This document shows, piece by piece, positions 1 to 64,000 of a DNA stretch of 64,000 nucleotides. A program made the translations under genes and the position numbers. The notes below the pieces were generated by a model that was not told the origin of the DNA, made no database searches, and worked only from the letters and a program-made list of their open reading frames with translations. Positions within the stretch are counted from its first letter, which is position 1; every line of letters begins with the position of its first letter. Origin of the DNA: Treponemataceae bacterium (GTDB lineage Bacteria > Spirochaetota > Spirochaetia > Treponematales > Rectinemataceae); contig CAXXVZ010000003.1 in the NCBI GenBank assembly GCA_963678065.2, positions 32,001 to 96,000 on the forward strand, written 5' to 3'.

Positions 1-24
1 GTTCCAGCACCTAAAGGAGTTGCG

Positions 25-1389
25 ATGAAAAGGAATGTTACTTTAGTGATGTTGCTGCTGGCCATGACCAGCTTGTTCTGCGCGCCGTTGTTCGCCGCCG
101 GCAGCCAGAAAGTGAAGATCACCGTTTGGGGGCCGCTGGAGAACTACAGCGAGGCCGAGAAGAAATCCTGGACCTTCTGCGTGGAGGAATACAAGCGCCG
201 TTATCCGAATGTTGAGATCATCAGCATCTTCTCCCCTGCCGGCACCGATTATCGCCAGCAGTACGACAAGGCCTTGATGGCCGGCGATGCCCCGACCGTC
301 ACGAACCTGCTGCCCTATGTCGATGTGCAGACCCGCGCAGCGAACGGCATGATCGCCGACATCACTCCGTTCGTGAACAATTTCGAGCTCAAGAAGCAGG
401 GCAAAGTCAACACCGCCATGGACGCGGCCCTCCAGTACAAGGGAAAGTGGTACGGCCTCATGGATTACATCTACCTGGCCGGCACGATCTACAACAAAGC
501 CTCGCTGGCGAAGGGCGGCGGAGACGTGGACAACCTTCCCAAGACCTGGGACGAGTTCGCCAAAGTCGGGCAGAAGATAACTGACCTGAACGCTCCGCGC
601 TTCGGCTACCTGCTCCTGGGCATGGAATGGAACGCTTGGCCCTTCACCCCCTGGGTCTGGTCGGCGGGCGGCGACATGGTCATCCCCAACGGCGATGGAA
701 GCTACCGGATCGGTTTCGCCGACGAGCCCGGCGTGGACGCCGCGGAGTTTTGGCACGACATGATCTGGAAATACAAAATGACGCAGAAAGACGTCCTGAA
801 GGCGTGGAACGACCTCCGCGACGATATGCAGGCCGGCAGGGGCGTCTTCGCCTTCGGACGCATCGACCACTACGATTCCGAGGCCGAGCGCAAGTACGGT
901 GTTCCCCGCTCCAACTTCAGCATTATGCCCATTCCCGCCAAGGACAAAGACCACAAGCCCGCGTCCATCGCCGGCGGCAACGCCTGGATCTTCAGCCCCA
1001 CCGCGACCGAAGCCGAGCTCAAGGCCGCCTGGGACTTCGTCATGCTGACCGACTACGACGAGGAGTTCCAGCTCAAGAAGTGGGCGTACGAGAATTCCAT
1101 CAATGGGCTAACCGACCGCATTCCCCCCCGCGTGGATCTGGTCAACAAGAAGTTCTCCATGGCGACGAGCTGGCCGAAGGGCCGCGCCGAGGCTGTCGCT
1201 GCGGTTTCCGCCACGGCGAAGATGGAACCGTCGTGCGCGAACTGGAACAACTTGAAGAACACGCTCTGCCCCTATCTGCAGAAGATCCTGCTCAAGGAGA
1301 AAATTTCCCGCGACGAGATTCGGTCTCTGCTCACGGCCGCCGCGAACGAAGCGTACGCCAATTATCCGGAAACATTTAAGAAGAAGTAG
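25..1389 (+). CDS. Carbohydrate ABC transporter substrate-binding protein
   Basis: Signal peptide ending LFAAGSQK; SBP family 1 motifs (YNKA, PKTWDEF, GGNAW); followed by two permeases; SD AAGGAG. Confidence 0.9.
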   Translation: MKRNVTLVMLLLAMTSLFCAPLFAAGSQKVKITVWGPLENYSEAEKKSWTFCVEEYKRRYPNVEIISIFSPAGTDYRQQYDKALMAGDAPTVTNLLPYVDVQTRAANGMIADITPFVNNFELKKQGKVNTAMDAALQYKGKWYGLMDYIYLAGTIYNKASLAKGGGDVDNLPKTWDEFAKVGQKITDLNAPRFGYLLLGMEWNAWPFTPWVWSAGGDMVIPNGDGSYRIGFADEPGVDAAEFWHDMIWKYKMTQKDVLKAWNDLRDDMQAGRGVFAFGRIDHYDSEAERKYGVPRSNFSIMPIPAKDKDHKPASIAGGNAWIFSPTATEAELKAAWDFVMLTDYDEEFQLKKWAYENSINGLTDRIPPRVDLVNKKFSMATSWPKGRAEAVAAVSATAKMEPSCANWNNLKNTLCPYLQKILLKEKISRDEIRSLLTAAANEAYANYPETFKKK

Positions 1390-1402
1390 GCGCGATACGA
1401 AT

Positions 1403-1442
1403 GAGGCCGTTCCAAAGCTCGAAAAGCCATTGGGACGGCCTC
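1403..1442 (+). terminator. Intergenic stem-loop after the SBP gene (mRNA stabiliser or partial terminator)
   Basis: GAGGCCGTTCCAA...TTGGGACGGCCTC, 13-bp stem with one G-U pair and no strong U tract. Confidence 0.55.
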
Positions 1443-1491
1443 CGTGCCGTTTCATGCTTTATAGGGGTCGACGGTAGTCGCAGCACCATGA

Positions 1492-2430
1492 ATGGAGCAA
1501 GGATCAGGGTTACTACATATGAATCATCCAACTGCCGCCCCTATCGGCCATGTCTCGAAAAAACGCTTGAACAGCGGATGGCTCTTCGTGCTTCCCGCCC
1601 TTGCGGCGTTTTTGCTCTTCAAGTATTATCCGATTCTCTCGGGATTTTTTATCACCTTCTTCAAATACAAAATCATGGATCCGCCCGGCCCCTTTGTCGG
1701 GCTCGCGAACTACTTCAAAGCCTTTAGGGATCCGTACGTCCTGAACGCGTTGGCGAACAATTTGGGCTTTTGGCTGATCATGCTGGCGATCAATTTCTGG
1801 GTTCCTCTGGTCCTGGCGATCATGGTCAATGAAGTCAGAAAATTGAAGACGCTGGTTCGGACGCTCTACTATATACCGGCGATCCTCCCGTCCGTTGTCA
1901 CGACGGTTCTCTGGAAATACATCTGGCAGCCGGACTATGGCCTTGCCAATTACCTGCTGGGCACAGTCAGCATCGCCCCCAAGATGTGGCTCAACGATCC
2001 CGCCCTGGTCAAGTGGTGCATGCGGATGCCATACCTTATGATATTTGCCGGCCTCTCCACCGGAATGAACTTCATCATTTACCTGGCGGCGCTCAACAAC
2101 GTGTCCAAGGAGACCTACGAATCGGCCCAACTCGACGGAGCCGGCTTCTGGGGCAAGCTTCTTTACGTCACGATTCCCTCCATCAAGGGGACGCTGGGGA
2201 TGCTGCTCGTGACGAACACGATAGACATCTTCAACCTGTTCGACGAACCTAAGATCATGACCGGAGGCGGGCCTGCCCGGGCCTCCGAGACTCTGGTGCT
2301 TTATGGCTTCGACAGAGCCTACACGGGCGGGGATTACAGCTACGCCATCACCATCACGACGATCTCGTTCATCATCGTGTTCCTTCTGACCGTAGTGCAG
2401 ATGCGGCTGCAGAAGGCAAGGGACGAATAG
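1492..2430 (+). CDS. Carbohydrate ABC permease (MalF/UgpA-like)
   Basis: Six TM segments; EAA-like loop YESAQLDGA; FVGLANY; start may be 1519. Confidence 0.9.
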   Translation: MEQGSGLLHMNHPTAAPIGHVSKKRLNSGWLFVLPALAAFLLFKYYPILSGFFITFFKYKIMDPPGPFVGLANYFKAFRDPYVLNALANNLGFWLIMLAINFWVPLVLAIMVNEVRKLKTLVRTLYYIPAILPSVVTTVLWKYIWQPDYGLANYLLGTVSIAPKMWLNDPALVKWCMRMPYLMIFAGLSTGMNFIIYLAALNNVSKETYESAQLDGAGFWGKLLYVTIPSIKGTLGMLLVTNTIDIFNLFDEPKIMTGGGPARASETLVLYGFDRAYTGGDYSYAITITTISFIIVFLLTVVQMRLQKARDE

Positions 2431-2439
2431 GAATATGCA

Positions 2440-3294
2440 ATGCCAATAATACAAGACAGCGAATTGAAGAAGGGGGCCTCCGGCAAGAGGCTCTACATCG
2501 CGATCATGGCGATTCTCGTCCTCTGCATTCCGCTGCAGTTCCTGCCGCACGCGTGGATGTTCTTCGGCATGTTCAAGGACAAGCAGGAGGTAATGGCCTT
2601 CCCCCCGAAGCTGTTCCCTCAGGAATTTCTGTGGCGCAATATTCCGGAAACCTTCGAGACCTTCGACCTCTGGAACAACATCAAAAACACCTTCATCATC
2701 TGCGGCGGCACCATCCTCGTCCAGGTCACCATCAGCTCGCTCTGCGCTTTCGGCCTGTCCAAGCTGAAGCTCAGGCACGCGGGAACGCTCCTCCTTTTCT
2801 TTGTGGGCACCATGATGATCAGCAATCAGGCGACCATCATTCCGACCTTCCTCATGATGAACCGCTGGAAGTTGATCAACAGTTTCTGGTCGGTCATCCT
2901 GACTTTCTCCGCGTGGGGATGGTCGGTATTCCTTTTCAAGAATTTTTTCGACACCATCCCCGACACCTTGATCGAGGCGGCGCGAATTGACGGAGCGACC
3001 AACTTGCAGATTTTCACGCGCATCATGTTCCCCCTGTCGCTGCCGGTGTTCTCGATCGCAATCCTCAACACCTTCAACGCGGTGTACAGCCAGTTCATGG
3101 TGCCGCTCATGCTTCTGCCCGCCAGGAACAAGTGGCCGCTGATGGTGCAGATCTACACGTCCACGGTCTCCGCAGTGCCGTGGAATCAAGTGATGGTGCT
3201 GCTCACCGTGGCGTCGCTTCCGTTGATCCTCGTATACGTGTCGTGCCAGAAGTACGTCGTCGAAGGAATAGTGATGACGGGGATCAAAGGCTAG
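2440..3294 (+). CDS. Carbohydrate ABC permease (MalG/UgpE-like)
   Basis: IPDTLIEAARIDGA EAA motif; C-terminal GIVMTGIKG. Confidence 0.92.
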   Translation: MPIIQDSELKKGASGKRLYIAIMAILVLCIPLQFLPHAWMFFGMFKDKQEVMAFPPKLFPQEFLWRNIPETFETFDLWNNIKNTFIICGGTILVQVTISSLCAFGLSKLKLRHAGTLLLFFVGTMMISNQATIIPTFLMMNRWKLINSFWSVILTFSAWGWSVFLFKNFFDTIPDTLIEAARIDGATNLQIFTRIMFPLSLPVFSIAILNTFNAVYSQFMVPLMLLPARNKWPLMVQIYTSTVSAVPWNQVMVLLTVASLPLILVYVSCQKYVVEGIVMTGIKG

Positions 3295-3301
3295 TGTCCT
3301 C

Positions 3302-3949
3302 GTGAGCGCCGGCCGAGATTACGTCGACACGATGCGTCGGTGGTTCCACGATGTCGTTCGGAACCCCGGAGCCTGGCTCAGCATGAGTCTCATGTTCCTC
3401 CTTGTCGCGCTTCCCGTCGTAACCTGGGGATGCGCCTGCGCCCTTCTTGCCATATATGCTGAAAAGCAGGCGAGCGGTAAGAAATTCAAGTGCTGGCCGG
3501 AGTGCAGGACATTCTTCTCCACAAGGACGGCCCTGTTTGGCTTACTATTTGGATTAGTCGATATCATTTTCGCCTTGGCGTTCGTTTTGTCTCTGACGTC
3601 CCTCTTCGCTCGGGACGCGACCATCCTGTCCAGGCTCCTCTCTTGCGTCTTCCTGTGGATCGACGCGCTCTACCTCTTGTCGGGGATATATCGGTATCCT
3701 CTGTTGGCGGCAAATCGGGAACTGTCCTTTGTGGCGGTGTTGTCGAAAAGCGTTCTCCTCACGGTCTCGAACGGACCGAACGTCGTTCTCATCTTCATGG
3801 CAAGCCTATGCGCTGCCATGGTTTCTTTCTGCGCTGGAATATTCTTTTTCGCTTTTCTTCCTGGCGCTCTCGCATTGCTGCATCGGTACAATTACCAAGC
3901 GAAATTTAGTGGAGATGTCGGGGAATTAGGAGAACAAAAAGAATTGTGA
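3302..3949 (+). CDS. Membrane protein, possibly YesL/DUF624-like accessory protein of the sugar ABC operon
   Basis: Multi-TM hydrophobic ORF 7 bp after the permease; LPVVTWG motif. Confidence 0.55.
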   Translation: MSAGRDYVDTMRRWFHDVVRNPGAWLSMSLMFLLVALPVVTWGCACALLAIYAEKQASGKKFKCWPECRTFFSTRTALFGLLFGLVDIIFALAFVLSLTSLFARDATILSRLLSCVFLWIDALYLLSGIYRYPLLAANRELSFVAVLSKSVLLTVSNGPNVVLIFMASLCAAMVSFCAGIFFFAFLPGALALLHRYNYQAKFSGDVGELGEQKEL

Positions 3950-4304
3950 GATTAGTGGTGTCCAATCCTTGCAGTTGTGATGAAGACCCGCAGAGCGAAG
4001 GTCCAGCCGGAATTGTTCATCCCCAATATTACTCGATGGCAAGTTCAATCTCTATGTGTTTTAATCCTGGACTCATTGCGTATATTGGCAATAGAGAAGC
4101 CAGCTACTATCCTTGATAGAATCTCGCCGAGCAGTCGGGGTGGGGCGGCGGCCTTCGGGTCGACGAGATCGGCTATCCTTCCGCGCATCTCGCGGCGCAA
4201 TTCGGCAAGCTTCACGCTCAACGCATCGTTTCGAACTCAACGCAGTCAAAATTTGAGAAAGAGGAGTTGCCATTCCGGATCGGTGTCGAGACTTGTGCTC
4301 TTTC

Positions 4305-5024
4305 CTACTCGTTCTTCCCTAAAAACGCTTCGATGACCGCCGGGTCCGCGAGGAGGTCGGAACTTTTCCCTTCCCTGAAAATGCGCCCATGCGAGAGCAC
4401 GATGGCACGGTCCGAAATCTTCAGCGCCTGCCGCGCGTTCTGCTCGACGAGGAGAACGGTGGTGCCCGATTCCCTGATTGCGCCGATGGTCTTGAAAATC
4501 GCGTCGACGAGCAGCGGCGCGAGTCCCATGCTGGGTTCGTCGAGGAGGAGGAGCTTAGGCGCGGCCATGAGGGCGCGGCCTATGGCGAGCATCTGCTGTT
4601 CGCCGCCTGAGAGGGAGCCCGCGAGCTGCTTGCCGCGCTCGGCGAGGCGCGGGAAGAGGGCGTAGACTTTTTCGAGATCGGACTTGACGCCGCCGGCATC
4701 CTTTCGCGTCCACGCACCGAGCTCCAGGTTTTCCGTCACGGTGAGGGGGCCAAGGATGGCGCGCCCCTCCGGAACCTGGACGAGACCCGCGCCGACGATG
4801 CGGTCGGTGCGATGCCCCGTGATGTCGCGGCCCGCGAAGCGGATCCTGCCGCCTGAGACTTTCACGAGTCCCGAGAGGGCGAGGAGGGTCGAACTTTTAC
4901 CCGCGCCGTTCGCTCCGATGATGGTCAGGATGCGTCCTTCGTCCACCGAGAAGGAGAGGCCCCTGACCGCCTCGATGCTGCCGTAGCGGACTTCGAGGGC
5001 TTCGACTTCGAGGAGGGCGGCCAT
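4305..5024 (-). CDS. livF: Branched-chain amino acid ABC ATPase
   Basis: Starts MAALLEVEAL; GANGAGKS, VPEGR, LSGGEQQMLAIGRALM, LDEPSMGLAP. Confidence 0.93.
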   Translation of the reverse strand: MAALLEVEALEVRYGSIEAVRGLSFSVDEGRILTIIGANGAGKSSTLLALSGLVKVSGGRIRFAGRDITGHRTDRIVGAGLVQVPEGRAILGPLTVTENLELGAWTRKDAGGVKSDLEKVYALFPRLAERGKQLAGSLSGGEQQMLAIGRALMAAPKLLLLDEPSMGLAPLLVDAIFKTIGAIRESGTTVLLVEQNARQALKISDRAIVLSHGRIFREGKSSDLLADPAVIEAFLGKNE

Positions 5025-6805
5025 CAGTCCCTCCCCAGATAGGCCTCGAGGACCTGTTCGTCGCGGGAGACCGCGGCGGGGGCGCCCTGGGCTATCTTCT
5101 TGCCGAAATTGATGACGACGATTTCGTCGCAGATTTTCATGATGAGGTCCATGTGGTGCTCCACCACGAGCAGGGTGTATCCGTGGCGCTTCAGGTCGAC
5201 GATGAACTCCCCGAGGCGGGCGGTTTCGACTTCGTTCATGCCCGCCGCCGGCTCGTCGAGGAGGAGGAGACGTGGGTGCATGGCCAGGGCGCGGGCTATC
5301 TCGACGCGCCTCTGGTCGCCGTAGGAGAGCTTTCCCGCCTTGAGCCCCGCGAGGGATTCGAGGCCGAGGCGCGCGAGGAGGGACAGAGCTTCTTCCCTCG
5401 CCGCGTTTTCCTCCCGCCCTTCCGCGGGAAGCCTGAGGAGAGTCGTCGCGAGGTTGGTCTTTATGTGGGTGTGCCGCCCGACAATGACGTTTTCGAGGAC
5501 AGTCATATCGCCGAAAAGCTGGATGTTCTGATAGGTGCGCGCTATGCCGGCCCGCGCTGTCCTGTAGGCAGCCTGATTCTGGATTTCCTTTCCGAGCCAT
5601 ACGATGCGGCCCGAACTCGGGCTCATGAGTCCTGAAACCAGATTGATGAGGGTGGTTTTGCCCGCCCCGTTCGGGCCGATGAGGCCGTAGATTTTCCCTC
5701 CGGAGAGCTCGAATCCCACACTGGAGAGGGCCTCGACGCCGCCGAAGAGCCGCGTGATCCCGTCGAGGACGAGGAGGGGCGCATCGGAAGAGGCCCCGGA
5801 AGTGGCGCCGACGCCGGGGACTGTGACGGAGTCGGTTCCGGAGCCCTTGGCCCGGCGTGACTTTCCGATGGGCAGGGCCGAGACGAGTCCTCCCGGCAGG
5901 AAGATGACGACGAAAAGGAGGGCCAGCCCGTTCAGGATGTTGGGCAGCTGGGCGAAATCCTTGAGGAAGCTCACCGAGGTTCCGGCCCAGTCACGAAGGA
6001 GAATCGGGAGGGCCGTGAGGAGTCCTCCGCCCAGGATCGAGCCGTACCACTGGCCCGATCCTCCGAGGACGGCGTACGAGAGGATGTCGAGGGAGCGGTT
6101 GAACTTGAAGTCCCCGTTGTCGAGGGAACCGACCGAGTGGGCGTACAGCGCCCCGGCGGCCCCGGCGAGCATCGCGCTCATGAGGAAGGCCATGCTGCGG
6201 TAGGCGACGATGTCGATGCCCATCGTGGAGGCTGCCTGCGGGTTCTCGCGCAGGGCGCGGAAGGCACGCCCGATCCTTGAGCGCGAAAGAGCCCAGAAGA
6301 GATAGCAGAGGAGGCCCAGGAAGACGAGGAGCATCCAGGTCTTCGTCTGCTTCATCGCCTCGTAGGGGAAGCCCGTGGAGAGATTGGCTCCCGTCGATCC
6401 GCCCGTGAGGTCGGGAAGGAGGATGATGAGGACGCGGACGACCTCTCCGAATCCAAGGGTGCAGATGGCGAGGTAGACATCCTTGAGCTTCAGGACCGGC
6501 AGGCCGATGATGAGGGCGATGACGCCGCAGAGGATGACGGCGGCGGGCATGGCCACTGCGAGGGGCAAGCCCATTTTTACGCAGAAGATGGCCGAGCCGT
6601 AAGCGCCGATGGCCATGAAACCCGCGTTGGCCAGCGACAGGAGCTTGGCGTGGAGGGTCGCGTAGGCGCTCAAGGCCAGGATCGCGTTGATGAGGAGGCG
6701 ATCGAGGTCGCCCGGATTCCGGAGGCACATGAAGATGTCGGCCGCAACGATGAGGATCACGATGGCCCAGGGACTCAGCTTTTTCAGGATTCCGTCGGCC
6801 TTCAT
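5024..6805 (-). CDS. livMG: Fused branched-chain amino acid ABC permease/ATPase (LivM-LivG)
   Basis: N-half LivM (YLAICTLGFGE, GRAFRALREN); C-half LivG (GPNGAGKTT, LSYGDQRRVEIARALA, LDEPAAG). Confidence 0.9.
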   Translation of the reverse strand: MKADGILKKLSPWAIVILIVAADIFMCLRNPGDLDRLLINAILALSAYATLHAKLLSLANAGFMAIGAYGSAIFCVKMGLPLAVAMPAAVILCGVIALIIGLPVLKLKDVYLAICTLGFGEVVRVLIILLPDLTGGSTGANLSTGFPYEAMKQTKTWMLLVFLGLLCYLFWALSRSRIGRAFRALRENPQAASTMGIDIVAYRSMAFLMSAMLAGAAGALYAHSVGSLDNGDFKFNRSLDILSYAVLGGSGQWYGSILGGGLLTALPILLRDWAGTSVSFLKDFAQLPNILNGLALLFVVIFLPGGLVSALPIGKSRRAKGSGTDSVTVPGVGATSGASSDAPLLVLDGITRLFGGVEALSSVGFELSGGKIYGLIGPNGAGKTTLINLVSGLMSPSSGRIVWLGKEIQNQAAYRTARAGIARTYQNIQLFGDMTVLENVIVGRHTHIKTNLATTLLRLPAEGREENAAREEALSLLARLGLESLAGLKAGKLSYGDQRRVEIARALAMHPRLLLLDEPAAGMNEVETARLGEFIVDLKRHGYTLLVVEHHMDLIMKICDEIVVINFGKKIAQGAPAAVSRDEQVLEAYLGRD

Positions 6806-7728
6806 GCCCTGTCCCCCGATTTCCGGCCCATGATGCCGTTGGGTTTCACGAGAAGGATGAGGAAGAGAATGAGAAAGACGATGGCGTCCTTGATGTCGCT
6901 TCCACCCGGCAGGTAGGCGATGCTGAAAGTCTCGATGAGCCCGAGGATGATGCCGCCGAGGACGGCGCCCTCGATGTTGCCCATGCCGCCGAGGATGACG
7001 ACGGCGAGCCCCCTGAGCTGGATCTGTCCGCCCATGCCGGGGACGATGTTGTTGGTGAGAAGTCCCACGAGGATGCCTGCGGCGCCCGAAAGAGCCCCCG
7101 CGAGGAAGAAGGTGACGACGACGATCGCGTCGACATTGATGCCGAGAAGCCGGGAGGCCTTCTGACTCGCCGCGATGGCCCGGATAGCCTTGCCCATTCT
7201 GGTCTTTCTGATGAAATACCCCATCGCGGCCATGAGGACGATGGAGGCGGCGACGATGAGAATCTGGGCGCGGCTCACGCGGATGCCCGAGAAACCGCCT
7301 ATGTAGAAGGGTTTGGGGTTGAGGACCGTGTTCGGGAAGCGCCGTGTCTGGACCCCGAACACAGCCTCGGCGACGCTCACCATGATGAGGGAGACGCCGA
7401 TGCTGCTGATCATGGTGGAGAGCCTGTCCGAACCTTCGCGCCGCAGTGGCCGGAAGGCGACGAACTCGAGGAGGAGGGAGAGCCCCCCGCCCGCGATCAT
7501 GGAGACCGCGAGACCGAGGGGCAGGGGAAGACCTAAACCCGCCATCGCGAGCCATCCGGTGAAGGCACACCACATGAAGGTGGCTCCGTGCGCCAGGTTG
7601 ATGATGTCGAGGACCCCGAAGATCAGCGTGAAACCCATGGCGTAGACCGAGTAGAGAGCGCCCCGGGAGAGACCGTCGACGAGATTCTGGACAAGAAAAA
7701 CCGGATCTGCGAAGAGCGTCGGGTCCAT
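6802..7728 (-). CDS. livH: Branched-chain amino acid ABC permease
   Basis: GFTLIFGVLDIINLAHG, GKAIRAIA, VILGGMGN motifs. Confidence 0.93.
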   Translation of the reverse strand: MDPTLFADPVFLVQNLVDGLSRGALYSVYAMGFTLIFGVLDIINLAHGATFMWCAFTGWLAMAGLGLPLPLGLAVSMIAGGGLSLLLEFVAFRPLRREGSDRLSTMISSIGVSLIMVSVAEAVFGVQTRRFPNTVLNPKPFYIGGFSGIRVSRAQILIVAASIVLMAAMGYFIRKTRMGKAIRAIAASQKASRLLGINVDAIVVVTFFLAGALSGAAGILVGLLTNNIVPGMGGQIQLRGLAVVILGGMGNIEGAVLGGIILGLIETFSIAYLPGGSDIKDAIVFLILFLILLVKPNGIMGRKSGDRA

Positions 7729-7739
7729 GGTATTCCTAT

Positions 7740-8861
7740 TTACTGGAAGAGCACGTAGCGGCCGTCCCTGACCATGAGGGGAACGCTCGGGTGGATCGGG
7801 TCCCTGTTCTCGTCGAAGGAGAAGGTGCCGAGGACTGTGTCGAGGTTGCGGAGCTTCGCGAGGGCGTCGCGGATGGCGGGGTGATCGGCCGAGCCCGCGT
7901 TCTTGATGGCCTGCGCGACGATGTAGACGCCGGCGTAGCCCTGGGCCGCGAACTGGTCGGGGTCGTGGCCGTACTTCTTGCGGAAGGCGTCGGCGAAGGC
8001 CTTGCTCTTGGCGACGGGGGAATCGATGAACCAGGAGGATCCGACGATGAGTCCCTCGGAGGCTTCCTTGGCGTTCTTGAGGATGTTGGGGCTGTTGAAG
8101 CCGTTTCCGCCGACGATGGGCTGGGTGATGCCGATCTCGCGGGCCTGCTGGAGGACGGGGATGGCCTCGCCGACGAGGGAGCAGAAGATGATGATGTCGG
8201 GCTTGCGGGCATTCAGCTTCGAGAGCTGGGTGCGGAAGTCGGAGTCGCCCTTGCTGTAGCTCTCGCTGGCCACGAGCTGGAGGTTGAGCTTCTGGACGGC
8301 GGCCTTGAAGACGTCGGCTTCGCTCTTGGAGTACTCGTTGGTGGACTCGAAGAGGATGGCGGCCTTCGTCGCCTTGTACTTGGCGGCGACCTGGGCAAGG
8401 GTTCCGGGAATTACGGAGGCCTGGGGAAGACTGTCCCTGAAGATGTAGTCGCCCATGGCGGTGATTCCGATGGCCGTCGTGCTCGTGCCGAGGACGGGGA
8501 CCCCGGCTTTCTGCGCGATGGGGTCGGCCGCGAAGGCCGTGGAGCTGAGGGTCGGCCCGATGATGGCGGCGACTTTTTCGTCGTTGATGAGCTTCGTGAA
8601 GACGCTGATGCCTTCCTGCTTGTCAGCCTTGTCGTCCATGACGACGAGTCCGATCTGCGAGGAGCCGAGGAATTTGGCCGCGTTCAGTTCGGCGACCGCG
8701 AGCTCGATACCCTTGCGGATCGAGACGCCGTAGGCGGCATTGTCGCCCGTGAGGGTTTCGACTGCGCCGAGCTTCACTACGGCGGGAAGGGGGGCCGCAG
8801 AAAGTCCCGCGAGCGCGGAGGCGAAAAGTGCAAGTGCGATTCCTTGGATGCTTCGTTTCAT
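7740..8861 (-). CDS. livK: Branched-chain amino acid ABC substrate-binding protein
   Basis: Signal peptide MKRSIQGIALALF; LTGDNAAYG, DFRTQL; first gene of the liv operon. Confidence 0.88.
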   Translation of the reverse strand: MKRSIQGIALALFASALAGLSAAPLPAVVKLGAVETLTGDNAAYGVSIRKGIELAVAELNAAKFLGSSQIGLVVMDDKADKQEGISVFTKLINDEKVAAIIGPTLSSTAFAADPIAQKAGVPVLGTSTTAIGITAMGDYIFRDSLPQASVIPGTLAQVAAKYKATKAAILFESTNEYSKSEADVFKAAVQKLNLQLVASESYSKGDSDFRTQLSKLNARKPDIIIFCSLVGEAIPVLQQAREIGITQPIVGGNGFNSPNILKNAKEASEGLIVGSSWFIDSPVAKSKAFADAFRKKYGHDPDQFAAQGYAGVYIVAQAIKNAGSADHPAIRDALAKLRNLDTVLGTFSFDENRDPIHPSVPLMVRDGRYVLFQ

Positions 8862-8964
8862 GGTCACCTCTCCAATCCAGTTGCGGACATCAATCTTTAA
8901 AAAAAGATTCTTCAAACAGTAACAAATTTTCTCCGGCTTTGGAAGACTCCCCAGCAGGTCGGCG

Positions 8965-8991
8965 AAAAAAAAGCGCCCCGGAGGGCGCTTT
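8965..8991 (-). terminator. Rho-independent terminator downstream of ilvE
   Basis: Minus strand AAAGCGCCC-TCCG-GGGCGCTTT continuing into a T8 tract. Confidence 0.75.
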
Positions 8992-9095
8992 CCGCGCAAT
9001 TAATCGCGCTGACAGTTTCGCGCAGGACAAAAATGACGAAATGGCGGTGTCGAGGCAAAATCGCCGGGGCGATGCGGCCGCGACACAGAAGGACT

Positions 9096-10118
9096 TCAGT
9101 CCGCGAAGACTATCCATCCCTCGGGGGCGGGACTGTCCCCGTACTGGATGCCGATGAGTGTGTCGTAAAGCTTCTTCGTGACGGGACCGACCTGGGTCTC
9201 GCTGTGGAAGACGTGGAGTTTTCCGCCGACCTCTATGCCGCCGATGGGGGTTATGACGGCCGCCGTGCCGCAGGCGCCCGCCTCGACGAACTCGTCGATT
9301 CTGTCGATGTAGACATCGCGCTCCTCGACCTTCATGCCGAGATACTCCTTCGCGACATGCATGAGCGAGTACTTGGTGATGGAGGGCAGGATGGAGGGCG
9401 ATACCGGTGTGACGAAGGTTCCGTCCGCCGTGATGCCGAAGAAGTTGGCCGCCCCGACCTCCTCGATCTTTGTGTGCGTCGCAGGGTCGAGGTAGATGCA
9501 GTCCGCGAAGCCGCGGTGTACCGCCTCCTCGTGGGGCAGGAGGCTGGCCGCGTAGTTGCCGCCGACCTTGACGCCGCCGGTGCCGCGGGGGGCGGCGCGG
9601 TCATAGCCGGATACGGAGAAGTTGACGGGTGTCATGCCGCCTTTGAAGTAGGGGCCGACGGGCGTGCAGAAGACGCCGAATATGTACTCGGGGGCCGCGC
9701 GGACGCCGATGTTGTCGCCGACGCCGATGACGAAGGGGCGCAGGTAGAGGGTGGCGCCGGAGCCGTAGGGGGGCACGAAGCGCTCGTTTGCCTTCACGAC
9801 CCGGACGCAGGCGTCGACGAATTTTTCCGTGGGGACGCGGGGTATGAGGAGGCGGTCGCAGGTATCCGACATGCGGGCGGCGTTGCGGTCGGGACGGAAG
9901 AGCTGGATGCGCCCGTCCTTTCGTGTGTATGCCTTGAGACCCTCGAAACACTGCTGTCCGTAGTGGAGGGCGGTGGAGCCTTCCGCGATGGTGAGAGTGT
10001 TGTCCGTCACGAGTTTCCCGTCATCCCAGGCGCCGTTCTTCCAGTGCGAGACGTACCGGTAGTCTGTCTTGATGTACGAGAACGAGAGCTTTCCCCAGTC
10101 GAGATCCGCTTTCTGCAT
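9096..10118 (-). CDS. ilvE: Branched-chain amino acid aminotransferase
   Basis: [21 protein letters not shown] (PLP lysine), [22 protein letters not shown]. Confidence 0.95.
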
Positions 10119-10287
10119 GAAATTCCTCCTCGCCGCCACATTATGCATGAGTATGCGTTTTGTGAGAAGGGTTCGACGCCCTTGTCTTCGGCTCATGTCT
10201 CCAGGGTAGCCGGCTGAGCTTGCCCAAATCCGGACGGAGTGGTATCACGGCTATAGATAGAGACACTTCCACTTCGGAGCGACAACA

Positions 10288-11697
10288 ATGAAAGGTACAG
10301 CCAGCTCTCCCTCATCCGCGAAGGCGGCGCGCGAGTCCCTGCGGGTCGGGGAGCGCGATGGATTCAAATCCGTGCTCGGCGCGTTCACGGCCACCCTGGG
10401 ATCGGCCATCGGGCTTGGCAACATCTGGAAATTTCCGTACCTGACCGGCACGAACGGAGGTGCGGCCTTCGTGTTCGCCTACCTCCTGTGCGTAGCCCTC
10501 GTCGGGCTGCCCATCCTCGTCGCCGAGCACGCGATCGGCCGGCGCATGCGCCTCAACGCGGTGCACGCCTACGGCAGCGTCGTAAAGAACCAGAAGGCCT
10601 GGGCCCTCATCGGCTTCGGCGGTGTGGCCGCGGCCTTCCTCATCATGGCCTTCTACACCGATATCGCGGGCTGGGTTTTCGCCTACGTGTTCAAGTCCGC
10701 GGGCGCCTTTCTGTCCGGGACCGGCCCGCTCACCAAAGAGACCTTCGGCGCGATCGCCGGAGGCACCGTCGAGCCCATCGTCTGGCAGGCCATCGTGATC
10801 GCCGTCGTCACGGCCATCGTCGCGGCGGGTGTCAGCGCCGGGATCGAGAAGATCACCAAGTTCCTCATGCCCGTCCTCCTCGGCCTCCTCATCCTCTGCG
10901 ATATCAGGGCGCTCACCCTGCCCGGCGCCTTCGGGGGAGTGCGCTTCCTCTTCACGCCCGATCTCGGCAAAGTGACCGGCGGCGTGGTCCTCGCGGCGCT
11001 CGGGCTCTCCTTCTTCAAACTTTCCCTCGGCATGGGAACCATGACGACATACGGATCATACCTTCCTGATGAGACGAGAATCGTGCCGAACGCCGCCAGG
11101 GTCGCCCTGGCGGACACTCTCGTCTCTCTCCTCGCCGGCCTCGCCATCTTCCCCGCTGTCTTCGCCTTCGGCTTCGAGCCCGCTGCGGGTCCGGGCCTCC
11201 TCTTCATATCGATCCCCATGATCTTCGCGAAGATGCCTCTTGGCGGGCTTTTCACGACAGTCTTTTTCATCCTCGCGGCCATCGCGACGATCGGCGCCAT
11301 GATTTCCCTCATCGAGGTGCCGACCGCCTGGCTGGCCGAGAAGGGCAGGATGTCGAGGAAGACGGCGGCTGTCGCGAGCGGTACGGTGATGTTCGCGCTC
11401 GGCCTCCTCGCTACACTCTCGCAGAACCCGATCCTCGCGGAAGTCAAAATATTCGGGAAGAACTTCTTCGACATCTTCGACTTCGCGTCGTCCAACCTGA
11501 TTCTGCCCGTCGGCGGCATCGCCATAGCGCTCGTCGCCGGCTGGATGCTGTCGAAGAAAGATTTCGTGGGAGAGCTGGACAAGGGATACGCTTCGACGCC
11601 TTGGTACACGAAGACAGTCTACGCCTTCATCAAGTTTGTCGCCCCCGTCATGACCATCCTCATCCTGCTGAACGGGCTGGGGGTCATAAAGCTCTGA
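10288..11697 (+). CDS. Sodium-dependent transporter (NSS/SNF family)
   Basis: GSAIGLGNIWKFPY, FFKLSLGMG, YGSY, GPGLLF motifs. Confidence 0.92.
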   Translation: MKGTASSPSSAKAARESLRVGERDGFKSVLGAFTATLGSAIGLGNIWKFPYLTGTNGGAAFVFAYLLCVALVGLPILVAEHAIGRRMRLNAVHAYGSVVKNQKAWALIGFGGVAAAFLIMAFYTDIAGWVFAYVFKSAGAFLSGTGPLTKETFGAIAGGTVEPIVWQAIVIAVVTAIVAAGVSAGIEKITKFLMPVLLGLLILCDIRALTLPGAFGGVRFLFTPDLGKVTGGVVLAALGLSFFKLSLGMGTMTTYGSYLPDETRIVPNAARVALADTLVSLLAGLAIFPAVFAFGFEPAAGPGLLFISIPMIFAKMPLGGLFTTVFFILAAIATIGAMISLIEVPTAWLAEKGRMSRKTAAVASGTVMFALGLLATLSQNPILAEVKIFGKNFFDIFDFASSNLILPVGGIAIALVAGWMLSKKDFVGELDKGYASTPWYTKTVYAFIKFVAPVMTILILLNGLGVIKL

Positions 11698-11764
11698 GTT
11701 CAGCCATGCCTGCCCGCTCCTGACGCGGAGCGACGCCAGCCGGCGACGATCCGCGCAGGCTCCG

Positions 11765-12784
11765 TCACCGGCCCGTCAGCCCCATTTTGCACAGATGATC
11801 GCAGAAGACGCAGGGGTCAGCCACCTTTCCGGGAAAGCGGAGCCCTTTTTGTTCGAGGAGCTTCCTCGTCGAGGCGAGACCCACCGAGTAGCAGGCCGCG
11901 ATGTGCGGGTTGACGGAGGCTGAGCGCATGAGGCTCTCGTAATCGTCGATCCCGAGCTGCCCGGCCACAAGTTCGGGGCTCTCGTTCGCGAAGCCGCAGC
12001 AGACGGCTATCCTGCCGTCGGGGTGGACGTAGAAGACATTGCCCGGACCCCGGCAGAAATCGTCTTCGAACCAACCCCCGTCGTCCCAGCGCGAGTCGCC
12101 CGCGGGCGGAGAATAGGGAATGCGCACGAAACAGACCGAGAGAGCCTCGCGGTCGTCGAATCCCGGATCGTCGTAGCCCTCGTCGTCGACATCTCCCGGG
12201 TCGGCGCCATCGCCGACGCCAAAACCATCAGGGTCGGCGATGAGGGCCGGCAATCCCTCCTCCATGACGAGTTCGCCGCCGAGATCCCGCGCGAGTTCGC
12301 GGAATTTTGCGAAGAGCGGCGCGTCGTCGGGCGAGTCCACCCACGTGATCTCTACGCAGTCCTTCCGGCCCCAGATGTCGAAGACTGCCTCGAAGAAGGC
12401 GACGAGGCGATCGGTTTCCTGGCCGTGGTATGAGTCGACGCTGACGCCGAAGGTGCCGTCGAATCCCGCCTCGAAGAGCCGGGAGAGGACTGCGCGCAGA
12501 TGGGCTTTGTCGCGGTACCAGACGGCGTTCGTCATGAGTCTGTCGAACACGAAATCGAGGCGCACGGCGACTTCCGAGACCGCGCAGAGGAAATCCGGCT
12601 CGAGGAAGGGTTCGCCGCCGGAGAATCCGATCCTGTCGATCCCATGAGGTCTGCACGACTCCATGAGGGCGATCGCGTCGGATATCCTGAGGGTTTCGCG
12701 CGGGCGCGAGACCCTGCAGTGCGCACATTTCAGGTTGCACTGGCCCGTGGGCGCGAAGATCAACTCTTCCGGTGTGAATGCCAT
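11765..12784 (-). CDS. Radical SAM protein with SPASM/twitch-like C-terminal domain
   Basis: CNLKCAHC, FSGGEPFL, C-terminal CRG...HPDGRIAVCC...CVFC. Confidence 0.85.
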   Translation of the reverse strand: MAFTPEELIFAPTGQCNLKCAHCRVSRPRETLRISDAIALMESCRPHGIDRIGFSGGEPFLEPDFLCAVSEVAVRLDFVFDRLMTNAVWYRDKAHLRAVLSRLFEAGFDGTFGVSVDSYHGQETDRLVAFFEAVFDIWGRKDCVEITWVDSPDDAPLFAKFRELARDLGGELVMEEGLPALIADPDGFGVGDGADPGDVDDEGYDDPGFDDREALSVCFVRIPYSPPAGDSRWDDGGWFEDDFCRGPGNVFYVHPDGRIAVCCGFANESPELVAGQLGIDDYESLMRSASVNPHIAACYSVGLASTRKLLEQKGLRFPGKVADPCVFCDHLCKMGLTGR

Positions 12785-12884
12785 GAGGTTCCTCTCATGC
12801 AAGTATCGCCTGCGGACGGAATGATGTCGAGTGTCGTCTGCCCGGGCCCTGACCGTGGGCCCCGGCCGTGATAGAATTGTGCCC

Positions 12885-13571
12885 ATGCCGGACACAGCAT
12901 TCCGAATACTCGTCGTCGAAGACGACGAGCGCATACGCTCACTCCTCTCGGAGGCCCTCGCGCGCTGGGAGTTCGAGGTGGTGCATCCCGATGGCTTCGC
13001 GCGCGTGGCTGAGGAAACGCTCCGGCTCGAACCGCATCTCGCCATCCTCGACGTCAATCTGCCTGTCCTGGACGGCTTCGAGTGGTGCCGCAGAATCAGG
13101 GCCTTCTCACGAATCCCCGTCATCATGATTTCGGCGAGGGACTCGGGCCCTGACACTCTGATGGGACTGTCTTCCGGCGCGGACGACTATGTGGCCAAAC
13201 CTTTTTCGGTCGAGGTCCTCGTCGCGAAAGTTCGCGCACTCCTGCGGAGGTCCTACGACTACGCGGTCGAGGAGCCGACAAGGCTCCTGCGCGGGGACCT
13301 CATCCTGGACCTCGCGAGGGCCGTCGTCGCGCGGGGAGCCGCGAAGGCGGAGCTCAGCAAAAACGAACTCCTCATACTGTCCAGCCTCATGCGCGCGCAG
13401 GGGGGAGTCGTCTCCCGGGACGAACTCGCGACCGCCCTCTGGAGGGACGAGGTCTTCGTGGACGACAACACCCTCACCGTCAACATGAGCAGGCTCAGAC
13501 AGAAACTCGCCGAGCTCGGCGCGGTCGAGGCCGTGAAGACGATCAAGGGACGGGGATACATCCTCCCGTGA
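12885..13571 (+). CDS. OmpR-family response regulator (BceR/GraR-like)
   Basis: LDVNLPVLDGFEWCRRIR, GADDYVAKPF, FVDDNTLTVNMSRLR. Confidence 0.9.
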   Translation: MPDTAFRILVVEDDERIRSLLSEALARWEFEVVHPDGFARVAEETLRLEPHLAILDVNLPVLDGFEWCRRIRAFSRIPVIMISARDSGPDTLMGLSSGADDYVAKPFSVEVLVAKVRALLRRSYDYAVEEPTRLLRGDLILDLARAVVARGAAKAELSKNELLILSSLMRAQGGVVSRDELATALWRDEVFVDDNTLTVNMSRLRQKLAELGAVEAVKTIKGRGYILP

Positions 13572-14716
13572 GCTTCGCCGACTGGGTTTTCGACAGGAGA
13601 GCTCTCCTCGCGGGTACAGCCCTCGGAGTCTTCGCCGGGGCCGCTGTCCTCGCCCTGTCCCCCGAACCCGTTTCCGGGGCGGTCTTTCTGGGCGACCTCT
13701 CGTATGCCTGCGCCCTCGCGGCGGTGGGATTCGCATCCGGGCTCGCGGCTGACTTCCTCGTGCACAGGCGTCTTCTTTGCGCGGCGAGGGATATCTCTCC
13801 ACGGGGAGGCGAAAGTCTTTCGGAGCTTCTGTTCCGTCTTTCCTCCGCTCCGGCGCCGTCGGGGAGGCTAGGCGCAGCGGCCTCTCTCGCCCTGTCCTCG
13901 GCGCGGATCTGCGCTGCGGCGAGGGTGGAAGGCGCCGCGCGCGAAACCCAGGACCGCTCCCGGGAGGACGGTTTCGCCGCCCTCATCCACGAACTCAAGA
14001 CTCCGGTCACCGCGCTCCGTCTCTACGCAGAAAAACAGTCGCGCCTGTCCGAGCTCTCCCCGGGCGAGGCTGAACTCCTTGACCTCCTCGGCGGGGAGCT
14101 GGACCGCATCGACTCGATCCTCGAGCGGGGACTCTTCGCTTCCCGGGCCGAAAGCTTCGCCTCCGACTACCTCATCGAAGAGACCGATCTCCGGACCCTT
14201 GCGGCGAGGACGGCCTCACGTTTCGCCAAAGCCTTCGTGGCGGGTGGCATATCCTTCTCTCTCGGCACGGGAACGGCCAAGGTGCTGACCGACCCGAAGT
14301 GGCTTTCCTTCGTGATCTCGCAGGTCTTCTCCAATTCGCTCAAGTACGTCCCACGGGGGGGATCGGTATCCCTGCGGGTCATCCCCGCCCCCGGGCTGGA
14401 CCCGGAACCCCGTTCAGGGGCCTTGAACGGGGCGGGCGCGGCCCTCCGCGAGGACCGCCTCGTCATAGAAGACTCGGGGCCCGGCTTCGCGCCCGAGGAT
14501 CTTCCGCGCGTCTTCGACCGCGGATACAGCTCGGCCTCGGGCCGGGCCGAGCGGGCCGGAGCCGCCTGCGCCCAGACGGGCATGGGGCTCTACCTCGCCT
14601 CTCGTCTCTGCGCGAGGCTCGGCCACTCCATCGATGCCGGGAACGGGGAATCCGGTGGGGCCCGGATCGTTCTCGGCTTCCCCCGCTCAGATTCCTCATT
14701 TCTTTCAAAAACGTAA
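13568..14716 (+). CDS. Intramembrane-sensing histidine kinase (BceS/GraS-like)
   Basis: Two TMs with a tiny loop; IHELKTP; TDPKWLSFVISQVFSNSLKY; TGMGLYL. Confidence 0.85.
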   Translation: MSFADWVFDRRALLAGTALGVFAGAAVLALSPEPVSGAVFLGDLSYACALAAVGFASGLAADFLVHRRLLCAARDISPRGGESLSELLFRLSSAPAPSGRLGAAASLALSSARICAAARVEGAARETQDRSREDGFAALIHELKTPVTALRLYAEKQSRLSELSPGEAELLDLLGGELDRIDSILERGLFASRAESFASDYLIEETDLRTLAARTASRFAKAFVAGGISFSLGTGTAKVLTDPKWLSFVISQVFSNSLKYVPRGGSVSLRVIPAPGLDPEPRSGALNGAGAALREDRLVIEDSGPGFAPEDLPRVFDRGYSSASGRAERAGAACAQTGMGLYLASRLCARLGHSIDAGNGESGGARIVLGFPRSDSSFLSKT

Positions 14717-14738
14717 GGCTCTGCGCCCGCCCGGCAAG
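14703..14738 (+). promoter_or_regulatory. Candidate BceR-type binding site upstream of the ABC ATPase
   Basis: TTTCA-AAAA-CGTAAG resembles TNACA-N4-TGTAA; it overlaps the kinase stop codon, with a second half-site GGCAAG 21 bp later. Confidence 0.5.
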
Positions 14739-14802
14739 GAATATCGATGGATGTCTTTCGCCCCGGAAGATAACTTTTCCCGGCATGCAAGGAGTTCTGA
14801 CA

Positions 14803-15558
14803 ATGGAAACAGTTCTGTCCGCGAAAGGAGTCACCAAGGTCTACGGTTCCCGCGGCGCCCTCTATCCCGCCCTCGGCGGAGTCGACCTCGACATCCGCCG
14901 GGGCGAGTTCATCGGCATCATGGGGCCCTCCGGTTCGGGAAAGACGACCCTCCTCAACCTCCTCGCGGCCATCGATACGCCCACATCGGGCACGATCAGC
15001 TTCGGCGGCGTCGATCTGTCGCAGATGGACCGTGCACAGATGGCGCGCTTCAGGCGCGACCGCCTCGGCTTCATATTCCAGGATTTCAACCTTCTCGACA
15101 CCCTCGGAGTCCTCGAAAATGTCGAGCTGCCTCTCGCTCTCGCCGGAAGACCGGCCGCGGAAGTGCGGTCGCGCGCCCTGGCCGCCATCTCGAAGCTCGG
15201 CATTGACGATATCGCTGCCAAACGGCCCTGGGAGATATCGGGAGGACAGAAGCAGCGGACGGCCGCGGCCCGCGCCATCGTGTCCGGACCCGAACTCGTG
15301 CTCGCGGACGAACCGACAGGCAATCTGGATTCCCGCTCTTCCCGCGAGCTTCTGCAGTCGCTCTCGGAGATCAACGAGAGGGACGGCGCCACAATCCTCG
15401 TAGTCACACACGATGCCTTCACCGCGAGCTGGTGCCGGAGGATCGTCCTCCTCAAGGACGGAAAAGTTTTCGGCGAGATCGTCCGCGGCGACGGCCGCGC
15501 GGAGTTTTTCGACCGCATCATCGATGCGCTGCGCGTGCTGGAAGGAGGGGACCGATGA
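14803..15558 (+). CDS. BceA-like ABC ATPase
   Basis: GPSGSGKTT, GFIFQDFNLLDTL, ISGGQKQRTAAARA, VTHDAFTASWC. Confidence 0.9.
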   Translation: METVLSAKGVTKVYGSRGALYPALGGVDLDIRRGEFIGIMGPSGSGKTTLLNLLAAIDTPTSGTISFGGVDLSQMDRAQMARFRRDRLGFIFQDFNLLDTLGVLENVELPLALAGRPAAEVRSRALAAISKLGIDDIAAKRPWEISGGQKQRTAAARAIVSGPELVLADEPTGNLDSRSSRELLQSLSEINERDGATILVVTHDAFTASWCRRIVLLKDGKVFGEIVRGDGRAEFFDRIIDALRVLEGGDR

Positions 15559-17510
15559 CTCTCGCCGCCACGGCCCTCAGAAATGTGACGCGTTCGGCTC
15601 GCACCTACCGTCTCTGGTTCCTGTCGGTGGCCTCATCCGCCTGCGTTTTCTACCTCTTCATGGTCGCGGCCTACGAGAAAAACATCGCCGCCCTCGTCGG
15701 CTCGAGAGCGAGCCTCAGGCTGGGGATGACGATCGCGGCCATAATCCTGGCCATTTTTACCGCCGTATTCATGGCCTATTCCGCCGGATTCTTTGTCCGC
15801 GGCCGCTACCGGGAGATAGGACTCTACCGTCTCTTCGGCGTCGGGCGCGGACGGATCGCCCTCATGCTCCTCGCCGAGAACGCTCTCGCGGGCGCTCTCG
15901 CCCTCGCGGCGGGAATAGCGGCGGGAGTCTTTCTCTCCAAGTTCTTTCTCATGGGATTCGCGCGCGTCCTCGACATCGAACTCAGGATCGGCCTCGTCGT
16001 CGATCCCCGGGCGGCCGCGGCGACGGTCGTGGTCTTCTCGATCCTCGTCATGGCGGCCTCGGCCATCTCGACGCTCGGCGTGTTCAAAAGCCGGCTCGCA
16101 GGACTGTTCCAGGCCGAACGCGCCTCCGAAAAGCCCTGGCGCCTCGACCCCACGCTTGGCGCAATCTCGATCCCCGTGCTGGCCGGATCCTACGCCCTCG
16201 CGCTCTCCACGACCCCCCGCACGCTCCTCGTCAACATGATCGTCGTCAGCGTCCTCGTGACCCTCGGCACCTGGGCCTTCGCGCGCGGCGCAGCGGGCCT
16301 TCTCGTGGGCGTCCTTCGCAAGAATGACAGGATCTTCCTGAACGGGAGCCGCATGATCGCGCTCTCCAACATCGCGCACCGGATCGGTTCGAACGCCCGA
16401 GTCTTCTTCATCATCGCGATGGTGAGCGCTGTCTCGATGATAGCCCTGGGCATCGGCCTCAATGTGAAATACTCCCTGGAATCCTCGATGGGCTCGTATT
16501 TTCCCAACCAACTCAGCCTCATCTCGGCAAATGAAGCTCCGAGGCTCGCGATCCGCGAGGAGCTCGCGAGGTCGGGAATCGCGGCCGAAGAAGTGCTGAA
16601 AGTGCCAGTCATGTCCGCGCGCCGCGTCGATCGCAGGATGGAAAACGGCTATTATCTGCCGGCGGGAATCATGGTCTACTCCGCCTCCGACTATGCGGCC
16701 CTCGCGAAAAGCCGCGACAGGGATTGGGAATCCGCTGCGGCCGCGCTCGGCAGTCTGGCTTCCGGCCAGGCCGCGATCATCGAGCCGCAGGACGAGTCGG
16801 CGGCGCGCTACCTGGGTATGGACATGGAGCTGGCCTTCGGCGGCTCTCAGACCGCGCAGACCATCTTCGACGTGAGCTCGAGGGTCCGCATGCCCGCAGC
16901 GAACGTGTACCGCAGCAAGGACGCTATCGCCATTCCGGACACCGAGTGGAAGCTGCTCGCGGAACGATTTCCCGGCGCCGTTTCCGTGCAGGCTGATTAC
17001 AGCCTTTCTGATCCCAAGGCCGCGCTTCCCATCCTCGAAAAAGCCAGGGCCGATACGGCGAACAAGGTCGACGTCGAGGCGCGGATCTTCCTCAGGGACC
17101 TCGCGAGGGGCTTCAACATCTACCTGTTCGCGGGAGGATTTCTCGGCCTTGTCTTCCTCTTCTGTGTCTGCTCGGTTCTTCACTTCAAACAACTCATGGA
17201 CGCGAGGGAGGACAGGGCGCGGTTCGACACACTGCGGAAGATCGGCATGGCGCGTCGGGACGAAATCAGGATAGCCATCTTCCAGGTTCTGCCCCTCTAC
17301 GGCATTCCCCTGGGCCTCGCCGTCTCGCACGGGGCCTTCGCCCTCGCCACCATGTCGAAGGTGCTGGGCGAGAACTTCACTCTGCCGATACTCGTGAACC
17401 TGGCCTGCTTTTCCCTCGTCTTCGTCTGCTTCGCCGCCCTGACCGCGCGCGCCTACCTCAGGACGGCGGGCGGGTCTGACTTCAGGTCGCAGGAATCGGG
17501 GTCGGGCTGA
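15555..17510 (+). CDS. BceB-like (FtsX family) ABC permease
   Basis: About 10 TMs with a large loop before the last three; REIGLY..LG-like motif, LHFKQL, LRKIGM. Confidence 0.85.
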   Translation: MTLAATALRNVTRSARTYRLWFLSVASSACVFYLFMVAAYEKNIAALVGSRASLRLGMTIAAIILAIFTAVFMAYSAGFFVRGRYREIGLYRLFGVGRGRIALMLLAENALAGALALAAGIAAGVFLSKFFLMGFARVLDIELRIGLVVDPRAAAATVVVFSILVMAASAISTLGVFKSRLAGLFQAERASEKPWRLDPTLGAISIPVLAGSYALALSTTPRTLLVNMIVVSVLVTLGTWAFARGAAGLLVGVLRKNDRIFLNGSRMIALSNIAHRIGSNARVFFIIAMVSAVSMIALGIGLNVKYSLESSMGSYFPNQLSLISANEAPRLAIREELARSGIAAEEVLKVPVMSARRVDRRMENGYYLPAGIMVYSASDYAALAKSRDRDWESAAAALGSLASGQAAIIEPQDESAARYLGMDMELAFGGSQTAQTIFDVSSRVRMPAANVYRSKDAIAIPDTEWKLLAERFPGAVSVQADYSLSDPKAALPILEKARADTANKVDVEARIFLRDLARGFNIYLFAGGFLGLVFLFCVCSVLHFKQLMDAREDRARFDTLRKIGMARRDEIRIAIFQVLPLYGIPLGLAVSHGAFALATMSKVLGENFTLPILVNLACFSLVFVCFAALTARAYLRTAGGSDFRSQESGSG

Positions 17511-17575
17511 AGGGCGAAAGATCGCCGTGGTGCAGGGGAAGCCGGTTTCGGCTTTCTCAAGGCTCAAAGACTCCG

Positions 17576-19234
17576 TCAAACTGTCACGGTGTCGAAAAAA
17601 TGTGTGGTGTTGCGGCCCTTGTCCTTGGCCCGGTAAAGCGCCCTGTCGGCCTTCGCGTAGAGCAGTTCGAAGGATTCCTGGCGATCGGTGTCCGCCAGAA
17701 CCGCTCCGATGCTGATGGAGAGTCTGAGAAGTCTGTCCTCCGCGCCGAACTCCGTGTCCGCGATTCCGGAAACCAGCGCGTGGGCGGCGGCGCGCAGGTC
17801 CTCATCGCTTCCCCGTTCCATGAAAATGCCGAACTCATCGCCGCCCAGCCGGCCGAAGAGGTCATCTGGCTCGAGGAGGACTGACATCCTGTGCGCGAAG
17901 GCGGCGAGGATCCTGTCGCCCTCCGAATGTCCCATCGTATCGTTTATCCACTTGAAGTAGTCGATGTCGACCACGAGAAATGCGTATCTGCGAATGCTGC
18001 TTCCCGCTTCGAGAGCCATCTCGACCTTCGCGATGAAGCATTCCCTGTTGAGGACTCCCGTGAGTCCGTCGGTCTCTGCCCTGACCCTGAGGATTTCGCC
18101 TTGCCTGAAAAGCTCGGTGCTGTCGCGGATGATGGCCAGCCATCCGACGGGCGCCGAATCGGCCACAAGCGGATACATGGTGATTTCATAGCGAAATGAA
18201 GACAGATCCGGGCCGTTTTTGCGATGCGGCGCCTCTGTTTCACGGGGGAGCGGCGCCGGGTCTTCGTCCGCCGGGACATCCGGTGTTCCGGCCGGCGGGT
18301 CGGAGGAGGCCAGCGTCATGCCGAAAACAGTTTTCGTCTGCCCCGCGATCGCCCTGTGGAACTCGGAAAGGTCACCGCGAATGACGAGTTCGGGATTGTC
18401 GGGATCATCGGGAAAAGCCCGCGCAAGGAATTTCTTCGCGGCATCGTTCGAGTCGAGGATGAGGCCCTCCTCGGAAAAGACGAGTACGCCGTCGTCGATG
18501 ACTTCCAGGACTTTCTCCCGGGCAAGGGGTGTGACGGCGAGGAAGCCGTGGCGCCGCACGCCATAGTAGACGATGGCGCAGCTCGGAATGAAAAAGACGG
18601 ATATGGGGATCGGTATCGGGATGATTTCGGAGATCGCGCTCACGATCAGACCGGAAGCCGCCGGAATCGCGGTCCCGATGAGGATGGCGAGTACCTGCGG
18701 CCGGTTCCTGCGGGGAACTTTGAAGAGGAAAGCGAAAAACCGGACCTCGGCCAGGACAGCCAGGAAATAATTGAAGGAGACGAATACCATTCCCGCGAGA
18801 GTCTGGCAGACAATGAGAGTGCTGTGGCTGGGAGTCAGGCTGATTCCTGTCCGCTCCCTCATGATGTGGTGCGTCCCGTCCGTGAAGATGAGGGAGAGTG
18901 CGACGAGCTGGATGGCGAGCGCTGCGAGCATCAGATGCCGTGTCCGGCGGGAACTGTCGCCCGTGTAGGCCCCGGCGAACAGATTGACGGCGAGTGGAGC
19001 GAGGAAGACTCCGATCTGCGTGAAATTCCGCCACAGCAGTTTCGCCCCGAAGGTATCCGAAATACCTTCGAAAAAACTGCCCGTCGCCCAGAGGATGAGG
19101 GTGGCGACTATGAGAGTGAACTCGGTGCCGCCGCGTTTCCCGATCTTGCCTGAGATCAGGGCGAGGATAGTCGCGAGTGTTCCGATCGAAGCCACATTCA
19201 GGAAAGTCTGGATGAAACTGTCGAGACTGTTCAA
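17576..19234 (-). CDS. Membrane (HisKA_7TM-like)-PAS-GGDEF diguanylate cyclase
   Basis: Seven TMs; PAS-like DDGVLVFSEEG; TDGLTGVLNR, DIDYFK, RLGGDEF, ADRALYRAK. Confidence 0.9.
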   Translation of the reverse strand: MNSLDSFIQTFLNVASIGTLATILALISGKIGKRGGTEFTLIVATLILWATGSFFEGISDTFGAKLLWRNFTQIGVFLAPLAVNLFAGAYTGDSSRRTRHLMLAALAIQLVALSLIFTDGTHHIMRERTGISLTPSHSTLIVCQTLAGMVFVSFNYFLAVLAEVRFFAFLFKVPRRNRPQVLAILIGTAIPAASGLIVSAISEIIPIPIPISVFFIPSCAIVYYGVRRHGFLAVTPLAREKVLEVIDDGVLVFSEEGLILDSNDAAKKFLARAFPDDPDNPELVIRGDLSEFHRAIAGQTKTVFGMTLASSDPPAGTPDVPADEDPAPLPRETEAPHRKNGPDLSSFRYEITMYPLVADSAPVGWLAIIRDSTELFRQGEILRVRAETDGLTGVLNRECFIAKVEMALEAGSSIRRYAFLVVDIDYFKWINDTMGHSEGDRILAAFAHRMSVLLEPDDLFGRLGGDEFGIFMERGSDEDLRAAAHALVSGIADTEFGAEDRLLRLSISIGAVLADTDRQESFELLYAKADRALYRAKDKGRNTTHFFDTVTV

Positions 19235-19315
19235 CCTGGTTCCTTCCTGTCCGGAGCGGTCAATGATGATAGATACTAATTTGTGCAGGTGAGGGAGTCA
19301 AGTTTTCCCGCTCTT

Positions 19316-21754
19316 CTATTGCCTCTGCAGGAAATAGATCCCGAGATGGAGGAGGATGCCCGCGATCCCCTCGTCGAATCCGGAATCGAGTCTTCTCGAT
19401 TCGCGCACAAGCCACCACCATGTGCTCATGCGGATGTCGATCTGGAGGAGCTGGGTCAGGAATTCCTTTTCCCGCACCTCTGGTCCGAACAGCACATCCA
19501 TGACCGCATCGCTCAGGGCGAAGAGGCTCGAAAGCCCTTCCTTCCACCGGCTGGTCTCCATGGCTTCCGAGATCATGGACAGGGCGGCCTCGACCGCCGC
19601 CCCCCGCTGCCCCGCGGCGCGGTCGTCGGACTGTGCAGCTTTTCCCTGACGCGCCGCGCCGGAGTGGCTGCCCGCCAGAAGTTCCCTGATGTTCACGTCA
19701 AACCGCGCTTTGAGCGCGCGGCAGCGGGCGAGCCTCTCGGCCTCTCCGCCGGTCATGTACTGGTAGAACTCGCCGGGTTTTCCTATCAGATTCGCGATCG
19801 CCGTCGCGTACTGACGCCTGAGGACGGTGTTGGATGTGGAGATGAAGCGCGGGAAAAGCTCCCAGACGGCCTGGAATATTTCGAAGCGGGCCTCGCTGCC
19901 CTCGGCGCCTTCCCCTGCGCGGCTCGCCGCTTCTGTCCCCATGACGATGACCGTGTCTTCGCGCCTGGATCGGAATGCCTGGAGGAGGGCGTCGATGGAC
20001 TCGTCGTCTCCGATGCTGCCGAGAGCCTCCGCGCAGGCGGCCCTGAGTTCGGCGGAAGGGGAGGAGAGCGCGTCGGCGAGGGCGGGCACGGCTCCCCGGT
20101 CGCCGATCCGGCCGAGCGCGCGCGCGGCCTCGATGCGGATCATGCTGTCCTCGTCGGAAAGCCGCGCCGAAAGGGCGCCGACCGCTTCCGGCGACCCGAT
20201 CCGGCCCAGGGCGCGGGCCGCCTCTTCCCTGACTTCCGGCGAGGGATCGTCGAGGCGCTCCAGGATCTCTTCCATGAGAAGGGCGCCCGAGCCGTCCTCG
20301 ATCCGGCGGAGCGCGCTCGCGACTCTGCCCGATTCCTGGACCTTGTTGAGGGCGTCGAGCGACATGAAACTCCTGAAGAGCGTGCCCCCGGCGAGCTGGG
20401 TCGCGACGTCGCCGAGGCTCTTCTGCTTCCCTTCCCTGGTCTTGTTGATGAGGATCATCGCAAATCCGATGGCGACGAGGGCCGCGACGAGGACGACATG
20501 GAATCCGCTCAGATGGACGAATCCCGCGTCGAGAGAGAAGTCGCCCAGCATGTCCTTCATCTCGCCTCCGATTATGGACGACATTGCCGATACGAGTCCC
20601 ACGATCGTGTTGTACCAGGCGATGTAGGAGACACGGTTCGCGGAAGGGGCGAGGGTCAGCATGAGCTGGCCGGCGCCCTCCCAGAATGCCGGACCGAAGA
20701 AGCCGACGACGAGGGCGATGACGGGGAGGATGAATGTGTAGTTTTTCCCCGTGAGGAAGAAAAATCCGATCCAGCCGAGGGTGGTGAGGCACCCGAGGAG
20801 GACGACGGGTTTCCGCCCGTAGCGGTCCATCACGACGCCCCAGAACGGGGCTATCGCGACCCACACGAGCTGGGAGATCACGGTCATGATGCCGAGCCAG
20901 GTGTTCGGTGCCCCGATGGCTTCGGGGGAGGTGATGTAGGGGGCCTGGAAGGGGCCGATCAGGTTCATCGCGAAGACGGCGGCCCCGACCGAAACCGAAT
21001 AGCGTATGAAATTCCTGTTGGAGAGCGGGGCGAAGAAATCCGCGAACTCATCCTTGGCTGTCCGGTTCATCGACTCATCCTTCGGGGCCGTCGTGCCCGG
21101 CTCCGGTATCGCCAGGTGCAAAAGGATATCCGCCACTCCCGCCATGCCCCCCACCCCGATGATACAGCCGTACACCCAGAAGGTGGATTCGGGGGGAAAG
21201 AGGTCGAGCAGCAGCGTCGCGGAGAAAAACCAGATGACAGTGACGAACTGCGCGGCCGCCGACCTCCGGAGGAAGAAGGTGCCCCTGCTCCGCTCGGGAA
21301 TGATGTCGGCCATCCAGCTGAGCCATCCCGAGGAACTCAGGTTCATGAAGCTCCAGGAAACGGCGACCGCGACGACGACCCAGCGGACAGCCGTGGCCTT
21401 CTCCCCGCCTCTGGCGACGAAGAAGGCCATCGCCATGACGATGAGCCCGGCCACGCGGTGAAGGAGGTGGAAACCGATCCAGAACGCTTTTCTCGCGGGA
21501 AGCCGGGCGTAGATGAACACGGAGAAAAGCTGGAGAACGGCCGAAGCCTGCATGATGGCGATGAGGAGCCCGAGCGTAGACGACGAGGCCCCGAGATGAT
21601 TTACCAGGAAGACGTTGAATATCGGCTGGGGAGAGCAGACGTGGACCCACATGGTTCCGAGAGCGCCGGCGGCGGTCGAGACCGTCATCGCCTTTCCGAG
21701 GGCTTTGGGCGACTCTATGGCTCCATGTGTCGTCTCGGCTGTCCGTCTCTGCAT
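19316..21754 (-). CDS. MFS transporter fused to a C-terminal HEAT-repeat domain
   Basis: About 12 TMs with DRYGRKP; repeats VREEAARALGRIG, IRIEAARALGRIG, LRAACAEALGSIG; start uncertain. Confidence 0.85.
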   Translation of the reverse strand: MQRRTAETTHGAIESPKALGKAMTVSTAAGALGTMWVHVCSPQPIFNVFLVNHLGASSSTLGLLIAIMQASAVLQLFSVFIYARLPARKAFWIGFHLLHRVAGLIVMAMAFFVARGGEKATAVRWVVVAVAVSWSFMNLSSSGWLSWMADIIPERSRGTFFLRRSAAAQFVTVIWFFSATLLLDLFPPESTFWVYGCIIGVGGMAGVADILLHLAIPEPGTTAPKDESMNRTAKDEFADFFAPLSNRNFIRYSVSVGAAVFAMNLIGPFQAPYITSPEAIGAPNTWLGIMTVISQLVWVAIAPFWGVVMDRYGRKPVVLLGCLTTLGWIGFFFLTGKNYTFILPVIALVVGFFGPAFWEGAGQLMLTLAPSANRVSYIAWYNTIVGLVSAMSSIIGGEMKDMLGDFSLDAGFVHLSGFHVVLVAALVAIGFAMILINKTREGKQKSLGDVATQLAGGTLFRSFMSLDALNKVQESGRVASALRRIEDGSGALLMEEILERLDDPSPEVREEAARALGRIGSPEAVGALSARLSDEDSMIRIEAARALGRIGDRGAVPALADALSSPSAELRAACAEALGSIGDDESIDALLQAFRSRREDTVIVMGTEAASRAGEGAEGSEARFEIFQAVWELFPRFISTSNTVLRRQYATAIANLIGKPGEFYQYMTGGEAERLARCRALKARFDVNIRELLAGSHSGAARQGKAAQSDDRAAGQRGAAVEAALSMISEAMETSRWKEGLSSLFALSDAVMDVLFGPEVREKEFLTQLLQIDIRMSTWWWLVRESRRLDSGFDEGIAGILLHLGIYFLQRQ

Positions 21755-21904
21755 CAGGCTTCCTCGCGCATCGGTCAGCCTATCCTAGCGACCGCCGCCG
21801 CGCGCATCAATATGGCTCAAGGCGCTCGGACTGGACGATCGCGCTGTGGCACGCCCGCGTCCCGTGGTCAGTCCCGCAGCCGAGGGGAGGCGGGCCTGCG
21901 CGGT

Positions 21905-23242
21905 TCAGCGGTACTCCGGAATCATGCCGCCGTGCGCCTCGAAAAGATCGTCGCACAGGGCGCGGATTCTATCGAGCGTGAGCTCTGCCGCGCAGCGCGG
22001 GTCGAGATAGGCCGCCTGGTAGACGAGGTCGCGGCTGCGTTTCAGGGCCGCCTCCACAGCGAGGAGCTGGACGTTTATGTTCGTCATGTTGAGCGCCGCG
22101 CACTGTGTGGGCAGAGGGCCGGCGTAACAGCCCTGGACGCCGTTCTTGTCCACGAGGCAGGGCACTTCGACGACAGCGTCGGCCGGAAGGTTCGGGATGA
22201 GTCCCGCATTGAGCACGTTGCCGTGGACGCGGAACGGATTTCCCGTCACTATCGCCTCCATTATTCCGGCTCCGAACTCGCTCGTCTTTTCGTGGGTCAG
22301 TCGCGGGTCGGCCACGATTTCGTTGCGGCGTTTTTTCCAGCCCGTGATCTGGTTCACACAGCGTCTGGGGTATTCGTCGAGGGGAATGTTGAACTCGTCG
22401 ACAAGGTCAGGCCGGTCGCGCTTGATCCAGTAGGGCGTGTACTCGGCGTTGTGCTCCGAGGATTCCGTCACATAATACCCGAAGTGGCGCATGATCTCGA
22501 GCCTGACCATATCGCCGTGCTTGTTTCCCTCCGGTTTCCGGGCGGACTCGTTCAGCGCCGCGGCCCGGACCTTGATCTCCGGATAGAGGTCGACGCCCCG
22601 CGCCTTTATTTCGAGGAGCCAGGCCATGTGGTTGATGCCGGCTATTTTCCACGCAAGGTCGGATTCCGGGATCTCCATCCCGACATCCGCAAGGAGCGTC
22701 CGGGCGCATACCTGCACGGAGTGGCAGAGTCCGACCGTCTTCACGCCCGATCCGCGCAGCATGGCTCCCGTCACCATGCACATGGGGTTCGTGTAGTTGA
22801 GCATCCAGGCGTCGGAGGCGACTTCCTCGATATCCCTGGCAAAATCGAGCATGACGGGAACGGTCCGGAGGGCCCGGAAGATTCCTCCGATCCCGAGCGT
22901 ATCCGCGATCGTCTGCCTGAGTCCGTACTTCTTCGGAATTTCGAAGTCGACGATCGTCGCGGGATCGTATCCGCCGACCTGGATCGCGTTGACGACAAAG
23001 TCGGCGCCGCGCAGGGCATTTGCGCGCTCCTGTGGGCCGAGGTGGCGGCTTACGCGGGCGCGTCCCGAGTTTATCGTGGCGTTGAGCGTGTTCAGCATCA
23101 GGAAGGAGTCTTCGAGCCTCCCGGCGTCGATGTCGTAGAGCGCTATCTTTGCATCCGAGAGGGCGGGCGTGAGCATCGCGTCCCCCAGTATGTTTTTCGC
23201 GAAGACCGTGCTCCCCGCGCCGAGAAAGGTGATTTTTGCCAT
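21905..23242 (-). CDS. melA: Alpha-galactosidase/alpha-glucosidase, GH4
   Basis: ITFLGAGSTVF, NYTNPM, VGLCHSV, AGINH, TESSEHNAEY. Confidence 0.92.
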   Translation of the reverse strand: MAKITFLGAGSTVFAKNILGDAMLTPALSDAKIALYDIDAGRLEDSFLMLNTLNATINSGRARVSRHLGPQERANALRGADFVVNAIQVGGYDPATIVDFEIPKKYGLRQTIADTLGIGGIFRALRTVPVMLDFARDIEEVASDAWMLNYTNPMCMVTGAMLRGSGVKTVGLCHSVQVCARTLLADVGMEIPESDLAWKIAGINHMAWLLEIKARGVDLYPEIKVRAAALNESARKPEGNKHGDMVRLEIMRHFGYYVTESSEHNAEYTPYWIKRDRPDLVDEFNIPLDEYPRRCVNQITGWKKRRNEIVADPRLTHEKTSEFGAGIMEAIVTGNPFRVHGNVLNAGLIPNLPADAVVEVPCLVDKNGVQGCYAGPLPTQCAALNMTNINVQLLAVEAALKRSRDLVYQAAYLDPRCAAELTLDRIRALCDDLFEAHGGMIPEYR

Positions 23243-23435
23243 GGGCGAACCTCCGTGAGTCCGATCCTAGACCGCAGGCTCTGATTCGTACATGACGATT
23301 TGTTGTATGCTCTTGATGAAATGTCGGATTCCGATGTCTAATTGTCGGAACAGGGTTTTCGCCCGCATGATGGCACGATGCAAAGGCCCCAGGAAGAATT
23401 GGGAACCCATCGCGCGCCCGAAAGGAGCCGGCCTC

Positions 23436-24275
23436 ATGGCCCAGAAGGAAAGTTACGCGCCGCCTTCCTCCGATTCGTGGCTCTCGCTGCGCTACGCGGG
23501 CGAGGAGGACTGCCTCCCCGGGCATCGCTACGGCGGAGTCCGCGACCATGTCCTCTTTCACTACATCGTCGGGGGCGAGGGCAGGGTCTGGACGCGCGGC
23601 GCCTCGCACAGGCTCGGAAAGGGCTCGGGCTTCGTCTTCTTTCCCGGTCAGGAGCACGAGTACCGGGCCTCGCGGGATGATCCCTGGCACTATCTCTGGA
23701 TGGGATTTTCCGGATCGGGGGCGGCCCCGGCCCTCGCGGCCTGCGGCATCGCGCCAGAATCGTCCGCCTTCAGCCTGCCCGAATCCTTCGCCCTCGCTTC
23801 GCTCTTCCGCCGCGCCCGGGCCCATCTCGAGGAAGGCGGGGCTCTGTCGTCCTTGGCCGCCGACGCCTGCCTCCGCCTCTCGCTCGCCCAGCTCGCCGAC
23901 ATGCGGCGCGGAGTTTCGCCGGGAAATCCGGGAGTTCCCCGGCCGGGAACCGACTATGTCGATGCGGCCAGGCGGTTCATGGAGGAGCATTTCATCCGGC
24001 CCATCGATACCGCCGATGTCGCGCGCCACATCGGCCTCGACAGGAGTTATCTGTCCGAACTCTTTTCGCGCGCCACGGGCACGAGTCTCAAGCGTTACCT
24101 GACTGGCCTCCGCATGGAGAGATCCCGTAGCCTTCTCGCCCCGGGCAGGCTCAGCGTCGCCCAGGTCGCGGCCTCCGTCGGCTACCGCGACCCCTCTGTC
24201 TTCTCCCGGAGGTTCAAACTGGAGACAGGGCATTCCCCCGCGGACTTTCAGCGGAGCGCGGGGTTGAATACCTGA
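23436..24275 (+). CDS. AraC-family regulator (MsmR-like), divergent from melA
   Basis: Cupin AraC-binding domain (HYIVGGEG, PWHYLWMGF) and C-terminal VAASVGY...FSRRFK...G.SP; SD AAGGAG. Confidence 0.9.
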   Translation: MAQKESYAPPSSDSWLSLRYAGEEDCLPGHRYGGVRDHVLFHYIVGGEGRVWTRGASHRLGKGSGFVFFPGQEHEYRASRDDPWHYLWMGFSGSGAAPALAACGIAPESSAFSLPESFALASLFRRARAHLEEGGALSSLAADACLRLSLAQLADMRRGVSPGNPGVPRPGTDYVDAARRFMEEHFIRPIDTADVARHIGLDRSYLSELFSRATGTSLKRYLTGLRMERSRSLLAPGRLSVAQVAASVGYRDPSVFSRRFKLETGHSPADFQRSAGLNT

Positions 24276-24340
24276 ATACCCGATGAACGCGGGATGGGAG
24301 CGCATGCGTCACCGTGCGGACACCGTTCCGGGTCCCCGCG

Positions 24341-26143
24341 TCACGCGAACAGCTGCTCTTCCGCCGCCTCCTCGCGCTCCGTCCTGAACTGACTCGTGTA
24401 GAGTTCGCGGTAGACGCCTTTCTTCGCGAGGAGCTCGTGGTGGGTCCCGGACTCGACGATCCTTCCGCCGTCGATGACGAGAATTCTGTCGGCCTCGCGT
24501 ATGGTCGAGAGCCTGTGCGCCACGACGAGCCCCGCGCTCTGCGCGAGAAGGGACTTCATGCCTTTCTGGATGAGGTCCTCGGTCACGGTGTCGATGGAGC
24601 TCGTCGCCTCGTCGAAGATGACGAACTCGGGCCTGGCGAGAAGGGCCCTGGCGATGCCGAGGAGCTGTTTCTGGCCGACCGAGAGGAGGGCGCCGCCCTC
24701 GCCGACCTGTGCCGCGTAGCCGCCCTCGAGCTTCAGGATGAACTCCTCCGCGTGCGCGAGCCTCGCCGCCTCCCCGAGCTCTTCGTCCGTCGCGTCGAGC
24801 CGCCCGTAGCGTATGTTCTCCGCCACCGTGCCCGAGAAGAGGTGGGGCGTCTGGAGCACGACGCCGAGGCGCGACTGCCAGGACGAGAGGCTGTATTCGC
24901 GGTAGTCGACACCGTCGATGAGCACTTGCCCCGAGCGTGGTTCGTAGAAGCGCGCCGCGAGGTTGGCTATCGTGCTCTTTCCTCCGCCCGTCGGCCCCAC
25001 GAGGGCCACCGTCTGCCCCCTTTCTATCTTCAGACAAAAACCCGAAAGGACCGGCGCCTCCTCGGTGTAGTGGAAGCCGACATCGCGGAACTCGATTTCC
25101 TTCTCCATGCGGCTGAAGGCGCGCGCATCCGGTCTGTCCCGTATGCCCGCCTGTGTGTCGAGGAGGGCGAAGATTCTCTCCCCGCCCGCGATGGCGTGCT
25201 GCATTTCGGAGTACACGCGCGCAAGATCGCTTATCGGCCACATGATGAAGGCGATGTAGGAGACGAAGGCCTTGATGCTCCCGACCGTGATCGTTCCGAG
25301 CGCGATCTTCCGTCCCCCGATGAGTATCACGGCGCCCAGGGCGAGCGAGGTGATGATCTGGACGACCGGCAGGAAGAGCGCGGAGAGCCATGCCGCCCTG
25401 AAGGAGTGGCGGTACATTTCCCCGGTGAGGGAGGAGAAGGTCGCCAGATTTTCCTTCTCCCTCGCGAGCGCCTTCACCACGCGCACGCCCGTGATGCTCT
25501 CGTTGTAGCTCGCGGTTATCTTCGAGTTCGCCGACCGGACCTTGCGGAATTCCCCGAGGATCCGTTTTTTGAATTTCAGCGCGACGAATACGAGGGGCGG
25601 AAGGACGGCTGCCACCGCCAGGGCCAGGGTGCCGTCGATTTTGATCATGAACCACAGGGCCGAGGCGATGTTTGCGATCGCCCAAAAGAGATCGAGCAGC
25701 ATCCAGGTCGCGAAATCGGCCACCTTCGAGGTATCCGAATGCGCGCGGGACATGATGCGTCCCGTCGGCGTGCGGTCGAAGAAGGCGAAGTCCAGGCTCT
25801 GGAGCTTCGCGAAGATGCGTTTCCGGAGGTCGTACTGCAGCCACTCGCCGAGGAGGCCGGCGCAGTAGATGAAGCCGAACACCGCCGCCGCCTGCATGAG
25901 CATGACGATGCCGTAACGGAAAAGAAGAGTCGCTGTGCGGGCCCAGTCCGCGGCGAGCATGCCCTCGTCGATCACGAGCTTGGTGATGTAGGTGCCGTAG
26001 GATTCCAGTATCGAAACCGTTATGACGAAGGCCACGAAACCGAAGAAGAGCGGCGCCCTGCCGAGCGCGGCCCCTAGTATCCGCAGTACGGTCCTTCCGT
26101 CGAAGCTCGAGTCGAATTCTTCTTCATCAAGTTGTTCGTCCAC
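24341..26143 (-). CDS. ABC exporter subunit (TMD-NBD), half of a heterodimer
   Basis: GPTGGGKST, degenerate signature LSVGQ, DEATSSID. Confidence 0.9.
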   Translation of the reverse strand: MDEQLDEEEFDSSFDGRTVLRILGAALGRAPLFFGFVAFVITVSILESYGTYITKLVIDEGMLAADWARTATLLFRYGIVMLMQAAAVFGFIYCAGLLGEWLQYDLRKRIFAKLQSLDFAFFDRTPTGRIMSRAHSDTSKVADFATWMLLDLFWAIANIASALWFMIKIDGTLALAVAAVLPPLVFVALKFKKRILGEFRKVRSANSKITASYNESITGVRVVKALAREKENLATFSSLTGEMYRHSFRAAWLSALFLPVVQIITSLALGAVILIGGRKIALGTITVGSIKAFVSYIAFIMWPISDLARVYSEMQHAIAGGERIFALLDTQAGIRDRPDARAFSRMEKEIEFRDVGFHYTEEAPVLSGFCLKIERGQTVALVGPTGGGKSTIANLAARFYEPRSGQVLIDGVDYREYSLSSWQSRLGVVLQTPHLFSGTVAENIRYGRLDATDEELGEAARLAHAEEFILKLEGGYAAQVGEGGALLSVGQKQLLGIARALLARPEFVIFDEATSSIDTVTEDLIQKGMKSLLAQSAGLVVAHRLSTIREADRILVIDGGRIVESGTHHELLAKKGVYRELYTSQFRTEREEAAEEQLFA

Positions 26144-27965
26144 GTTCCAGTTCCTTTTCGAGGTCGTCTTCGATCCGCGTCTGCAGATCGAAGGCGCGGC
26201 GGTAGAATCCGCCGTTTTCCATGAGCTCTCCGTGCCTGCCGCGTTCGGCGATCTCGCCGTCGCGGAGCACGAGTATGAGATCCGCGTCCATGAGGGTGCG
26301 CACCTTGTGCGCGACGACGAAGGTCGTGCGGCCGCCGACCGTCTCGTCGAGAGCCGAGCGGATCGAGTCCTCCGTCCCCGCGTCGACGGCCGAGGTCGAG
26401 TCGTCGAATATGAGGATGGCCGGATCCTTCACGAGGGTCCGCGCGATCGCGACGCGCTGTTTTTGCCCGCCCGATAAGGTCACGCCGCGCTCGCCGACCA
26501 GTGTCGCATAACCTTGGGGGAAGGAGCGGATCGAGTCGTGGATGGCCGCCGCCGAGGCCGCGCGCTCGACATCCTCGTCTTCGAGTTCGCGCTTCGACCC
26601 GTAGGCGATGTTGTCGCGTATCGTCATCGAGAAGAGGAAGGGCTGCTGTTCGACGATTCCGACCGTCCCGCGGAGCAGGGCCTTCGGGTAGTCGGCGAGC
26701 GGTTTCCCGTCGAGGAGGATGCGGCCCTTCGTCGGCTCGTAGAAGCGCGGAATCAGGTTGACGAGCGTCGTCTTGCCCGATCCGGGCGGGCCGAGGAGGG
26801 CTATCCGCTGTCCCGGCAGAGCCTCGAAGCTGATTCCCTTCAGCGCCCAGCGCGTCTCGCCGTCGTCGGAGCGGTAGGCGAACCAGACATCCTCGAAGAC
26901 GAGGTGGCCGCGCGGTCTCTGGCCTTCCTCCGCGCTCTCCTCCGGTTCCCCGACTTCCCCCATCGTCTCGATCTCTCCGAGGGCTATCTCCCCGAGCCTT
27001 CCGTAGGAGACCGCGCTCGTGGAAATCTGCGAGACGAGGCGGCCCAGATTCTGCAGGGGCCAGATGAGTCCGCCGAGCATGCTGGTGTAGGCCACGAAGG
27101 AGCCGATGGAGAGTCTGCCGTCGAAGACCATCGCGCCCGCGAAGTACCAGCCCGCGAGGGTCTGGGCCGCGCAGAGCGTGTGCGAGACCGGCCAGTAGAA
27201 GGAGTGGAGGAAGATCAGTTTCTTTCCCGAGCGGTAGCGGGATCCGTTGGCTTCCTCGTATTTCGCGGTTTCGAAATCCTGCCTCGCGAAGGCCTTGACG
27301 ACGCGGACTCCCGTGACGTTTTCCTGCAGGACTGCGCTGGCCTTGCCGTCCGTCGCCTGGTATGTGTCGTAGGCCGCGAAAATCCTGTTGAAGAAGAAGA
27401 CGGAGACTGCGGCGACGGCGGGGACCACGATGGAGGAGAGGAGGGCGAGTCGTATGTCGAGGACCGCCACAGCCGCGAAGTTGAGTGCGAAGAGGAAGAC
27501 GATGCGGGCGATGCCGGGCACGAGATCTCCGTAGAAACGGCGGACCGTGTCGACATCGGATGTGGCGCGCTGTATGAGTTCCCCCGTCCGCATCCTGTCG
27601 TGCCAGGAGAAGGGAAGTCGCTGGAGCTGATCGAAAATCCCTTCCCGGATGGCGCGCGCGATGCCCTCGGCCACTCCCGCCGATCCGCGTCCGGCGAAGA
27701 AAGAGAGAATACCCCGCGCGAGGGCGAGCCCCACGACGGTTGCCGCGGCGAAAGCGAGGGAGAGGAGGGGTTTCGTCCCGGAAAATCCGGAATCGACGAA
27801 GTCCTTGAGAACGAAGTTGACGGCTATTTCCGTCGCCACGCCAGCCCCTGTCAGAAGGAGGGAGATGAGGTATGCGAGCCTGAACCCTGAAAGAAGGCCG
27901 TACAGCCCGCGCGCGGCACCGGGGTTCCGGAGAAGCGATGCCGTGGGCATGGGAGCACTGTTCAT
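26127..27965 (-). CDS. ABC exporter subunit (TMD-NBD), half of a heterodimer
   Basis: GPPGSGKTT, LSGGQKQR, degenerate Walker B DDSTSAVD; start approximate. Confidence 0.88.
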   Translation of the reverse strand: MNSAPMPTASLLRNPGAARGLYGLLSGFRLAYLISLLLTGAGVATEIAVNFVLKDFVDSGFSGTKPLLSLAFAAATVVGLALARGILSFFAGRGSAGVAEGIARAIREGIFDQLQRLPFSWHDRMRTGELIQRATSDVDTVRRFYGDLVPGIARIVFLFALNFAAVAVLDIRLALLSSIVVPAVAAVSVFFFNRIFAAYDTYQATDGKASAVLQENVTGVRVVKAFARQDFETAKYEEANGSRYRSGKKLIFLHSFYWPVSHTLCAAQTLAGWYFAGAMVFDGRLSIGSFVAYTSMLGGLIWPLQNLGRLVSQISTSAVSYGRLGEIALGEIETMGEVGEPEESAEEGQRPRGHLVFEDVWFAYRSDDGETRWALKGISFEALPGQRIALLGPPGSGKTTLVNLIPRFYEPTKGRILLDGKPLADYPKALLRGTVGIVEQQPFLFSMTIRDNIAYGSKRELEDEDVERAASAAAIHDSIRSFPQGYATLVGERGVTLSGGQKQRVAIARTLVKDPAILIFDDSTSAVDAGTEDSIRSALDETVGGRTTFVVAHKVRTLMDADLILVLRDGEIAERGRHGELMENGGFYRRAFDLQTRIEDDLEKELERGRTT

Positions 27966-28175
27966 GATGTGGATGACCTCTGAGCGGCACCAGAATGCCG
28001 CGGACAGTCGCACGCGCAAAAAATACGCGTGAACGTGCGTTTCGGAAAAGCGACGCACGGAACTATGAGAGGATTGTGTGGGATAGGGCGCCCAAGACTC
28101 ACCTGTGGGCATACCTGAGAGATCGCCTGTCGGCTCGTCTGGCGACGACCGACTCTCGGGCAGGCCGACGGGAGC

Positions 28176-28214
28176 CTAGCGGCTGGCCCGTGCGCGAGTG
28201 GAGAATACGAACAT
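28176..28214 (-). CDS. Candidate leader peptide MFVFSTRARASR
   Basis: GGAGGA, 6-nt spacer, then ATG TTC GTA TTC TCC ACT CGC GCA CGG GCC AGC CGC TAG, within a structured leader of the ABC exporter. Confidence 0.55.
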   Translation of the reverse strand: MFVFSTRARASR

Positions 28215-28295
28215 TTTTTGTCCTCCGGGGAGGAAGATCCGCGCGATGCGGATCACCCGGTGCGTGCCGGGGCCGGTTGTGGAAAAAGTGAAATG

Positions 28296-28325
28296 AAATT
28301 ACACTATCTCGCGCGACAGTGTCAA
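28296..28325 (-). promoter_or_regulatory. Sigma70-like promoter of the ABC exporter operon, with a dyad in the spacer
   Basis: TTGACA-N18-TAATTT on the minus strand; imperfect palindrome ACACTATC-N6-GACAGTGT. Confidence 0.55.
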
Positions 28326-28366
28326 GAGAAATATACGGCGTCAGAAAACAGAAAGAGGTTTTGTGG

Positions 28367-28876
28367 ATGAACTGCTTCCAGATCTACACAGGCTGCGGCA
28401 AGGGCAAGACGACGGCCGCCTTCGGGCTCGCGCTTCGCGCCGCCGGACACGGGAAACGCGTATTTATCGGCCAGTTTCTCAAGCACGAGTACTCCGGCGA
28501 GACAATCCCCCTGAAGCTCCTTCCCTCCGTCGTGCACGAGCTTTTCGGGGCGACGCGTTCAGTGTACGAGCCGGTCTCCGGGCGCGACGAAAAGGCGGCG
28601 CGGGCAGGCATGGAGCGCGCCCGCGCTGTCCTCGCTTCGGGTTCCTTCGACCTTGTCATCCTGGACGAGCTCAATGTCGCCGTGGCGCGCGGCCTCCTCC
28701 CTGTAGAAGAGGTCCTCGCCCTCGTGGCCTTGCGGCCCGCGTCCTGCGAACTCGTCGTCACCGGGCGGGACGCCCATCCCCGCCTCGTCGAGGCCGCCGA
28801 CCTCGTCACCGAGATGCACCCGGTCAAGCACTACATCGACAAGGGAGTGGCGGCCCGAGAGGGAATCGAATATTGA
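28367..28876 (+). CDS. cobO: Cob(I)yrinic acid a,c-diamide adenosyltransferase
   Basis: YTGCGKGKTTAAFG, QFLK, ILDE, TGR, ADLVTEM, GIEY. Confidence 0.92.
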   Translation: MNCFQIYTGCGKGKTTAAFGLALRAAGHGKRVFIGQFLKHEYSGETIPLKLLPSVVHELFGATRSVYEPVSGRDEKAARAGMERARAVLASGSFDLVILDELNVAVARGLLPVEEVLALVALRPASCELVVTGRDAHPRLVEAADLVTEMHPVKHYIDKGVAAREGIEY

Positions 28877-28917
28877 GGGGGCAGCGCCCCGGACGCGCCG
28901 TAGCCCACAGAGGCAGC

Positions 28918-30348
28918 ATGGCAGCATTCCCGCGATTCATGATAGCCGCGACCCATTCAGGGGCGGGCAAGACGAGCTGGACTCTCGGCATTCTGGCCGC
29001 CCTCGCGCGAAGAGGGCTCAGCGTCCAGCCTTTCAAAGCGGGTCCCGATTACATCGACCCCAGTCTGCACTCCCTTTTGTCCGCCAGCCCCTCGCGCAAT
29101 CTGGACACCCGGCTCGTATCCGGACCCAGGATCCGGGCGCTCTTCCGCGCACATGCTGCAAAGGCCGACATCTCCCTCGTCGAGGGCGTCATGGGCTACT
29201 ACGACGGCGCGGGTCCACACGACGATTCAGGTTCGGGGGCGAGCCTCGCGCGTCTTCTCGATCTTCCTGTCTTCCTCATAATCGACATCTCAGGCACCAG
29301 CTCGAGCGCGGCCGCCATGGCCCTCGGCTTCATCCGCTACCGCAGGCCTTCGCGGATCGCCGGCTTCCTTCTCAACCGTGCCGGCAGCGAAGCCCATTAC
29401 CGGCTCGTCAGGGAATCGGTGGAAATGGCGACAAGGCTCCCTGTCCTCGGCTATCTCCCGGCCGACCGGGCGATATGCCTGCCCGAACGCCATCTCGGAC
29501 TCGTGTCGGGCGCTGAAAACGCGGAATTCTCGCGGATCGCCGGCCGGCTGGCGGACTCTGTCGAAGAACATGTCGACCTCGACGCGATCCTCGCGATAGC
29601 GCGTTCGGCTGTCGATCCTGGGGCCGGCTCGCGCGAATCCTTCCTCCGGGCATCTTTTCCCTCACTGCCGGTCGCGAGGATCGCGGTGGCTCGGGACGAG
29701 GCATTTTCCTTCTATTATGAGGACAACTTCGACATCCTGAGGCGCCTGGGCGCGGAGCTGGTCTTTTTCAGTCCGCTGCGGGACGCCGCTCTGCCCGAAG
29801 CCTGTACGGGACTGTATTTGGGCGGGGGCTATCCGGAACTCCATGCCGCGGATCTCGAGGCCAACATCGCGATGCGCAAGGCGATCCGCGACTTCGCCGA
29901 CGCAGGTTGCCCCGTGTTCGCGGAGTGCGGCGGGTACATGTATCTCATGGATTCGATCGTCGTCGGCGACGGTTCAGCCTGGTCCATGGCCGGCGTATTC
30001 CGCGGCCGGGCCATCATGGGAGAACGGCAGGCGGCTCTCGGCTATCACGACGCGGTGCTGCAAAGGGATTGCATTCTCGGCAGGGCCGGCGACCGCCTCG
30101 TCGGGCACCGCTTCCATTGGTCGAGGATCGAGGCCGGAACCGCTGCGGGGCCCGGCTATGAAGCCGGTGCGGCCATCCTTGTGTCCAGACCCGGAGGGGA
30201 GCCTCTTCCCGACGGTCTGGTGCGAAAGGCTGTTTTTGCCTCCTACCTCCACATCCACTTCGCAAGCGACCCCGCCCCCGCGCGCAACTTCATCAAAGCC
30301 TGCGCCGCCTGCCGGCGCAAAGAGGAGTGGAGAGCCGGGATAGTTTAA
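28918..30348 (+). CDS. cobB: Cobyrinate a,c-diamide synthase
   Basis: SGAGKT, FKAGPDYIDP, EGVMG, PERHLGL, GGGYPE, AECGGYMYL, YLHIHF. Confidence 0.93.
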   Translation: MAAFPRFMIAATHSGAGKTSWTLGILAALARRGLSVQPFKAGPDYIDPSLHSLLSASPSRNLDTRLVSGPRIRALFRAHAAKADISLVEGVMGYYDGAGPHDDSGSGASLARLLDLPVFLIIDISGTSSSAAAMALGFIRYRRPSRIAGFLLNRAGSEAHYRLVRESVEMATRLPVLGYLPADRAICLPERHLGLVSGAENAEFSRIAGRLADSVEEHVDLDAILAIARSAVDPGAGSRESFLRASFPSLPVARIAVARDEAFSFYYEDNFDILRRLGAELVFFSPLRDAALPEACTGLYLGGGYPELHAADLEANIAMRKAIRDFADAGCPVFAECGGYMYLMDSIVVGDGSAWSMAGVFRGRAIMGERQAALGYHDAVLQRDCILGRAGDRLVGHRFHWSRIEAGTAAGPGYEAGAAILVSRPGGEPLPDGLVRKAVFASYLHIHFASDPAPARNFIKACAACRRKEEWRAGIV

Positions 30349-30384
30349 TTCGGGGTGGGTTCATACCCGCGACTCACTGCACAC

Positions 30385-30413
30385 TTGACTACTACATATG
30401 TGTGTAGTATAAT
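30385..30413 (+). promoter_or_regulatory. Near-consensus sigma70 promoter overlapped by a palindromic operator
   Basis: TTGACT-N17-TATAAT; TACTACA-N6-TGTAGTA at 30390-30409. Confidence 0.75.
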
Positions 30414-30430
30414 GATTCGTGGTGTGTGAA

Positions 30431-31915
30431 ATGACGACAATCGACAAGATCGGCATCCTCGCGGATGCGGCCAAATTCGACGCCTCCTGTTCGACTGCGG
30501 GAAGCGCCCGCGCGAACACGCCCGGCGGCACCGGAACAGCGGCCGTCGGTGGCATCTGTCACGCCTGGTCCGCCGATGGCCGCTGCGTCGCCCTCTTCAA
30601 AGTCCTTCTCTCCAATGTCTGTTCTTATGACTGCGCCTATTGCGTGAACAGACGCTCAAACGACATCCGCCGCGCGACCTTCGAGTCCGGTGAGCTGGTC
30701 CGCCTCATCGTGGATTTCTACAAGCGCAACTACATCGAGGGGGCCTTCCTCTCTTCGGGCGTTCTTGGCTGCCCCGATGCGACGATGGAGCGATTGATAT
30801 CTGTCGCCCGAACTCTCAGGACCAGGGAGCGATTTAGCGGCTACATCCACATGAAGGTCATACCTGGTTCCTCGGAGGTCCTGGTTCTGGAAGCCGCGCG
30901 TTGGGCTGACCGAGTATCCGTCAATATCGAGCTCCCGAGCGCCGCGAGCCTCGCGCGCGTCGCTCCCGACAAGACTCCGCGCTCCATCTTCGGTCCGATG
31001 CGGACCTTGGCCCGCGCGAGCGGATACGAGCCGAAGAATCTCCTGCCTGTGAACCCGCGGACCTGGCCCGATCTGCCTTCCACCTCAGAGAGTCGGCAAG
31101 AGCTGGCAGTGGCGGAGCCTGAGCCTCTCTACGACGGCAGGAGGAGCCCGCAAAGTGTCATGGATGCCCGGATGGACCGCACCCGGAACCCGGGCGCGGC
31201 CATCCTCCCCGCGGGACAGACTACCCAACTCGTCGTAGGCGCCAGTCCCGAATCCGATGCGACGATCCTGAATCTGGCGGAGAATCTCTATCTCGCCTAT
31301 GACGTGCGGCGTGTCTATTACTCCGCCTTCATCTCCACGGGCGCCGACTCCCGCCTGCCTGCCCTGCCCGGACCGCCTCTTGCGCGCGAGCACAGGCTCT
31401 ATCAGGCCGATTGGCTCTTCCGCTTCTACGGATTTTCCGCCGCCGAGATCCTCGATCCGTCCAGGCCCTTTCTGGATACCCTTCTCGATCCGAAAAGCGA
31501 TTGGGCCCTCCGCAATCTCCACCTCTTCCCCCTCGAGATCAACACGGCCGAATACCGCGATCTTCTGAGAATCCCCGGCATCGGTCCCCGCTCGGCGTCG
31601 CGCATCGTGAGGGCGCGACGGAGAAACCTGCTTCGCGCGGAAACCCTGCCGTCTCTCGGTGTGGTGATGAAGAGGGCGCGGTGGTTCATCACCTGTTCGG
31701 GGAAGATGCCCGGCATAGGTACAGGCACAGATAAGGCGGGCAGGCGGGATTCCGGGCCGCATCTGCGGCCGGAAAATACCTCCTGGATCCGGGAGCCCGC
31801 CCGTCCCGGCCACATGCTGGACAAGCCGGCCGAACTGCGCCGGATTCTCGCCGATCCCATCTCCCGGAACGATCCCTCCCCTCAGCTCGAATTCCTCTGG
31901 GATGGCGGCGCATGA
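30431..31915 (+). CDS. Putative DNA modification/repair radical SAM protein (TIGR03916-like)
   Basis: LADAAKFDASC, GICH, CSYDCAYC, REHRLYQADWL, HhH motif LLRIPGIG. Confidence 0.9.
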   Translation: MTTIDKIGILADAAKFDASCSTAGSARANTPGGTGTAAVGGICHAWSADGRCVALFKVLLSNVCSYDCAYCVNRRSNDIRRATFESGELVRLIVDFYKRNYIEGAFLSSGVLGCPDATMERLISVARTLRTRERFSGYIHMKVIPGSSEVLVLEAARWADRVSVNIELPSAASLARVAPDKTPRSIFGPMRTLARASGYEPKNLLPVNPRTWPDLPSTSESRQELAVAEPEPLYDGRRSPQSVMDARMDRTRNPGAAILPAGQTTQLVVGASPESDATILNLAENLYLAYDVRRVYYSAFISTGADSRLPALPGPPLAREHRLYQADWLFRFYGFSAAEILDPSRPFLDTLLDPKSDWALRNLHLFPLEINTAEYRDLLRIPGIGPRSASRIVRARRRNLLRAETLPSLGVVMKRARWFITCSGKMPGIGTGTDKAGRRDSGPHLRPENTSWIREPARPGHMLDKPAELRRILADPISRNDPSPQLEFLWDGGA

Positions 31916-32832
31916 GGGAGACCGGAGAAACCGGGATCGGAGAATACACCGTCGCGAACCCGGACTCCGGGCAGTGCATCCTTGTCCATGACGGCAGTTT
32001 TCCGGGATTCCTCTGCGCCGTGGCCGAGGCCATCAACCGCGGCCACGCGGGTTTTCCCCTTCCTCTTGTCCGGAGCAGGGCCGAGTCCGGGGAGCTTTTC
32101 GATGAGCCCCTCGTCATCCCGCGCGACGACCTACGCGCGGCGCGACTCTGGGCTCGCCTGTCCCGGAGGGCGGGAGAGGCGGCTCTTCTCACTTGCTTCG
32201 AGGCTTTCTGTTCCGATCTTGCGGGGAAGGAACCAGCGATCTGCCAGGTTCTCGTCAGAATGCTGAAGGAGGGAGGGATCGTGCTCGACGATCTCTCCTG
32301 TCCCCATGTCGGCCTTGTGGAAAAAGCCGCTATCAGGACCTGCGCCCAGGTCCGTCTCGTGACAGGTCTCCTGCGCTTCGCGGAACTCGTGGACGGATCC
32401 TGGTATGCCGGGATCGAGCCTGAATGCAACATCCTCACCCTGATCGCCGATCACTTCGCCGTCCGCTTCCCTGCCATGAGCTTTGCCATACACGACAGGA
32501 AACGGGGAGAGGCCATCCTCCACCATCCGGGGAAGCCCTGGCGCCTTGTCTCTGGCTTTTCCATTGGCCTCCCCGCTGGCATCCCTTCTGGTTTTCTCCC
32601 CGATGGCAGCGCTCAGGAGGCCTTCTCCGACGCGAATCTCCCCCTCTCCGCGGAAGAGACGATGCTCCGCACGAGCTGGGCCCACTACTTCTCCTCGGTT
32701 GTAATAAAGGAGAGGACGAATTTCCGCCTCCAGGCCAGTCGCATGCCGAAAAAGTACTGGAAAGACCTGCCCGAAATGCAGGTGCCGCCTGGGCATCAAG
32801 CCCTGTGTTCGACCATCTCGCTCGTCGAGTAG
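31912..32832 (+). CDS. Putative DNA metabolism protein (TIGR03915/DUF4130-like)
   Basis: DGSFPGFLCAV, GLLRF, HFAVRF, IHDRKR, MPKKYWKDLPEM; coupled to the radical SAM gene. Confidence 0.85.
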   Translation: MRETGETGIGEYTVANPDSGQCILVHDGSFPGFLCAVAEAINRGHAGFPLPLVRSRAESGELFDEPLVIPRDDLRAARLWARLSRRAGEAALLTCFEAFCSDLAGKEPAICQVLVRMLKEGGIVLDDLSCPHVGLVEKAAIRTCAQVRLVTGLLRFAELVDGSWYAGIEPECNILTLIADHFAVRFPAMSFAIHDRKRGEAILHHPGKPWRLVSGFSIGLPAGIPSGFLPDGSAQEAFSDANLPLSAEETMLRTSWAHYFSSVVIKERTNFRLQASRMPKKYWKDLPEMQVPPGHQALCSTISLVE

Positions 32833-34397
32833 AACCTGATGGCCGGATAGCGCTTGCGGAAATAGTCGAGGGCCCAGGGACCCTCCGTCATGAACACGAA
32901 GTTCTCCCGTATATCGACGAGAACCTTGCGCATATTCTCCTCGACGAAGGTATCCAGGTCCTCCGGATCGTCGGCCGTCACCCAGTGCGCCATCGTGAAC
33001 TCGAGGGGCTCGTAGGCGCAACTCGCGCCATATTCGTGCTCGAGGCGGTACTGCAGCACTTCCAGCTGGAGCTGACCGACAACGCCGAGAACGCGCGCGT
33101 TCGGCCGGTGCGGCCGGGAGAAAATCTGCGCCACACCTTCCTCGGCGAGCTGATTGAGACCCTTGGTGTACTGTTTTTCTTTCAGTGGATTCGTGTTCAC
33201 GATGGCGCGGAAAATCTGCGGCGCGAAGCTCGGGATGCCCTTGAACGACAGTCCTTCGCCTTCCGTGAGCGTGTCGCCGATCTTGAAGGTCCCCGTATCA
33301 TGCAGACCGATGATGTCGCCCGGCCAGGCCTCGTCGATGATGTCGCGGTCCTGCGCCATGAAGGCCGTGGGGTTCGAAGTCCGGAAAGGCGTTCCCGACC
33401 TGACGTGGTAGTAGGTTTTGTTCCGCTCGAATTTCCCCGAACAGATGCGGAAAAAGGCGACGCGGTCTCTGTGCTTCGGGTCGAGGTTCGCGTGGATTTT
33501 GAATACGAAGCCCGTCATCTTCGGCTCTTCCGGATAGACCTCGCGCTCGTCGGAGGATTTCGGGGTGGGGTAGGGCGCGAGGGCGACGAGTTTGTCCAGA
33601 AGCTCCCGCACGCCGAAGTTGTTGGACGCCGAACCGAAAAACACCGGGGTGATCTTCCCCTCGAAGTATTCTTCCGCGTCGAAGGGCGGGTAGATCTCCG
33701 AGAGAAGGGCCGCGTCTTCCCTGAGCCGGGCAGCGAGGCTGGAGCCGACGTGGCGGTCGAGCTCGGGATCGGAGAGCTCGGAGATATCGACGGTCTCGAC
33801 CGGCTTCGTGACTTCCCCCGGATGGAAGAGGTGGAGGGTCCTGTCGACGAGGTTGTACACGCCCTTGAAAGCCCTTCCCTGGCCGATGGGCCAGGTGACA
33901 GGTCTCACCTCCACGGCGAGCTCCCGCTCAACCTCGTCCAGAAGCTCGATGGGGTCCTTCCCTTCGCGGTCGAGCTTGTTGATGAAGGTCATGATGGGGG
34001 TGGAGCGCATGCGGCAGACCACGCAGAGCTTGCGCGTTCTCTCCTCGACACCCTTCACGGAGTCGATGACCATGAGGGCCGAGTCGACTGCGGAGAGACC
34101 GCGGTACGTGTCCTCAGAGAAATCGGCGTGCCCCGGCGTGTCGAGAAGGTTGATCTTGCGCCCGCCGTACTCGAATCCCATGACCGAAGAGCTGATCGAG
34201 ATGCCGCGCTCCTTCTCCATCTGCATGAAGTCGGAGACGGCAGCTCTCGTGTTTTTTCCGCTCTTGACGGCGCCGGCGATGTGTATCGCCCCTCCGAAGA
34301 GAAGGAGTTTCTCGGTGATCGTCGTTTTTCCCGCGTCAGGGTGAGAGATGATCGCGAAAGTCAATCGCTTCTGAATTTCCTGGCTGAGTTCGGTCAT
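32796..34397 (-). CDS. prfC: Peptide chain release factor 3
   Basis: FAIISHPDAGKTTITEKLLL, DTPGHADFSEDTYR, NKLD, FKIHANLDPKHRDR. Confidence 0.96.
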   Translation of the reverse strand: MTELSQEIQKRLTFAIISHPDAGKTTITEKLLLFGGAIHIAGAVKSGKNTRAAVSDFMQMEKERGISISSSVMGFEYGGRKINLLDTPGHADFSEDTYRGLSAVDSALMVIDSVKGVEERTRKLCVVCRMRSTPIMTFINKLDREGKDPIELLDEVERELAVEVRPVTWPIGQGRAFKGVYNLVDRTLHLFHPGEVTKPVETVDISELSDPELDRHVGSSLAARLREDAALLSEIYPPFDAEEYFEGKITPVFFGSASNNFGVRELLDKLVALAPYPTPKSSDEREVYPEEPKMTGFVFKIHANLDPKHRDRVAFFRICSGKFERNKTYYHVRSGTPFRTSNPTAFMAQDRDIIDEAWPGDIIGLHDTGTFKIGDTLTEGEGLSFKGIPSFAPQIFRAIVNTNPLKEKQYTKGLNQLAEEGVAQIFSRPHRPNARVLGVVGQLQLEVLQYRLEHEYGASCAYEPLEFTMAHWVTADDPEDLDTFVEENMRKVLVDIRENFVFMTEGPWALDYFRKRYPAIRFYSTSEMVEHRA

Positions 34398-34452
34398 GGC
34401 GGTCAAAACTACCCCGATCGGGGCTTTTGGGCAATAGGAAGAACGAAGGGGC

Positions 34453-34481
34453 TTGCTATTATCGTAAAAATACGATATAGT
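34453..34481 (+). promoter_or_regulatory. arsR promoter containing ArsR operator 1
   Basis: TTGCTA-N17-TATAGT enclosing the palindrome TATCGTA-AAAA-TACGATA (34460-34477). Confidence 0.7.
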
Positions 34482-34487
34482 GTAGAT

Positions 34488-34838
34488 ATGAAAGAACAGT
34501 CAGAGCATCAAAACATCCGGAGCTTCCGGCCAATCCCCCGCGCGTGCTGCACGCTCGACATAGACGGGGACGAACAGGCCCGGTTTGTCAGGATGTTGAA
34601 AGCCCTCGGCAATCCCGTGCGCTTTGAGATCGTCAAGTTTCTCGTAACCCATCCTGGATGCATCACGGGCGAAATCGTGGATTCTTTGCCCTTGGCTCAG
34701 GCGACGGTTTCCCAGCATCTCAAGGTGCTGCGCGGAGCCGGATGGATATCGGGCGAAATCGAAGGGCCGGCCGTCTGCTACAGCCTGGACAGCGACACTA
34801 TCGCCTGGTTCCGTTCGGTCGTCCAGCGCATTCTCTGA
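34488..34838 (+). CDS. arsR: ArsR/SmtB-family metalloregulator
   Basis: KALGNPVRFEI, LAQATVSQHLKVL; N-terminal CC plus a Cys before the HTH. Confidence 0.85.
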   Translation: MKEQSEHQNIRSFRPIPRACCTLDIDGDEQARFVRMLKALGNPVRFEIVKFLVTHPGCITGEIVDSLPLAQATVSQHLKVLRGAGWISGEIEGPAVCYSLDSDTIAWFRSVVQRIL

Positions 34839-34924
34839 AGGCGCTCAGCAGGCCTGGACTGAGAGCTCGCGCCGTTCCAGAACCATGAGTCCGTCGATTG
34901 TAAGCGGGCGATTTTTAAACGAGT

Positions 34925-34945
34925 TATTATCGTAAAAATACGATA
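34925..34945 (+). promoter_or_regulatory. ArsR operator 2, an identical 21-bp copy
   Basis: TATTATCGTAAAAATACGATA, identical to 34457-34477 and abutting the permease SD. Confidence 0.7.
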
Positions 34946-34956
34946 AAGGAGTGAAT

Positions 34957-36057
34957 ATGTACGATTTTCTCGCTTTCGCCCTTCCCCTCATGGGGAAGAA
35001 TTTTCTCCACGTTCTTCCGCTCATTCTCGTCACCGTACCGCTGGCCCAGTGGCTCAAGCGATCGGGCCTTTCCTCTCGTTTCGTTCCGGCGCTGAGATCG
35101 AGGCCGATGATGGCGATTCTTCTCGCCACGATCGCGGGTGCATTTTCGCCGCTCTGTTCCTGCGGAGTCATCCCCGTCATCGCGGGCTTCCTCAGCGCGG
35201 GAATGCCTCTCGGACCGGTCATGGCCTTCTGGATAGCTTCTCCGTCCATGGACCCGGAAATATTCGTGCTTTCGGCCGGAGTTCTCGGCCTGCCCCTCGC
35301 CATCGGGCGCCTGGCCGCGACGACACTGCTGAGCCTCGCTGCGGGCTTTGGGGCGCATTATCTCGAAAAAAAAGGTATTTTCGGAGCGGAAGGCTTGCGG
35401 ATTCCCGGCGGAAACCGTGAAGTCGCGAACGCCGACTCAGGCGGGCTTAAAGTTGCCGGCAGCTGCTGTGCCGCCGCCGGGCCGACTCTGTCACCGCAAT
35501 CGCCGAGAGGAGCTCAGGCATTGAAGACCTGCTCCTGCTCCCTTCCGCAGACGCGCGACTGCAGTCCTGCAGATTCCGGAAACGGAAAGAGCATCCCTGC
35601 GGGCGAACCTGAAGGTGAAACGGGCTCGCGGTCCAGGCTCGTGGGGATCGCGGTCGATTCCCTGAAGGAACTTCCATCGCTGATGGCGATCATGCTCCTG
35701 GCTTTTTTCCTCGAGACGGTCATCGTCAAATTCCTTCCCGCCAACCTGGTCTCATCCGTCGCGGGATCGGAGTCGCGTCTGGGCGTCCTGTTCGCCGCAG
35801 CCATCGGCGTGCCTCTCTACGTGACCAACCTCGCCGCCCTCGGCATAGTCCGGGGACTCCTGGAGAGCGGGATGTCGGGCGGCGCAGCCCTTGCCTTCCT
35901 CGTCGGCGGCGCGGCGACGACGATCCCCGCGATGACCGCGGTGTGGGTCCTCGTCAAGCCGAGGATCTTTGTCTACTACGTCGCGACAATCTTCGCAGGA
36001 GCGCTCGTCGCGGGATACGGGTGGAACATTCTGGCCGCCGTGATCAACCTTCGATGA
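34957..36057 (+). CDS. ArsP/DUF318-family permease
   Basis: PLCSCGVIP, GMPLGPVMAFWIASP, GVPLY, GAALAFL; Cys-rich central insert. Confidence 0.85.
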   Translation: MYDFLAFALPLMGKNFLHVLPLILVTVPLAQWLKRSGLSSRFVPALRSRPMMAILLATIAGAFSPLCSCGVIPVIAGFLSAGMPLGPVMAFWIASPSMDPEIFVLSAGVLGLPLAIGRLAATTLLSLAAGFGAHYLEKKGIFGAEGLRIPGGNREVANADSGGLKVAGSCCAAAGPTLSPQSPRGAQALKTCSCSLPQTRDCSPADSGNGKSIPAGEPEGETGSRSRLVGIAVDSLKELPSLMAIMLLAFFLETVIVKFLPANLVSSVAGSESRLGVLFAAAIGVPLYVTNLAALGIVRGLLESGMSGGAALAFLVGGAATTIPAMTAVWVLVKPRIFVYYVATIFAGALVAGYGWNILAAVINLR

Positions 36058-36064
36058 TGATGCG
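36043..36064. repeat. Left 22-bp direct repeat (att-like)
   Basis: ATCAACCTTCGATGATGATGCG, identical to 54914-54935. Confidence 0.9.
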
Positions 36065-36074
36065 CGGCCTCGTC

Positions 36075-36389
36075 TCATCGTTGACCAGCCAGCGAGGTCT
36101 CGAGTCGGGCCAGCCGGTCCTCGAGCCTATCGAGCGCATCCGGCAGGGCTTTTTCGCTTTTGGCCCGGGAGCACAGGGCGGGATTGTTCACCCACCAGTC
36201 CATGCCCATTTCCTTGGCCTTATCCACCGAGCAGATAACCAGGCGAATCTGGATCGTCAGCAACTCGACATCGACAAGGTTGATCCTGATATCGCCTGCG
36301 ATGACGATGCCCTTGTCCAGAACCCGCTCGAGAAGGTCCGCCAGGTTCGTGCTTCCCACGGAATTCGTGACTCTGCGTGTTTCTGCCAT
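36075..36389 (-). CDS. gvpJ: Gas vesicle protein GvpJ (GvpA/J/M family)
   Basis: LADLLERVLDKGIVIAGDI...VELLTIQIRLVICSVDKAKEMGMDWW. Confidence 0.9.
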   Translation of the reverse strand: MAETRRVTNSVGSTNLADLLERVLDKGIVIAGDIRINLVDVELLTIQIRLVICSVDKAKEMGMDWWVNNPALCSRAKSEKALPDALDRLEDRLARLETSLAGQR

Positions 36390-36403
36390 TTTTCATCTCC
36401 CAT

Positions 36404-36781
36404 TTATAGAAGTTTTCCCAGAGGGCCCAAGTCCAGATTCAAATCTTCATCCTCGAGACCGAACTCGCCGGCGATCCTGGTGAGCACCTCGGATTGTTGC
36501 ATGAGGGTCAGTCCGAGTCGCTCGATCTCGGCATCCGTGAGATCGCCCCCGTCGATCCTCCGGAGCGCCTGTTTTTCCAGGAGTTCGTGGAGGAGCTTGA
36601 CCACTGTCAGGACCAGTTGAGCCAAGCCGTCCTTCTTTTTTTCATGATCCATATCCAGACGGCGGGGCGGCAACAGCGCGCTGCCTGCCGTCATTGTTTT
36701 GGCAAAGTCTCCTATAGCGGGAGAATCCACCATCGATTCGACTGCGGGATACGCTAAAGAATCATCGCTGATGTTCATCAT
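36404..36781 (-). CDS. gvpK: Gas vesicle protein GvpK
   Basis: LAQLVLTVVKLLHELLEKQALRR, EIERLGLTLM, LNLDLGPLGKLL. Confidence 0.92.
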   Translation of the reverse strand: MMNISDDSLAYPAVESMVDSPAIGDFAKTMTAGSALLPPRRLDMDHEKKKDGLAQLVLTVVKLLHELLEKQALRRIDGGDLTDAEIERLGLTLMQQSEVLTRIAGEFGLEDEDLNLDLGPLGKLL

Positions 36782-36969
36782 GTCTGGCTTTTTCCCTTCC
36801 TGGCTGTTTCCACGGAGGATACGATCACCTGCAAGCTCAGATAGATCAGATCGATATCGGCAACGGAAATTATTGCCTCACCGACAATTACAGCGCCTTT
36901 GTTGAGAATCCGGTCCAGGGCCTCGCAGAGGCTCACATGTTCTTTTTCAAGGGCGAAGTCATCGGGCAT
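36778..36969 (-). CDS. gvpS: Minor gas vesicle protein, GvpS-like (GvpA family)
   Basis: LCEALDRILNKGAVIVGEAIISVADIDLIYLSLQVIVSSVET. Confidence 0.8.
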   Translation of the reverse strand: MPDDFALEKEHVSLCEALDRILNKGAVIVGEAIISVADIDLIYLSLQVIVSSVETARKGKSQT

Positions 36970-37010
36970 GCTGCCCCCTCCGGCTGGAGTGCGTTCCACA
37001 ATTCATCATT

Positions 37011-38984
37011 CTATCCATGCCGGTAACCCTCCGTTCCCGCTATCCCGCCTGCGTTGCCGGTCATATACAGGAGTTGCCCGAGGGCCGTGAGCTCTGCTAT
37101 TCCCCGGGGGTCGCTTTGTCGGTACACGAGCGTCTGCGAAGTGCCGGGGAAGGCCGCCGCAAAGCGTTCTTTGACAAGCGACTCCCGGCGGAAAATGCAG
37201 GAGCACAGAGGATCGGCGCTCTCCGGCGTCGCCAGATTCAGGAACAGGCAGGAGACCGGAACAGCCAGACGCTTGCATGCGGCCAGCAGATCTTGCGTCT
37301 CCGCAAAGGACATCTCCGTGAGAATGCTGACGGCATACAGGGCCGCCTTGGAGGGGTCATGCAGCATCGCCCGGAGGCGTTTCAGATCTTTGGAAATTTG
37401 GACAAGGCGATTGGTTATTTTCGGCAGCCGGAAAATATCCCGATATTTCAGGAAGAGACCGAATACCACCTTCAGCCACTGCTCGATGATTTCGGGGAGT
37501 TCCAGGAGTCTTATCAGATGCCCTGTCGGCGCGGCATCCAGGACCAGCGCGTCGAAGCGGTCCTCGGCAAGGAAATCCATCACCGATGTCAGCGCCATGA
37601 GCTCGTCTATCCCTGGCGGGGATAGGTCCATGAGCCGCTCGATGACTTCCCGATCATATGTCATGTCGAGGTTAGGCATGATTTTGGTCAGAAACTGTTT
37701 TATTTCACGGCGGTACTGATTTTTCAGCGAGGCGAATTCCGCCCCGGCATCCACTTCCATGGCCCATAGTCCTGGCGTTACCGGCGTCGGTTCGGAGCCG
37801 ATGCTCATGTCGAGGCAATCTGACAGGGAATGTGCCGGATCGGCGGAAAAAAGGAGAATCTTTTTTCCGCCATATGCCTGTGTCAGGCGCAGGGCCGTGG
37901 CGCAGGCCAAGGTAGTCTTTCCGACCCCACCTTTTCCCGCGAAGACGAGCAGAGACGACTCAGGCGGTGGCAAGGCGATGGAGCCGGCTACCCGCGGCGG
38001 GATCGAGGGCAGGGATGGCTGGTCTTCCGAGGCGCGCGCAGATAGCGGATCGAGCCCCTTCCAGAAGGATAGAAGGCCTTCCAGCCCCTTGATTTCCTCC
38101 GGATACATAGGGATTCCCCAGAGGCCTACGCCGGAGAAGAGCTTCTCGCGGAAGAGACGGGAAAGTTCCACCATCTGCCGGGAGCGAATATCCCTGCACA
38201 GGGTACACTGACTTTCCGGATAAAGCCGGTTGACCACGATATCCGCGATCCTGATGCCAAGGTGTTTCAGTTCACGGATCAGATCCAGTGTCTCTTCCAC
38301 GCTCAAGGCCTCGGCCAGCATCACGGGAACGAAACGGCAGCGTTGAGGGTCCTTGAGCAGGCTCTGCATCTGTTTGGCGTCGGATGTAAGTCCGGCGATG
38401 AATCGATCGAGATCGTCCTCCTGATAAGAGCCATGGAACAGCCTCTTCATATAGCGGTACTTGGCCAGAAGAGTATCCAGCGCTTCCAGCCACTTTTCCA
38501 TCAGGTCAGGCATCTCCAGGAGCCGCAGAGTGTGGCCGGTCGGAGCCGTATCCACGATGATCTCGGCATAAGTCCCGGCCGCAACCCACCGACTGATTTC
38601 CAGAAAACTCATAATCTCATCCATGCCGGGAAGGGAGAGCTCCAGGAACCGGTTGATATCCTCTTCATCCAGGAACGTTCCCCGTGAGGCGATCTCCATG
38701 AGTCTCTGCCGGTTCTTTTCTTTGAAGGAGAGAAGGCAGGCTTGGGTATCCAATTCTTCAACTTTCAGATTTTTCGGCAGCTCGGCCCCGGCGAAACTGT
38801 CCTGGAGGGAATGTGCCGGATCGGTGGAAACGAGGAGAATGGAACGATCAGGATGCCGGGTGGCGATGTCCAAGGCCGTCGCCGCGGAGGCAGTAGTCTT
38901 GCCCACACCGCCCTTTCCGCTGAAGAGCACGAGTTGCCAGCGCTCCGCGGTCAGAAAGCCCGGGGCTTCCCGGTGGTTTTTCAT
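37011..38984 (-). CDS. Tandem two-domain ArsA/Get3-family ATPase
   Basis: Two GKGGVGKTT, two S(T/A)DPAHSL, DTAPTGH and DAAPTGH, PG(M/I)DE. Confidence 0.9.
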   Translation of the reverse strand: MKNHREAPGFLTAERWQLVLFSGKGGVGKTTASAATALDIATRHPDRSILLVSTDPAHSLQDSFAGAELPKNLKVEELDTQACLLSFKEKNRQRLMEIASRGTFLDEEDINRFLELSLPGMDEIMSFLEISRWVAAGTYAEIIVDTAPTGHTLRLLEMPDLMEKWLEALDTLLAKYRYMKRLFHGSYQEDDLDRFIAGLTSDAKQMQSLLKDPQRCRFVPVMLAEALSVEETLDLIRELKHLGIRIADIVVNRLYPESQCTLCRDIRSRQMVELSRLFREKLFSGVGLWGIPMYPEEIKGLEGLLSFWKGLDPLSARASEDQPSLPSIPPRVAGSIALPPPESSLLVFAGKGGVGKTTLACATALRLTQAYGGKKILLFSADPAHSLSDCLDMSIGSEPTPVTPGLWAMEVDAGAEFASLKNQYRREIKQFLTKIMPNLDMTYDREVIERLMDLSPPGIDELMALTSVMDFLAEDRFDALVLDAAPTGHLIRLLELPEIIEQWLKVVFGLFLKYRDIFRLPKITNRLVQISKDLKRLRAMLHDPSKAALYAVSILTEMSFAETQDLLAACKRLAVPVSCLFLNLATPESADPLCSCIFRRESLVKERFAAAFPGTSQTLVYRQSDPRGIAELTALGQLLYMTGNAGGIAGTEGYRHG

Positions 38985-39061
38985 GACTCTGCCCGTCCTT
39001 TGGTAGTTCTTTCGCCGCACACTCAGCCGCTCGGATTGCGGGCCTTTCTCAAGCCCCTCTC

Positions 39062-39310
39062 CTATTCTTCCTCCCCATCGGCGGACTCTCCCTTCAGGGC
39101 ATCGAGGCGGTCGAGAAGCACCTTTTCCGCCGCGTCGAATTCCGCTTCCGTCATCTGTCCCGTCTCCAGCATCATGTAGAGTTCGCCGAGCTTGGCCGTG
39201 ATGGCCTCCGGTTCGGCCTCCAAGTCCTTCTCCACGGCATTGTCGATCTCGCGAAAGATCCACATGAGGCTTCGGAAGGGAAACAGGAGGAGATCATCGA
39301 CTAGGAGCAT
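39062..39310 (-). CDS. gvpG: Gas vesicle protein GvpG
   Basis: DDLLLFPF..L.WIF, LETGQMTEAEFDAAEKVLLDRL. Confidence 0.88.
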   Translation of the reverse strand: MLLVDDLLLFPFRSLMWIFREIDNAVEKDLEAEPEAITAKLGELYMMLETGQMTEAEFDAAEKVLLDRLDALKGESADGEEE

Positions 39311-39361
39311 CTGTCCACCGCCTATTTCGCCACGATCATTCGCGATCCGTCCCTGGATGTT

Positions 39362-40120
39362 TCAGAGAGCCAGTTCGACATCCACGAAGTTGTGCGGAGC
39401 CCAAGGACCATTGAAATCGAACGTGAAATTGTTGTCGAACTCCTGCGCCGCTGAGCATATGGCGGTTTCGAAATTTTTCTCGATGTTCTGTCGGGACACG
39501 AGACAGGCGAGGTTCATGACCTCTTTTTCGCCGTGGGGGGGGATTCTCTTGATTTCTGCGCAGCAGGACTTCAGGCTCGTCTCCACTTTTTCCGTATGTT
39601 CCTCGCGGTCTTCCTTGAGAAGCCGATCGAAGAGTCTCCCTACCTCGATCTTGTCTTCCTGGGTAGGAGCATGGCGACCGCCAAAGAGCTGATCGCGCGC
39701 CGCCCGCAGTTCGGCGTGGGTGTTGACGAAATACTCGAAGATATTGGGGACATCCCACGCGACCCGTACCCCCATCTCTGCCTTGCCATGAACTCGCTGA
39801 ATCTGTTTGGTAAAGGATTTCCGGTTGAGGGACAGAATCCGCCGGATTTCCTTGTCGCTCTCGGCGATCACGCCAAAACTGATGGGCAAGGGGGAATCCT
39901 CCACCATGAGGCGCTTGAGGACGGTTTGATGAGCGGCGATATGGCGGCGCTCCGGGCGGATCTTCCCGTTGCTGAAATCGCTGACCACAGCGGCGACGTG
40001 GTCGTCCGGGATGAGATAAACCCGCGCCCCATCGATGCCGATCTCGCCGTATTCGCGATTCTCTCTCGCCGGAATGACCGCGTAAAGATACTTTCCCGTT
40101 TGTGTTGTCGTGCTGGCCAT
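39362..40120 (-). CDS. gvpF: Gas vesicle protein GvpF/GvpL family (GvpF1-like)
   Basis: YLYAVI, AHQTVL, LPISFG, GPWAPHNFV. Confidence 0.9.
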   Translation of the reverse strand: MASTTTQTGKYLYAVIPARENREYGEIGIDGARVYLIPDDHVAAVVSDFSNGKIRPERRHIAAHQTVLKRLMVEDSPLPISFGVIAESDKEIRRILSLNRKSFTKQIQRVHGKAEMGVRVAWDVPNIFEYFVNTHAELRAARDQLFGGRHAPTQEDKIEVGRLFDRLLKEDREEHTEKVETSLKSCCAEIKRIPPHGEKEVMNLACLVSRQNIEKNFETAICSAAQEFDNNFTFDFNGPWAPHNFVDVELAL

Positions 40121-40140
40121 ATCGCGTTCTCCCTGATGTC

Positions 40141-40338
40141 TCATGCCACGGGCTTGTTCTTCCCGCCAGTGACGGAACGGCTTTTCCGTTCCGTGAGCTT
40201 CGCTGACTTGACGCGTCCCTCACTCAGCTTGACCTCCACAGTGGCGTTGCAGGCGTAGCACTTGATTTCGCCTTCGTAATCGCTGTAGGACTCATCGAGG
40301 TCGATGTTGTGACCGCAGGATAAACAGTTGATTTTCAT
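40141..40338 (-). CDS. Small zinc-ribbon protein (65 aa)
   Basis: CLSC...CYAC pairs; ATG overlaps the upstream stop. Confidence 0.7.
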   Translation of the reverse strand: MKINCLSCGHNIDLDESYSDYEGEIKCYACNATVEVKLSEGRVKSAKLTERKSRSVTGGKNKPVA

Positions 40339-40562
40339 ATGTACTTCTCTTCCCTTACGAGATTGCTCCACGCCTGATGTTCCGCCCACAGTCGGACGAG
40401 CCAGTCCAGACGGAGCCGTCGGTTGACCAAGTCCACGTACGCCTGGTTGACGCGCCGCGCCTCTCTACGGCCCGCGAAAAAACCCGTGTGGGTTCTCAAG
40501 GCCATGTGGCCCTTCCTGTGACGATTCGTGGGAATGTGATGTGAATCGTAGATTGTCAGCAT
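40335..40562 (-). CDS. Hypothetical protein (75 aa) in the gvp operon
   Basis: SD GGGGAGG; fills the gap exactly; its stop overlaps the next ATG. Confidence 0.55.
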   Translation of the reverse strand: MLTIYDSHHIPTNRHRKGHMALRTHTGFFAGRREARRVNQAYVDLVNRRLRLDWLVRLWAEHQAWSNLVREEKYI

Positions 40563-40576
40563 CAGGGCCTCCCCTA

Positions 40577-40900
40577 TCAGTACCTGATTTTGAACGGTCC
40601 GGTACTCGCGCGCGGCGCTCCCGTCGGCCCGATCGACTTTCGCCTGCATGGCGGCGAGGCGCCGTGCGGCTCCAGAGATTGGAGGGTCTGCGCTTTTTCC
40701 GCCTCGATCTCCTGGAAGCGCTGATCGATAATCCGCAACCTCTCCAAGGCGGTTGTCTTTTCCTTGTTCCGGCGATACTTTTCCATCTCGAGAATGCTGA
40801 GCTTCATATAGGCCTTGTACGGTGTGGCAAAATCATCCACCCGTCCCGACAAAGTCTTGATGTTCTGCAGACCCCTCACGACCTTTTTCGTCGCCGGCAT
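40577..40900 (-). CDS. GvpV-like coiled-coil protein
   Basis: AYMKLSILEMEKYRR...RFQEIE; directly after gvpN; SD AAGGAGG. Confidence 0.65.
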   Translation of the reverse strand: MPATKKVVRGLQNIKTLSGRVDDFATPYKAYMKLSILEMEKYRRNKEKTTALERLRIIDQRFQEIEAEKAQTLQSLEPHGASPPCRRKSIGPTGAPRASTGPFKIRY

Positions 40901-41888
40901 TTCGTACCTCCTTGTGTTTGGCTGGTTTCATCGGCCCACAGACTTTGCGGATCACCTCTTCCACCTTTTCCAATATGATCGGCTGTCCGTCATGAGTGAC
41001 CTTCGCGGTATCGGCGGCGAGAACATCGCGGCAAACTAACTGGAAGAACTCGTCATCCGAGCGGGCGCGGTGATTCTGGGAAGAAAGGATCCGGCCGATG
41101 GCGATGCCTGCCCGGATGGTCGGACGATGGTTGTTCACCCCGAAGGTCCGCAACTCCCGCACCATGTCCACGATCCGCTCGGCGTCCTCCCGGGGCAGAC
41201 CGGATTTTTTCTTGACGATGAGGACTTCAGTTTCCCGGTCGTAATGTTCCAGATGAATGGTGATCAGGCGGTCCATCAGCGCGTCCTGGGTTTTGTGGAC
41301 CCCGGCGTATTCTTCGGGATTGGAGGTGAAAATGGCGCGGAATTTGGGGTGCACGGACAGGTATCCCTCGCCGGACTCGCGGAGTTTCGGCAAGTTCAGG
41401 ATTCCCTCGGAAAGCACACTCAACAAGGCGTTGTTCGCCTCCGGCCGTGAACGGTTGAATTCGTCGTAAATCAATGTATCCCCGTTCCGACAAGCGGTGG
41501 TGAGTCGGTCGTCCACCCAGAAGTTCCGCGTCTCCTCCTCTGTCTTCAGAACGGAGTGAATGAAGTTATCGACCAGTTTGGACTTTCGGTAGCCGCCATC
41601 CCGGCCCACGAGATCCGAGCTACCGAATTCATCATCTCCGTGAACCAGGATGACCGGGCGCCCCAGTTTCGACGCTACATGAAAGGCAAGAGTGGTCTTT
41701 CCCGTTCCTGCCACGCCTGAAAAATGGACTGGGTAACCGGCAATCAAGTAGGCCAAGGCCCGCTGCGTGACCTGCTCGACATAGGGAGACGAGATGAAAC
41801 TGTCGCTGGCCTCGGGTTGGACACCGTCATCTCCGACAGGCACATGAACCGTCGGCAGGGCAAACGCTTCCGCGGCATTTTGACTCAT
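40833..41888 (-). CDS. gvpN: Gas vesicle AAA+ ATPase GvpN
   Basis: GYPVHFSGVAGTGKTTLA, VDNFIHSV, YDEFNRSRPEANN, NPEEYAGVHKTQDALMDR. Confidence 0.95.
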   Translation of the reverse strand: MSQNAAEAFALPTVHVPVGDDGVQPEASDSFISSPYVEQVTQRALAYLIAGYPVHFSGVAGTGKTTLAFHVASKLGRPVILVHGDDEFGSSDLVGRDGGYRKSKLVDNFIHSVLKTEEETRNFWVDDRLTTACRNGDTLIYDEFNRSRPEANNALLSVLSEGILNLPKLRESGEGYLSVHPKFRAIFTSNPEEYAGVHKTQDALMDRLITIHLEHYDRETEVLIVKKKSGLPREDAERIVDMVRELRTFGVNNHRPTIRAGIAIGRILSSQNHRARSDDEFFQLVCRDVLAADTAKVTHDGQPIILEKVEEVIRKVCGPMKPAKHKEVRNAGDEKGREGSAEHQDFVGTGG

Positions 41889-41913
41889 GGTCGACTCCTT
41901 CCTCTCGGTGAGT

Positions 41914-42270
41914 TCATCCAGCAGTGACACATCCGCGTCCCCGGCATCTCAGGCAGGCCATGGCCGGAGCAGAGGAATCATCGCCCGAACCGCGGCACAC
42001 AGGGCATGGGACAGTCGGCGACGCGGGCCGGAAAACAGCGCCTTTCCCTCCGCACGCTGTGCAGGTAAGGGTCTTGATGGCCCCTGTTCCCCCGCAGTGC
42101 GCGCAGGTGATGGCGGGGGAGAGTATCCGGACTTTGCCGCTGCCTCCACAGACACAGCACGTTGACAGCTCGGACATGATGCCGAATGGATCTATGCCCT
42201 TGCCGTGACAAAAAGCGCATTTTTTTTCCTCGAAAACCACCCTGTCCTTCGTTGACCTGCGCGGCATCAT
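41914..42270 (-). CDS. Stand-alone DnaJ-type zinc-finger protein
   Basis: Six CxxCxGxG repeats and no J domain. Confidence 0.8.
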   Translation of the reverse strand: MMPRRSTKDRVVFEEKKCAFCHGKGIDPFGIMSELSTCCVCGGSGKVRILSPAITCAHCGGTGAIKTLTCTACGGKGAVFRPASPTVPCPVCRGSGDDSSAPAMACLRCRGRGCVTAG

Positions 42271-42279
42271 GGAAGCACC

Positions 42280-42774
42280 CTACTTCTTTTTCGTCCGCTT
42301 CGGTCTGGCTGCCGATTTGCCCGGCTTCGCGCGAACAGGAGGCTCGCTCAGCCCGTCATTCTCTTCTTCCCCACAAGGTTTCATGGCTGAGTCGGAAGGT
42401 TCAGCCGCCACGACGGAGGAGTCGGTCGCGATGACCGTGGGCTCTGTCGCCATGACCTCGGCTTCGGCCGCGATGACGGTAGGTTCGGCCTCCATGGCGA
42501 TAGGTTCAGCCGATATAACCGAAGGCTCCGCCGTCATGACTGCAGGCTCCGCCGCTATCACGGTGGGTTCAGCCACCGTGACCAGGGGCACCAGTTCTTT
42601 CTCTTCTTCTTTGTCCTGGGGCGCCACCTTGCGCAAGCCCGCCACCTGGTTCCTGATCTCGAGAAGAAAGGCCCTGCGCTCATTCCGCGCCCTCTCGGCC
42701 TGCCTCTTCTGCACGCTGGAAAAATCTGCCAGCATGGACCTCACGTCATTGGCCAGGTTGGTTTTGTAGGACAT
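42280..42774 (-). CDS. Repeat protein in the GvpC position (GvpC-like)
   Basis: Follows gvpA; helical N-terminus, heptad repeats, basic tail. Confidence 0.6.
   Translation of the reverse strand: MSYKTNLANDVRSMLADFSSVQKRQAERARNERRAFLLEIRNQVAGLRKVAPQDKEEEKELVPLVTVAEPTVIAAEPAVMTAEPSVISAEPIAMEAEPTVIAAEAEVMATEPTVIATDSSVVAAEPSDSAMKPCGEEENDGLSEPPVRAKPGKSAARPKRTKKK
42385..42573 (-). repeat. Nine degenerate 21-bp (7-aa) tandem repeats, consensus AEPTVIA
   Basis: AEPTVIA AEPAVMT AEPSVIS AEPIAME AEPTVIA AEAEVMA TEPTVIA TDSSVVA AEPSDSA. Confidence 0.85.
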
Positions 42775-42868
42775 CCTTTCCTCGCAGCCGTTTTTCCCCA
42801 TATCAGCCAGCTTACTCACGAGAATCTCCTTTGCGTGTCCTGTTTCCGTACCGTCCGTCTTCTGGGAG

Positions 42869-42894
42869 GCGGGGAGGGCGTCAGGCCTCCCCGC
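42869..42894 (-). terminator. GC-rich stem-loop just downstream of gvpA
   Basis: GCGGGGAGG-N8-CCTCCCCGC, perfect 9-bp stem with no U tract. Confidence 0.6.
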
Positions 42895-42910
42895 GGGGAA
42901 TTTGTCCGGC

Positions 42911-43129
42911 CTAGGCGGGCATGGCGGCGTTGGCCGTCAAACCGATCGCCTCGGCATACTTGAGATAGGTCTCGACCGACGCGACCACGACGCGCGCTTC
43001 GACCGAGAGCAGTTCGATGCCGACCAGCGACACCTTCACCCAGGCGTCGATCACGATACCCTTGTCCAGGATCCGGTCGACGACTTCGGCCAAACTCGAT
43101 GAATCGGTTGATTTCTGAATCTTTGCCAT
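42911..43129 (-). CDS. gvpA: Major gas vesicle shell protein GvpA (72 aa)
   Basis: [63 protein letters not shown]. Confidence 0.97.
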
Positions 43130-43197
43130 TGTGCATCTCCTTTCGTCTGTTCTGTTTCCTTCTACGTACTGGCCCGCATGCATGCCACCAAATGTGC

Positions 43198-43213
43198 TGC
43201 AGGATTCGTGCCA
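43198..43213 (-). promoter_or_regulatory. Sigma54 (-24/-12) promoter of gvpA
   Basis: TGGCAC-GAATC-CTGCA versus consensus TGGCAC-N5-TTGCW, about 70 bp upstream of gvpA. Confidence 0.8.
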
Positions 43214-43305
43214 TGTATCTCCAGCCGCTCTACTCGATGCGAAAACGCCTGATTTCAGGCACATTGTCTTCAAAAAAACGCGATCTCGGCATTTCCGGGA
43301 AGCTG

Positions 43306-43746
43306 CTATGGCGCCGGAGCTATGGAAGCATTTCCATACATCACGGGCGACTGATTCGTGTTCCCGACCACGGAATGCGGAGAGCCGATGGTGCGCAGAA
43401 TTTCATCATGAGCGAAAGGTTTGGCGACAAAGGCCGAGATCAATCCCGACTGAATAGCCCCTGTGATGGCGGGGTCATCCTGGTAGAAGTAACCGGACAC
43501 GATGACTATGCGGATGCCGGGGATGGATTCCATGAGGCGACGGGCCAGATCGAGCCCATCGTGGTCCGGCAGCTTGGCATCCAGGAAGGCCATGCGGAAG
43601 GATTGGCTTTCCGCCAGGGACAAGGCTTCCTTGGCGTCAAAGGCCGTGCTGCAGATGCCTCCGGTCCCTTTCAGAATCCGCTCGAGAACCCAGCACATCT
43701 CCGGTTCGTCGTCGACGATGAGAAATGGCCCGCTGTCGTTGGTCAT
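43306..43746 (-). CDS. Single-domain response regulator (GvrC-like)
   Basis: [23 protein letters not shown]; no output domain. Confidence 0.85.
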
Positions 43747-45254
43747 GCCTCGCCTTCCTGCATCGCCATAGGCACCCTCAAAGGAAGCGTGACAGTGAAG
43801 GTGCTGCCCTTTCCCTCGGCGCTCTCCACCGAGATGGTCCCTCCGTGCTGCTGCACGATCGAGTAGCAGATGGACAGGCCAAGCCCCGTTCCCTTGCCCA
43901 CGGGGGAAGTCGTGTAGAAAGGATCGAAGATCCTTTCTATGTCACGTTCTGCAATGCCGCAACCGGTGTCAGAGACCCAGACACAGACACCGCCGTTGAC
44001 CGGGCGCACGTCGACCTTCAGGGTTCCTCCCTTTGGCATCGCGTTGATGGCGTTCAGAAAAAGGTTTATGAAGACCTGCTGCAGCAAGGTGGCTTCGCCC
44101 TGTACCATGATGTGGTTCGTGGGGAAAGTCCCTTTCGTCTCAATCCTCTGGAGCGTGGCCTGTTGGGCCAGCAAGTTCAGCGTCTCCTGGATCATTTCGA
44201 CCAGATTGAAGGGGACGGTCCGGGCTGCCACGCGAGGGTGGGAGAATTTGAGAAGACTCTCGATGATCGCCGTGGCCCGCTGAATCCCCCGACGGATTTT
44301 TTCCGCGCACTCTTTGCGGAACTCCGGCGTTATGTCCTCTTCATCCGTGAGAAACTGTGCGGCGGACGAACAGATGGCCAGAGGATTCCGGATTTCGTGC
44401 GCGATGCCTCCCGCCATGACTCCCAGCGAAGCCAGTCTCTGGGACTGGATCAGCTCCATCTCAAACTTGCGCCTTTCCGTCAAATCCCTGCCGACCGCCA
44501 CGACGCCCACTGTCTGGCTCGACCGATCCGGCAGCGGCGAGAAGACCCATGAGACGAGGATGAAGGTCGAGTGTTTGGTTCTAAAGGGGCACTCCTTGAT
44601 CTGGGCGGCGTTTCGCGTGTCGATGTGGGCAAAAATTCCCTCGATGTCCGCTTGGTCCTCTCCCACGCAGAACTCGATGAACTTGTGCCCCCGCGCCTCA
44701 GCGGCGGAATACCCCGAGAGTCTCTCCGCCGAGGCGTTCCACGTCAGGATATTGCCCAATCTGTCCGTCGAAAGCATGAGATCGCTGGCGCTGTCCACGA
44801 TGCTCGCCATGTGCCGCTCCACCCGCCGGACTTCTTCGCTGAGACGCACCTGCTCCGTGACATCGTCCATGAGCAGAAGCACTCCTTCAGTCTGTCCTTG
44901 CCACGAGAACGGGATGAGGCTGTAGTAGTAGATGCGGATGGGTACACCTGGGGCGCGATAGGTCATCCGCTCGCCTTTGGCCGGCTGATTTGTTTCGATG
45001 ACATGCTGTACCCGCCTCGCGATATCCATCTGCTCGAGGATCACGGCGGGGAGCGCCTCCTCGAGCCTGTGCCCGACGGTCTCACGCAATATCCGTTGGC
45101 TTTTTTCGAGGAAATTGCGGTTCGCGGAGAGGATGCGCAGATTCTTATCGATAAGGAGGACGGAAGAGGGGATGGCATCCAGAAGCATGGTGTAGAGTTG
45201 CTCATACCGCGCAGAAACTTCCGCGTCCGCCAGATCGGGTTGGGTGATCCTCAT
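43743..45254 (-). CDS. Soluble PAS-PAS histidine kinase (GvrB-like)
   Basis: Two PAS domains; AHEIRNPL, QVFINLFLNA, DTGCG, GTGLGL; no TMs. Confidence 0.9.
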   Translation of the reverse strand: MRITQPDLADAEVSARYEQLYTMLLDAIPSSVLLIDKNLRILSANRNFLEKSQRILRETVGHRLEEALPAVILEQMDIARRVQHVIETNQPAKGERMTYRAPGVPIRIYYYSLIPFSWQGQTEGVLLLMDDVTEQVRLSEEVRRVERHMASIVDSASDLMLSTDRLGNILTWNASAERLSGYSAAEARGHKFIEFCVGEDQADIEGIFAHIDTRNAAQIKECPFRTKHSTFILVSWVFSPLPDRSSQTVGVVAVGRDLTERRKFEMELIQSQRLASLGVMAGGIAHEIRNPLAICSSAAQFLTDEEDITPEFRKECAEKIRRGIQRATAIIESLLKFSHPRVAARTVPFNLVEMIQETLNLLAQQATLQRIETKGTFPTNHIMVQGEATLLQQVFINLFLNAINAMPKGGTLKVDVRPVNGGVCVWVSDTGCGIAERDIERIFDPFYTTSPVGKGTGLGLSICYSIVQQHGGTISVESAEGKGSTFTVTLPLRVPMAMQEGEA

Positions 45255-45266
45255 CGACGTCTCCTT

Positions 45267-45995
45267 TTACTGTGCACCTTCGTGGCCGACTCCTGGCAGG
45301 CAACCGGGGACGGCGAAATTGTAGGGTGGCCACGGGCCGCTGATGAGGGTTCTGCTTCCATCATGCTCAATCACCCGTTGAAAAATTTCCCTGAATCGGT
45401 TGACCTGGCCTTTCGGAATGAGAAAGTACAGAGACAAAACGGTGGAACCGCCCCTCGCGGCCGTCTCTGTCCGGTGCTTGCCGTTCAGCTCCGAAAATGC
45501 CCGGATATACCCATCCAGAAGAGCCTGGTGATGGCGGGAGTTCTCATCCTGCATCTGATAATGCGCCCTCCGCATGGCGAGATATCGGCCACCGTCCACT
45601 GGCTGCACGATCGGTTGTACACTTTGCGGCGATTTCAGTTCCGGTTCAGGAAGCAGGATTCGAATCCCCATCTCGACACGGCCTTCCAGCTCCTTAAGAA
45701 GGGCATCGTACTGTCGATTTTTTTCCTCCAAAATGTGCTGGATTGCCTGCGGCCCCTCCATGAAGCAGCCATAGCGCATGGGGACCACCGCCTGCATGCG
45801 ATGAAGCTCCTCCACCACTCTGCCGTAGACGAGAAGCTCCGAAACAGGCGGCGGCTTTTCCGTGAAAGCCATTTCCGACACGGCGGCGCCCAGCCCGTGA
45901 GCGGTGACAAAGGACACAGCCTTGCCTGTCACCCCCGTCATCAGCCCACCATCGGGCACAGGAGTTCTCATGATGCAATACACCAAGTGGGCCAT
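45267..45995 (-). CDS. gvpL: GvpF/GvpL family protein (GvpF3-like)
   Basis: VYCI, VVPMRYG, SGPWPPYNF. Confidence 0.85.
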   Translation of the reverse strand: MAHLVYCIMRTPVPDGGLMTGVTGKAVSFVTAHGLGAAVSEMAFTEKPPPVSELLVYGRVVEELHRMQAVVPMRYGCFMEGPQAIQHILEEKNRQYDALLKELEGRVEMGIRILLPEPELKSPQSVQPIVQPVDGGRYLAMRRAHYQMQDENSRHHQALLDGYIRAFSELNGKHRTETAARGGSTVLSLYFLIPKGQVNRFREIFQRVIEHDGSRTLISGPWPPYNFAVPGCLPGVGHEGAQ

Positions 45996-46001
45996 AGGCC
46001 A

Positions 46002-46802
46002 TTATCCCTGCATGTCCAAGACAGGCGTGAAATGGTAGGGAGGCAAGGGGCCGGAGGACTCGAAATGAAGCCCCATGGATTCGTGGCTCGCGTTCCATTC
46101 AGTCGTCATGCGTAGCAGCTGCTCTGCACAATGGTCCGGAACGAGAAGAGCGGCGTGGAAGAACATCTCGTCGCCTCTCCCTGTCAGTTCCGGCGACAGA
46201 AGGCGACGATCGCTGAACGCCGAGGATAGCTCACTGACGGACGTCATTATGTCGTCCGCCAGCCCCTTGAGCCAGGATGTCACCTCACGATCCACCGCCC
46301 CCCGGATTTTCTGTTCCTGAAAGTAGCGAATGCCCGGGGAAAGCTTGGCGAGTTGCTCTTTCCCGGCCGCCAGGCGCGTTTCCAGGATCTGCGATCGGGC
46401 CTGTGGCATGTCCACATATGCCTTGAGGGTCCATTCCTTCTGGCCGGCTGTGCCGAGGAAGAATTTCGACAGGGCGTCCCGATGCCGCTCCAGCGCCGCC
46501 GCCAGCACATCCACGGAAGAAAAAACGCTTCCGAACCGAACGGGCAAGACGGGAGCCTGGCGCATGATCGTCATGATGACCTCTTCATGGCGCAGTGCCC
46601 GGGGCGCCACCCACGCCAGGTCCGCCAGCCTCTCGCGGGCCTCCTGCCCGCAGAATTCCTCCAGGGAAACCGCGGAGAGAACGGCGTTGACATCGGCGAT
46701 GGCCTCGATACAGAGGGGATGCGATTCGTCTATCCCCATTCCCTCGATTTTCAGAAGTGGATTTTTCGGTGTCAGGCAGAACAGGTATATCCCTTGGCTC
46801 AT
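46002..46802 (-). CDS. gvpL: GvpF/GvpL family protein (GvpF2-like)
   Basis: YLFC, WVAPRALRHEEVI, VLPVRFG, SGPLPPYHF. Confidence 0.87.
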   Translation of the reverse strand: MSQGIYLFCLTPKNPLLKIEGMGIDESHPLCIEAIADVNAVLSAVSLEEFCGQEARERLADLAWVAPRALRHEEVIMTIMRQAPVLPVRFGSVFSSVDVLAAALERHRDALSKFFLGTAGQKEWTLKAYVDMPQARSQILETRLAAGKEQLAKLSPGIRYFQEQKIRGAVDREVTSWLKGLADDIMTSVSELSSAFSDRRLLSPELTGRGDEMFFHAALLVPDHCAEQLLRMTTEWNASHESMGLHFESSGPLPPYHFTPVLDMQG

Positions 46803-48937
46803 CCTTGCTCCCCCAGCACGTCGGCTATGGCGTCGTCAATATCCTGACGTTGGATCAGGATTTCCGGTTCTTCCCCTTCGCCCTTCTCCAAGGTTTTCAC
46901 GGCGCGGCGGACTGCCGACATCGCCGCTTTTCGCGCGATAGCGGCGATGTCGGCCCCGCTGAAACCTTCCGTTACCGCGGCGAGTTCCGCGCAGCTGATA
47001 TCTTCCGACAGGGGTTTCTTCCTGAGATGGACGGAGAAGATTTCCTCTCGCTCCTTTTCCTCCGGCATGGTCATCTCGATGATCTCGTCGAAGCGGCCCG
47101 GCCTGAGCACCGCGGCATCCAGCATGTCCCTGCGGTTGGTCGCTCCCAGGACAAGTACACCCCGGAGCTCGTCGATCCCGTCGAACTCCGCCAGAAACTG
47201 ACTCAGGATCCGTTCGGAGACATGAGAGTCCGCGGTTCCGGCGCTCCTCGTCGCCACCAGGGCATCGATTTCGTCGAAGAAGATGATGCACGGCGCCGCC
47301 TGTCGCGCCTTGTGAAAGATTTCCCTGATTCCCTTTTCCGATTCTCCGACCCATTTCGACATCAGGGCGGGCCCTTTGACGGAGATGAAGTTTGTCTGGC
47401 TCTCCGTGGCGATCGCCTTGGCCATCAGGGTCTTGCCGCATCCGGGGGGGCCCACCAAGAGAATTCCCTTGGGCGGGGTCACTCCTCCCTTTTCGAAAAG
47501 TTCGGGGTATTTGAGGGGCCATTCCACGGCCTCGACGAGTCGCTTTTTCAGGCTGTCGAGCCCTCCCACGTTTTCCCAGCGAACATTGGGGGATTCCACG
47601 AAGACTTCCCTGATGGCGGAGGGTTCTATTTCCCGCAGGGCGGCAAGGAAGTCCTCCATCCGCACCTCGAGTTTCGAGAATGTTTCGTAAGGGATAGCCG
47701 CCTGACTGAAATCTATCTCCCCCATGATCTGCCTCAGGCAGATCATGGCGGCCTCCCGGCAGAGAGCCTCGAGATCCGCGCCGACAAAACCGTGGGTGAT
47801 CTCCGACAGATGCTCCATCCGGACATCCCCGGCCAAGGGCATCCCCCGGCTATGGATTTCCAGAATTTCCAGGCGGCCGACCCGGTCCGGGATCGGGATG
47901 ACGATCTCCCGATCAAACCGTCCCGGACGTCGCAGAGCCGGATCAAGGGAATTGGGAATGTTGGTGGCGGCGATGACGATGACATTCTGCCTCTTGTTGA
48001 GGCCGTCCATGAGGGCGAGGAGTTGGGCGACGATCCGCTTTTCCACTTCCCCGACAACATTTTCCCGCGAAGGAGCTATGGCGTCGATTTCGTCGATGAA
48101 CAGGATGCTGGGTTGATTGCTGGTCGCCTCCTCGAAAATCTTCCGCAGGTGGGCCTCGCTTTCGCCGTAAAATTTGTGGACGATTTCCGGTCCGCTGATG
48201 GAAAAGAAGCTGGCCTCCGTTTCGTGGGCTATCGCGCGGGCGATGAGGGTCTTCCCGCAACCCGGCGGGCCGTAAAGAAGCACCCCCCGCGGCGCGTCGA
48301 TCCCGAGGCGCAAGAAGAGCTCAGGATAGCGGAGGGGTAGCTCGATCATCTCGCGGATGCGCTGGAGCTGGGATTTCAACCCGCCGATATCTTCGTAGGA
48401 AAGGGTCTTTCCCCTATCCTCCTCCTGGCTCTTGCCGATCACGAGTACTGTGCCCGGGTGGATGAGGGCCGGACCCTTGGGCGTCACGGATTCGACTTTG
48501 AAATAGGCAGAGCGGCTGCCAAACAGGGCGGCCTGGATTTTTGCGCCCTCCATGACCGGCAGGCCGTCCAGGAGGCTTCCGATGTATTTGAGATCCCGCT
48601 CCGCCGGCACGACGTTGGTCGGCGCCAGGGCGACACGCTCCGCCGGGCGGCAATGGATCTTGCGGATTCTCACGGGTTCATCGAGACCGACGCCCGCGTT
48701 TTCGCGGGTCGAGCCGTCGAGCTGGACCCGCGACTGTCCGCGGAACTCCGCGTAGGCAGGCATGGCCTTGCAGACCGCTTTCCTCTTCCCCTCGACCTCC
48801 ACGATATCGCCGACCGTGATCTGAAGCCTTTCCAGGTCCTCGGGGCCCATGCGGGCGAAAGCCCTTCCGACGTCTTTGGTCAAGGCTTCCGTCACCCGTA
48901 GCTTGACGACAGGCGCCTCATCGTCCTTTGTGGCCAT
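46799..48937 (-). CDS. CDC48/VCP-family double-ring AAA ATPase (GvpZ-like)
   Basis: N-domain plus two [35 protein letters not shown]. Confidence 0.93.
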
Positions 48938-48941
48938 ATTT

Positions 48942-49634
48942 TTACCCCGCTTTCCCGCAGCGAATCGTCACGATGCCATTGTTGCAGGTCACCTTGATAC
49001 GCTCCTCCGAGAGAACATGGCGCAGAAGCATCTCCTTCCGGTACTTCTTCTCGCCCCTTTGGGCAAAGATCGTCAGCACGTCATCCCGGACCTCGAGGTG
49101 AATGTCCTCCGGCCCCACGCCCGGCATTTCGGCGACAAGGGTAGTGGCGTCTTCGTCCTCGAAGACGTCGACCAAGGGTTCGTTGATCTCCTGAACCACC
49201 GCCTCGCCGGTTTTTTTGTCCTTCCGGATGTTGCCGAAGGGTTCGACCTTGATATGGTCGCCCTTTTCTCCCAAGCCGGTTTTTACGGTGAATCCGTATA
49301 CCCCTTTGATCCCTCTCTCTTTTGACGAAAAATTGAGCTCCCCCTCTTTCGAGAAGGTTTCGCCCTTTTCCGAAAGCTCGCTGAGCCGTTCGGCGAGGTC
49401 GGCCAGGCCATTCAATATCCCCCCGGCATTGTTCTCGCCTGCCGACTCTTCCTTCGCGGCGCCCGAGCTTTTCGCTTCGCCATCGGGAGTCTCCGCTTTG
49501 CGCTTCGCCAGCCGTTCGGCCGTCCCCGCCAGCTTCTCCACCGAGCCCAGAAGACCTGTCAGTCCGCCGAAGATGCCGCCGAGTTCCACCCTCACTTCAT
49601 CTTTTTTGTCGGATTCGGGTTTCTTTTTACTCAT
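48942..49634 (-). CDS. Hsp20/alpha-crystallin family protein (GvpH-like)
   Basis: GVYGFTV, EPFGN, EPLVDVFE, VAEMPGV, NNGIV. Confidence 0.85.
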   Translation of the reverse strand: MSKKKPESDKKDEVRVELGGIFGGLTGLLGSVEKLAGTAERLAKRKAETPDGEAKSSGAAKEESAGENNAGGILNGLADLAERLSELSEKGETFSKEGELNFSSKERGIKGVYGFTVKTGLGEKGDHIKVEPFGNIRKDKKTGEAVVQEINEPLVDVFEDEDATTLVAEMPGVGPEDIHLEVRDDVLTIFAQRGEKKYRKEMLLRHVLSEERIKVTCNNGIVTIRCGKAG

Positions 49635-51054
49635 CGTCGCCTCCTTGAGTCTGGATACCGAACTTTTTTACCTTCGTGTGCATGGTCTTGTAGTCGATTT
49701 GCAGCAATCGTGCCGCCTTGGCTTTGTTCCCGCCGGTGTATTGCAGAACTCCGACAAGGACTCTCCTTTCCACCTCGACGACGCTCCGACGCACAATGTC
49801 CCGGAGAGACGCGCTCTTCCAGGGCGAGCCGTCCGTCTCCGGCACAAAAGCCGACACCACCATCGCCGCACGCTCAATGCCAAGATCCTGTTCGGTGATG
49901 GCCCCCTTGGACACCAGCGCGGCCCGCCGGATCACTGACTTGAGTTCGCGGACATTCCCCGGCCAGTTGTACGAGATCAGCGCCTCGATCGCCGAATCCG
50001 AAAGTCCCAGGGTCTTCCTGCCCAGTTCGGATTCGGTCATGTCCAGAAACCGTTTCGACAGATAGAGTATGTCCTCCTTTCTCTCCCGGAGAGACGGGAT
50101 ATCGATGGTGAAGTCGCACAGGCGATAATAGAGGTCCTCCCGGAAAGCGCCGGATATAACCATTTCCCGGAGACTCTGGTTGGTGGCGGCGATCAGGCGG
50201 AAATCCACCTCGATGGGTTTGGTTCCGCCTACTCGATTGAGCACCCTGCTCTGGATGGCCCGAAGCAGCTTCGCCTGGGAGCTGAGGGGCAGATTGGCGA
50301 CTTCATCCAGGAATAGTGTGCCACCATTGGCCAGCTCGAACTTGCCCGGTTTCTGTCGGTCCGCGCCGGTAAATGAGCCCTTTTCGTGCCCGAACAATTC
50401 GCTTTCCAGCAGCGCCTCGGGTATGGCCCCGCAATCCACCGTGATGAAGGGAGCCTGGCTCCTGGCGCTGCTCCGGTGGATGGCCGTCGCCACAAGCTCC
50501 TTGCCCGCGCCAGTTTCGCCGATGAGAAGGACGGAAAAGTTCGATTTCGCGACTCGATGGATGTCCGCCGCGATTCTCGCGATCGAGTCCGACGGTCCCA
50601 TGCTCTCGAAAATGGACATGTACTCTAGCGGTTCTCCGGCTGCGGCCTTGTGTTTTCTCAGTTGCCCTTCCGACAAGGCACGCAGGGTGATCCTGGCGAC
50701 TTCGTTGTTGTCGAAGGGTTTGGCTATATAGTCGTAGGCCCCGTCTTTCATCGCCTCGACGGCCTGACAGACGTTCGCGTGTCCCGTTATGAGGACGACG
50801 GGCAGATCATCGTCCAGTTCCCTGATTTTGCCGAGGACCTCCAGTCCATTGAGTCCCGGCATGCTCACATCGAGAAGAACGACCTTGGGCACCGAAGTGG
50901 GAGACTGGATCTTCTGCATCGCCTGATACCCGTCGGCGGCGGTGATGACCTTTATCCCTTCCCTCTCCAGAATATGAGTCAAATTCGTCCTCGCGTCCTC
51001 TTCGTCATCGACGACCAGCGCGTACAGGACGCTATTATCGTCAATATTTCTCAT
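49627..51054 (-). CDS. Sigma54-dependent NtrC-family response regulator (GvrA-like)
   Basis: Receiver domain; GETGAGKE, ELFGHEKGSFTGA, FREDLYYRL, WPGNVREL; Fis HTH GNKAKAARLL. Confidence 0.93.
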   Translation of the reverse strand: MRNIDDNSVLYALVVDDEEDARTNLTHILEREGIKVITAADGYQAMQKIQSPTSVPKVVLLDVSMPGLNGLEVLGKIRELDDDLPVVLITGHANVCQAVEAMKDGAYDYIAKPFDNNEVARITLRALSEGQLRKHKAAAGEPLEYMSIFESMGPSDSIARIAADIHRVAKSNFSVLLIGETGAGKELVATAIHRSSARSQAPFITVDCGAIPEALLESELFGHEKGSFTGADRQKPGKFELANGGTLFLDEVANLPLSSQAKLLRAIQSRVLNRVGGTKPIEVDFRLIAATNQSLREMVISGAFREDLYYRLCDFTIDIPSLRERKEDILYLSKRFLDMTESELGRKTLGLSDSAIEALISYNWPGNVRELKSVIRRAALVSKGAITEQDLGIERAAMVVSAFVPETDGSPWKSASLRDIVRRSVVEVERRVLVGVLQYTGGNKAKAARLLQIDYKTMHTKVKKFGIQTQGGDDE

Positions 51055-51683
51055 TGTCTGCCCGACCCGCTTGTCCGGGACCCGTCAGGACTCCCGAGGG
51101 GATAGAGCACGCGGATATCCGCCGGCAAATGCGCGATCGGGTTGTGCAGCATACCCAGGAAGAGGATGCCTGTTTCTCCCGCCTGTAGAGTCTGGTCGAT
51201 CCTCGCCGCGATGAAGGTATCCCGCTTCTCCAGGAGCTGATCGCTCGTCGCTTTCTGTTTGACATCGATTTTTATGGTCTCCCTGGCATTCCTCGCTTCG
51301 AGGATTTTTTTGGCGAGGCGATATTCCTCGATCAGCAGCTCTGCGGATTCCGTGCCCATGATCGTCGCCCCTTTTTCTTTGAGCCGGATGAGAAGCAGGT
51401 GATTCTGGCTGCCCATTTTCGCGATGTCCGCGACAATATCCGCCTCCTTGTCGCATATCGGCAGACCATCCTGATAAACACGTGTCCGCGCATACGGCAG
51501 CGAAAGGTCGTTGAAGACGATATCCTCGATGCTCGACCAGAACCGCCCGACCAGATCGACCTTCTGCCGCCACACGCGTTGGCCGAGTTTGCGCTGAGTG
51601 ACCTCCATGATGGACTGCCCGAGTGCGCCCATCTCCGATTGACTGTGTATGATGGGAAAGTAGTAAAGCGTTCGCGATGTCAT
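51051..51683 (-). CDS. Hypothetical protein, first gene of the gvr operon
   Basis: 210-aa ORF whose stop overlaps the activator ATG; motifs PIIH, VYQDGLP, GTES, RD.FIA, GMLH. Confidence 0.75.
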   Translation of the reverse strand: MTSRTLYYFPIIHSQSEMGALGQSIMEVTQRKLGQRVWRQKVDLVGRFWSSIEDIVFNDLSLPYARTRVYQDGLPICDKEADIVADIAKMGSQNHLLLIRLKEKGATIMGTESAELLIEEYRLAKKILEARNARETIKIDVKQKATSDQLLEKRDTFIAARIDQTLQAGETGILFLGMLHNPIAHLPADIRVLYPLGSPDGSRTSGSGRQ

Positions 51684-51843
51684 GGTTTTTCCGGTTTGAG
51701 TGCTTGTGCCATGTGTATAAATTTTCTATATCGCGACCCGGACCGCAATCACCGAATTCGGGGATACGTGGCTTGGGAAACCTGGATTCTGACTTTTCCC
51801 GGCACCGTTTCGCTGTGACGAGTCGGTGAGTCAGGCTTTCGCT

Positions 51844-52488
51844 CTATTCCGGCGACGTCATCCCTTCCCTGATGGCGTACTTGGTGAGTTCGGCGATGCT
51901 GTGCAGACCGAGCTTGTCCATGATGTGCTTGCGGTGCGAGTCGATCGTGGTCACGCTGACACCGAGCTTCGCCGCGACGTCCTTGTTGCTTTGCCCCTCG
52001 GCGAGCAGTTGCAGCACCTCGCGTTCCCGGTCGGACAGGGGCGAATCCATAGGCACCAGCATATCGGCCAGCTGGCTGATGTAGTCGGTGAGCAGCATGT
52101 CGGCGATCTTCGGATTGGTGTAGATGTGGCCGGACGCCACAGCCCGGATCGCGGCGGCCAACTCCTCGAAAGCAGAACCCTTCAGTACGTATCCCATCGC
52201 GCCCGCCCCGAACATCTGTCGCACGAAGCGTCGGTCCGCATGCATGGATAGAGCGATAACCTTGACTTCCGGCGTTTCCTTCCGGATCTGCCGCGTGGCC
52301 TCGATCCCGTTCAGGTCCGGCATCCCGATGTCCATCAGCACCACATCCGGCCGCAGGTCGCGCGCCATGCGTATGGCCGCGATTCCGTTTTCAGCCTCCC
52401 CGACCACGCTCATCCCGCTCTGCCCCTTAATCAACTCCTGCAGGCCCTCTCGCATCAGTGTGTGGTCATCGGCGATCAGTATTCTCAT
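51844..52488 (-). CDS. NarL/LuxR-family response regulator
   Basis: ILIADDH, LMDIGMP, LSDREREVLQLLAEG, HRKHIMDKL. Confidence 0.93.
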   Translation of the reverse strand: MRILIADDHTLMREGLQELIKGQSGMSVVGEAENGIAAIRMARDLRPDVVLMDIGMPDLNGIEATRQIRKETPEVKVIALSMHADRRFVRQMFGAGAMGYVLKGSAFEELAAAIRAVASGHIYTNPKIADMLLTDYISQLADMLVPMDSPLSDREREVLQLLAEGQSNKDVAAKLGVSVTTIDSHRKHIMDKLGLHSIAELTKYAIREGMTSPE

Positions 52489-52535
52489 GATCCTGCTCCC
52501 TGCCTGATTTCGATGTCCGCAATGCGGCGGCTTTA

Positions 52536-54674
52536 TCAGAGCGGCCGCATTGTGGGAACCGTCAACGACACCCGCGTCCCGCAGCCCGGTCCCGACTCGA
52601 TCGTACACTGCCCGCCTATCGCGGCCAGATACTCCCGTACGCTGTACAGCCCAAAACCGACTTCGTGATTCCGCCAGTCCAGGAGCGACAGGTCGAAGCC
52701 GCGCCCATCATCCTCGACGGTCACGCGGACCAGCTCCCCCACCCGCTCCATCGCCGCGCTCAGCCTTGTCGCCTTCGCGTGTTTGACGGTGTTCATCATC
52801 AGCTCGCGGACGCAGCGGAACAGCAGTACTTTCCGTTCATCGTCCAAGGATTTCGGCTCGCCGTCATCGCGATAGACGAAGGCCAATCCGTAATCCCGGC
52901 AGATTTTTTCGCCTGCCCACTCCACCGCTGCCGTCAAATCCAGCTGATGAAGGACCGGGGGACTCAGGTTGAACACCAGCGAGTGCATCCGGTCAATGGT
53001 CGTTTCCAGTATGTCACGAATCTGTGCGATGCTCGCTTGGGCAGGGCGTGAGTCGAGTGTCGTCGCCAGGATGCCGAGCTTTATCCGGAGCAATGCCAAG
53101 GCCTGCGCGATCTCATCGTGCAAGCTTGCGGCCAGTCGACGCCGCTCTCGCTCCTCGACCCGCGACAGTTCCATGGCCAATTGACGCAGCCGGGCCTCTG
53201 AAGCGCGCAGCGCCAGCTCCACCTGTTTGCGCTCGCCGATGTCGCGGCATATGCTCATCATCGCCGGTCGGCCATCCCAGGTGATCCGCCGCGCATTCAC
53301 GTCAGTCGGGATGAGAGAGCCGTCCCTGCGCCGATGTGCGGTTTCATACGAGAGATGCCCGCGCTCCATCAGCAAGGCTATCCGGTCCGGCGCGCGCGGA
53401 GCTTCCTCTTCCGAGTTCACCTGGTCGATTGTCATGGACAGCAACTCGGCATGAGTGTATCCAAGCCGCTCACAGGCCCTCGGATTGGCCGCCAGTATCC
53501 GCGCGCCTTCGTCGCAGATGAAGATCGCGTCGCCGGCATTGTCAAACAGAGTCATATATTTTTCTTCGCTCTCCTGCAACATCATCTCGATCCGGCGTTG
53601 CGACAGAGCTATCGCCATGTTGTCGGCGATCCTTTCGAAATGGGCGATCAGTTCGGGGCTGAATCGATTCTTCTGGTGGTCATTGAATTGCAGCAAACCG
53701 AAGATCCCGCGCGCCGCGCGCATAGGAATCAGCGCCAGTGATTCGTATCCCTCTTCAGCGCACCGAATGCGCGCGCTTGTCAGGCGGTCGACTTCGCCGA
53801 TACTGGCAAACAGGGAGCGGGCGCTGTTGGACCAGAAGCTCCCGTGGGCGGTGAAGAAGGGTTTTGTGGGATCGAAGCGGCCGGAAAGAACATTTCCGCA
53901 CATACACACGAGCACAGGGGTGTTTGCGCCATCGCGCAGGGTTCTGCCGTATCGGTCGTACGCAGAGAGGCGGTTCTCTGCGCGGACAAACGCGGGCGAA
54001 AAGCCTCGGCTCCAGTAATATGGATAATCATCCCCGGCGCTCAGGCGAATGCCGATGGCATCGCATCCCGCCCACTCTTGCAGGGAGGCGGCCAAGGTCG
54101 ATATATGCTCACGAATATCGCCCGGCGTGTTTACAATCGCGGTAAGACATGCCATCAACTCGCGCTCGCGCTCCTGGATCTTGCGCTCGGTGATATCGCT
54201 CATCACGACGTGGCACAGGGGAGTGCCATCGGCGTCCCGCGCATCGACGATCTCCATCCGTACCCAGAATGGAGCGGCGTCTGTTCGCAGCATCCGCAAT
54301 TCGCAGGTCCGCGATGTGCCGGCCTGCCCCGATCCTGCCAGCTCAGGGCCTGTCCGTATCGAATCTGTCGAATGGGTTTCATGAGGCTGTTCGCGGTGCA
54401 GGCTGTAGATGTTCCGGTCGTCAGGGAGAATGAACGTGGTGATCGGCTGCCTGACCAATGCGCTCCTGGCCAGACCCAAGAGGGCGGCGGCGGCGGGGTT
54501 GGCCTCCATGATCAGCCCCTCATCAGAGATGGTGCAGTAGCCCACCGGGACCAAGTCGTAGAAAGCGAGGTATCGCGCCCGCGCGGCCTCCGGTTCCGCC
54601 CGCACTTCGCGCGAATCCTGCCCTGAATCTGCCGAAAGAACGACGCCACCGGAGCGGGTATCCTTGTTGTTCAT
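52536..54674 (-). CDS. Soluble PAS-GAF-PAS histidine kinase (HisKA_3 type)
   Basis: EERERRRLAASLHDEIAQ, ELMMNTVKHA, DDGRGF, GFGL. Confidence 0.9.
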   Translation of the reverse strand: MNNKDTRSGGVVLSADSGQDSREVRAEPEAARARYLAFYDLVPVGYCTISDEGLIMEANPAAAALLGLARSALVRQPITTFILPDDRNIYSLHREQPHETHSTDSIRTGPELAGSGQAGTSRTCELRMLRTDAAPFWVRMEIVDARDADGTPLCHVVMSDITERKIQERERELMACLTAIVNTPGDIREHISTLAASLQEWAGCDAIGIRLSAGDDYPYYWSRGFSPAFVRAENRLSAYDRYGRTLRDGANTPVLVCMCGNVLSGRFDPTKPFFTAHGSFWSNSARSLFASIGEVDRLTSARIRCAEEGYESLALIPMRAARGIFGLLQFNDHQKNRFSPELIAHFERIADNMAIALSQRRIEMMLQESEEKYMTLFDNAGDAIFICDEGARILAANPRACERLGYTHAELLSMTIDQVNSEEEAPRAPDRIALLMERGHLSYETAHRRRDGSLIPTDVNARRITWDGRPAMMSICRDIGERKQVELALRASEARLRQLAMELSRVEERERRRLAASLHDEIAQALALLRIKLGILATTLDSRPAQASIAQIRDILETTIDRMHSLVFNLSPPVLHQLDLTAAVEWAGEKICRDYGLAFVYRDDGEPKSLDDERKVLLFRCVRELMMNTVKHAKATRLSAAMERVGELVRVTVEDDGRGFDLSLLDWRNHEVGFGLYSVREYLAAIGGQCTIESGPGCGTRVSLTVPTMRPL

Positions 54675-54913
54675 GTGGGCCTTCATCGTTTTCCGCGGCG
54701 AGAGCGGCTACGTTGATGGATTTGGCCGTCGCATGCCACGGTCCGTACAAATAAGATAACATGCGTGCGTGATGTTGAACAGAGAGGAATCGAGTACCCG
54801 GCGATCGGTGTATCCGGTCCCCATAGTCGGGAGCATGAAAAAGGTCGATTATGGAAAAGGGCCGACGTGGACATGATCCTCGCCGGCCTCCTTTTCGTTG
54901 TGCCAGAGTCCCT

Positions 54914-54935
54914 ATCAACCTTCGATGATGATGCG
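54914..54935. repeat. Right 22-bp direct repeat (att-like), comprising the asd 3' end
   Basis: ATCAACCTTCGATGATGATGCG; the minus strand encodes RIIIEG-stop. Confidence 0.9.
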
Positions 54936-56015
54936 GAGCATTCTTCTCAGGGGCTCGGCGGCGCCCCAGAGAAGCTGGTCGCCGCAGGTGAAGGCCTGGA
55001 GGTAGTCCGGACCCATCCTCATCTTGCGGATACGGCCGACGGGCACTTCGAGCTTGCCGGAGACGGCGGCCGGAGTCAGCCTCGCGAGGCTCTCCGCCTT
55101 GGTGTTGGGAACGAGCCTGACCCAGGGGTTGTCCGCCGCGATGATCGCCTCGAGGTCGGAGAGCGGGACATCCCGGTTCAGTTTGATCGTGAGCCCCTGG
55201 CTGTGGCAGCGCATCGCGCCCACGCGGACACAGATGCCGTCGACGGGAATGGGGGAAGTCGTGCCGAGGATCTTGTTGGTCTCCGCGAAGCCCTTCCACT
55301 CCTCCTTGCTCTGGCCGTCGGCGAACTCTCTGTCGATCCAGGGGAGGACGCTGCCCGCGAGGGGATAGCCGAAGGCCTTCACGGGGAACTCGCCGCTCCG
55401 GATGGTGTCGGTGACCTTCCTGTCTATGTCGAGGATGGCGGAGGCGGGATCAGCGAGGAGGCCGGACACCGGCGCGTGCAGGGCGCCCATCTGTGACAGA
55501 AGCTCGCGCATGTTGGGGGCGCCCGCGCCGGACGCCGCCTGGTAGGTCATGGACGTGAGCCATTCGACGAGTCCGGCGTGGAAGAGTCCTCCGAGGCCCA
55601 TGAGCATCAGGCTGACGGTGCAGTTCCCGCCGATGTAGTCCCTGGTGCCGGAGGCGAGGGCCCTGTCTATCACGTCGCGGTTGACCGGATCGAGGATGAT
55701 GACGGCGTCTTTCTCCATGCGCAGCGCGCTGGCCGCGTCGATCCAGTAGCCCTTCCATCCCGCCTTCCGGAGCGCCGGATGCGTGGCCGTCGTGTAGTCC
55801 CCGCCCTGGCAGGATATGATGATGTCGAGCGTGGAAAGATCGGAGACCGAATCCGCGGCGAGCAGGGTGCCCGCGTTCATGGGCGCAGGCTTGCCCGCCT
55901 GGGATGTCGAAAAGAACACAGGTTCGAATCCGAGATCGAAATCATGCTCCTCCTGCATGCGCTGGAGAAGGACCGAACCGACCATGCCACGCCATCCGAT
56001 AAAGCCAACTCTCAT
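54915..56015 (-). CDS. asd: Aspartate-semialdehyde dehydrogenase
   Basis: [44 protein letters not shown]. Confidence 0.96.
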
Positions 56016-56196
56016 ACTCACCGTTCCTTGCCGGAAATTTGCATAAACATACCGTTTTGACATCGGGCTGTAAAGTCGTCTCTCCTGGACGATATGATCA
56101 TCACTGCGGTTTTTATATAAAAATCCATGAATACTTCTCCCGGGATTGGCCGGAACACACTATACTACTATGTGATACCACCCAAGGAGGCGTACC

Positions 56197-56655
56197 ATGG
56201 AAACCGTGAAGGACATCCTCGCCAGGAAAGGCGGCGAAGTCTACAAAGTCGGGCCGGATGCAAGTCTGTACGAGGCGCTCGAGAAAATGGCCGACCTCAA
56301 TATCGGCGCCATCCTCGTCGTCGACGCGGATGGCAAGATCCTCGGGATCTTCTCGGAACGCGATTTTGTCCGCAAGATAATCATCAAGGGGCGGGATGGA
56401 GACAGCACGAAGGTGAGGGAAATCATGACGACCCGCGTTCTCTACGTCGATCCCTCGACCTCGATCTCCGACTGCATGAACCTCATGACCGAAAAGCGCA
56501 TACGCCACCTTCCCGTCCTCGAGGACGGCGTGCCCGTCGGCGTCGTCTCGATCGGCGACGTCGTCAAGGCCCTCCTGAAAAAGCAGGAAGTCCTCATTTC
56601 GCAGCAGGCCTTCCAGATCGGTCAGCTCGAGCGCTACATCGCCGGAGGACCCTGA
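56197..56655 (+). CDS. CBS-domain protein
   Basis: GIFSERDF, RIRHLPV, SIGDVVK; SD AAGGAGG. Confidence 0.9.
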   Translation: METVKDILARKGGEVYKVGPDASLYEALEKMADLNIGAILVVDADGKILGIFSERDFVRKIIIKGRDGDSTKVREIMTTRVLYVDPSTSISDCMNLMTEKRIRHLPVLEDGVPVGVVSIGDVVKALLKKQEVLISQQAFQIGQLERYIAGGP

Positions 56656-56821
56656 CCCACCCTGTCCACGGACGACTGATCCGGAAGGGCGCCGCTGGCT
56701 TCCGGAGGCTTTGGGATGCTTTGGAATGCTTGCGAAAATGAAAGGCATCCGGCCTCTCCTGTAAGCTACTTCGATGGAAGCTGATCCACATTCCTCCTAA
56801 TATGTTTACTTAGGAGGAATT

Positions 56822-57724
56822 GTGAGTTCAGTACGTTCCCGGTCATCTCGAAAGACTCTCATCCGGGCCGATGGGGATGACGATATCGGCTACATCGGTC
56901 ATGGATTCCAGAAGATGTCGCTCTCTTCGTCCCGTCCTCTCCTGTGGGGCATGTTTCTGTTCATCCTCGCCGCATCGACGGCCTTTGCCGGCGGAAGCTC
57001 AGCCTTCTCCCTGGACTGGAAGAAAGAGGCCGGTCTCGGTTTCGCCGGAATCGGAACCTTCGCATTCGGACACTATGCGGCGGAACGGATCGAGGGAAGC
57101 CCCGTAGCTCTCGGATGGTTCGACGAAGGAATCGTTTTTCCTTTTAACGGCGCCATAGACAAGGCAGGCGACCTTGGTTGCGTCGCGGGGCTGGCCGCCC
57201 TGCCTTTCCTTCTTGACGGAGTCGATTTGGAAAACGTCTCGACTGTGGGCATCATGTACCTCGAGAGTTTCCTCCTCGCAAATGGGCTGAAAGATCTCCT
57301 CAAATCTGCCGTCAGAAGACCCAGACCGACAAGCTTCCAACTCGACGGGGGCGGATACGACTCTCTTGACAGCGACGATCTCGCCAGCTTCCCCTCCGGC
57401 CACGCGACGCTGGCCTTCATGACAGCAGCGTTTTCTTCGTATGTTTTCTCGCTGGGGGATACGTCACCCGCCTCGAAGACCGCGATGACTCTCGCCTCAT
57501 TCACCTTGGCCGGCGCGACATCGCTCTCTCGAGTGTTTTCAGGCTCGCATTATGCCGCTGACATCGTAGCCGGCGCGCTTTTAGGATCGGCGATCGGATT
57601 CGTGATTCCCTGGATCCACGCGAAGGGGGAGGGGATGCCCGTTTCGGGAATCCGGATCGGAGAGGGTGGCTCCGGAATGGTCGGGGGCAGCGGTGCGACG
57701 ATTGTGCTCCGGCTTCCCTTGTGA
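56822..57724 (+). CDS. PAP2-family phosphatase
   Basis: KSAVRRPRP, SFPSGH, SRVFSGSHYAADI; true start may lie downstream. Confidence 0.85.
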   Translation: MSSVRSRSSRKTLIRADGDDDIGYIGHGFQKMSLSSSRPLLWGMFLFILAASTAFAGGSSAFSLDWKKEAGLGFAGIGTFAFGHYAAERIEGSPVALGWFDEGIVFPFNGAIDKAGDLGCVAGLAALPFLLDGVDLENVSTVGIMYLESFLLANGLKDLLKSAVRRPRPTSFQLDGGGYDSLDSDDLASFPSGHATLAFMTAAFSSYVFSLGDTSPASKTAMTLASFTLAGATSLSRVFSGSHYAADIVAGALLGSAIGFVIPWIHAKGEGMPVSGIRIGEGGSGMVGGSGATIVLRLPL

Positions 57725-57820
57725 TACCGCGATTGTACTACTCGTGCTCTCCCCGCCTTGTCCAGGGCCTCGCTCTCTGAGTATCCTTCGGCACCGAATC
57801 ATGCAAAGGGAGCGCAGACG

Positions 57821-59533
57821 ATGGACGACGGCAACCGCGGGGAGGCGATTCCCTTCCTTTGGGAGACACACGGCATTCACGCCGGAACCAGCAGGGATCA
57901 CGTAAAACACGGAATCGACGATCTCGACGCCATCGCCGAAGAGGCGATCCGCCGCGCCTATCCCGGCGTGACCTTCGTGATCCACACCCCGCGCCTCACC
58001 CGCGTCAGGTATCAGTCCGAGCGCGTGACCGACATAAAATTCATCCGGGGCGACAGAGCCTACTCCGAGTACCCGGAACTCATGCGATCCATGCGGGAGC
58101 GGTACCTGGGCCGCCTCGAGATCCGGTACGGGATCGAGCTCGAGTGGCTGCCCGGCGAACTCGGCCTCTCCTGGAACCGTTCCAAGGTTTTCCAGTGCAG
58201 GGACGCCGATTTCGTGATCGGCTCCGTGCATTTCTCGCGCGAAGGATTGCCCTACGATGGCTCCCCCACTGAGTCGGCCACCCTTCTCGAGATGCGCGGC
58301 GGCGCGGAAGCTTACTGGCTCGGCTACCTCGACGAGATGATCGAGATGGTCGAGGAGTACCGCGACCTCATCCACGTCGTCGGGCATCTCGACCTTCCCA
58401 AACTTCACGTGCCTCTGCCCGGCTCCATGCTCGAGCCCGACGGCTCCTCGTCGATGCCGGCGCGCCGCATGCGCTTCCTTCTCGAGCTGATAAGTGAATC
58501 GGGACTCGCCCTCGACCTCAATCTCGCGGGCATCAGGAAGGGATGCGGCGTGTATCCTGATCCACGTATACTCGCGCGGGCGGCCTCGCTCGGCATTCCC
58601 GTCACCGTCGGGACCGACGCCCACGCCGTCGGGGACCTCGGCGCCGATTACTGCGCCGGAAGAGAGGCCATGAAAGATGCGGGGTACAGGTACTATCTCG
58701 GATTTTCAGGCGGCGTGCCGGAAAAGCGCCCCGTCGACGACCAGACTGAGTTCGGGGAGCCATTCCGGGTCCTCAACGCGGCGCTCGGCATGCTCGGACA
58801 GAGGATCGGCAGAGAAAAACGCCTTTCCGTGTCGGGCTTCGCCTTCGGCGGCAGATACCGGCGGCTGGAGTCGGTCTTTCCGGATTCCTCGTCGCTCGGC
58901 GCCTCCGACGCCCTGCGCGTCCGCCAGGGAGCGCACTTCGTGACCATGGGCGACGCGCCATCCCTCGCGGCCGCGAAGCCCTGCCGGCATCTTTTTTCGC
59001 GGCACGCAGATGTACCCGGAACTCTCGCCATCCTCTTCAACACCCTCGCCTCGGAGGAGATCAACGTCGGGACGGCCTATCTCGAATCGCTTGGCGACGG
59101 CAGCGCGACCGCCTGTCTCACGGTCAACGCCTGCGACGATGAAATCCTGGGAGCCATCGACTTCATACGCGGAACGGCCTCCGAGCGCTTCTTCGAGCTC
59201 TCGCTCCGAAGCGGCCCCATCCTGCCCGGCTACCGGCGCACAGGCCCCTGGCTCCTCGAAATCGACGGCGTCGAGCTGCCCATTCCCGTTTCCGAGCGGA
59301 TGATCCTCACCGTCCACGACAACAAACCCGGAACCCTCCTCATACTCCTCTCAGCTCTCGCCTCGCACAGCGTCAACATCCAGGACCTTCAGCTCGGCGA
59401 GCGCGGTTCGAAGGGCTACGCGGCCATCGGCGTCGAGGGAAACGACGGCGACATCGAGCTCGTTCTCTCGAGGCTGGGAAACAAGTTCCACGAGGCGACG
59501 CTGGTCAGATCGGAGCGCCTTGCCCGGAATTGA
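57821..59533 (+). CDS. PHP-family (HisK/HisJ-like) phosphatase fused to two ACT-like domains
   Basis: GIE, GSVH, GHLDLPK, GTDAH; C-terminal HADVPG..IN and HDNKPG..VNI. Confidence 0.8.
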   Translation: MDDGNRGEAIPFLWETHGIHAGTSRDHVKHGIDDLDAIAEEAIRRAYPGVTFVIHTPRLTRVRYQSERVTDIKFIRGDRAYSEYPELMRSMRERYLGRLEIRYGIELEWLPGELGLSWNRSKVFQCRDADFVIGSVHFSREGLPYDGSPTESATLLEMRGGAEAYWLGYLDEMIEMVEEYRDLIHVVGHLDLPKLHVPLPGSMLEPDGSSSMPARRMRFLLELISESGLALDLNLAGIRKGCGVYPDPRILARAASLGIPVTVGTDAHAVGDLGADYCAGREAMKDAGYRYYLGFSGGVPEKRPVDDQTEFGEPFRVLNAALGMLGQRIGREKRLSVSGFAFGGRYRRLESVFPDSSSLGASDALRVRQGAHFVTMGDAPSLAAAKPCRHLFSRHADVPGTLAILFNTLASEEINVGTAYLESLGDGSATACLTVNACDDEILGAIDFIRGTASERFFELSLRSGPILPGYRRTGPWLLEIDGVELPIPVSERMILTVHDNKPGTLLILLSALASHSVNIQDLQLGERGSKGYAAIGVEGNDGDIELVLSRLGNKFHEATLVRSERLARN

Positions 59534-59657
59534 GTCATCGGCCGGAAAGGGCATCGGGGCAGAGACGGATTCGGGGCAGAGGCGGAATCGGAGCGCCGCA
59601 GCGTCCATACACGTGCCGCGGCGTTCATGTAAATGCCGCCGCGCCGCCCGGCCATCC

Positions 59658-60941
59658 TCAGTCATCCATGAACACCGTGTCCTCGGGGCGGGCGATGATG
59701 TGGCCGGCCTCCTTGCCGAGGACGGCCTCGACCTCGGTCGAGCGTTTGCCGAGGACCGATCTGAGCTCCTCCGAGGAGAGAGAGCTGATCAGCTTCGCGA
59801 CCGCGTCCGGAGCGCCTTCGTCTGTGGCGACCCCACCGGCTGCGGTGACGCCGGCCACGGCGATGCCGGTAACGGTGATGACTGCGCCCCGGGGGAAATC
59901 GCCCTGCACGCCGGTCACTCCGCTCGGCAGGAGGGATTTTCTCGCCCTGATCGCGGCGAGCGCGCCTGAGTCGATGCTTATGCTTCCCTGCGGATTCGAG
60001 TTCTTGAGCCATCGCAGGCGATTTTTCAGCGCCGGTTCGGCGTCGAAGAGGGTTCCGAGGGCCTCGCCCGCGAGCAGGCGGGCGATGATGGCGTTTTCGC
60101 GCCCGTGCGCGACGACGACGCGGCAGTTCGCGTCCCTCGCTATGGATACCGCGGCCAGCTTCGTCTTCATGCCGCCTGTGGAGAATTCGGTGCCGCGCCC
60201 GCCGGCCGCGGCAAGAAGCTCCGGTCCGAGCTCTCTGACGTAGGGGATGGGCTTCGCTTCCGGATTCTCGCGGGGATCGGCGGTGTAGAGGGCATCCACA
60301 TCGGAGAGGATGAGGAGGGCATCCGCGTCGATCTTGCTGGCCACGTAGGCGGAGAGTCTGTCGTTGTCGCCGAAGGCGTTGCCGATCTCCGCTGTGGACA
60401 ATGTGTCGTTCTCGTTGAAGACAGGCACGACCCCTTCGTCCAGCAGAGTCTCCACGGTGGCGCGCAGGTTGAGGTAGGCCTCGCGGTTATCCCAGGACTC
60501 GCGCGTGACGAGGATCTGGGCTGTCGTGAGTCCGAAGACGCCGAAGGCGCGGCGGTATTCGTCCATGAGGAGGGGCTGGCCGATGGCGGCGCAGGCCTGT
60601 CGCATGCGGACTTCGGTCACGCGCCTCGTGAGGCCGAGCTCGCGGGCACCCATGCCGATGGCTCCCGAGGTGACGAGGATGAGCTCCTTGCCTGCGCGGG
60701 AGAGGTCGGCGATCTGGGCGGCGACGCGGTGAAGGTATTCGGTGTCGACACCGCCACGGTCTCTCGCCGCAGCCCTGGCCTTCGCGCGGGCTGAGCTCCT
60801 GTCTTTCGGCGATCCCGGAGGCACTTCCCCGGAAGTTTCCGCCTGTTTGGGGCGAGTCACCGTGGCCGTGCCTATCTTGACGACGATGCGCCTCGCCTTG
60901 GCGAGATCCATCCTGGCCGCGCTCTCTTCATCGGTCTGCAT
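59658..60941 (-). CDS. proB: Glutamate 5-kinase
   Basis: VVKIGT, VTSGAI, NENDT, FGDNDRLSA, TGGMKTK; PUA domain. Confidence 0.93.
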   Translation of the reverse strand: MQTDEESAARMDLAKARRIVVKIGTATVTRPKQAETSGEVPPGSPKDRSSARAKARAAARDRGGVDTEYLHRVAAQIADLSRAGKELILVTSGAIGMGARELGLTRRVTEVRMRQACAAIGQPLLMDEYRRAFGVFGLTTAQILVTRESWDNREAYLNLRATVETLLDEGVVPVFNENDTLSTAEIGNAFGDNDRLSAYVASKIDADALLILSDVDALYTADPRENPEAKPIPYVRELGPELLAAAGGRGTEFSTGGMKTKLAAVSIARDANCRVVVAHGRENAIIARLLAGEALGTLFDAEPALKNRLRWLKNSNPQGSISIDSGALAAIRARKSLLPSGVTGVQGDFPRGAVITVTGIAVAGVTAAGGVATDEGAPDAVAKLISSLSSEELRSVLGKRSTEVEAVLGKEAGHIIARPEDTVFMDD

Positions 60942-62382
60942 GCTGCCTCCCTGACCCCGTGGGGATCTCTCTGTGGACGAAGGTCGACCTTCCCGAGGCA
61001 TAGTCGGCGACGATCTGACCCGATCCTACCAGTTTCCATTTGTAGGTGAGAAGGCCGTCCACGCCCACGGGGCCGCGCGCGTGCAGCTTGCCCGTCGCGA
61101 TGCCTACCTCCGCTCCGAGCCCGTAGCGGTAGCCGTCCGCGAAGCGGGTGCTCGCGTTGTGGTAGACCGAGGCCGAATCCACCGCGTTCATGAAGCGCTC
61201 CGCGGCCGCGGCGGACCCGGTCACTATCGCGTCCGTGTGCCCCGACCCGAAGCGGTTGATGTGCTGTATCGCTTTGTCGAGATCGTCGACGATCCTGACA
61301 GCCATCCGCATGTCCAGGTACTCGACGGACCAGTCCTCGCCGGCGAAAGGGCCGATGAGCGGCGAAGCCAGAAGGGCGCGCGCGATCGCTCCCTCATCCC
61401 CTGCGGAATGAGCGTATGCGGATGTGTCGGGTTCCGTCTGCCGCGGCGCGAAGTCTGCCGATCCGGCTGTCGGCCCGGTGCCCTCTTTCTTCCCGAATTC
61501 CCCGAGCAGGCCGAGTGAACGCTCGCATAGATCGAGCCTGACGCCGGCACGGACGAGGGAATCGAGGAGGGCGGGAAGCGCCCGGCGCGCCCAGGCCTCG
61601 TGCACGAGGAGGACCTCGGCTGCGTTGCATGCCGCGGGATACTGCGTCTTGGAATCCACGGCGATAGCCGCGGCCATCGCGGAGTCCGCGTCCTCGTGCA
61701 CGTAGACGTGGCAGACGCCATCCGCGTGGCCGAGCACGGGGATGCGGCTGGAAGCCATGATGCGGGCGACGAATTCCTTCGATCCCCGCGGGATGACGAG
61801 ATCGACATACTCGTGCAGGGAAAGGAGATCCGTAATCTCTTCCCGTGTCTCGAGGGCCGTGAGCCAGTGCGCCGGCAAGCCCGCCTCCTCGCCCGCGGCG
61901 GCTATGATGGAGGCCAGAACCCGGTTCGAGTGCCGGGCCTCGCTGCCGCCTTTCAGGATGATCGCGTTGCCACTCTTTATGGCCAGGCCCGCCATCTGGA
62001 CGAGGGCGTCGGGCCGGCTCTCGAAGATCATGGCGACGAGGCCTATCGGGCAGGAGACGCGCCGGAGGACGAGGCCTTCGTCGAGAAGGCGCGCTTCCAG
62101 CACACGCCCGACGGGGTCGCTCATAGCGCGCAGCGCCCGGATGCCGGCCAGGGCATCCTCCAGTTTTTTCCCGTCGAAGACGAGGCGCTTCAGAATCGGC
62201 TCCGGCAGGCAGGCCTCGCGCGCCGCCGCGATATCCGCCTCGTTCGCCGCCGCGATATCCGTCCTGCGCTCGAAGAGCCTCGCAGCTGCGAGGTCCAGAG
62301 CTCTGTCCCTCACTGAGCCCGGCACGCAAAGAAACTCCGCGGCCGCCGCGGCTCCGAGAGCCGCCCGTTCTCGTGTATCCAT
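60928..62382 (-). CDS. proA: Gamma-glutamyl phosphate reductase
   Basis: IFESRP, ILKGGSEA, IPRGS, ACNAAE, NASTRFADG, KLHARGP. Confidence 0.94.
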   Translation of the reverse strand: MDTRERAALGAAAAAEFLCVPGSVRDRALDLAAARLFERRTDIAAANEADIAAAREACLPEPILKRLVFDGKKLEDALAGIRALRAMSDPVGRVLEARLLDEGLVLRRVSCPIGLVAMIFESRPDALVQMAGLAIKSGNAIILKGGSEARHSNRVLASIIAAAGEEAGLPAHWLTALETREEITDLLSLHEYVDLVIPRGSKEFVARIMASSRIPVLGHADGVCHVYVHEDADSAMAAAIAVDSKTQYPAACNAAEVLLVHEAWARRALPALLDSLVRAGVRLDLCERSLGLLGEFGKKEGTGPTAGSADFAPRQTEPDTSAYAHSAGDEGAIARALLASPLIGPFAGEDWSVEYLDMRMAVRIVDDLDKAIQHINRFGSGHTDAIVTGSAAAAERFMNAVDSASVYHNASTRFADGYRYGLGAEVGIATGKLHARGPVGVDGLLTYKWKLVGSGQIVADYASGRSTFVHREIPTGSGRQHADR

Positions 62383-62465
62383 GGTGGAAGAACGTATCAA
62401 AAAGGCGGATGGGTGACAACAGAGGAGGAATCACTCTTCGGGCGGATTCATGGTAGTCTGCGGAC

Positions 62466-63914
62466 ATGGAATATGGTGCAACCACGAAACTTACTGTCCT
62501 CCATACCAACGACCTTCACGCGAACTACGGCGCATGGTTCAAGTGTGCATCGCTCATACGAAAGCGCCGGAATCAAATCGCTCCCCGAACCTGCATCACT
62601 GTGGACTGCGGCGACCATTTCGATATGAGCGTGACGGAGTGCGCTCTGAGCGGGGGAAAGCTCCATCTCGATCTGCTCACCGATCTCTCATTCGATGCCA
62701 TGGTGCCGGGCAACAACGAATTCTATCGTCTACCACGGTCCGAGCTCGAGAGTCTCAGCCGGGAAACACACGTCCCTTGGGTCCTCACGACCGTAAGCGA
62801 CAAAGACGGCGGCGAGTTCTCCGGCTTCAGAAAATCACTCATCGTCGACCGCGGGCTGCGGATCGGTATCCTCGGTGTGCTCGATCCCCTCGATCAGGCT
62901 GCCGAGGAGCTTCATGACCTCGTCACGCTCCCAGCTGCAAAGGCTATCTCGCGCGAAGCCCGCGCATTGAGAAGAGAGGGGGCCGAAATAGTTATCCTCC
63001 TCTCCCACTTCGGACTCCGGGACGATGTTCGGCTTGCCGCCGAACTGCACGGCGATATCGATCTCATCGTGGGGGGGCATTCGCATACTGCCCTGGAGGC
63101 TCCCCTCGCCGAGGGAGGGACGCTCATCGTGCAGGCGGGAGGCTTCGGCGAATTCCTCGGCGAGCTGGAACTCGACGTAGAGGGCGGCAAGATTGTCGGC
63201 TATAGATCGAGGCTGCACCGGATAGCGGAGGTCGAGGAAGAAGATCCTGCACAGCGCGCTATTTATGCCCGGCACGAGACACGGGTGCGCAAGATCCTCG
63301 ATGAGAAGATTTTTTTTCTCGAATCTCCCCTGTCCCACGAAGGACTGGTCGCCTTGTCGGCCCATGTCGTCCGACGCATCTTCGGGGCGGAGCTGGGTAT
63401 GATGTTCGGGCCCTGCGCCTCTCGCGGACTCGCACCGGGCATCCTCAGAGTCGGGGACCTATACGATTGCTGCAAGAGCTTTATTACCCCTGCCGTTTTC
63501 GATATGAGCGGGAGGCAGATCATGGGCCTGCTCGGAGAAAGACTCAAACCGGACATTGTCGATTCGGTGAAGCTCGGCATCGGATTCAGACCTCAGGGTC
63601 TCCCCTTCGGCAGGCTCGAGTTCTCCGGGCTCGACTGGGAAGAAGTGGACGGCAAGATTTCAAGGGTTCGCGTCGGCGCACAAGCGCTCGATCCGGAACG
63701 CCGCTATCGCGTGGGGGCAGCGACGCATCTTTTTACAGCCGATTCAGGCGGATACCCCTCCCTGGATGGATCATCGGATCTGCGTTTCACGAGATTCCGG
63801 TATCTCCGGGATGAACTCATCGACTTTTTCCGTTCGAACGAAGCTGCGGATATTCTTCGAAAGATCATGGCAGCCCATCCTGTGAGCCGATCGATCACGG
63901 CCCAAGAGATATGA
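62466..63914 (+). CDS. Bifunctional metallophosphatase/5'-nucleotidase family protein (no signal peptide)
   Basis: HTNDLH, DCGD, GNNEF, LSHFG, GGHSH. Confidence 0.85.
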   Translation: MEYGATTKLTVLHTNDLHANYGAWFKCASLIRKRRNQIAPRTCITVDCGDHFDMSVTECALSGGKLHLDLLTDLSFDAMVPGNNEFYRLPRSELESLSRETHVPWVLTTVSDKDGGEFSGFRKSLIVDRGLRIGILGVLDPLDQAAEELHDLVTLPAAKAISREARALRREGAEIVILLSHFGLRDDVRLAAELHGDIDLIVGGHSHTALEAPLAEGGTLIVQAGGFGEFLGELELDVEGGKIVGYRSRLHRIAEVEEEDPAQRAIYARHETRVRKILDEKIFFLESPLSHEGLVALSAHVVRRIFGAELGMMFGPCASRGLAPGILRVGDLYDCCKSFITPAVFDMSGRQIMGLLGERLKPDIVDSVKLGIGFRPQGLPFGRLEFSGLDWEEVDGKISRVRVGAQALDPERRYRVGAATHLFTADSGGYPSLDGSSDLRFTRFRYLRDELIDFFRSNEAADILRKIMAAHPVSRSITAQEI

Positions 63915-64000
63915 GGAATTTCTCAAAAGAAGGAGTCAAAATACGGTTTCCATTGCCGCTCAGGTGGTCTCCGTCCCCCAAAAATTGGTTCACCCTTCTG

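Follow-up and report, generated by a model that had tools for sequence, protein, structure and literature searches.

A gas-vesicle gene cluster in a spirochaete chromosome lies between two copies of a 22-bp asd gene end

Within the 64,000-nucleotide stretch of DNA that was analysed (hereafter the window), from the genome of a free-living spirochaete of the family Rectinemataceae (Spirochaetota), a gas-vesicle (gvp/gvr) gene cluster lies between two copies of a perfect 22-bp direct repeat, ATCAACCTTCGATGATGATGCG, found at 36043-36064 and 54914-54935 with a start-to-start distance of 18,871 bp. The reading that we favour, at a probability of about 0.45, is that this block is a one-off insertion of a laterally acquired gvp/gvr cluster, made by host recombination with duplication of its target. 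The insertion scar looks real but settled, and fixed in the species.

The repeat and the genes between its copies

An earlier note on this DNA had placed the left repeat copy in the end of arsP and the right one in the end of asd on the minus strand, and both the repeat and these placements were confirmed. In plus-strand coordinates, the left copy (36043..36064) contains the last four codons (INLR) and the stop of arsP, while its minus-strand reading is an orphan asd tail; the right copy (54914..54935) contains the last six codons and the stop of asd, plus one base. In an alignment, the C-terminus of this asd pairs residue for residue with the asd of a family relative (G006), which makes asd the native place of the repeat and the left copy an orphan. 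Besides ATCAACCTTCGATGATGATGCG, no exact 22-mer is repeated within the window. A search of both strands of the 5.27-Mb genome returned just two copies even with up to four mismatches allowed, so the 22-mer is not a dispersed genomic repeat. Chance matches were modelled by extrapolating the length spectrum of 14-18-bp repeats, with the CRISPR array and two integron regions excluded. The expectation for the whole genome is 0.51 isolated repeats of 22 bp or more at a spacing of 3-60 kb, or 1.7e-12 per position pair, and the chance of hitting both cluster edges is about 2e-7 (the per-pair rate multiplied by 200 x 600 positions). Outside the repeat there is no significant microhomology, 1163 of 3000 random segments scoring equally well, and extending the repeat in degenerate form to 36 bp gives no significant result either. 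The inner ends of the block also share an imperfect direct repeat, for which a post hoc test gave p of about 0.006; as its left half is conserved gvpJ coding sequence, we set it aside.

To the left, outside the block, lie an arsR-family regulator (34536..34838, plus strand; frame open, start codon approximate) and the ArsP_1 permease gene arsP (34951..36057, plus strand; Pfam ArsP_1), whose product has a C-terminal tail of normal length (12 aa after the last motif vs 11-12 in four family homologues). Outside it to the right is a gamma-type asd (54915..56063, minus strand; TIGR01745 asd_gamma); no second asd was found in the genome. Every gene between the repeats is on the minus strand, and the reading frames of the block are open. 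The leftmost group (36075..36999) consists of gvpJ (36075-36389), whose stop is 10 bp from the left repeat copy, gvpK (36404-36781) and a gvpS/A2-like gene (36778-36999). A double-domain ArsA/GET3 ATPase shares 37011..40144 with gvpG (39062-39310) and gvpF1 (39362-40144), and 40141..43129 holds gvpN (40833-41930) and gvpA (42911-43129) together with a Zn-ribbon ORF, a 104-aa ORF, a DnaJ central-domain ORF and a 179-aa ORF, which occupies the GvpC position and has no Pfam match. A weak candidate for a sigma-54 -24/-12-like element lies at 43199..43213 (minus strand), 70 bp upstream of the start codon (ATG) of gvpA; the strict form of the pattern gave no match and was then relaxed, with 0.33 matches expected by chance. 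RpoN is encoded in the genome. The region 43306..51683 encodes a gvrC-like regulator, a gvrB-like PAS kinase, two GvpF/L proteins, a CDC48 protein in the gvpZ position, an Hsp20 protein in the gvpH position, an NtrC-type gvrA and a conserved 210-aa ORF, an order that we compared with the one in the accessible text of PMC4982088. The rightmost genes are a NarL-type regulator and a PAS histidine kinase (51844..54686), which as a close pair are common only to one family relative (G010), and 227 bp separate the kinase start from the right repeat copy.

The statement in the earlier note that no recombinase is encoded inside the block is borne out by six-frame searches and a Pfam scan of ORFs. None of the 16 tyrosine-recombinase matches in the six-frame genome search falls within the block, and the six-frame genome search for serine recombinases found none. 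The Pfam scan, on which the absence of a transposase rests, covered 85 of 114 ORFs (60 aa or longer, starts at 35943-54765) and detected no recombinase or transposase, nor any R-M gene family among the block ORFs scanned. With 13 host integrase ORFs as queries, nothing better than E 0.21 was obtained for an integrase remnant in the block. An integrase 10.6 kb to the right was considered as the enzyme of the block and rejected; it heads a low-GC cassette region and has no tie to the 22-mer.

Lateral origin and age of the cluster

GvpN is present in 1 of 68 other genomes of the family (G010), at a different site. The cluster in this relative has 76-79% DNA identity to the block, other flanking genes and no bounding repeat, and lies on a contig separate from that of its arsRP. 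In trees of CDC48 and NtrC (18 of 22 loci used, four partial ones excluded; midpoint root), the two spirochaete clusters are sisters and are nested among lentisphaerotal, unclassified and deltaproteobacterial clusters. From these midpoint-rooted trees we name no donor. Judged from sequence, the patchy distribution and the trees show that the gvp/gvr cluster is foreign to the family and was gained laterally. Identity to G010 at fourfold sites is 0.54-0.66 for 10 block genes, 0.45 for prfC and 0.40-0.49 for arsP/arsR; there is modest evidence that the cluster may have come to be shared with this relative after the hosts had split. The composition of the block is ordinary, with a GC content of 58.7% vs 62.7% in the flanks (32nd percentile genome-wide), a tetranucleotide distance at the 45th percentile of the genome and small GC steps at the edges (left 0.596/0.575, right 0.604/0.644). 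In all eight other clusters examined gvpJ is the terminal gene (the G010 cluster is rearranged there), so the left repeat copy marks an independently defined cluster edge. Within the DNA retrieved, neither asd nor arsP adjoins any of nine clusters, and of the seven homologous clusters for which both flanks were available, none is bounded by a comparable repeat. A search for gvp on plasmids gave 36 records with partial matches, none of which covers 80%.

Contigs of four runs from four studies (4 of the 22 listed runs, with possible source runs left out) were aligned to positions 35490-55489. The block is in place in all four independent runs. Listed contigs bridge the left junction in four of the runs and the right junction in two, and a single contig covers the full 20 kb and shows 488 differences (2.4% diverged). 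Misassembly is refuted by this independent spanning contig and by the other contigs that bridge the junctions. At the left junction in run X1, 22 of 24 differences are listed and none of these is within the repeat; the same run has a 10-base insertion immediately outside the right repeat copy. Runs with a share near 0.27 were considered as flank-only strains, and the single one examined (X7) carries the block. Since the block is at the same site in strains 2.4% apart, it predates those strains. The earlier note had proposed that buoyancy arrived as a recent mobile unit. Lateral origin is upheld by the distribution of GvpN and by the trees; the word recent finds no support, since all 4 of the 4 other strains, which differ by up to 2.4%, have the block in this place and its GC and tetranucleotide profile is ordinary, and the description as a mobile unit is likewise unsupported. 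Of 45 joints, all in contigs, which drop rare forms, 15 are listed, and none of these skips the block or closes a circle. The perfection of the repeat would in turn argue against great age, as its roughly 18 free sites suggest under about 0.17 substitutions per site.

How the block may have been inserted

Before the insertion, arsP and asd would have been convergent neighbours overlapping by 14 bp. A lateral gvp/gvr cluster would then have entered a single time, at the asd end, and the insertion would have copied 22 bases holding both stop codons, so that both genes stayed intact. The most likely route is host recombination or repair, not an element-encoded integrase, and the candidate joining is homology-assisted or illegitimate, the mode put forward for "insertion with target duplication"; homology-assisted illegitimate recombination is described in the accessible text of PMC2884548. 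The block would afterwards have become a fixed part of the chromosome of the species, and the present repeat would permit just rare short-homology deletion and no programmed mobility.

The genome contains 20 isolated repeats of 22 bp or more at 3-60 kb, which were sorted by eye into five tRNA att pairs, six members of a dispersed family, four in rRNA, coding or IS sequence and five unique non-tRNA pairs, the gvp pair among them. A unique 52-bp repeat bounds an 8.5-kb sugar-use operon with a regulator, and a unique 28-bp repeat, which extends to 35, bounds a 13-kb sugar-use operon with a regulator; neither operon has a recombinase match, and the two repeat sites are non-tRNA and mutually unrelated. 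A search for the empty site of the block within the 52-bp repeat found no family genome with both flanks together. Two further candidates were rejected: a 25-bp repeat has a third copy and is not a unique bounding pair, and a 43-bp repeat near modAB, considered as a similar insertion scar, turned out to be one of several shards left by a decayed duplication (257, 43, 35 and 16 bp, all from a single segment and 2-3.5 kb away). A 24-bp repeat sits in a malT-like paralogue array.

Host-mediated insertion is favoured because the repeat lengths vary at unrelated sites, att-arm room is lacking, IS duplications are short and a competence gene is present. With the repeat only 10 bp past gvpJ, the left side has no non-coding stretch that could accommodate integrase arm sites. 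The 16 IS copies, including IS1634-like ones, have short flanking duplications only (by eye), and a long target duplication made by an IS was discarded as an explanation after none was seen at the 16 copies checked. ComEC is encoded in the genome; Ku was not found there. As far as the accessible text of the two sources goes, a duplication of more than 30 bp separates target duplication from site-specific recombination (Furuta et al., PMC2853133), and tyrosine-integrase cores measure 8-60 bp (PMC5704250). At 22 bp, the present repeat is below the first figure and within the second range, a point against target duplication.

A decayed site-specific element of the CIME kind would fit the length and position of the repeat as well as target duplication does: a tyrosine-integrase island at the asd 3' end would have lost its integrase and transfer genes by later deletion, with attL and attR left behind. 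The place of the repeat, at a gene 3' end and one base past the stop, and its length match integrase cores in the accessible text of PMC5704250, which also treats protein-coding 3' ends as established integration targets; the earlier note had called such a target unusual compared with tRNA targets. Part of attP could be accommodated in the 227 bp that separate the repeat from the kinase start, and integrase islands do occur in the host, at tRNAs. We nevertheless find this origin doubtful, as the block has no integrase remnant (13 host ORF queries, as above), just 10 bp lie between gvpJ and the left core, no integrase-bearing element was found near the four family asd genes (three in 12-16-kb loci, one in 4 kb), and the exact 22-mer had 0 matches in metagenome contigs and 0 in viral contigs. 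A literature search of incomplete coverage returned no report of asd as an island target. A relic of local duplication is also unlikely, in our estimate: gvp would already have stood beside asd, arsP would have received its 22-bp asd shard by a duplication and a following deletion, or by templated insertion at a deletion junction, and arsP and asd would never have been adjacent. Such a process is shown in the same genome by the shards near modAB, and arsP-asd adjacency was not seen in any relative examined, with no empty junction in the 68 family genomes, none of them of the same genus. At a threshold of E 1e-60, just 4 of the 68 have an asd of this type, each with other neighbours (in one, a distant arsR-like gene is 3.4 kb away); G010 has the closest ArsP (54%), and the block-flanking asd type was not found there; and metagenome contigs hold at least 74 ArsP loci, among the matches listed none above 56% identity and none usable for the empty site. 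Both arsRP and the asd type are accessory in the family, which is in keeping with such a relic and also makes the adjacency test a weak one. Against the relic, no further shard of either side was found, the left copy lies exactly at the conserved cluster end, and ArsP is of normal length, which would not be required of a random shard.

Two other explanations have far less to recommend them. That the block is a live island without an integrase, excised and integrated by a host recombinase in trans, is very improbable. The perfect repeat, the 16 tyrosine-recombinase matches in the genome and the precedent of E. coli H47 (accessible text of PMC3191183) speak for it, but the block is in place in all four strains from four studies, the listed contig joints include no skip or circle, and the homologous G010 cluster is at another site without such a repeat. 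A chance match or misassembly is scarcely credible: by chance alone a genome should hold about 0.5 repeats of this size and the contamination figure of the assembly is 6.7%, but the figure of about 2e-7 for both edges and the independent 20-kb contig weigh heavily the other way.

Comparison with known systems

One-off insertion by the host, our preferred reading, resembles what Furuta et al. describe. In the accessible text of PMC2853133, the likeness lies in an insert of 18.87 kb (<20 kb) with no other mobile genes, a unique repeat at a gene 3' end and a competence gene, and the differences in a gvp/gvr instead of an R-M cargo, a repeat of 22 bp (<30 bp) and the lack of a known insert-free strain. 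The block thus works like this class and is not a member of it, since it falls short of 30 bp and carries no R-M genes. With the CIMEs, as presented in the accessible text of PMC5704250, it shares an 8-60-bp repeat with the end of a housekeeping gene and the absence of integration and transfer genes; unlike CIMEs and integrase islands, it has scant left att-arm room, no tandem accretion and no cognate integrase-bearing relative among those found. Like H47, it is a small island between direct repeats without recombination genes, but the H47 repeats are long and imperfect with excision shown (PMC3191183, accessible text), whereas those of the block are 22 bp and perfect, and no excision was seen. 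Recombinase-free inserts between duplicated gene ends are already described, and the block adds one example. The more unusual part is a gas-vesicle cluster in a spirochaete; in a literature search of incomplete coverage, no publication on gas vesicles in spirochaetes was among the matches listed.

The block dates and delimits the acquisition, by a spirochaete, of a complete organelle-building module, and its clean junction can be tested by PCR. It is a speculation, and probably too broad, that this spirochaete routinely captures whole operons without recombinases, by a repair process that duplicates 20-50 target bases (gvp and at least two sugar-use operons), and that the same route moves intact gvp modules between phyla of anoxic waters and so produced a buoyant spirochaete. 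Were several operons to have arrived in this way, island finders centred on integrases would miss a main route of gene gain.

The gas-vesicle and buoyancy role of the block is predicted from its genes, and cryptic gas-vesicle clusters are noted elsewhere in the accessible text of PMC4982088. As far as the accessible text of PMC4982088 and PMC5601083 goes, the block shares with Serratia sp. ATCC 39006 a gvrA-gvpH-gvpZ-two gvpF-gvrB-gvrC operon, three GvpA-family genes, three GvpF, gvpG, gvpK and gvpN. By Pfam/NCBIfam family and position, all 11 genes essential in Serratia 39006 (three gvpA-family, three gvpF, gvpG, gvpK, gvrA, gvrB and gvrC) are represented. Compared with the Serratia cluster in the same accessible text, the block has extra ArsA, DnaJ-like and two-component genes, and GvpC and GvpV were not identified in it. 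Unlike that cluster, it belongs to a spirochaete host and has the regulatory operon upstream of the structural one, a swapped order that is noted for Psychromonas and Desulfomonile in the accessible text of PMC4982088.

Genes at the edges of the gas-vesicle block

The asd gene at the right edge of the gvp/gvr block (window 54915-56063) is of the gamma type, and since it is the sole asd found in the source genome and this type is rare in the family (4 of 68 other Rectinemataceae genomes), asd may, besides the gvp block, represent a lateral gain. The strain of X1, one of four independent sequencing runs compared with window 35490-55489, carries 10 extra bases at window 54913, abutting the outer side of the right 22-bp repeat copy. 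Near the arsP edge, a 24-bp repeat that contains a palindrome occurs in two nearly identical copies, one upstream of arsR and one upstream of arsP (window 34457-34480 and 34925-34948), and overlaps promoter-like sites; it is probably the ArsR operator. In the relative G010, which carries a homologous gvp cluster at another site, the gvpS-K-J end is replaced by a distant gvpF/J/K set with 24-54% identity (G010:C35:115600-121200), making this a mosaic cluster.

Other repeats and repeat-bounded blocks in the source genome

An 8.5-kb block of AraC two-component and sugar-transport genes (contig C3:1923349-1931861; GC 49%) is flanked on each side by the same 52 bp of promoter-region sequence, repeated without mismatch, with no recombinase match in the block. 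A sugar-catabolism operon of 13 kb that includes a GntR regulator (contig C5:1030292-1043408) lies between 28-bp repeats, extending to 35 bp if one mismatch is allowed, and a different gene ends ~17 bp from each copy. At C3:1590282-1594100, pieces of the modAB region of 257, 43, 35 and 16 bp recur 2-3.5 kb away, the remains of a decayed local duplication.

Integron-like and CRISPR-like regions

Immediately right of the window (C3:96956-125000), a tyrosine recombinase is followed by ~25 kb of low-GC genes (30-45%) with IS copies, an arrangement resembling a chromosomal integron array. Contig C5 has a larger region of cassette-like repeats (C5:750-935 kb), and a CRISPR-like array with a repeat of ~32 bp is located at C3:1139000-1151000.

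Follow-up and report, generated by a model that had tools for sequence, protein, structure and literature searches.

An intact Serratia-type gas vesicle gene cluster in a spirochaete of the family Rectinemataceae without a detectable flagellin gene

We analyzed a stretch of 64,000 nucleotides (hereafter the window; positions 32,001 to 96,000 of contig CAXXVZ010000003.1, assembly GCA_963678065.2) and found at its positions 36075-54686 a set of 23 co-oriented, uninterrupted minus-strand ORFs that make up a Serratia-type gas vesicle cluster, the single gvp locus of the genome. We consider it probable that this intact cluster of the Serratia/Desulfomonile type, likely horizontally acquired by a Rectinemataceae spirochaete in which no flagellin gene was detected, would give its host gas vesicles for flotation. 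The layout is not new; the new element is the host, a bacterium that would probably float instead of swimming. No gas-vesicle-forming spirochaete was reported in the literature searched, and a published table of 288 vesicle-forming strains yielded no spirochaete name, in line with a first-pass annotation of the window that knew of no characterized example.

Gene content and integrity of the cluster

The 23 co-oriented gas vesicle genes recognized by the first-pass annotation proved real, with every ORF uninterrupted and the assignments borne out by Pfam and NCBIfam. Three Gas_vesicle (PF00741) and three GvpL/GvpF (PF06386) domains, GvpG (PF05120) and GvpK (PF05121) matched above the Pfam cut-offs, and the GvpN model, the last of those proposed for verification, matched as well. 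Further Pfam/NCBIfam domains comprise CDC48, Hsp20, an NtrC-type activator, a PAS kinase, a receiver, a tandem ArsA/Get3 and a DnaJ zinc finger, together with a second sensor kinase and a NarL/LuxR regulator (Pfam). Five ORFs had no Pfam or NCBIfam match at cut-off (51051-51683, 42280-42819, 40577-40900, 40335-40562 and 40141-40338). Starts were corrected for gvpA (43129), gvpN (41888), ArsA (38984) and LuxR (52488); position 54686 is the start of the first ORF, and 54674, the boundary given earlier, is its second in-frame ATG. The features are listed below from upstream to downstream.

52536..54686, minus: PAS/GAF HisKA_3 sensor kinase of a second two-component pair (Pfam; 66-70% in loci L084/L001)
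51844..52488, minus: NarL/LuxR response regulator (PF00072 + PF00196; dN/dS 0.08 vs L001)
51051..51683, minus: 210-aa cluster-specific protein, likely GvpY (no Pfam/NCBIfam match)
49627..51054, minus: gvrA, NtrC-type sigma-54 activator (receiver + Sigma54_activat + HTH_8)
48942..49634, minus: gvpH, Hsp20-type small heat-shock protein (PF00011; NF041800 117 bits, under the cut-off of 140)
46799..48937, minus: gvpZ, Cdc48-family AAA+ ATPase (TIGR01243 887 bits vs cut-off 802.65)
46002..46802, minus: gvpF2, GvpL/GvpF (PF06386 154 bits)
45267..45995, minus: gvpF3, GvpL/GvpF (PF06386 141 bits)
43743..45254, minus: gvrB, PAS histidine kinase (PAS + HisKA + HATPase_c)
43306..43746, minus: gvrC, single receiver domain (PF00072)
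43198..43213, minus: sigma-54 (-24/-12) promoter-like motif, 84 nt upstream of the start of gvpA
42911..43129, minus: gvpA1, major shell protein, 72 aa (NF006874 133 bits vs cut-off 100)
42280..42819, minus: gvpC-like gene of reduced length (a single helical repeat region + 21-nt (7-aa) repeat tail)
41914..42270, minus: DnaJ-type zinc-finger protein (PF00684; between gvpA and gvpN in 43/65 loci)
40833..41888, minus: gvpN, AAA+ ATPase (TIGR02640 341 bits vs cut-off 266.8)
40577..40900, minus: likely gvpV, 107 aa (immediately 3' of gvpN in 74/74 loci)
40335..40562, minus: conserved protein of 75 aa that belongs to no known family (in 31/74 loci; no Pfam match)
40141..40338, minus: 65-aa zinc-ribbon protein (two CxxC motifs; in 59/74 loci)
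39362..40144, minus: gvpF1, GvpL/GvpF (PF06386 207 bits)
39062..39310, minus: gvpG (PF05120)
37011..38984, minus: tandem (two-domain) ArsA/Get3-family ATPase (TIGR00345 393 vs 135; at the Serratia gvpW position)
36778..36999, minus: gvpA2, GvpS/M-like (PF00741)
36404..36781, minus: gvpK (PF05121 106 bits)
36075..36389, minus: gvpA3, GvpJ-like (PF00741)

According to passages of Tashiro 2016 (PMC4982088), Serratia needs gvpA1, A2, A3, F1, F2, F3, G and K as well as gvrA, gvrB and gvrC, while gvpN and gvpV are required for elongation. Each of these genes has an intact counterpart here, a likely one in the case of gvpV, with GvrA, GvrB and GvrC assigned from domain content and position. With this essential set, the three regulators and the sigma-54 motif before gvpA, the earlier description of a complete, self-regulated system of the Serratia type holds.

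The genes are under purifying selection, with dN/dS values of 0.02-0.37 in 18 of 22 genes against locus L001 and 0.02-0.33 in 20 of 22 against locus L027; gvpA1 lies at 0.02-0.03 and the conserved 75-aa protein at 0.20-0.36. Among the 12 indels listed of 16 in related strains, three fall in coding sequence or at the gvpG end, all multiples of three, and the other nine are intergenic.

Several small ORFs could be tentatively placed by position and local similarity. Residues 5-69 of the gvpC-like protein partially match an HMM of 57 post-gvpA proteins (E 6e-12); it lacks the N- and C-terminal motifs of that family, whose N-terminus resembles peptides derived from the Serratia gvpC primers. The Pfam GvpC model matched neither this protein nor five relatives. 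The likely GvpV carries a conserved C-terminal motif that matches the end of Serratia GvpV as read from primer-derived peptides rather than at full length, and ESM Atlas returned only unnamed clusters for it. Pfam zinc-ribbon matches to the 65-aa protein stayed below cut-off. The ArsA/Get3 ATPase contains two P-loops and one CxxC, and 37 of 54 loci have it flanked by gvpG and gvpA2. An arsenite-pump function was not supported, the arsenical-pump model TIGR04291 scoring 182 vs 650 and the gene being embedded in the gvp cluster. A partnership with the neighboring arsR-arsP was rejected; arsP lies on the opposite strand, and no homolog of it was seen among the 80 closest loci.

Comparison with known gas vesicle loci

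The cluster of Serratia sp. ATCC 39006 is ordered gvpA1-C-N-V-F1-G-W-A2-K-X-A3-Y followed by gvrA-H-Z-F2-F3-gvrB-gvrC (passages of PMC4982088 and of PMC9501494, Table 1). Both blocks are alike in gene set and internal order in the two organisms, including three GvpA and three GvpF paralogs and GvrA/B/C, and gvpA1 is preceded by a sigma-54 site in each; the comparison at the protein level was limited to primer-derived Serratia peptides. As the first-pass annotation had noticed, the second block (NtrC, Hsp20, Cdc48, F, F, PAS kinase, receiver) is found in matching order upstream of gvpA. The spirochaete cluster is circularly permuted relative to Serratia, cut between gvpA3 and the likely gvpY. 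It further differs by a full tandem ArsA at the place of gvpW, a gvpX position without an ORF, a shorter GvpC, and extra genes, namely the DnaJ zinc finger, the 75-aa ORF, the zinc ribbon and the kinase-LuxR pair.

The view that this permuted and expanded layout is special was not supported, and a novel gene order was rejected. The same layout is usual among the 80 closest loci, spread over several phyla, and the upstream regulatory block is present in 39 of 40 assessable related loci, likewise from several phyla. The Discussion of Tashiro 2016 (PMC4982088) already mentions that Desulfomonile tiedjei DCB-1 and Psychromonas ingrahamii 37 have their operons in inverted order. The four Desulfomonile loci that we inspected (L036, L043, L058 and L064) read gvrA-H-Z-F2-F3-gvrB-gvrC-A-DnaJ-N-V-Zn-F1-G-A2-K-A3, with the regulatory block upstream of gvpA as here; they belong to another phylum and lack ArsA. 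Passages of Castillo and Saier 2010 (PMC2963123) describe a two-domain ArsA encoded within Geobacter and Acidobacteria gvp clusters, with ArsA-bearing clusters (clusters 4 and 6) in Geobacter uraniireducens, Pelodictyon luteolum, Polaribacter irgensii, Anabaena/Nostoc and Acidobacteria. The likeness extends to the size (~640 aa), the two domains and the location inside a gvp cluster with Hsp20, and the authors proposed that the ATPase energizes vesicle biogenesis; these passages mention no regulators, small ORFs or spirochaete host. The extra genes reported earlier (ArsA, DnaJ zinc finger, two small ORFs and a kinase-LuxR pair) are all present; ArsA, DnaJ and the small ORFs recur in related loci.

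Host and linkage

The suspicion that the host is a spirochaete was well founded: PrfC and the rest of the contig, which had been suggested as a taxonomic check, place it in the Rectinemataceae. A same-family genome (G048) carries the related locus L001, the 16S gene on the cluster-bearing contig (2.4 Mb) is 94-95% identical to family members and 85-87% to members of the order, and the flanking PrfC shares 73-74% identity with the proteins of family members. Searching the PDB with PrfC added nothing to the taxonomic placement. Given a contamination estimate of 6.72% for the genome, and nearest relatives of the cluster that are mostly in other phyla, one could imagine an assembly or binning artefact that joined the cluster of another organism to a spirochaete contig. 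We regard this as extremely improbable. Contigs from other studies span the junctions and rule out a chimera: one (record 25 of X7) crosses both, differing at 489 positions in 20 kb, other contigs, from X5, also link both, and those of X11 and X20 reach across the left junction. Moreover, the second family genome carries its cluster among its own housekeeping genes.

Distribution and origin

Within the family, gvpN was detected in 2 of 69 genomes. PF00741 scored above cut-off in 2 of 401 genomes of the order and gvpK in none of 400 other Spirochaetota genomes sampled, some of them sampled in part so that clusters could be hidden in both surveys. Homolog searches returned no informative names. 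In the GvpN tree, the protein groups with that of L001 (SH-aLRT 99), then with Victivallales (99) and then with Desulfobacterota (99). Because this tree is quick, unrooted and built from close hits only (10 of 80 loci were left out because the hit contained a stop), it does not establish the donor. GC3 shows a small shift (0.73 vs 0.79). No integrase, empty site or, among the repeats listed, flanking repeat was found, and the genus has no second genome.

We favor horizontal acquisition as the likely origin. That the cluster was instead ancestral in spirochaetes and lost nearly everywhere is very improbable. The two carriers in the Rectinemataceae belong to different genera; their GvpN proteins are sisters and both have the kinase-LuxR pair, and some vertical inheritance or within-family transfer is possible for this reason. 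However, the absence of gvpK from the 400 other genomes of the phylum sampled, a GvpN identity of 84-88% to Victivallales, far above expectation for a split between phyla, and the different chromosomal sites of the two spirochaete clusters all weigh against an ancestral cluster.

A candidate GvpY with a predicted EreA/ChaN-like fold

The 210-aa protein is likely GvpY, judging from sequence and position. Translation of the Serratia gvpY primer gives a six-residue match to its N-terminal strand, and the gene immediately precedes gvrA both here and in Serratia. In Desulfomonile's phylum 19 of 301 genomes have it, and each of these 19 belongs to the 21 that carry gvpN, the range of the family beyond gvp clusters being judged from this one phylum. 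ESM Atlas returned only unnamed clusters.

The AF2 model (pLDDT 89) is predicted to adopt an EreA/ChaN-like fold. Its best structural match is ChaN (2g5g; Z 9.3, rmsd 4.2 over 157 aligned residues), followed over most of the chain by HopBA1 (5t09, Z 8.2) and EreC (6xcq, Z 6.3); it differs from the EreA/ChaN fold by its low identity (about 10%) and an rmsd above 4 Å, and Foldseek gave no match at E<=0.001. ChaN, HopBA1 and EreC are presumably members of one EreA/ChaN-like superfamily with a His/acidic/Arg-Asp/His catalytic motif. His13, Asp72, Arg154-Asp155 and His180 are near-invariant in the 210-aa family (81-82 of 82 rows). The literature on the Tiki/ChaN motif yielded no informative match.

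Regulation, expression and use

Extrapolating from Serratia genetics, the PAS kinase GvrB and the receiver GvrC would activate the NtrC-type GvrA, which with host sigma-54 would start transcription at the -24/-12 motif before gvpA. Of 58 loci, 17 have this motif ahead of the first gvpA in its strict form and 39 in a relaxed form, against 1 of 73 and 64 of 1600 in the respective controls, and rpoN was found in the host genome. Scans for sigma-70 promoters and terminators gave matches at chance level. The upstream operon is likely switched on by the additional kinase-LuxR pair; the kinase is also present in the other spirochaete cluster (L001) and was absent upstream of the gvpY-like gene in all eight other upstream regions fetched. 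GvpA1 would form the shell, A2, A3, F1-F3, G and K would be needed for the start of assembly, GvpN and GvpV would elongate bicones to cylinders, and the short GvpC would reinforce the shell only slightly. Hsp20, Cdc48, the Get3-like ATPase and the DnaJ zinc finger are likely chaperones of the hydrophobic shell proteins.

A Desulfobacterium vacuolatum cluster gave vesicles in E. coli, most clusters tested in that host failed (PMC10344784), and the S. coelicolor gvp cluster is described as cryptic in a passage of PMC4982088. Near-identical contigs in two lake metatranscriptome runs cover the cluster and its flank equally, transcripts and DNA being inseparable. High RNA depth over gvpA was discarded as a sign of expression: it arises at 92% likeness, falls to background at 97% and comes with foreign flanks, reflecting other organisms, and the contigs cannot rank genes.

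Near-identical DNA was also found in groundwater and sludge runs, where flotation is less obviously useful. An intact cluster that serves another role, such as gas exchange or surface-to-volume adjustment in sediment, sludge or aquifer biofilm, or that is rarely expressed, would accommodate these habitats, the precedent of cryptic clusters, the shortened GvpC and, faintly, the lack of a clear gvpA excess in the RNA contigs of the population. We nevertheless hold this to be unlikely. Since all genes tested are under purifying selection, the cluster is in use, for whatever purpose; in addition, lake-water runs of one study contain the population as well, and neither the promoter motif nor any Serratia-essential gene is missing. 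Flotation remains our preferred reading.

Flagella and implications

Searches for flagellin, FlaA, rod/hook proteins and the stator protein MotB gave no match in either cluster carrier (G000 and G048), whereas flagellated relatives gave positive scores. Most flagellum-less relatives are without the cluster, and gvpN occurs in only 1 of the 39 family genomes that gave no FlhA match; vesicle gain as a family-wide explanation of flagellum loss was therefore not supported. A bolder scenario, tentative and in our opinion somewhat short of probable, is that this lineage lost its periplasmic flagellum except for the export gate and MS ring, acquired the cluster from neighboring anaerobes and now finds its position just by floating; it would be the first vesicle-forming spirochaete, with GvpY as an EreA/ChaN-fold hydrolase or heme-binding sensor in vesicle biogenesis.

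Beyond this host, the layout, with its conserved accessory genes, is common: uncultured bacteria in several phyla have it, and in Desulfomonile's phylum gvpN was found in 21 of 301 genomes. The likely GvpY assignment, predicted fold and candidate active-site residues make one Serratia gene of unknown role directly testable, and GvpY may matter for acoustic reporter design because its deletion reduced vesicle signal in E. coli (PMC10344784). If the cluster is expressed, a phylum defined by endoflagellar swimming would join the gas vesicle makers, with flotation arriving in a flagellum-less lineage.

Content and integrity of the gas vesicle cluster

36075..54686, minus strand: gas vesicle cluster of 23 ORFs
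40335..40562, minus strand: 75-aa ORF
40577..40900, minus strand: 107-aa gene, likely gvpV
51051..51683, minus strand: 210-aa gene, likely gvpY

An ORF scan of the window found all 23 ORFs intact, and profile searches bore out the gas vesicle gene set proposed in the first-pass annotation. The first gvpA (gvpA1) exceeded the cut-off of NF006874, gvpN scored 341 with TIGR02640 (cut-off 266.8) and the Cdc48 ATPase 887 (cut-off 802.65). The same searches identified two more GvpA-domain genes, three GvpL/F genes, gvpG, gvpK, Hsp20, an NtrC activator, a PAS kinase, a receiver, a tandem ArsA/Get3 ATPase, a DnaJ zinc finger, and a second kinase with a NarL/LuxR regulator. A genome-wide profile search found no second gvp locus. 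Neighboring genes mostly overlap or almost abut and the widest intergenic gaps precede the 210-aa gene (160 nt) and gvpA (176 nt), which suggests two main operons.

The gvpN and likely gvpV genes overlap by 68 nt (40833-40900). Most relatives align with GvpN only up to residue ~326, and four loci (L002, L033, L053 and L057) up to residue 350-351. Outside the cluster, a 24-nt near-perfect direct repeat (34457-34480 and 34925-34948), upstream of an arsR-like ORF and of arsP, probably represents ArsR operator sites.

Host identity and contig linkage

The host genome (5.27 Mb, 5 contigs) is 99.94% complete and 6.72% contaminated. The contig that holds the window has a 16S gene that matches those of two family genomes at 94-95% identity and those of two order genomes at 85-87%, and PrfC, which adjoins the cluster, shares 73-74% identity with homologs in two of the four family genomes tested; no PrfC homolog was found in the other two. 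Together with a GvpN locus (L001) in a second family genome, G048, these identities place the host in the Rectinemataceae, as the initial guess of a spirochaete had anticipated.

A chimeric contig was ruled out. A single contig of another study covers the whole 20 kb and both junctions with 489 differences; both junctions are also bridged by contigs from groundwater, and the left one by contigs from sludge and lake samples. A contig with no differences may be the source sequence itself. The G048 cluster, 74-79% identical, is set among different housekeeping genes.

Gene order among relatives

Layout was compared across the best 80 of 313 confirmed GvpN loci, where the same gene order recurs in Desulfobacterota, Victivallales, Acidobacteriota, Verrucomicrobiota, Chloroflexota and others. 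In the 40 loci whose sequence extends 9 kb or more upstream of gvpN, gvpZ lies upstream in 39 and gvrA in 35. The gene directly after gvpN is kept in 74/74 loci, the 210-aa gene precedes gvrA in 23/23, and the zinc ribbon (59/74), ArsA (37/54), the DnaJ finger (43/65) and the 75-aa ORF (31/74) are common to variable degrees. Tashiro 2016 (PMC4982088) reported an inverted operon order in P. ingrahamii and D. tiedjei, and Castillo and Saier 2010 (PMC2963123) described gvp clusters from four phyla that contain two-domain ArsA. Hence, of the permuted and expanded module initially described, the permutation relative to Serratia sp. ATCC 39006 stands, but the layout is neither special nor new. Only the kinase-LuxR pair looks host-specific, being present in G048 and absent upstream in 8/8 other regions compared. 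Many Desulfobacterota loci, among them L011, L016, L019, L020, L025 and L063, have gvpA and gvpC duplicated in tandem as gvpA-gvpC(short)-gvpA-gvpC(long), where the window has a single pair.

Candidate accessory proteins

Serratia peptides were translated by hand from published deletion primers, using the in-frame scar; matches span 6-9 residues and serve as leads. At this resolution, the end of Serratia GvpV agrees with the C-terminal motif that the 107-aa family conserves, the start of GvpC with the post-gvpA family of relatives, and the start of GvpY with the initial strand of the 210-aa family. A primer lying downstream of gvpG can be translated into the motif ending the first ArsA domain of the window, hinting that Serratia gvpW may be an ArsA remnant. 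Since gvpY also precedes gvrA in Serratia, as the 210-aa gene does here (gene orders in PMC9501494), the GvpY match would make the window's cluster a circular permutation of the Serratia cluster, with the break between gvpA3 and gvpY. A degenerate 21-nt tandem repeat (7-aa units; 42398-42586) lies in the tail of the GvpC-like gene and was not observed in the orthologs of L001, L004 and L027.

Of 301 genomes from the phylum of the Desulfomonile MAG, 19 encode the 210-aa protein, every one of them belonging to the 21 that have gvpN; the other 280 gave no match. The gene shifts position within the clusters of relatives. Its predicted model (pLDDT 89) best matches ChaN (Z 9.3), then HopBA1 (8.2) and, lower, EreC (6.3). 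His13, Asp72, Arg154, Asp155 and His180 are kept in 81-82 of 82 rows, a candidate ChaN/EreA-type motif. A role as a metal-dependent hydrolase or in heme binding would be plausible. In E. coli carrying the Serratia cluster, loss of gvpY, W, H, Z or C lowered the signal (PMC10344784).

Regulation and signs of function

The cluster has a counterpart of every gene that Serratia requires. A sigma-54 motif precedes gvpA by 84 nt, as a site does Serratia gvpA1 (PMC4982088), and the host genome encodes rpoN. Across loci, the strict motif was found ahead of the first gvpA in 17/58, vs 1/73 for gvpN. A relaxed motif, defined after inspection of the data, was found before the first gvpA in 39/58 loci (37 of the 39 at -69 to -134), with controls of 64/1600 random windows, 0/20 before gvrA, 0/73 before F1 (a gvpF paralog) and 9/73 before gvpN. 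Against L001, the dN/dS ratio was 0.02-0.37 in 18 of 22 genes; against L027, another related locus, 20 of 22 gave 0.02-0.33. Two points count against function: the GvpC-like protein is shortened, and RNA contigs did not show expression of the cluster.

Comparison of 42737-43403 with a lake metatranscriptome (run X19) returned very deep gvpA-like RNA contigs with different flanks, suggesting that they belong to other organisms and that related clusters are transcribed in that lake. Serratia gas vesicles are induced by low oxygen (PMC6617781). A cytochrome bd oxidase was found in the host genome, with no match in G048.

Distribution and origin

gvpN was detected in 2 of 69 family genomes, PF00741 above cut-off in 2 of 401 sampled order genomes (with one more weak match), and gvpK in none of 400 other sampled Spirochaetota genomes; in contrast, 21 of 301 genomes of the phylum of the Desulfomonile MAG carry gvpN. 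The spirochaete counts cover samples in which some genomes were searched only in part. A quick GvpN tree of 71 rows, which left out 10 of the 80 loci, pairs the window's GvpN with that of L001; Victivallales and two unclassified bacteria come next, followed by Desulfobacterota (SH-aLRT 99 at each step). Related clusters on plasmids indicate a mobile module: that of Methylocella tundrae (L086) has gvrA, gvrB and gvrC, and a 210-aa homolog between Hsp20 and a split Cdc48, and that of Spartinivicinus ruber (L087) adjoins IS6/IS630 transposases. The cluster was likely acquired by transfer, from a donor that is unproven. Rectinema cohabitans lives together with Desulfobacterium N47 (PMC6052044), and a related cluster (L015) is found in a record named Desulfobacterium N47; this points to an opportunity for transfer and no more.

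The second spirochaete cluster, that of G048, differs from the window in lacking F2 and in harboring another gvpA/K/L set after ArsA. There (L085:3770-9156), a double TetR gene is followed by a gene for a 333-aa protein that joins a GvpA domain to PH/GRAM-like domains; GvpK, an uncharacterized protein of 336 aa and GvpL/F are also encoded. The arrangement resembles a hybrid between two types of cluster.

Motility background and significance

Flagellin, FlaA, rod/hook and MotB gave no match in the host genome, in G048 or in a third relative (G049), and did match in two flagellated relatives; neither carrier should therefore swim. Flotation as a general replacement of the flagellum is not supported, as gvpN is missing from 38 of the 39 family genomes that lack an FlhA match. 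In the host, FliG_C matched only weakly, and a diverged export/MS-ring operon with open frames (L107, G000:C3:1178553-1192704) keeps fliF, fliH, fliI, fliR, flhB, flhA and flhF. Its FlhA scores 623 bits, vs 816-842 in flagellated relatives, and the operon may be an export system derived from the flagellum or a remnant undergoing decay.

Consistent with the first-pass remark that no characterized spirochaete gas vesicles were known, a literature search at title and abstract level, mostly without subscription papers, found none. The main text of a phylum-wide spirochaete preprint (10.1101/2025.07.04.663154) does not mention gas vesicles, gvp or buoyancy. PMC10344784 tabulates 288 vesicle-forming strains, with no Borrelia, Brachyspira, Treponem-, Leptospir-, Rectinema or -chaeta entry, and none of the 38 'spir' names in it is a spirochaete. 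The novelty lies in the host phylum, for which we found no earlier gas vesicle report, and not in the cluster type: the cluster is real, intact and under selection, and its type is known and widespread.
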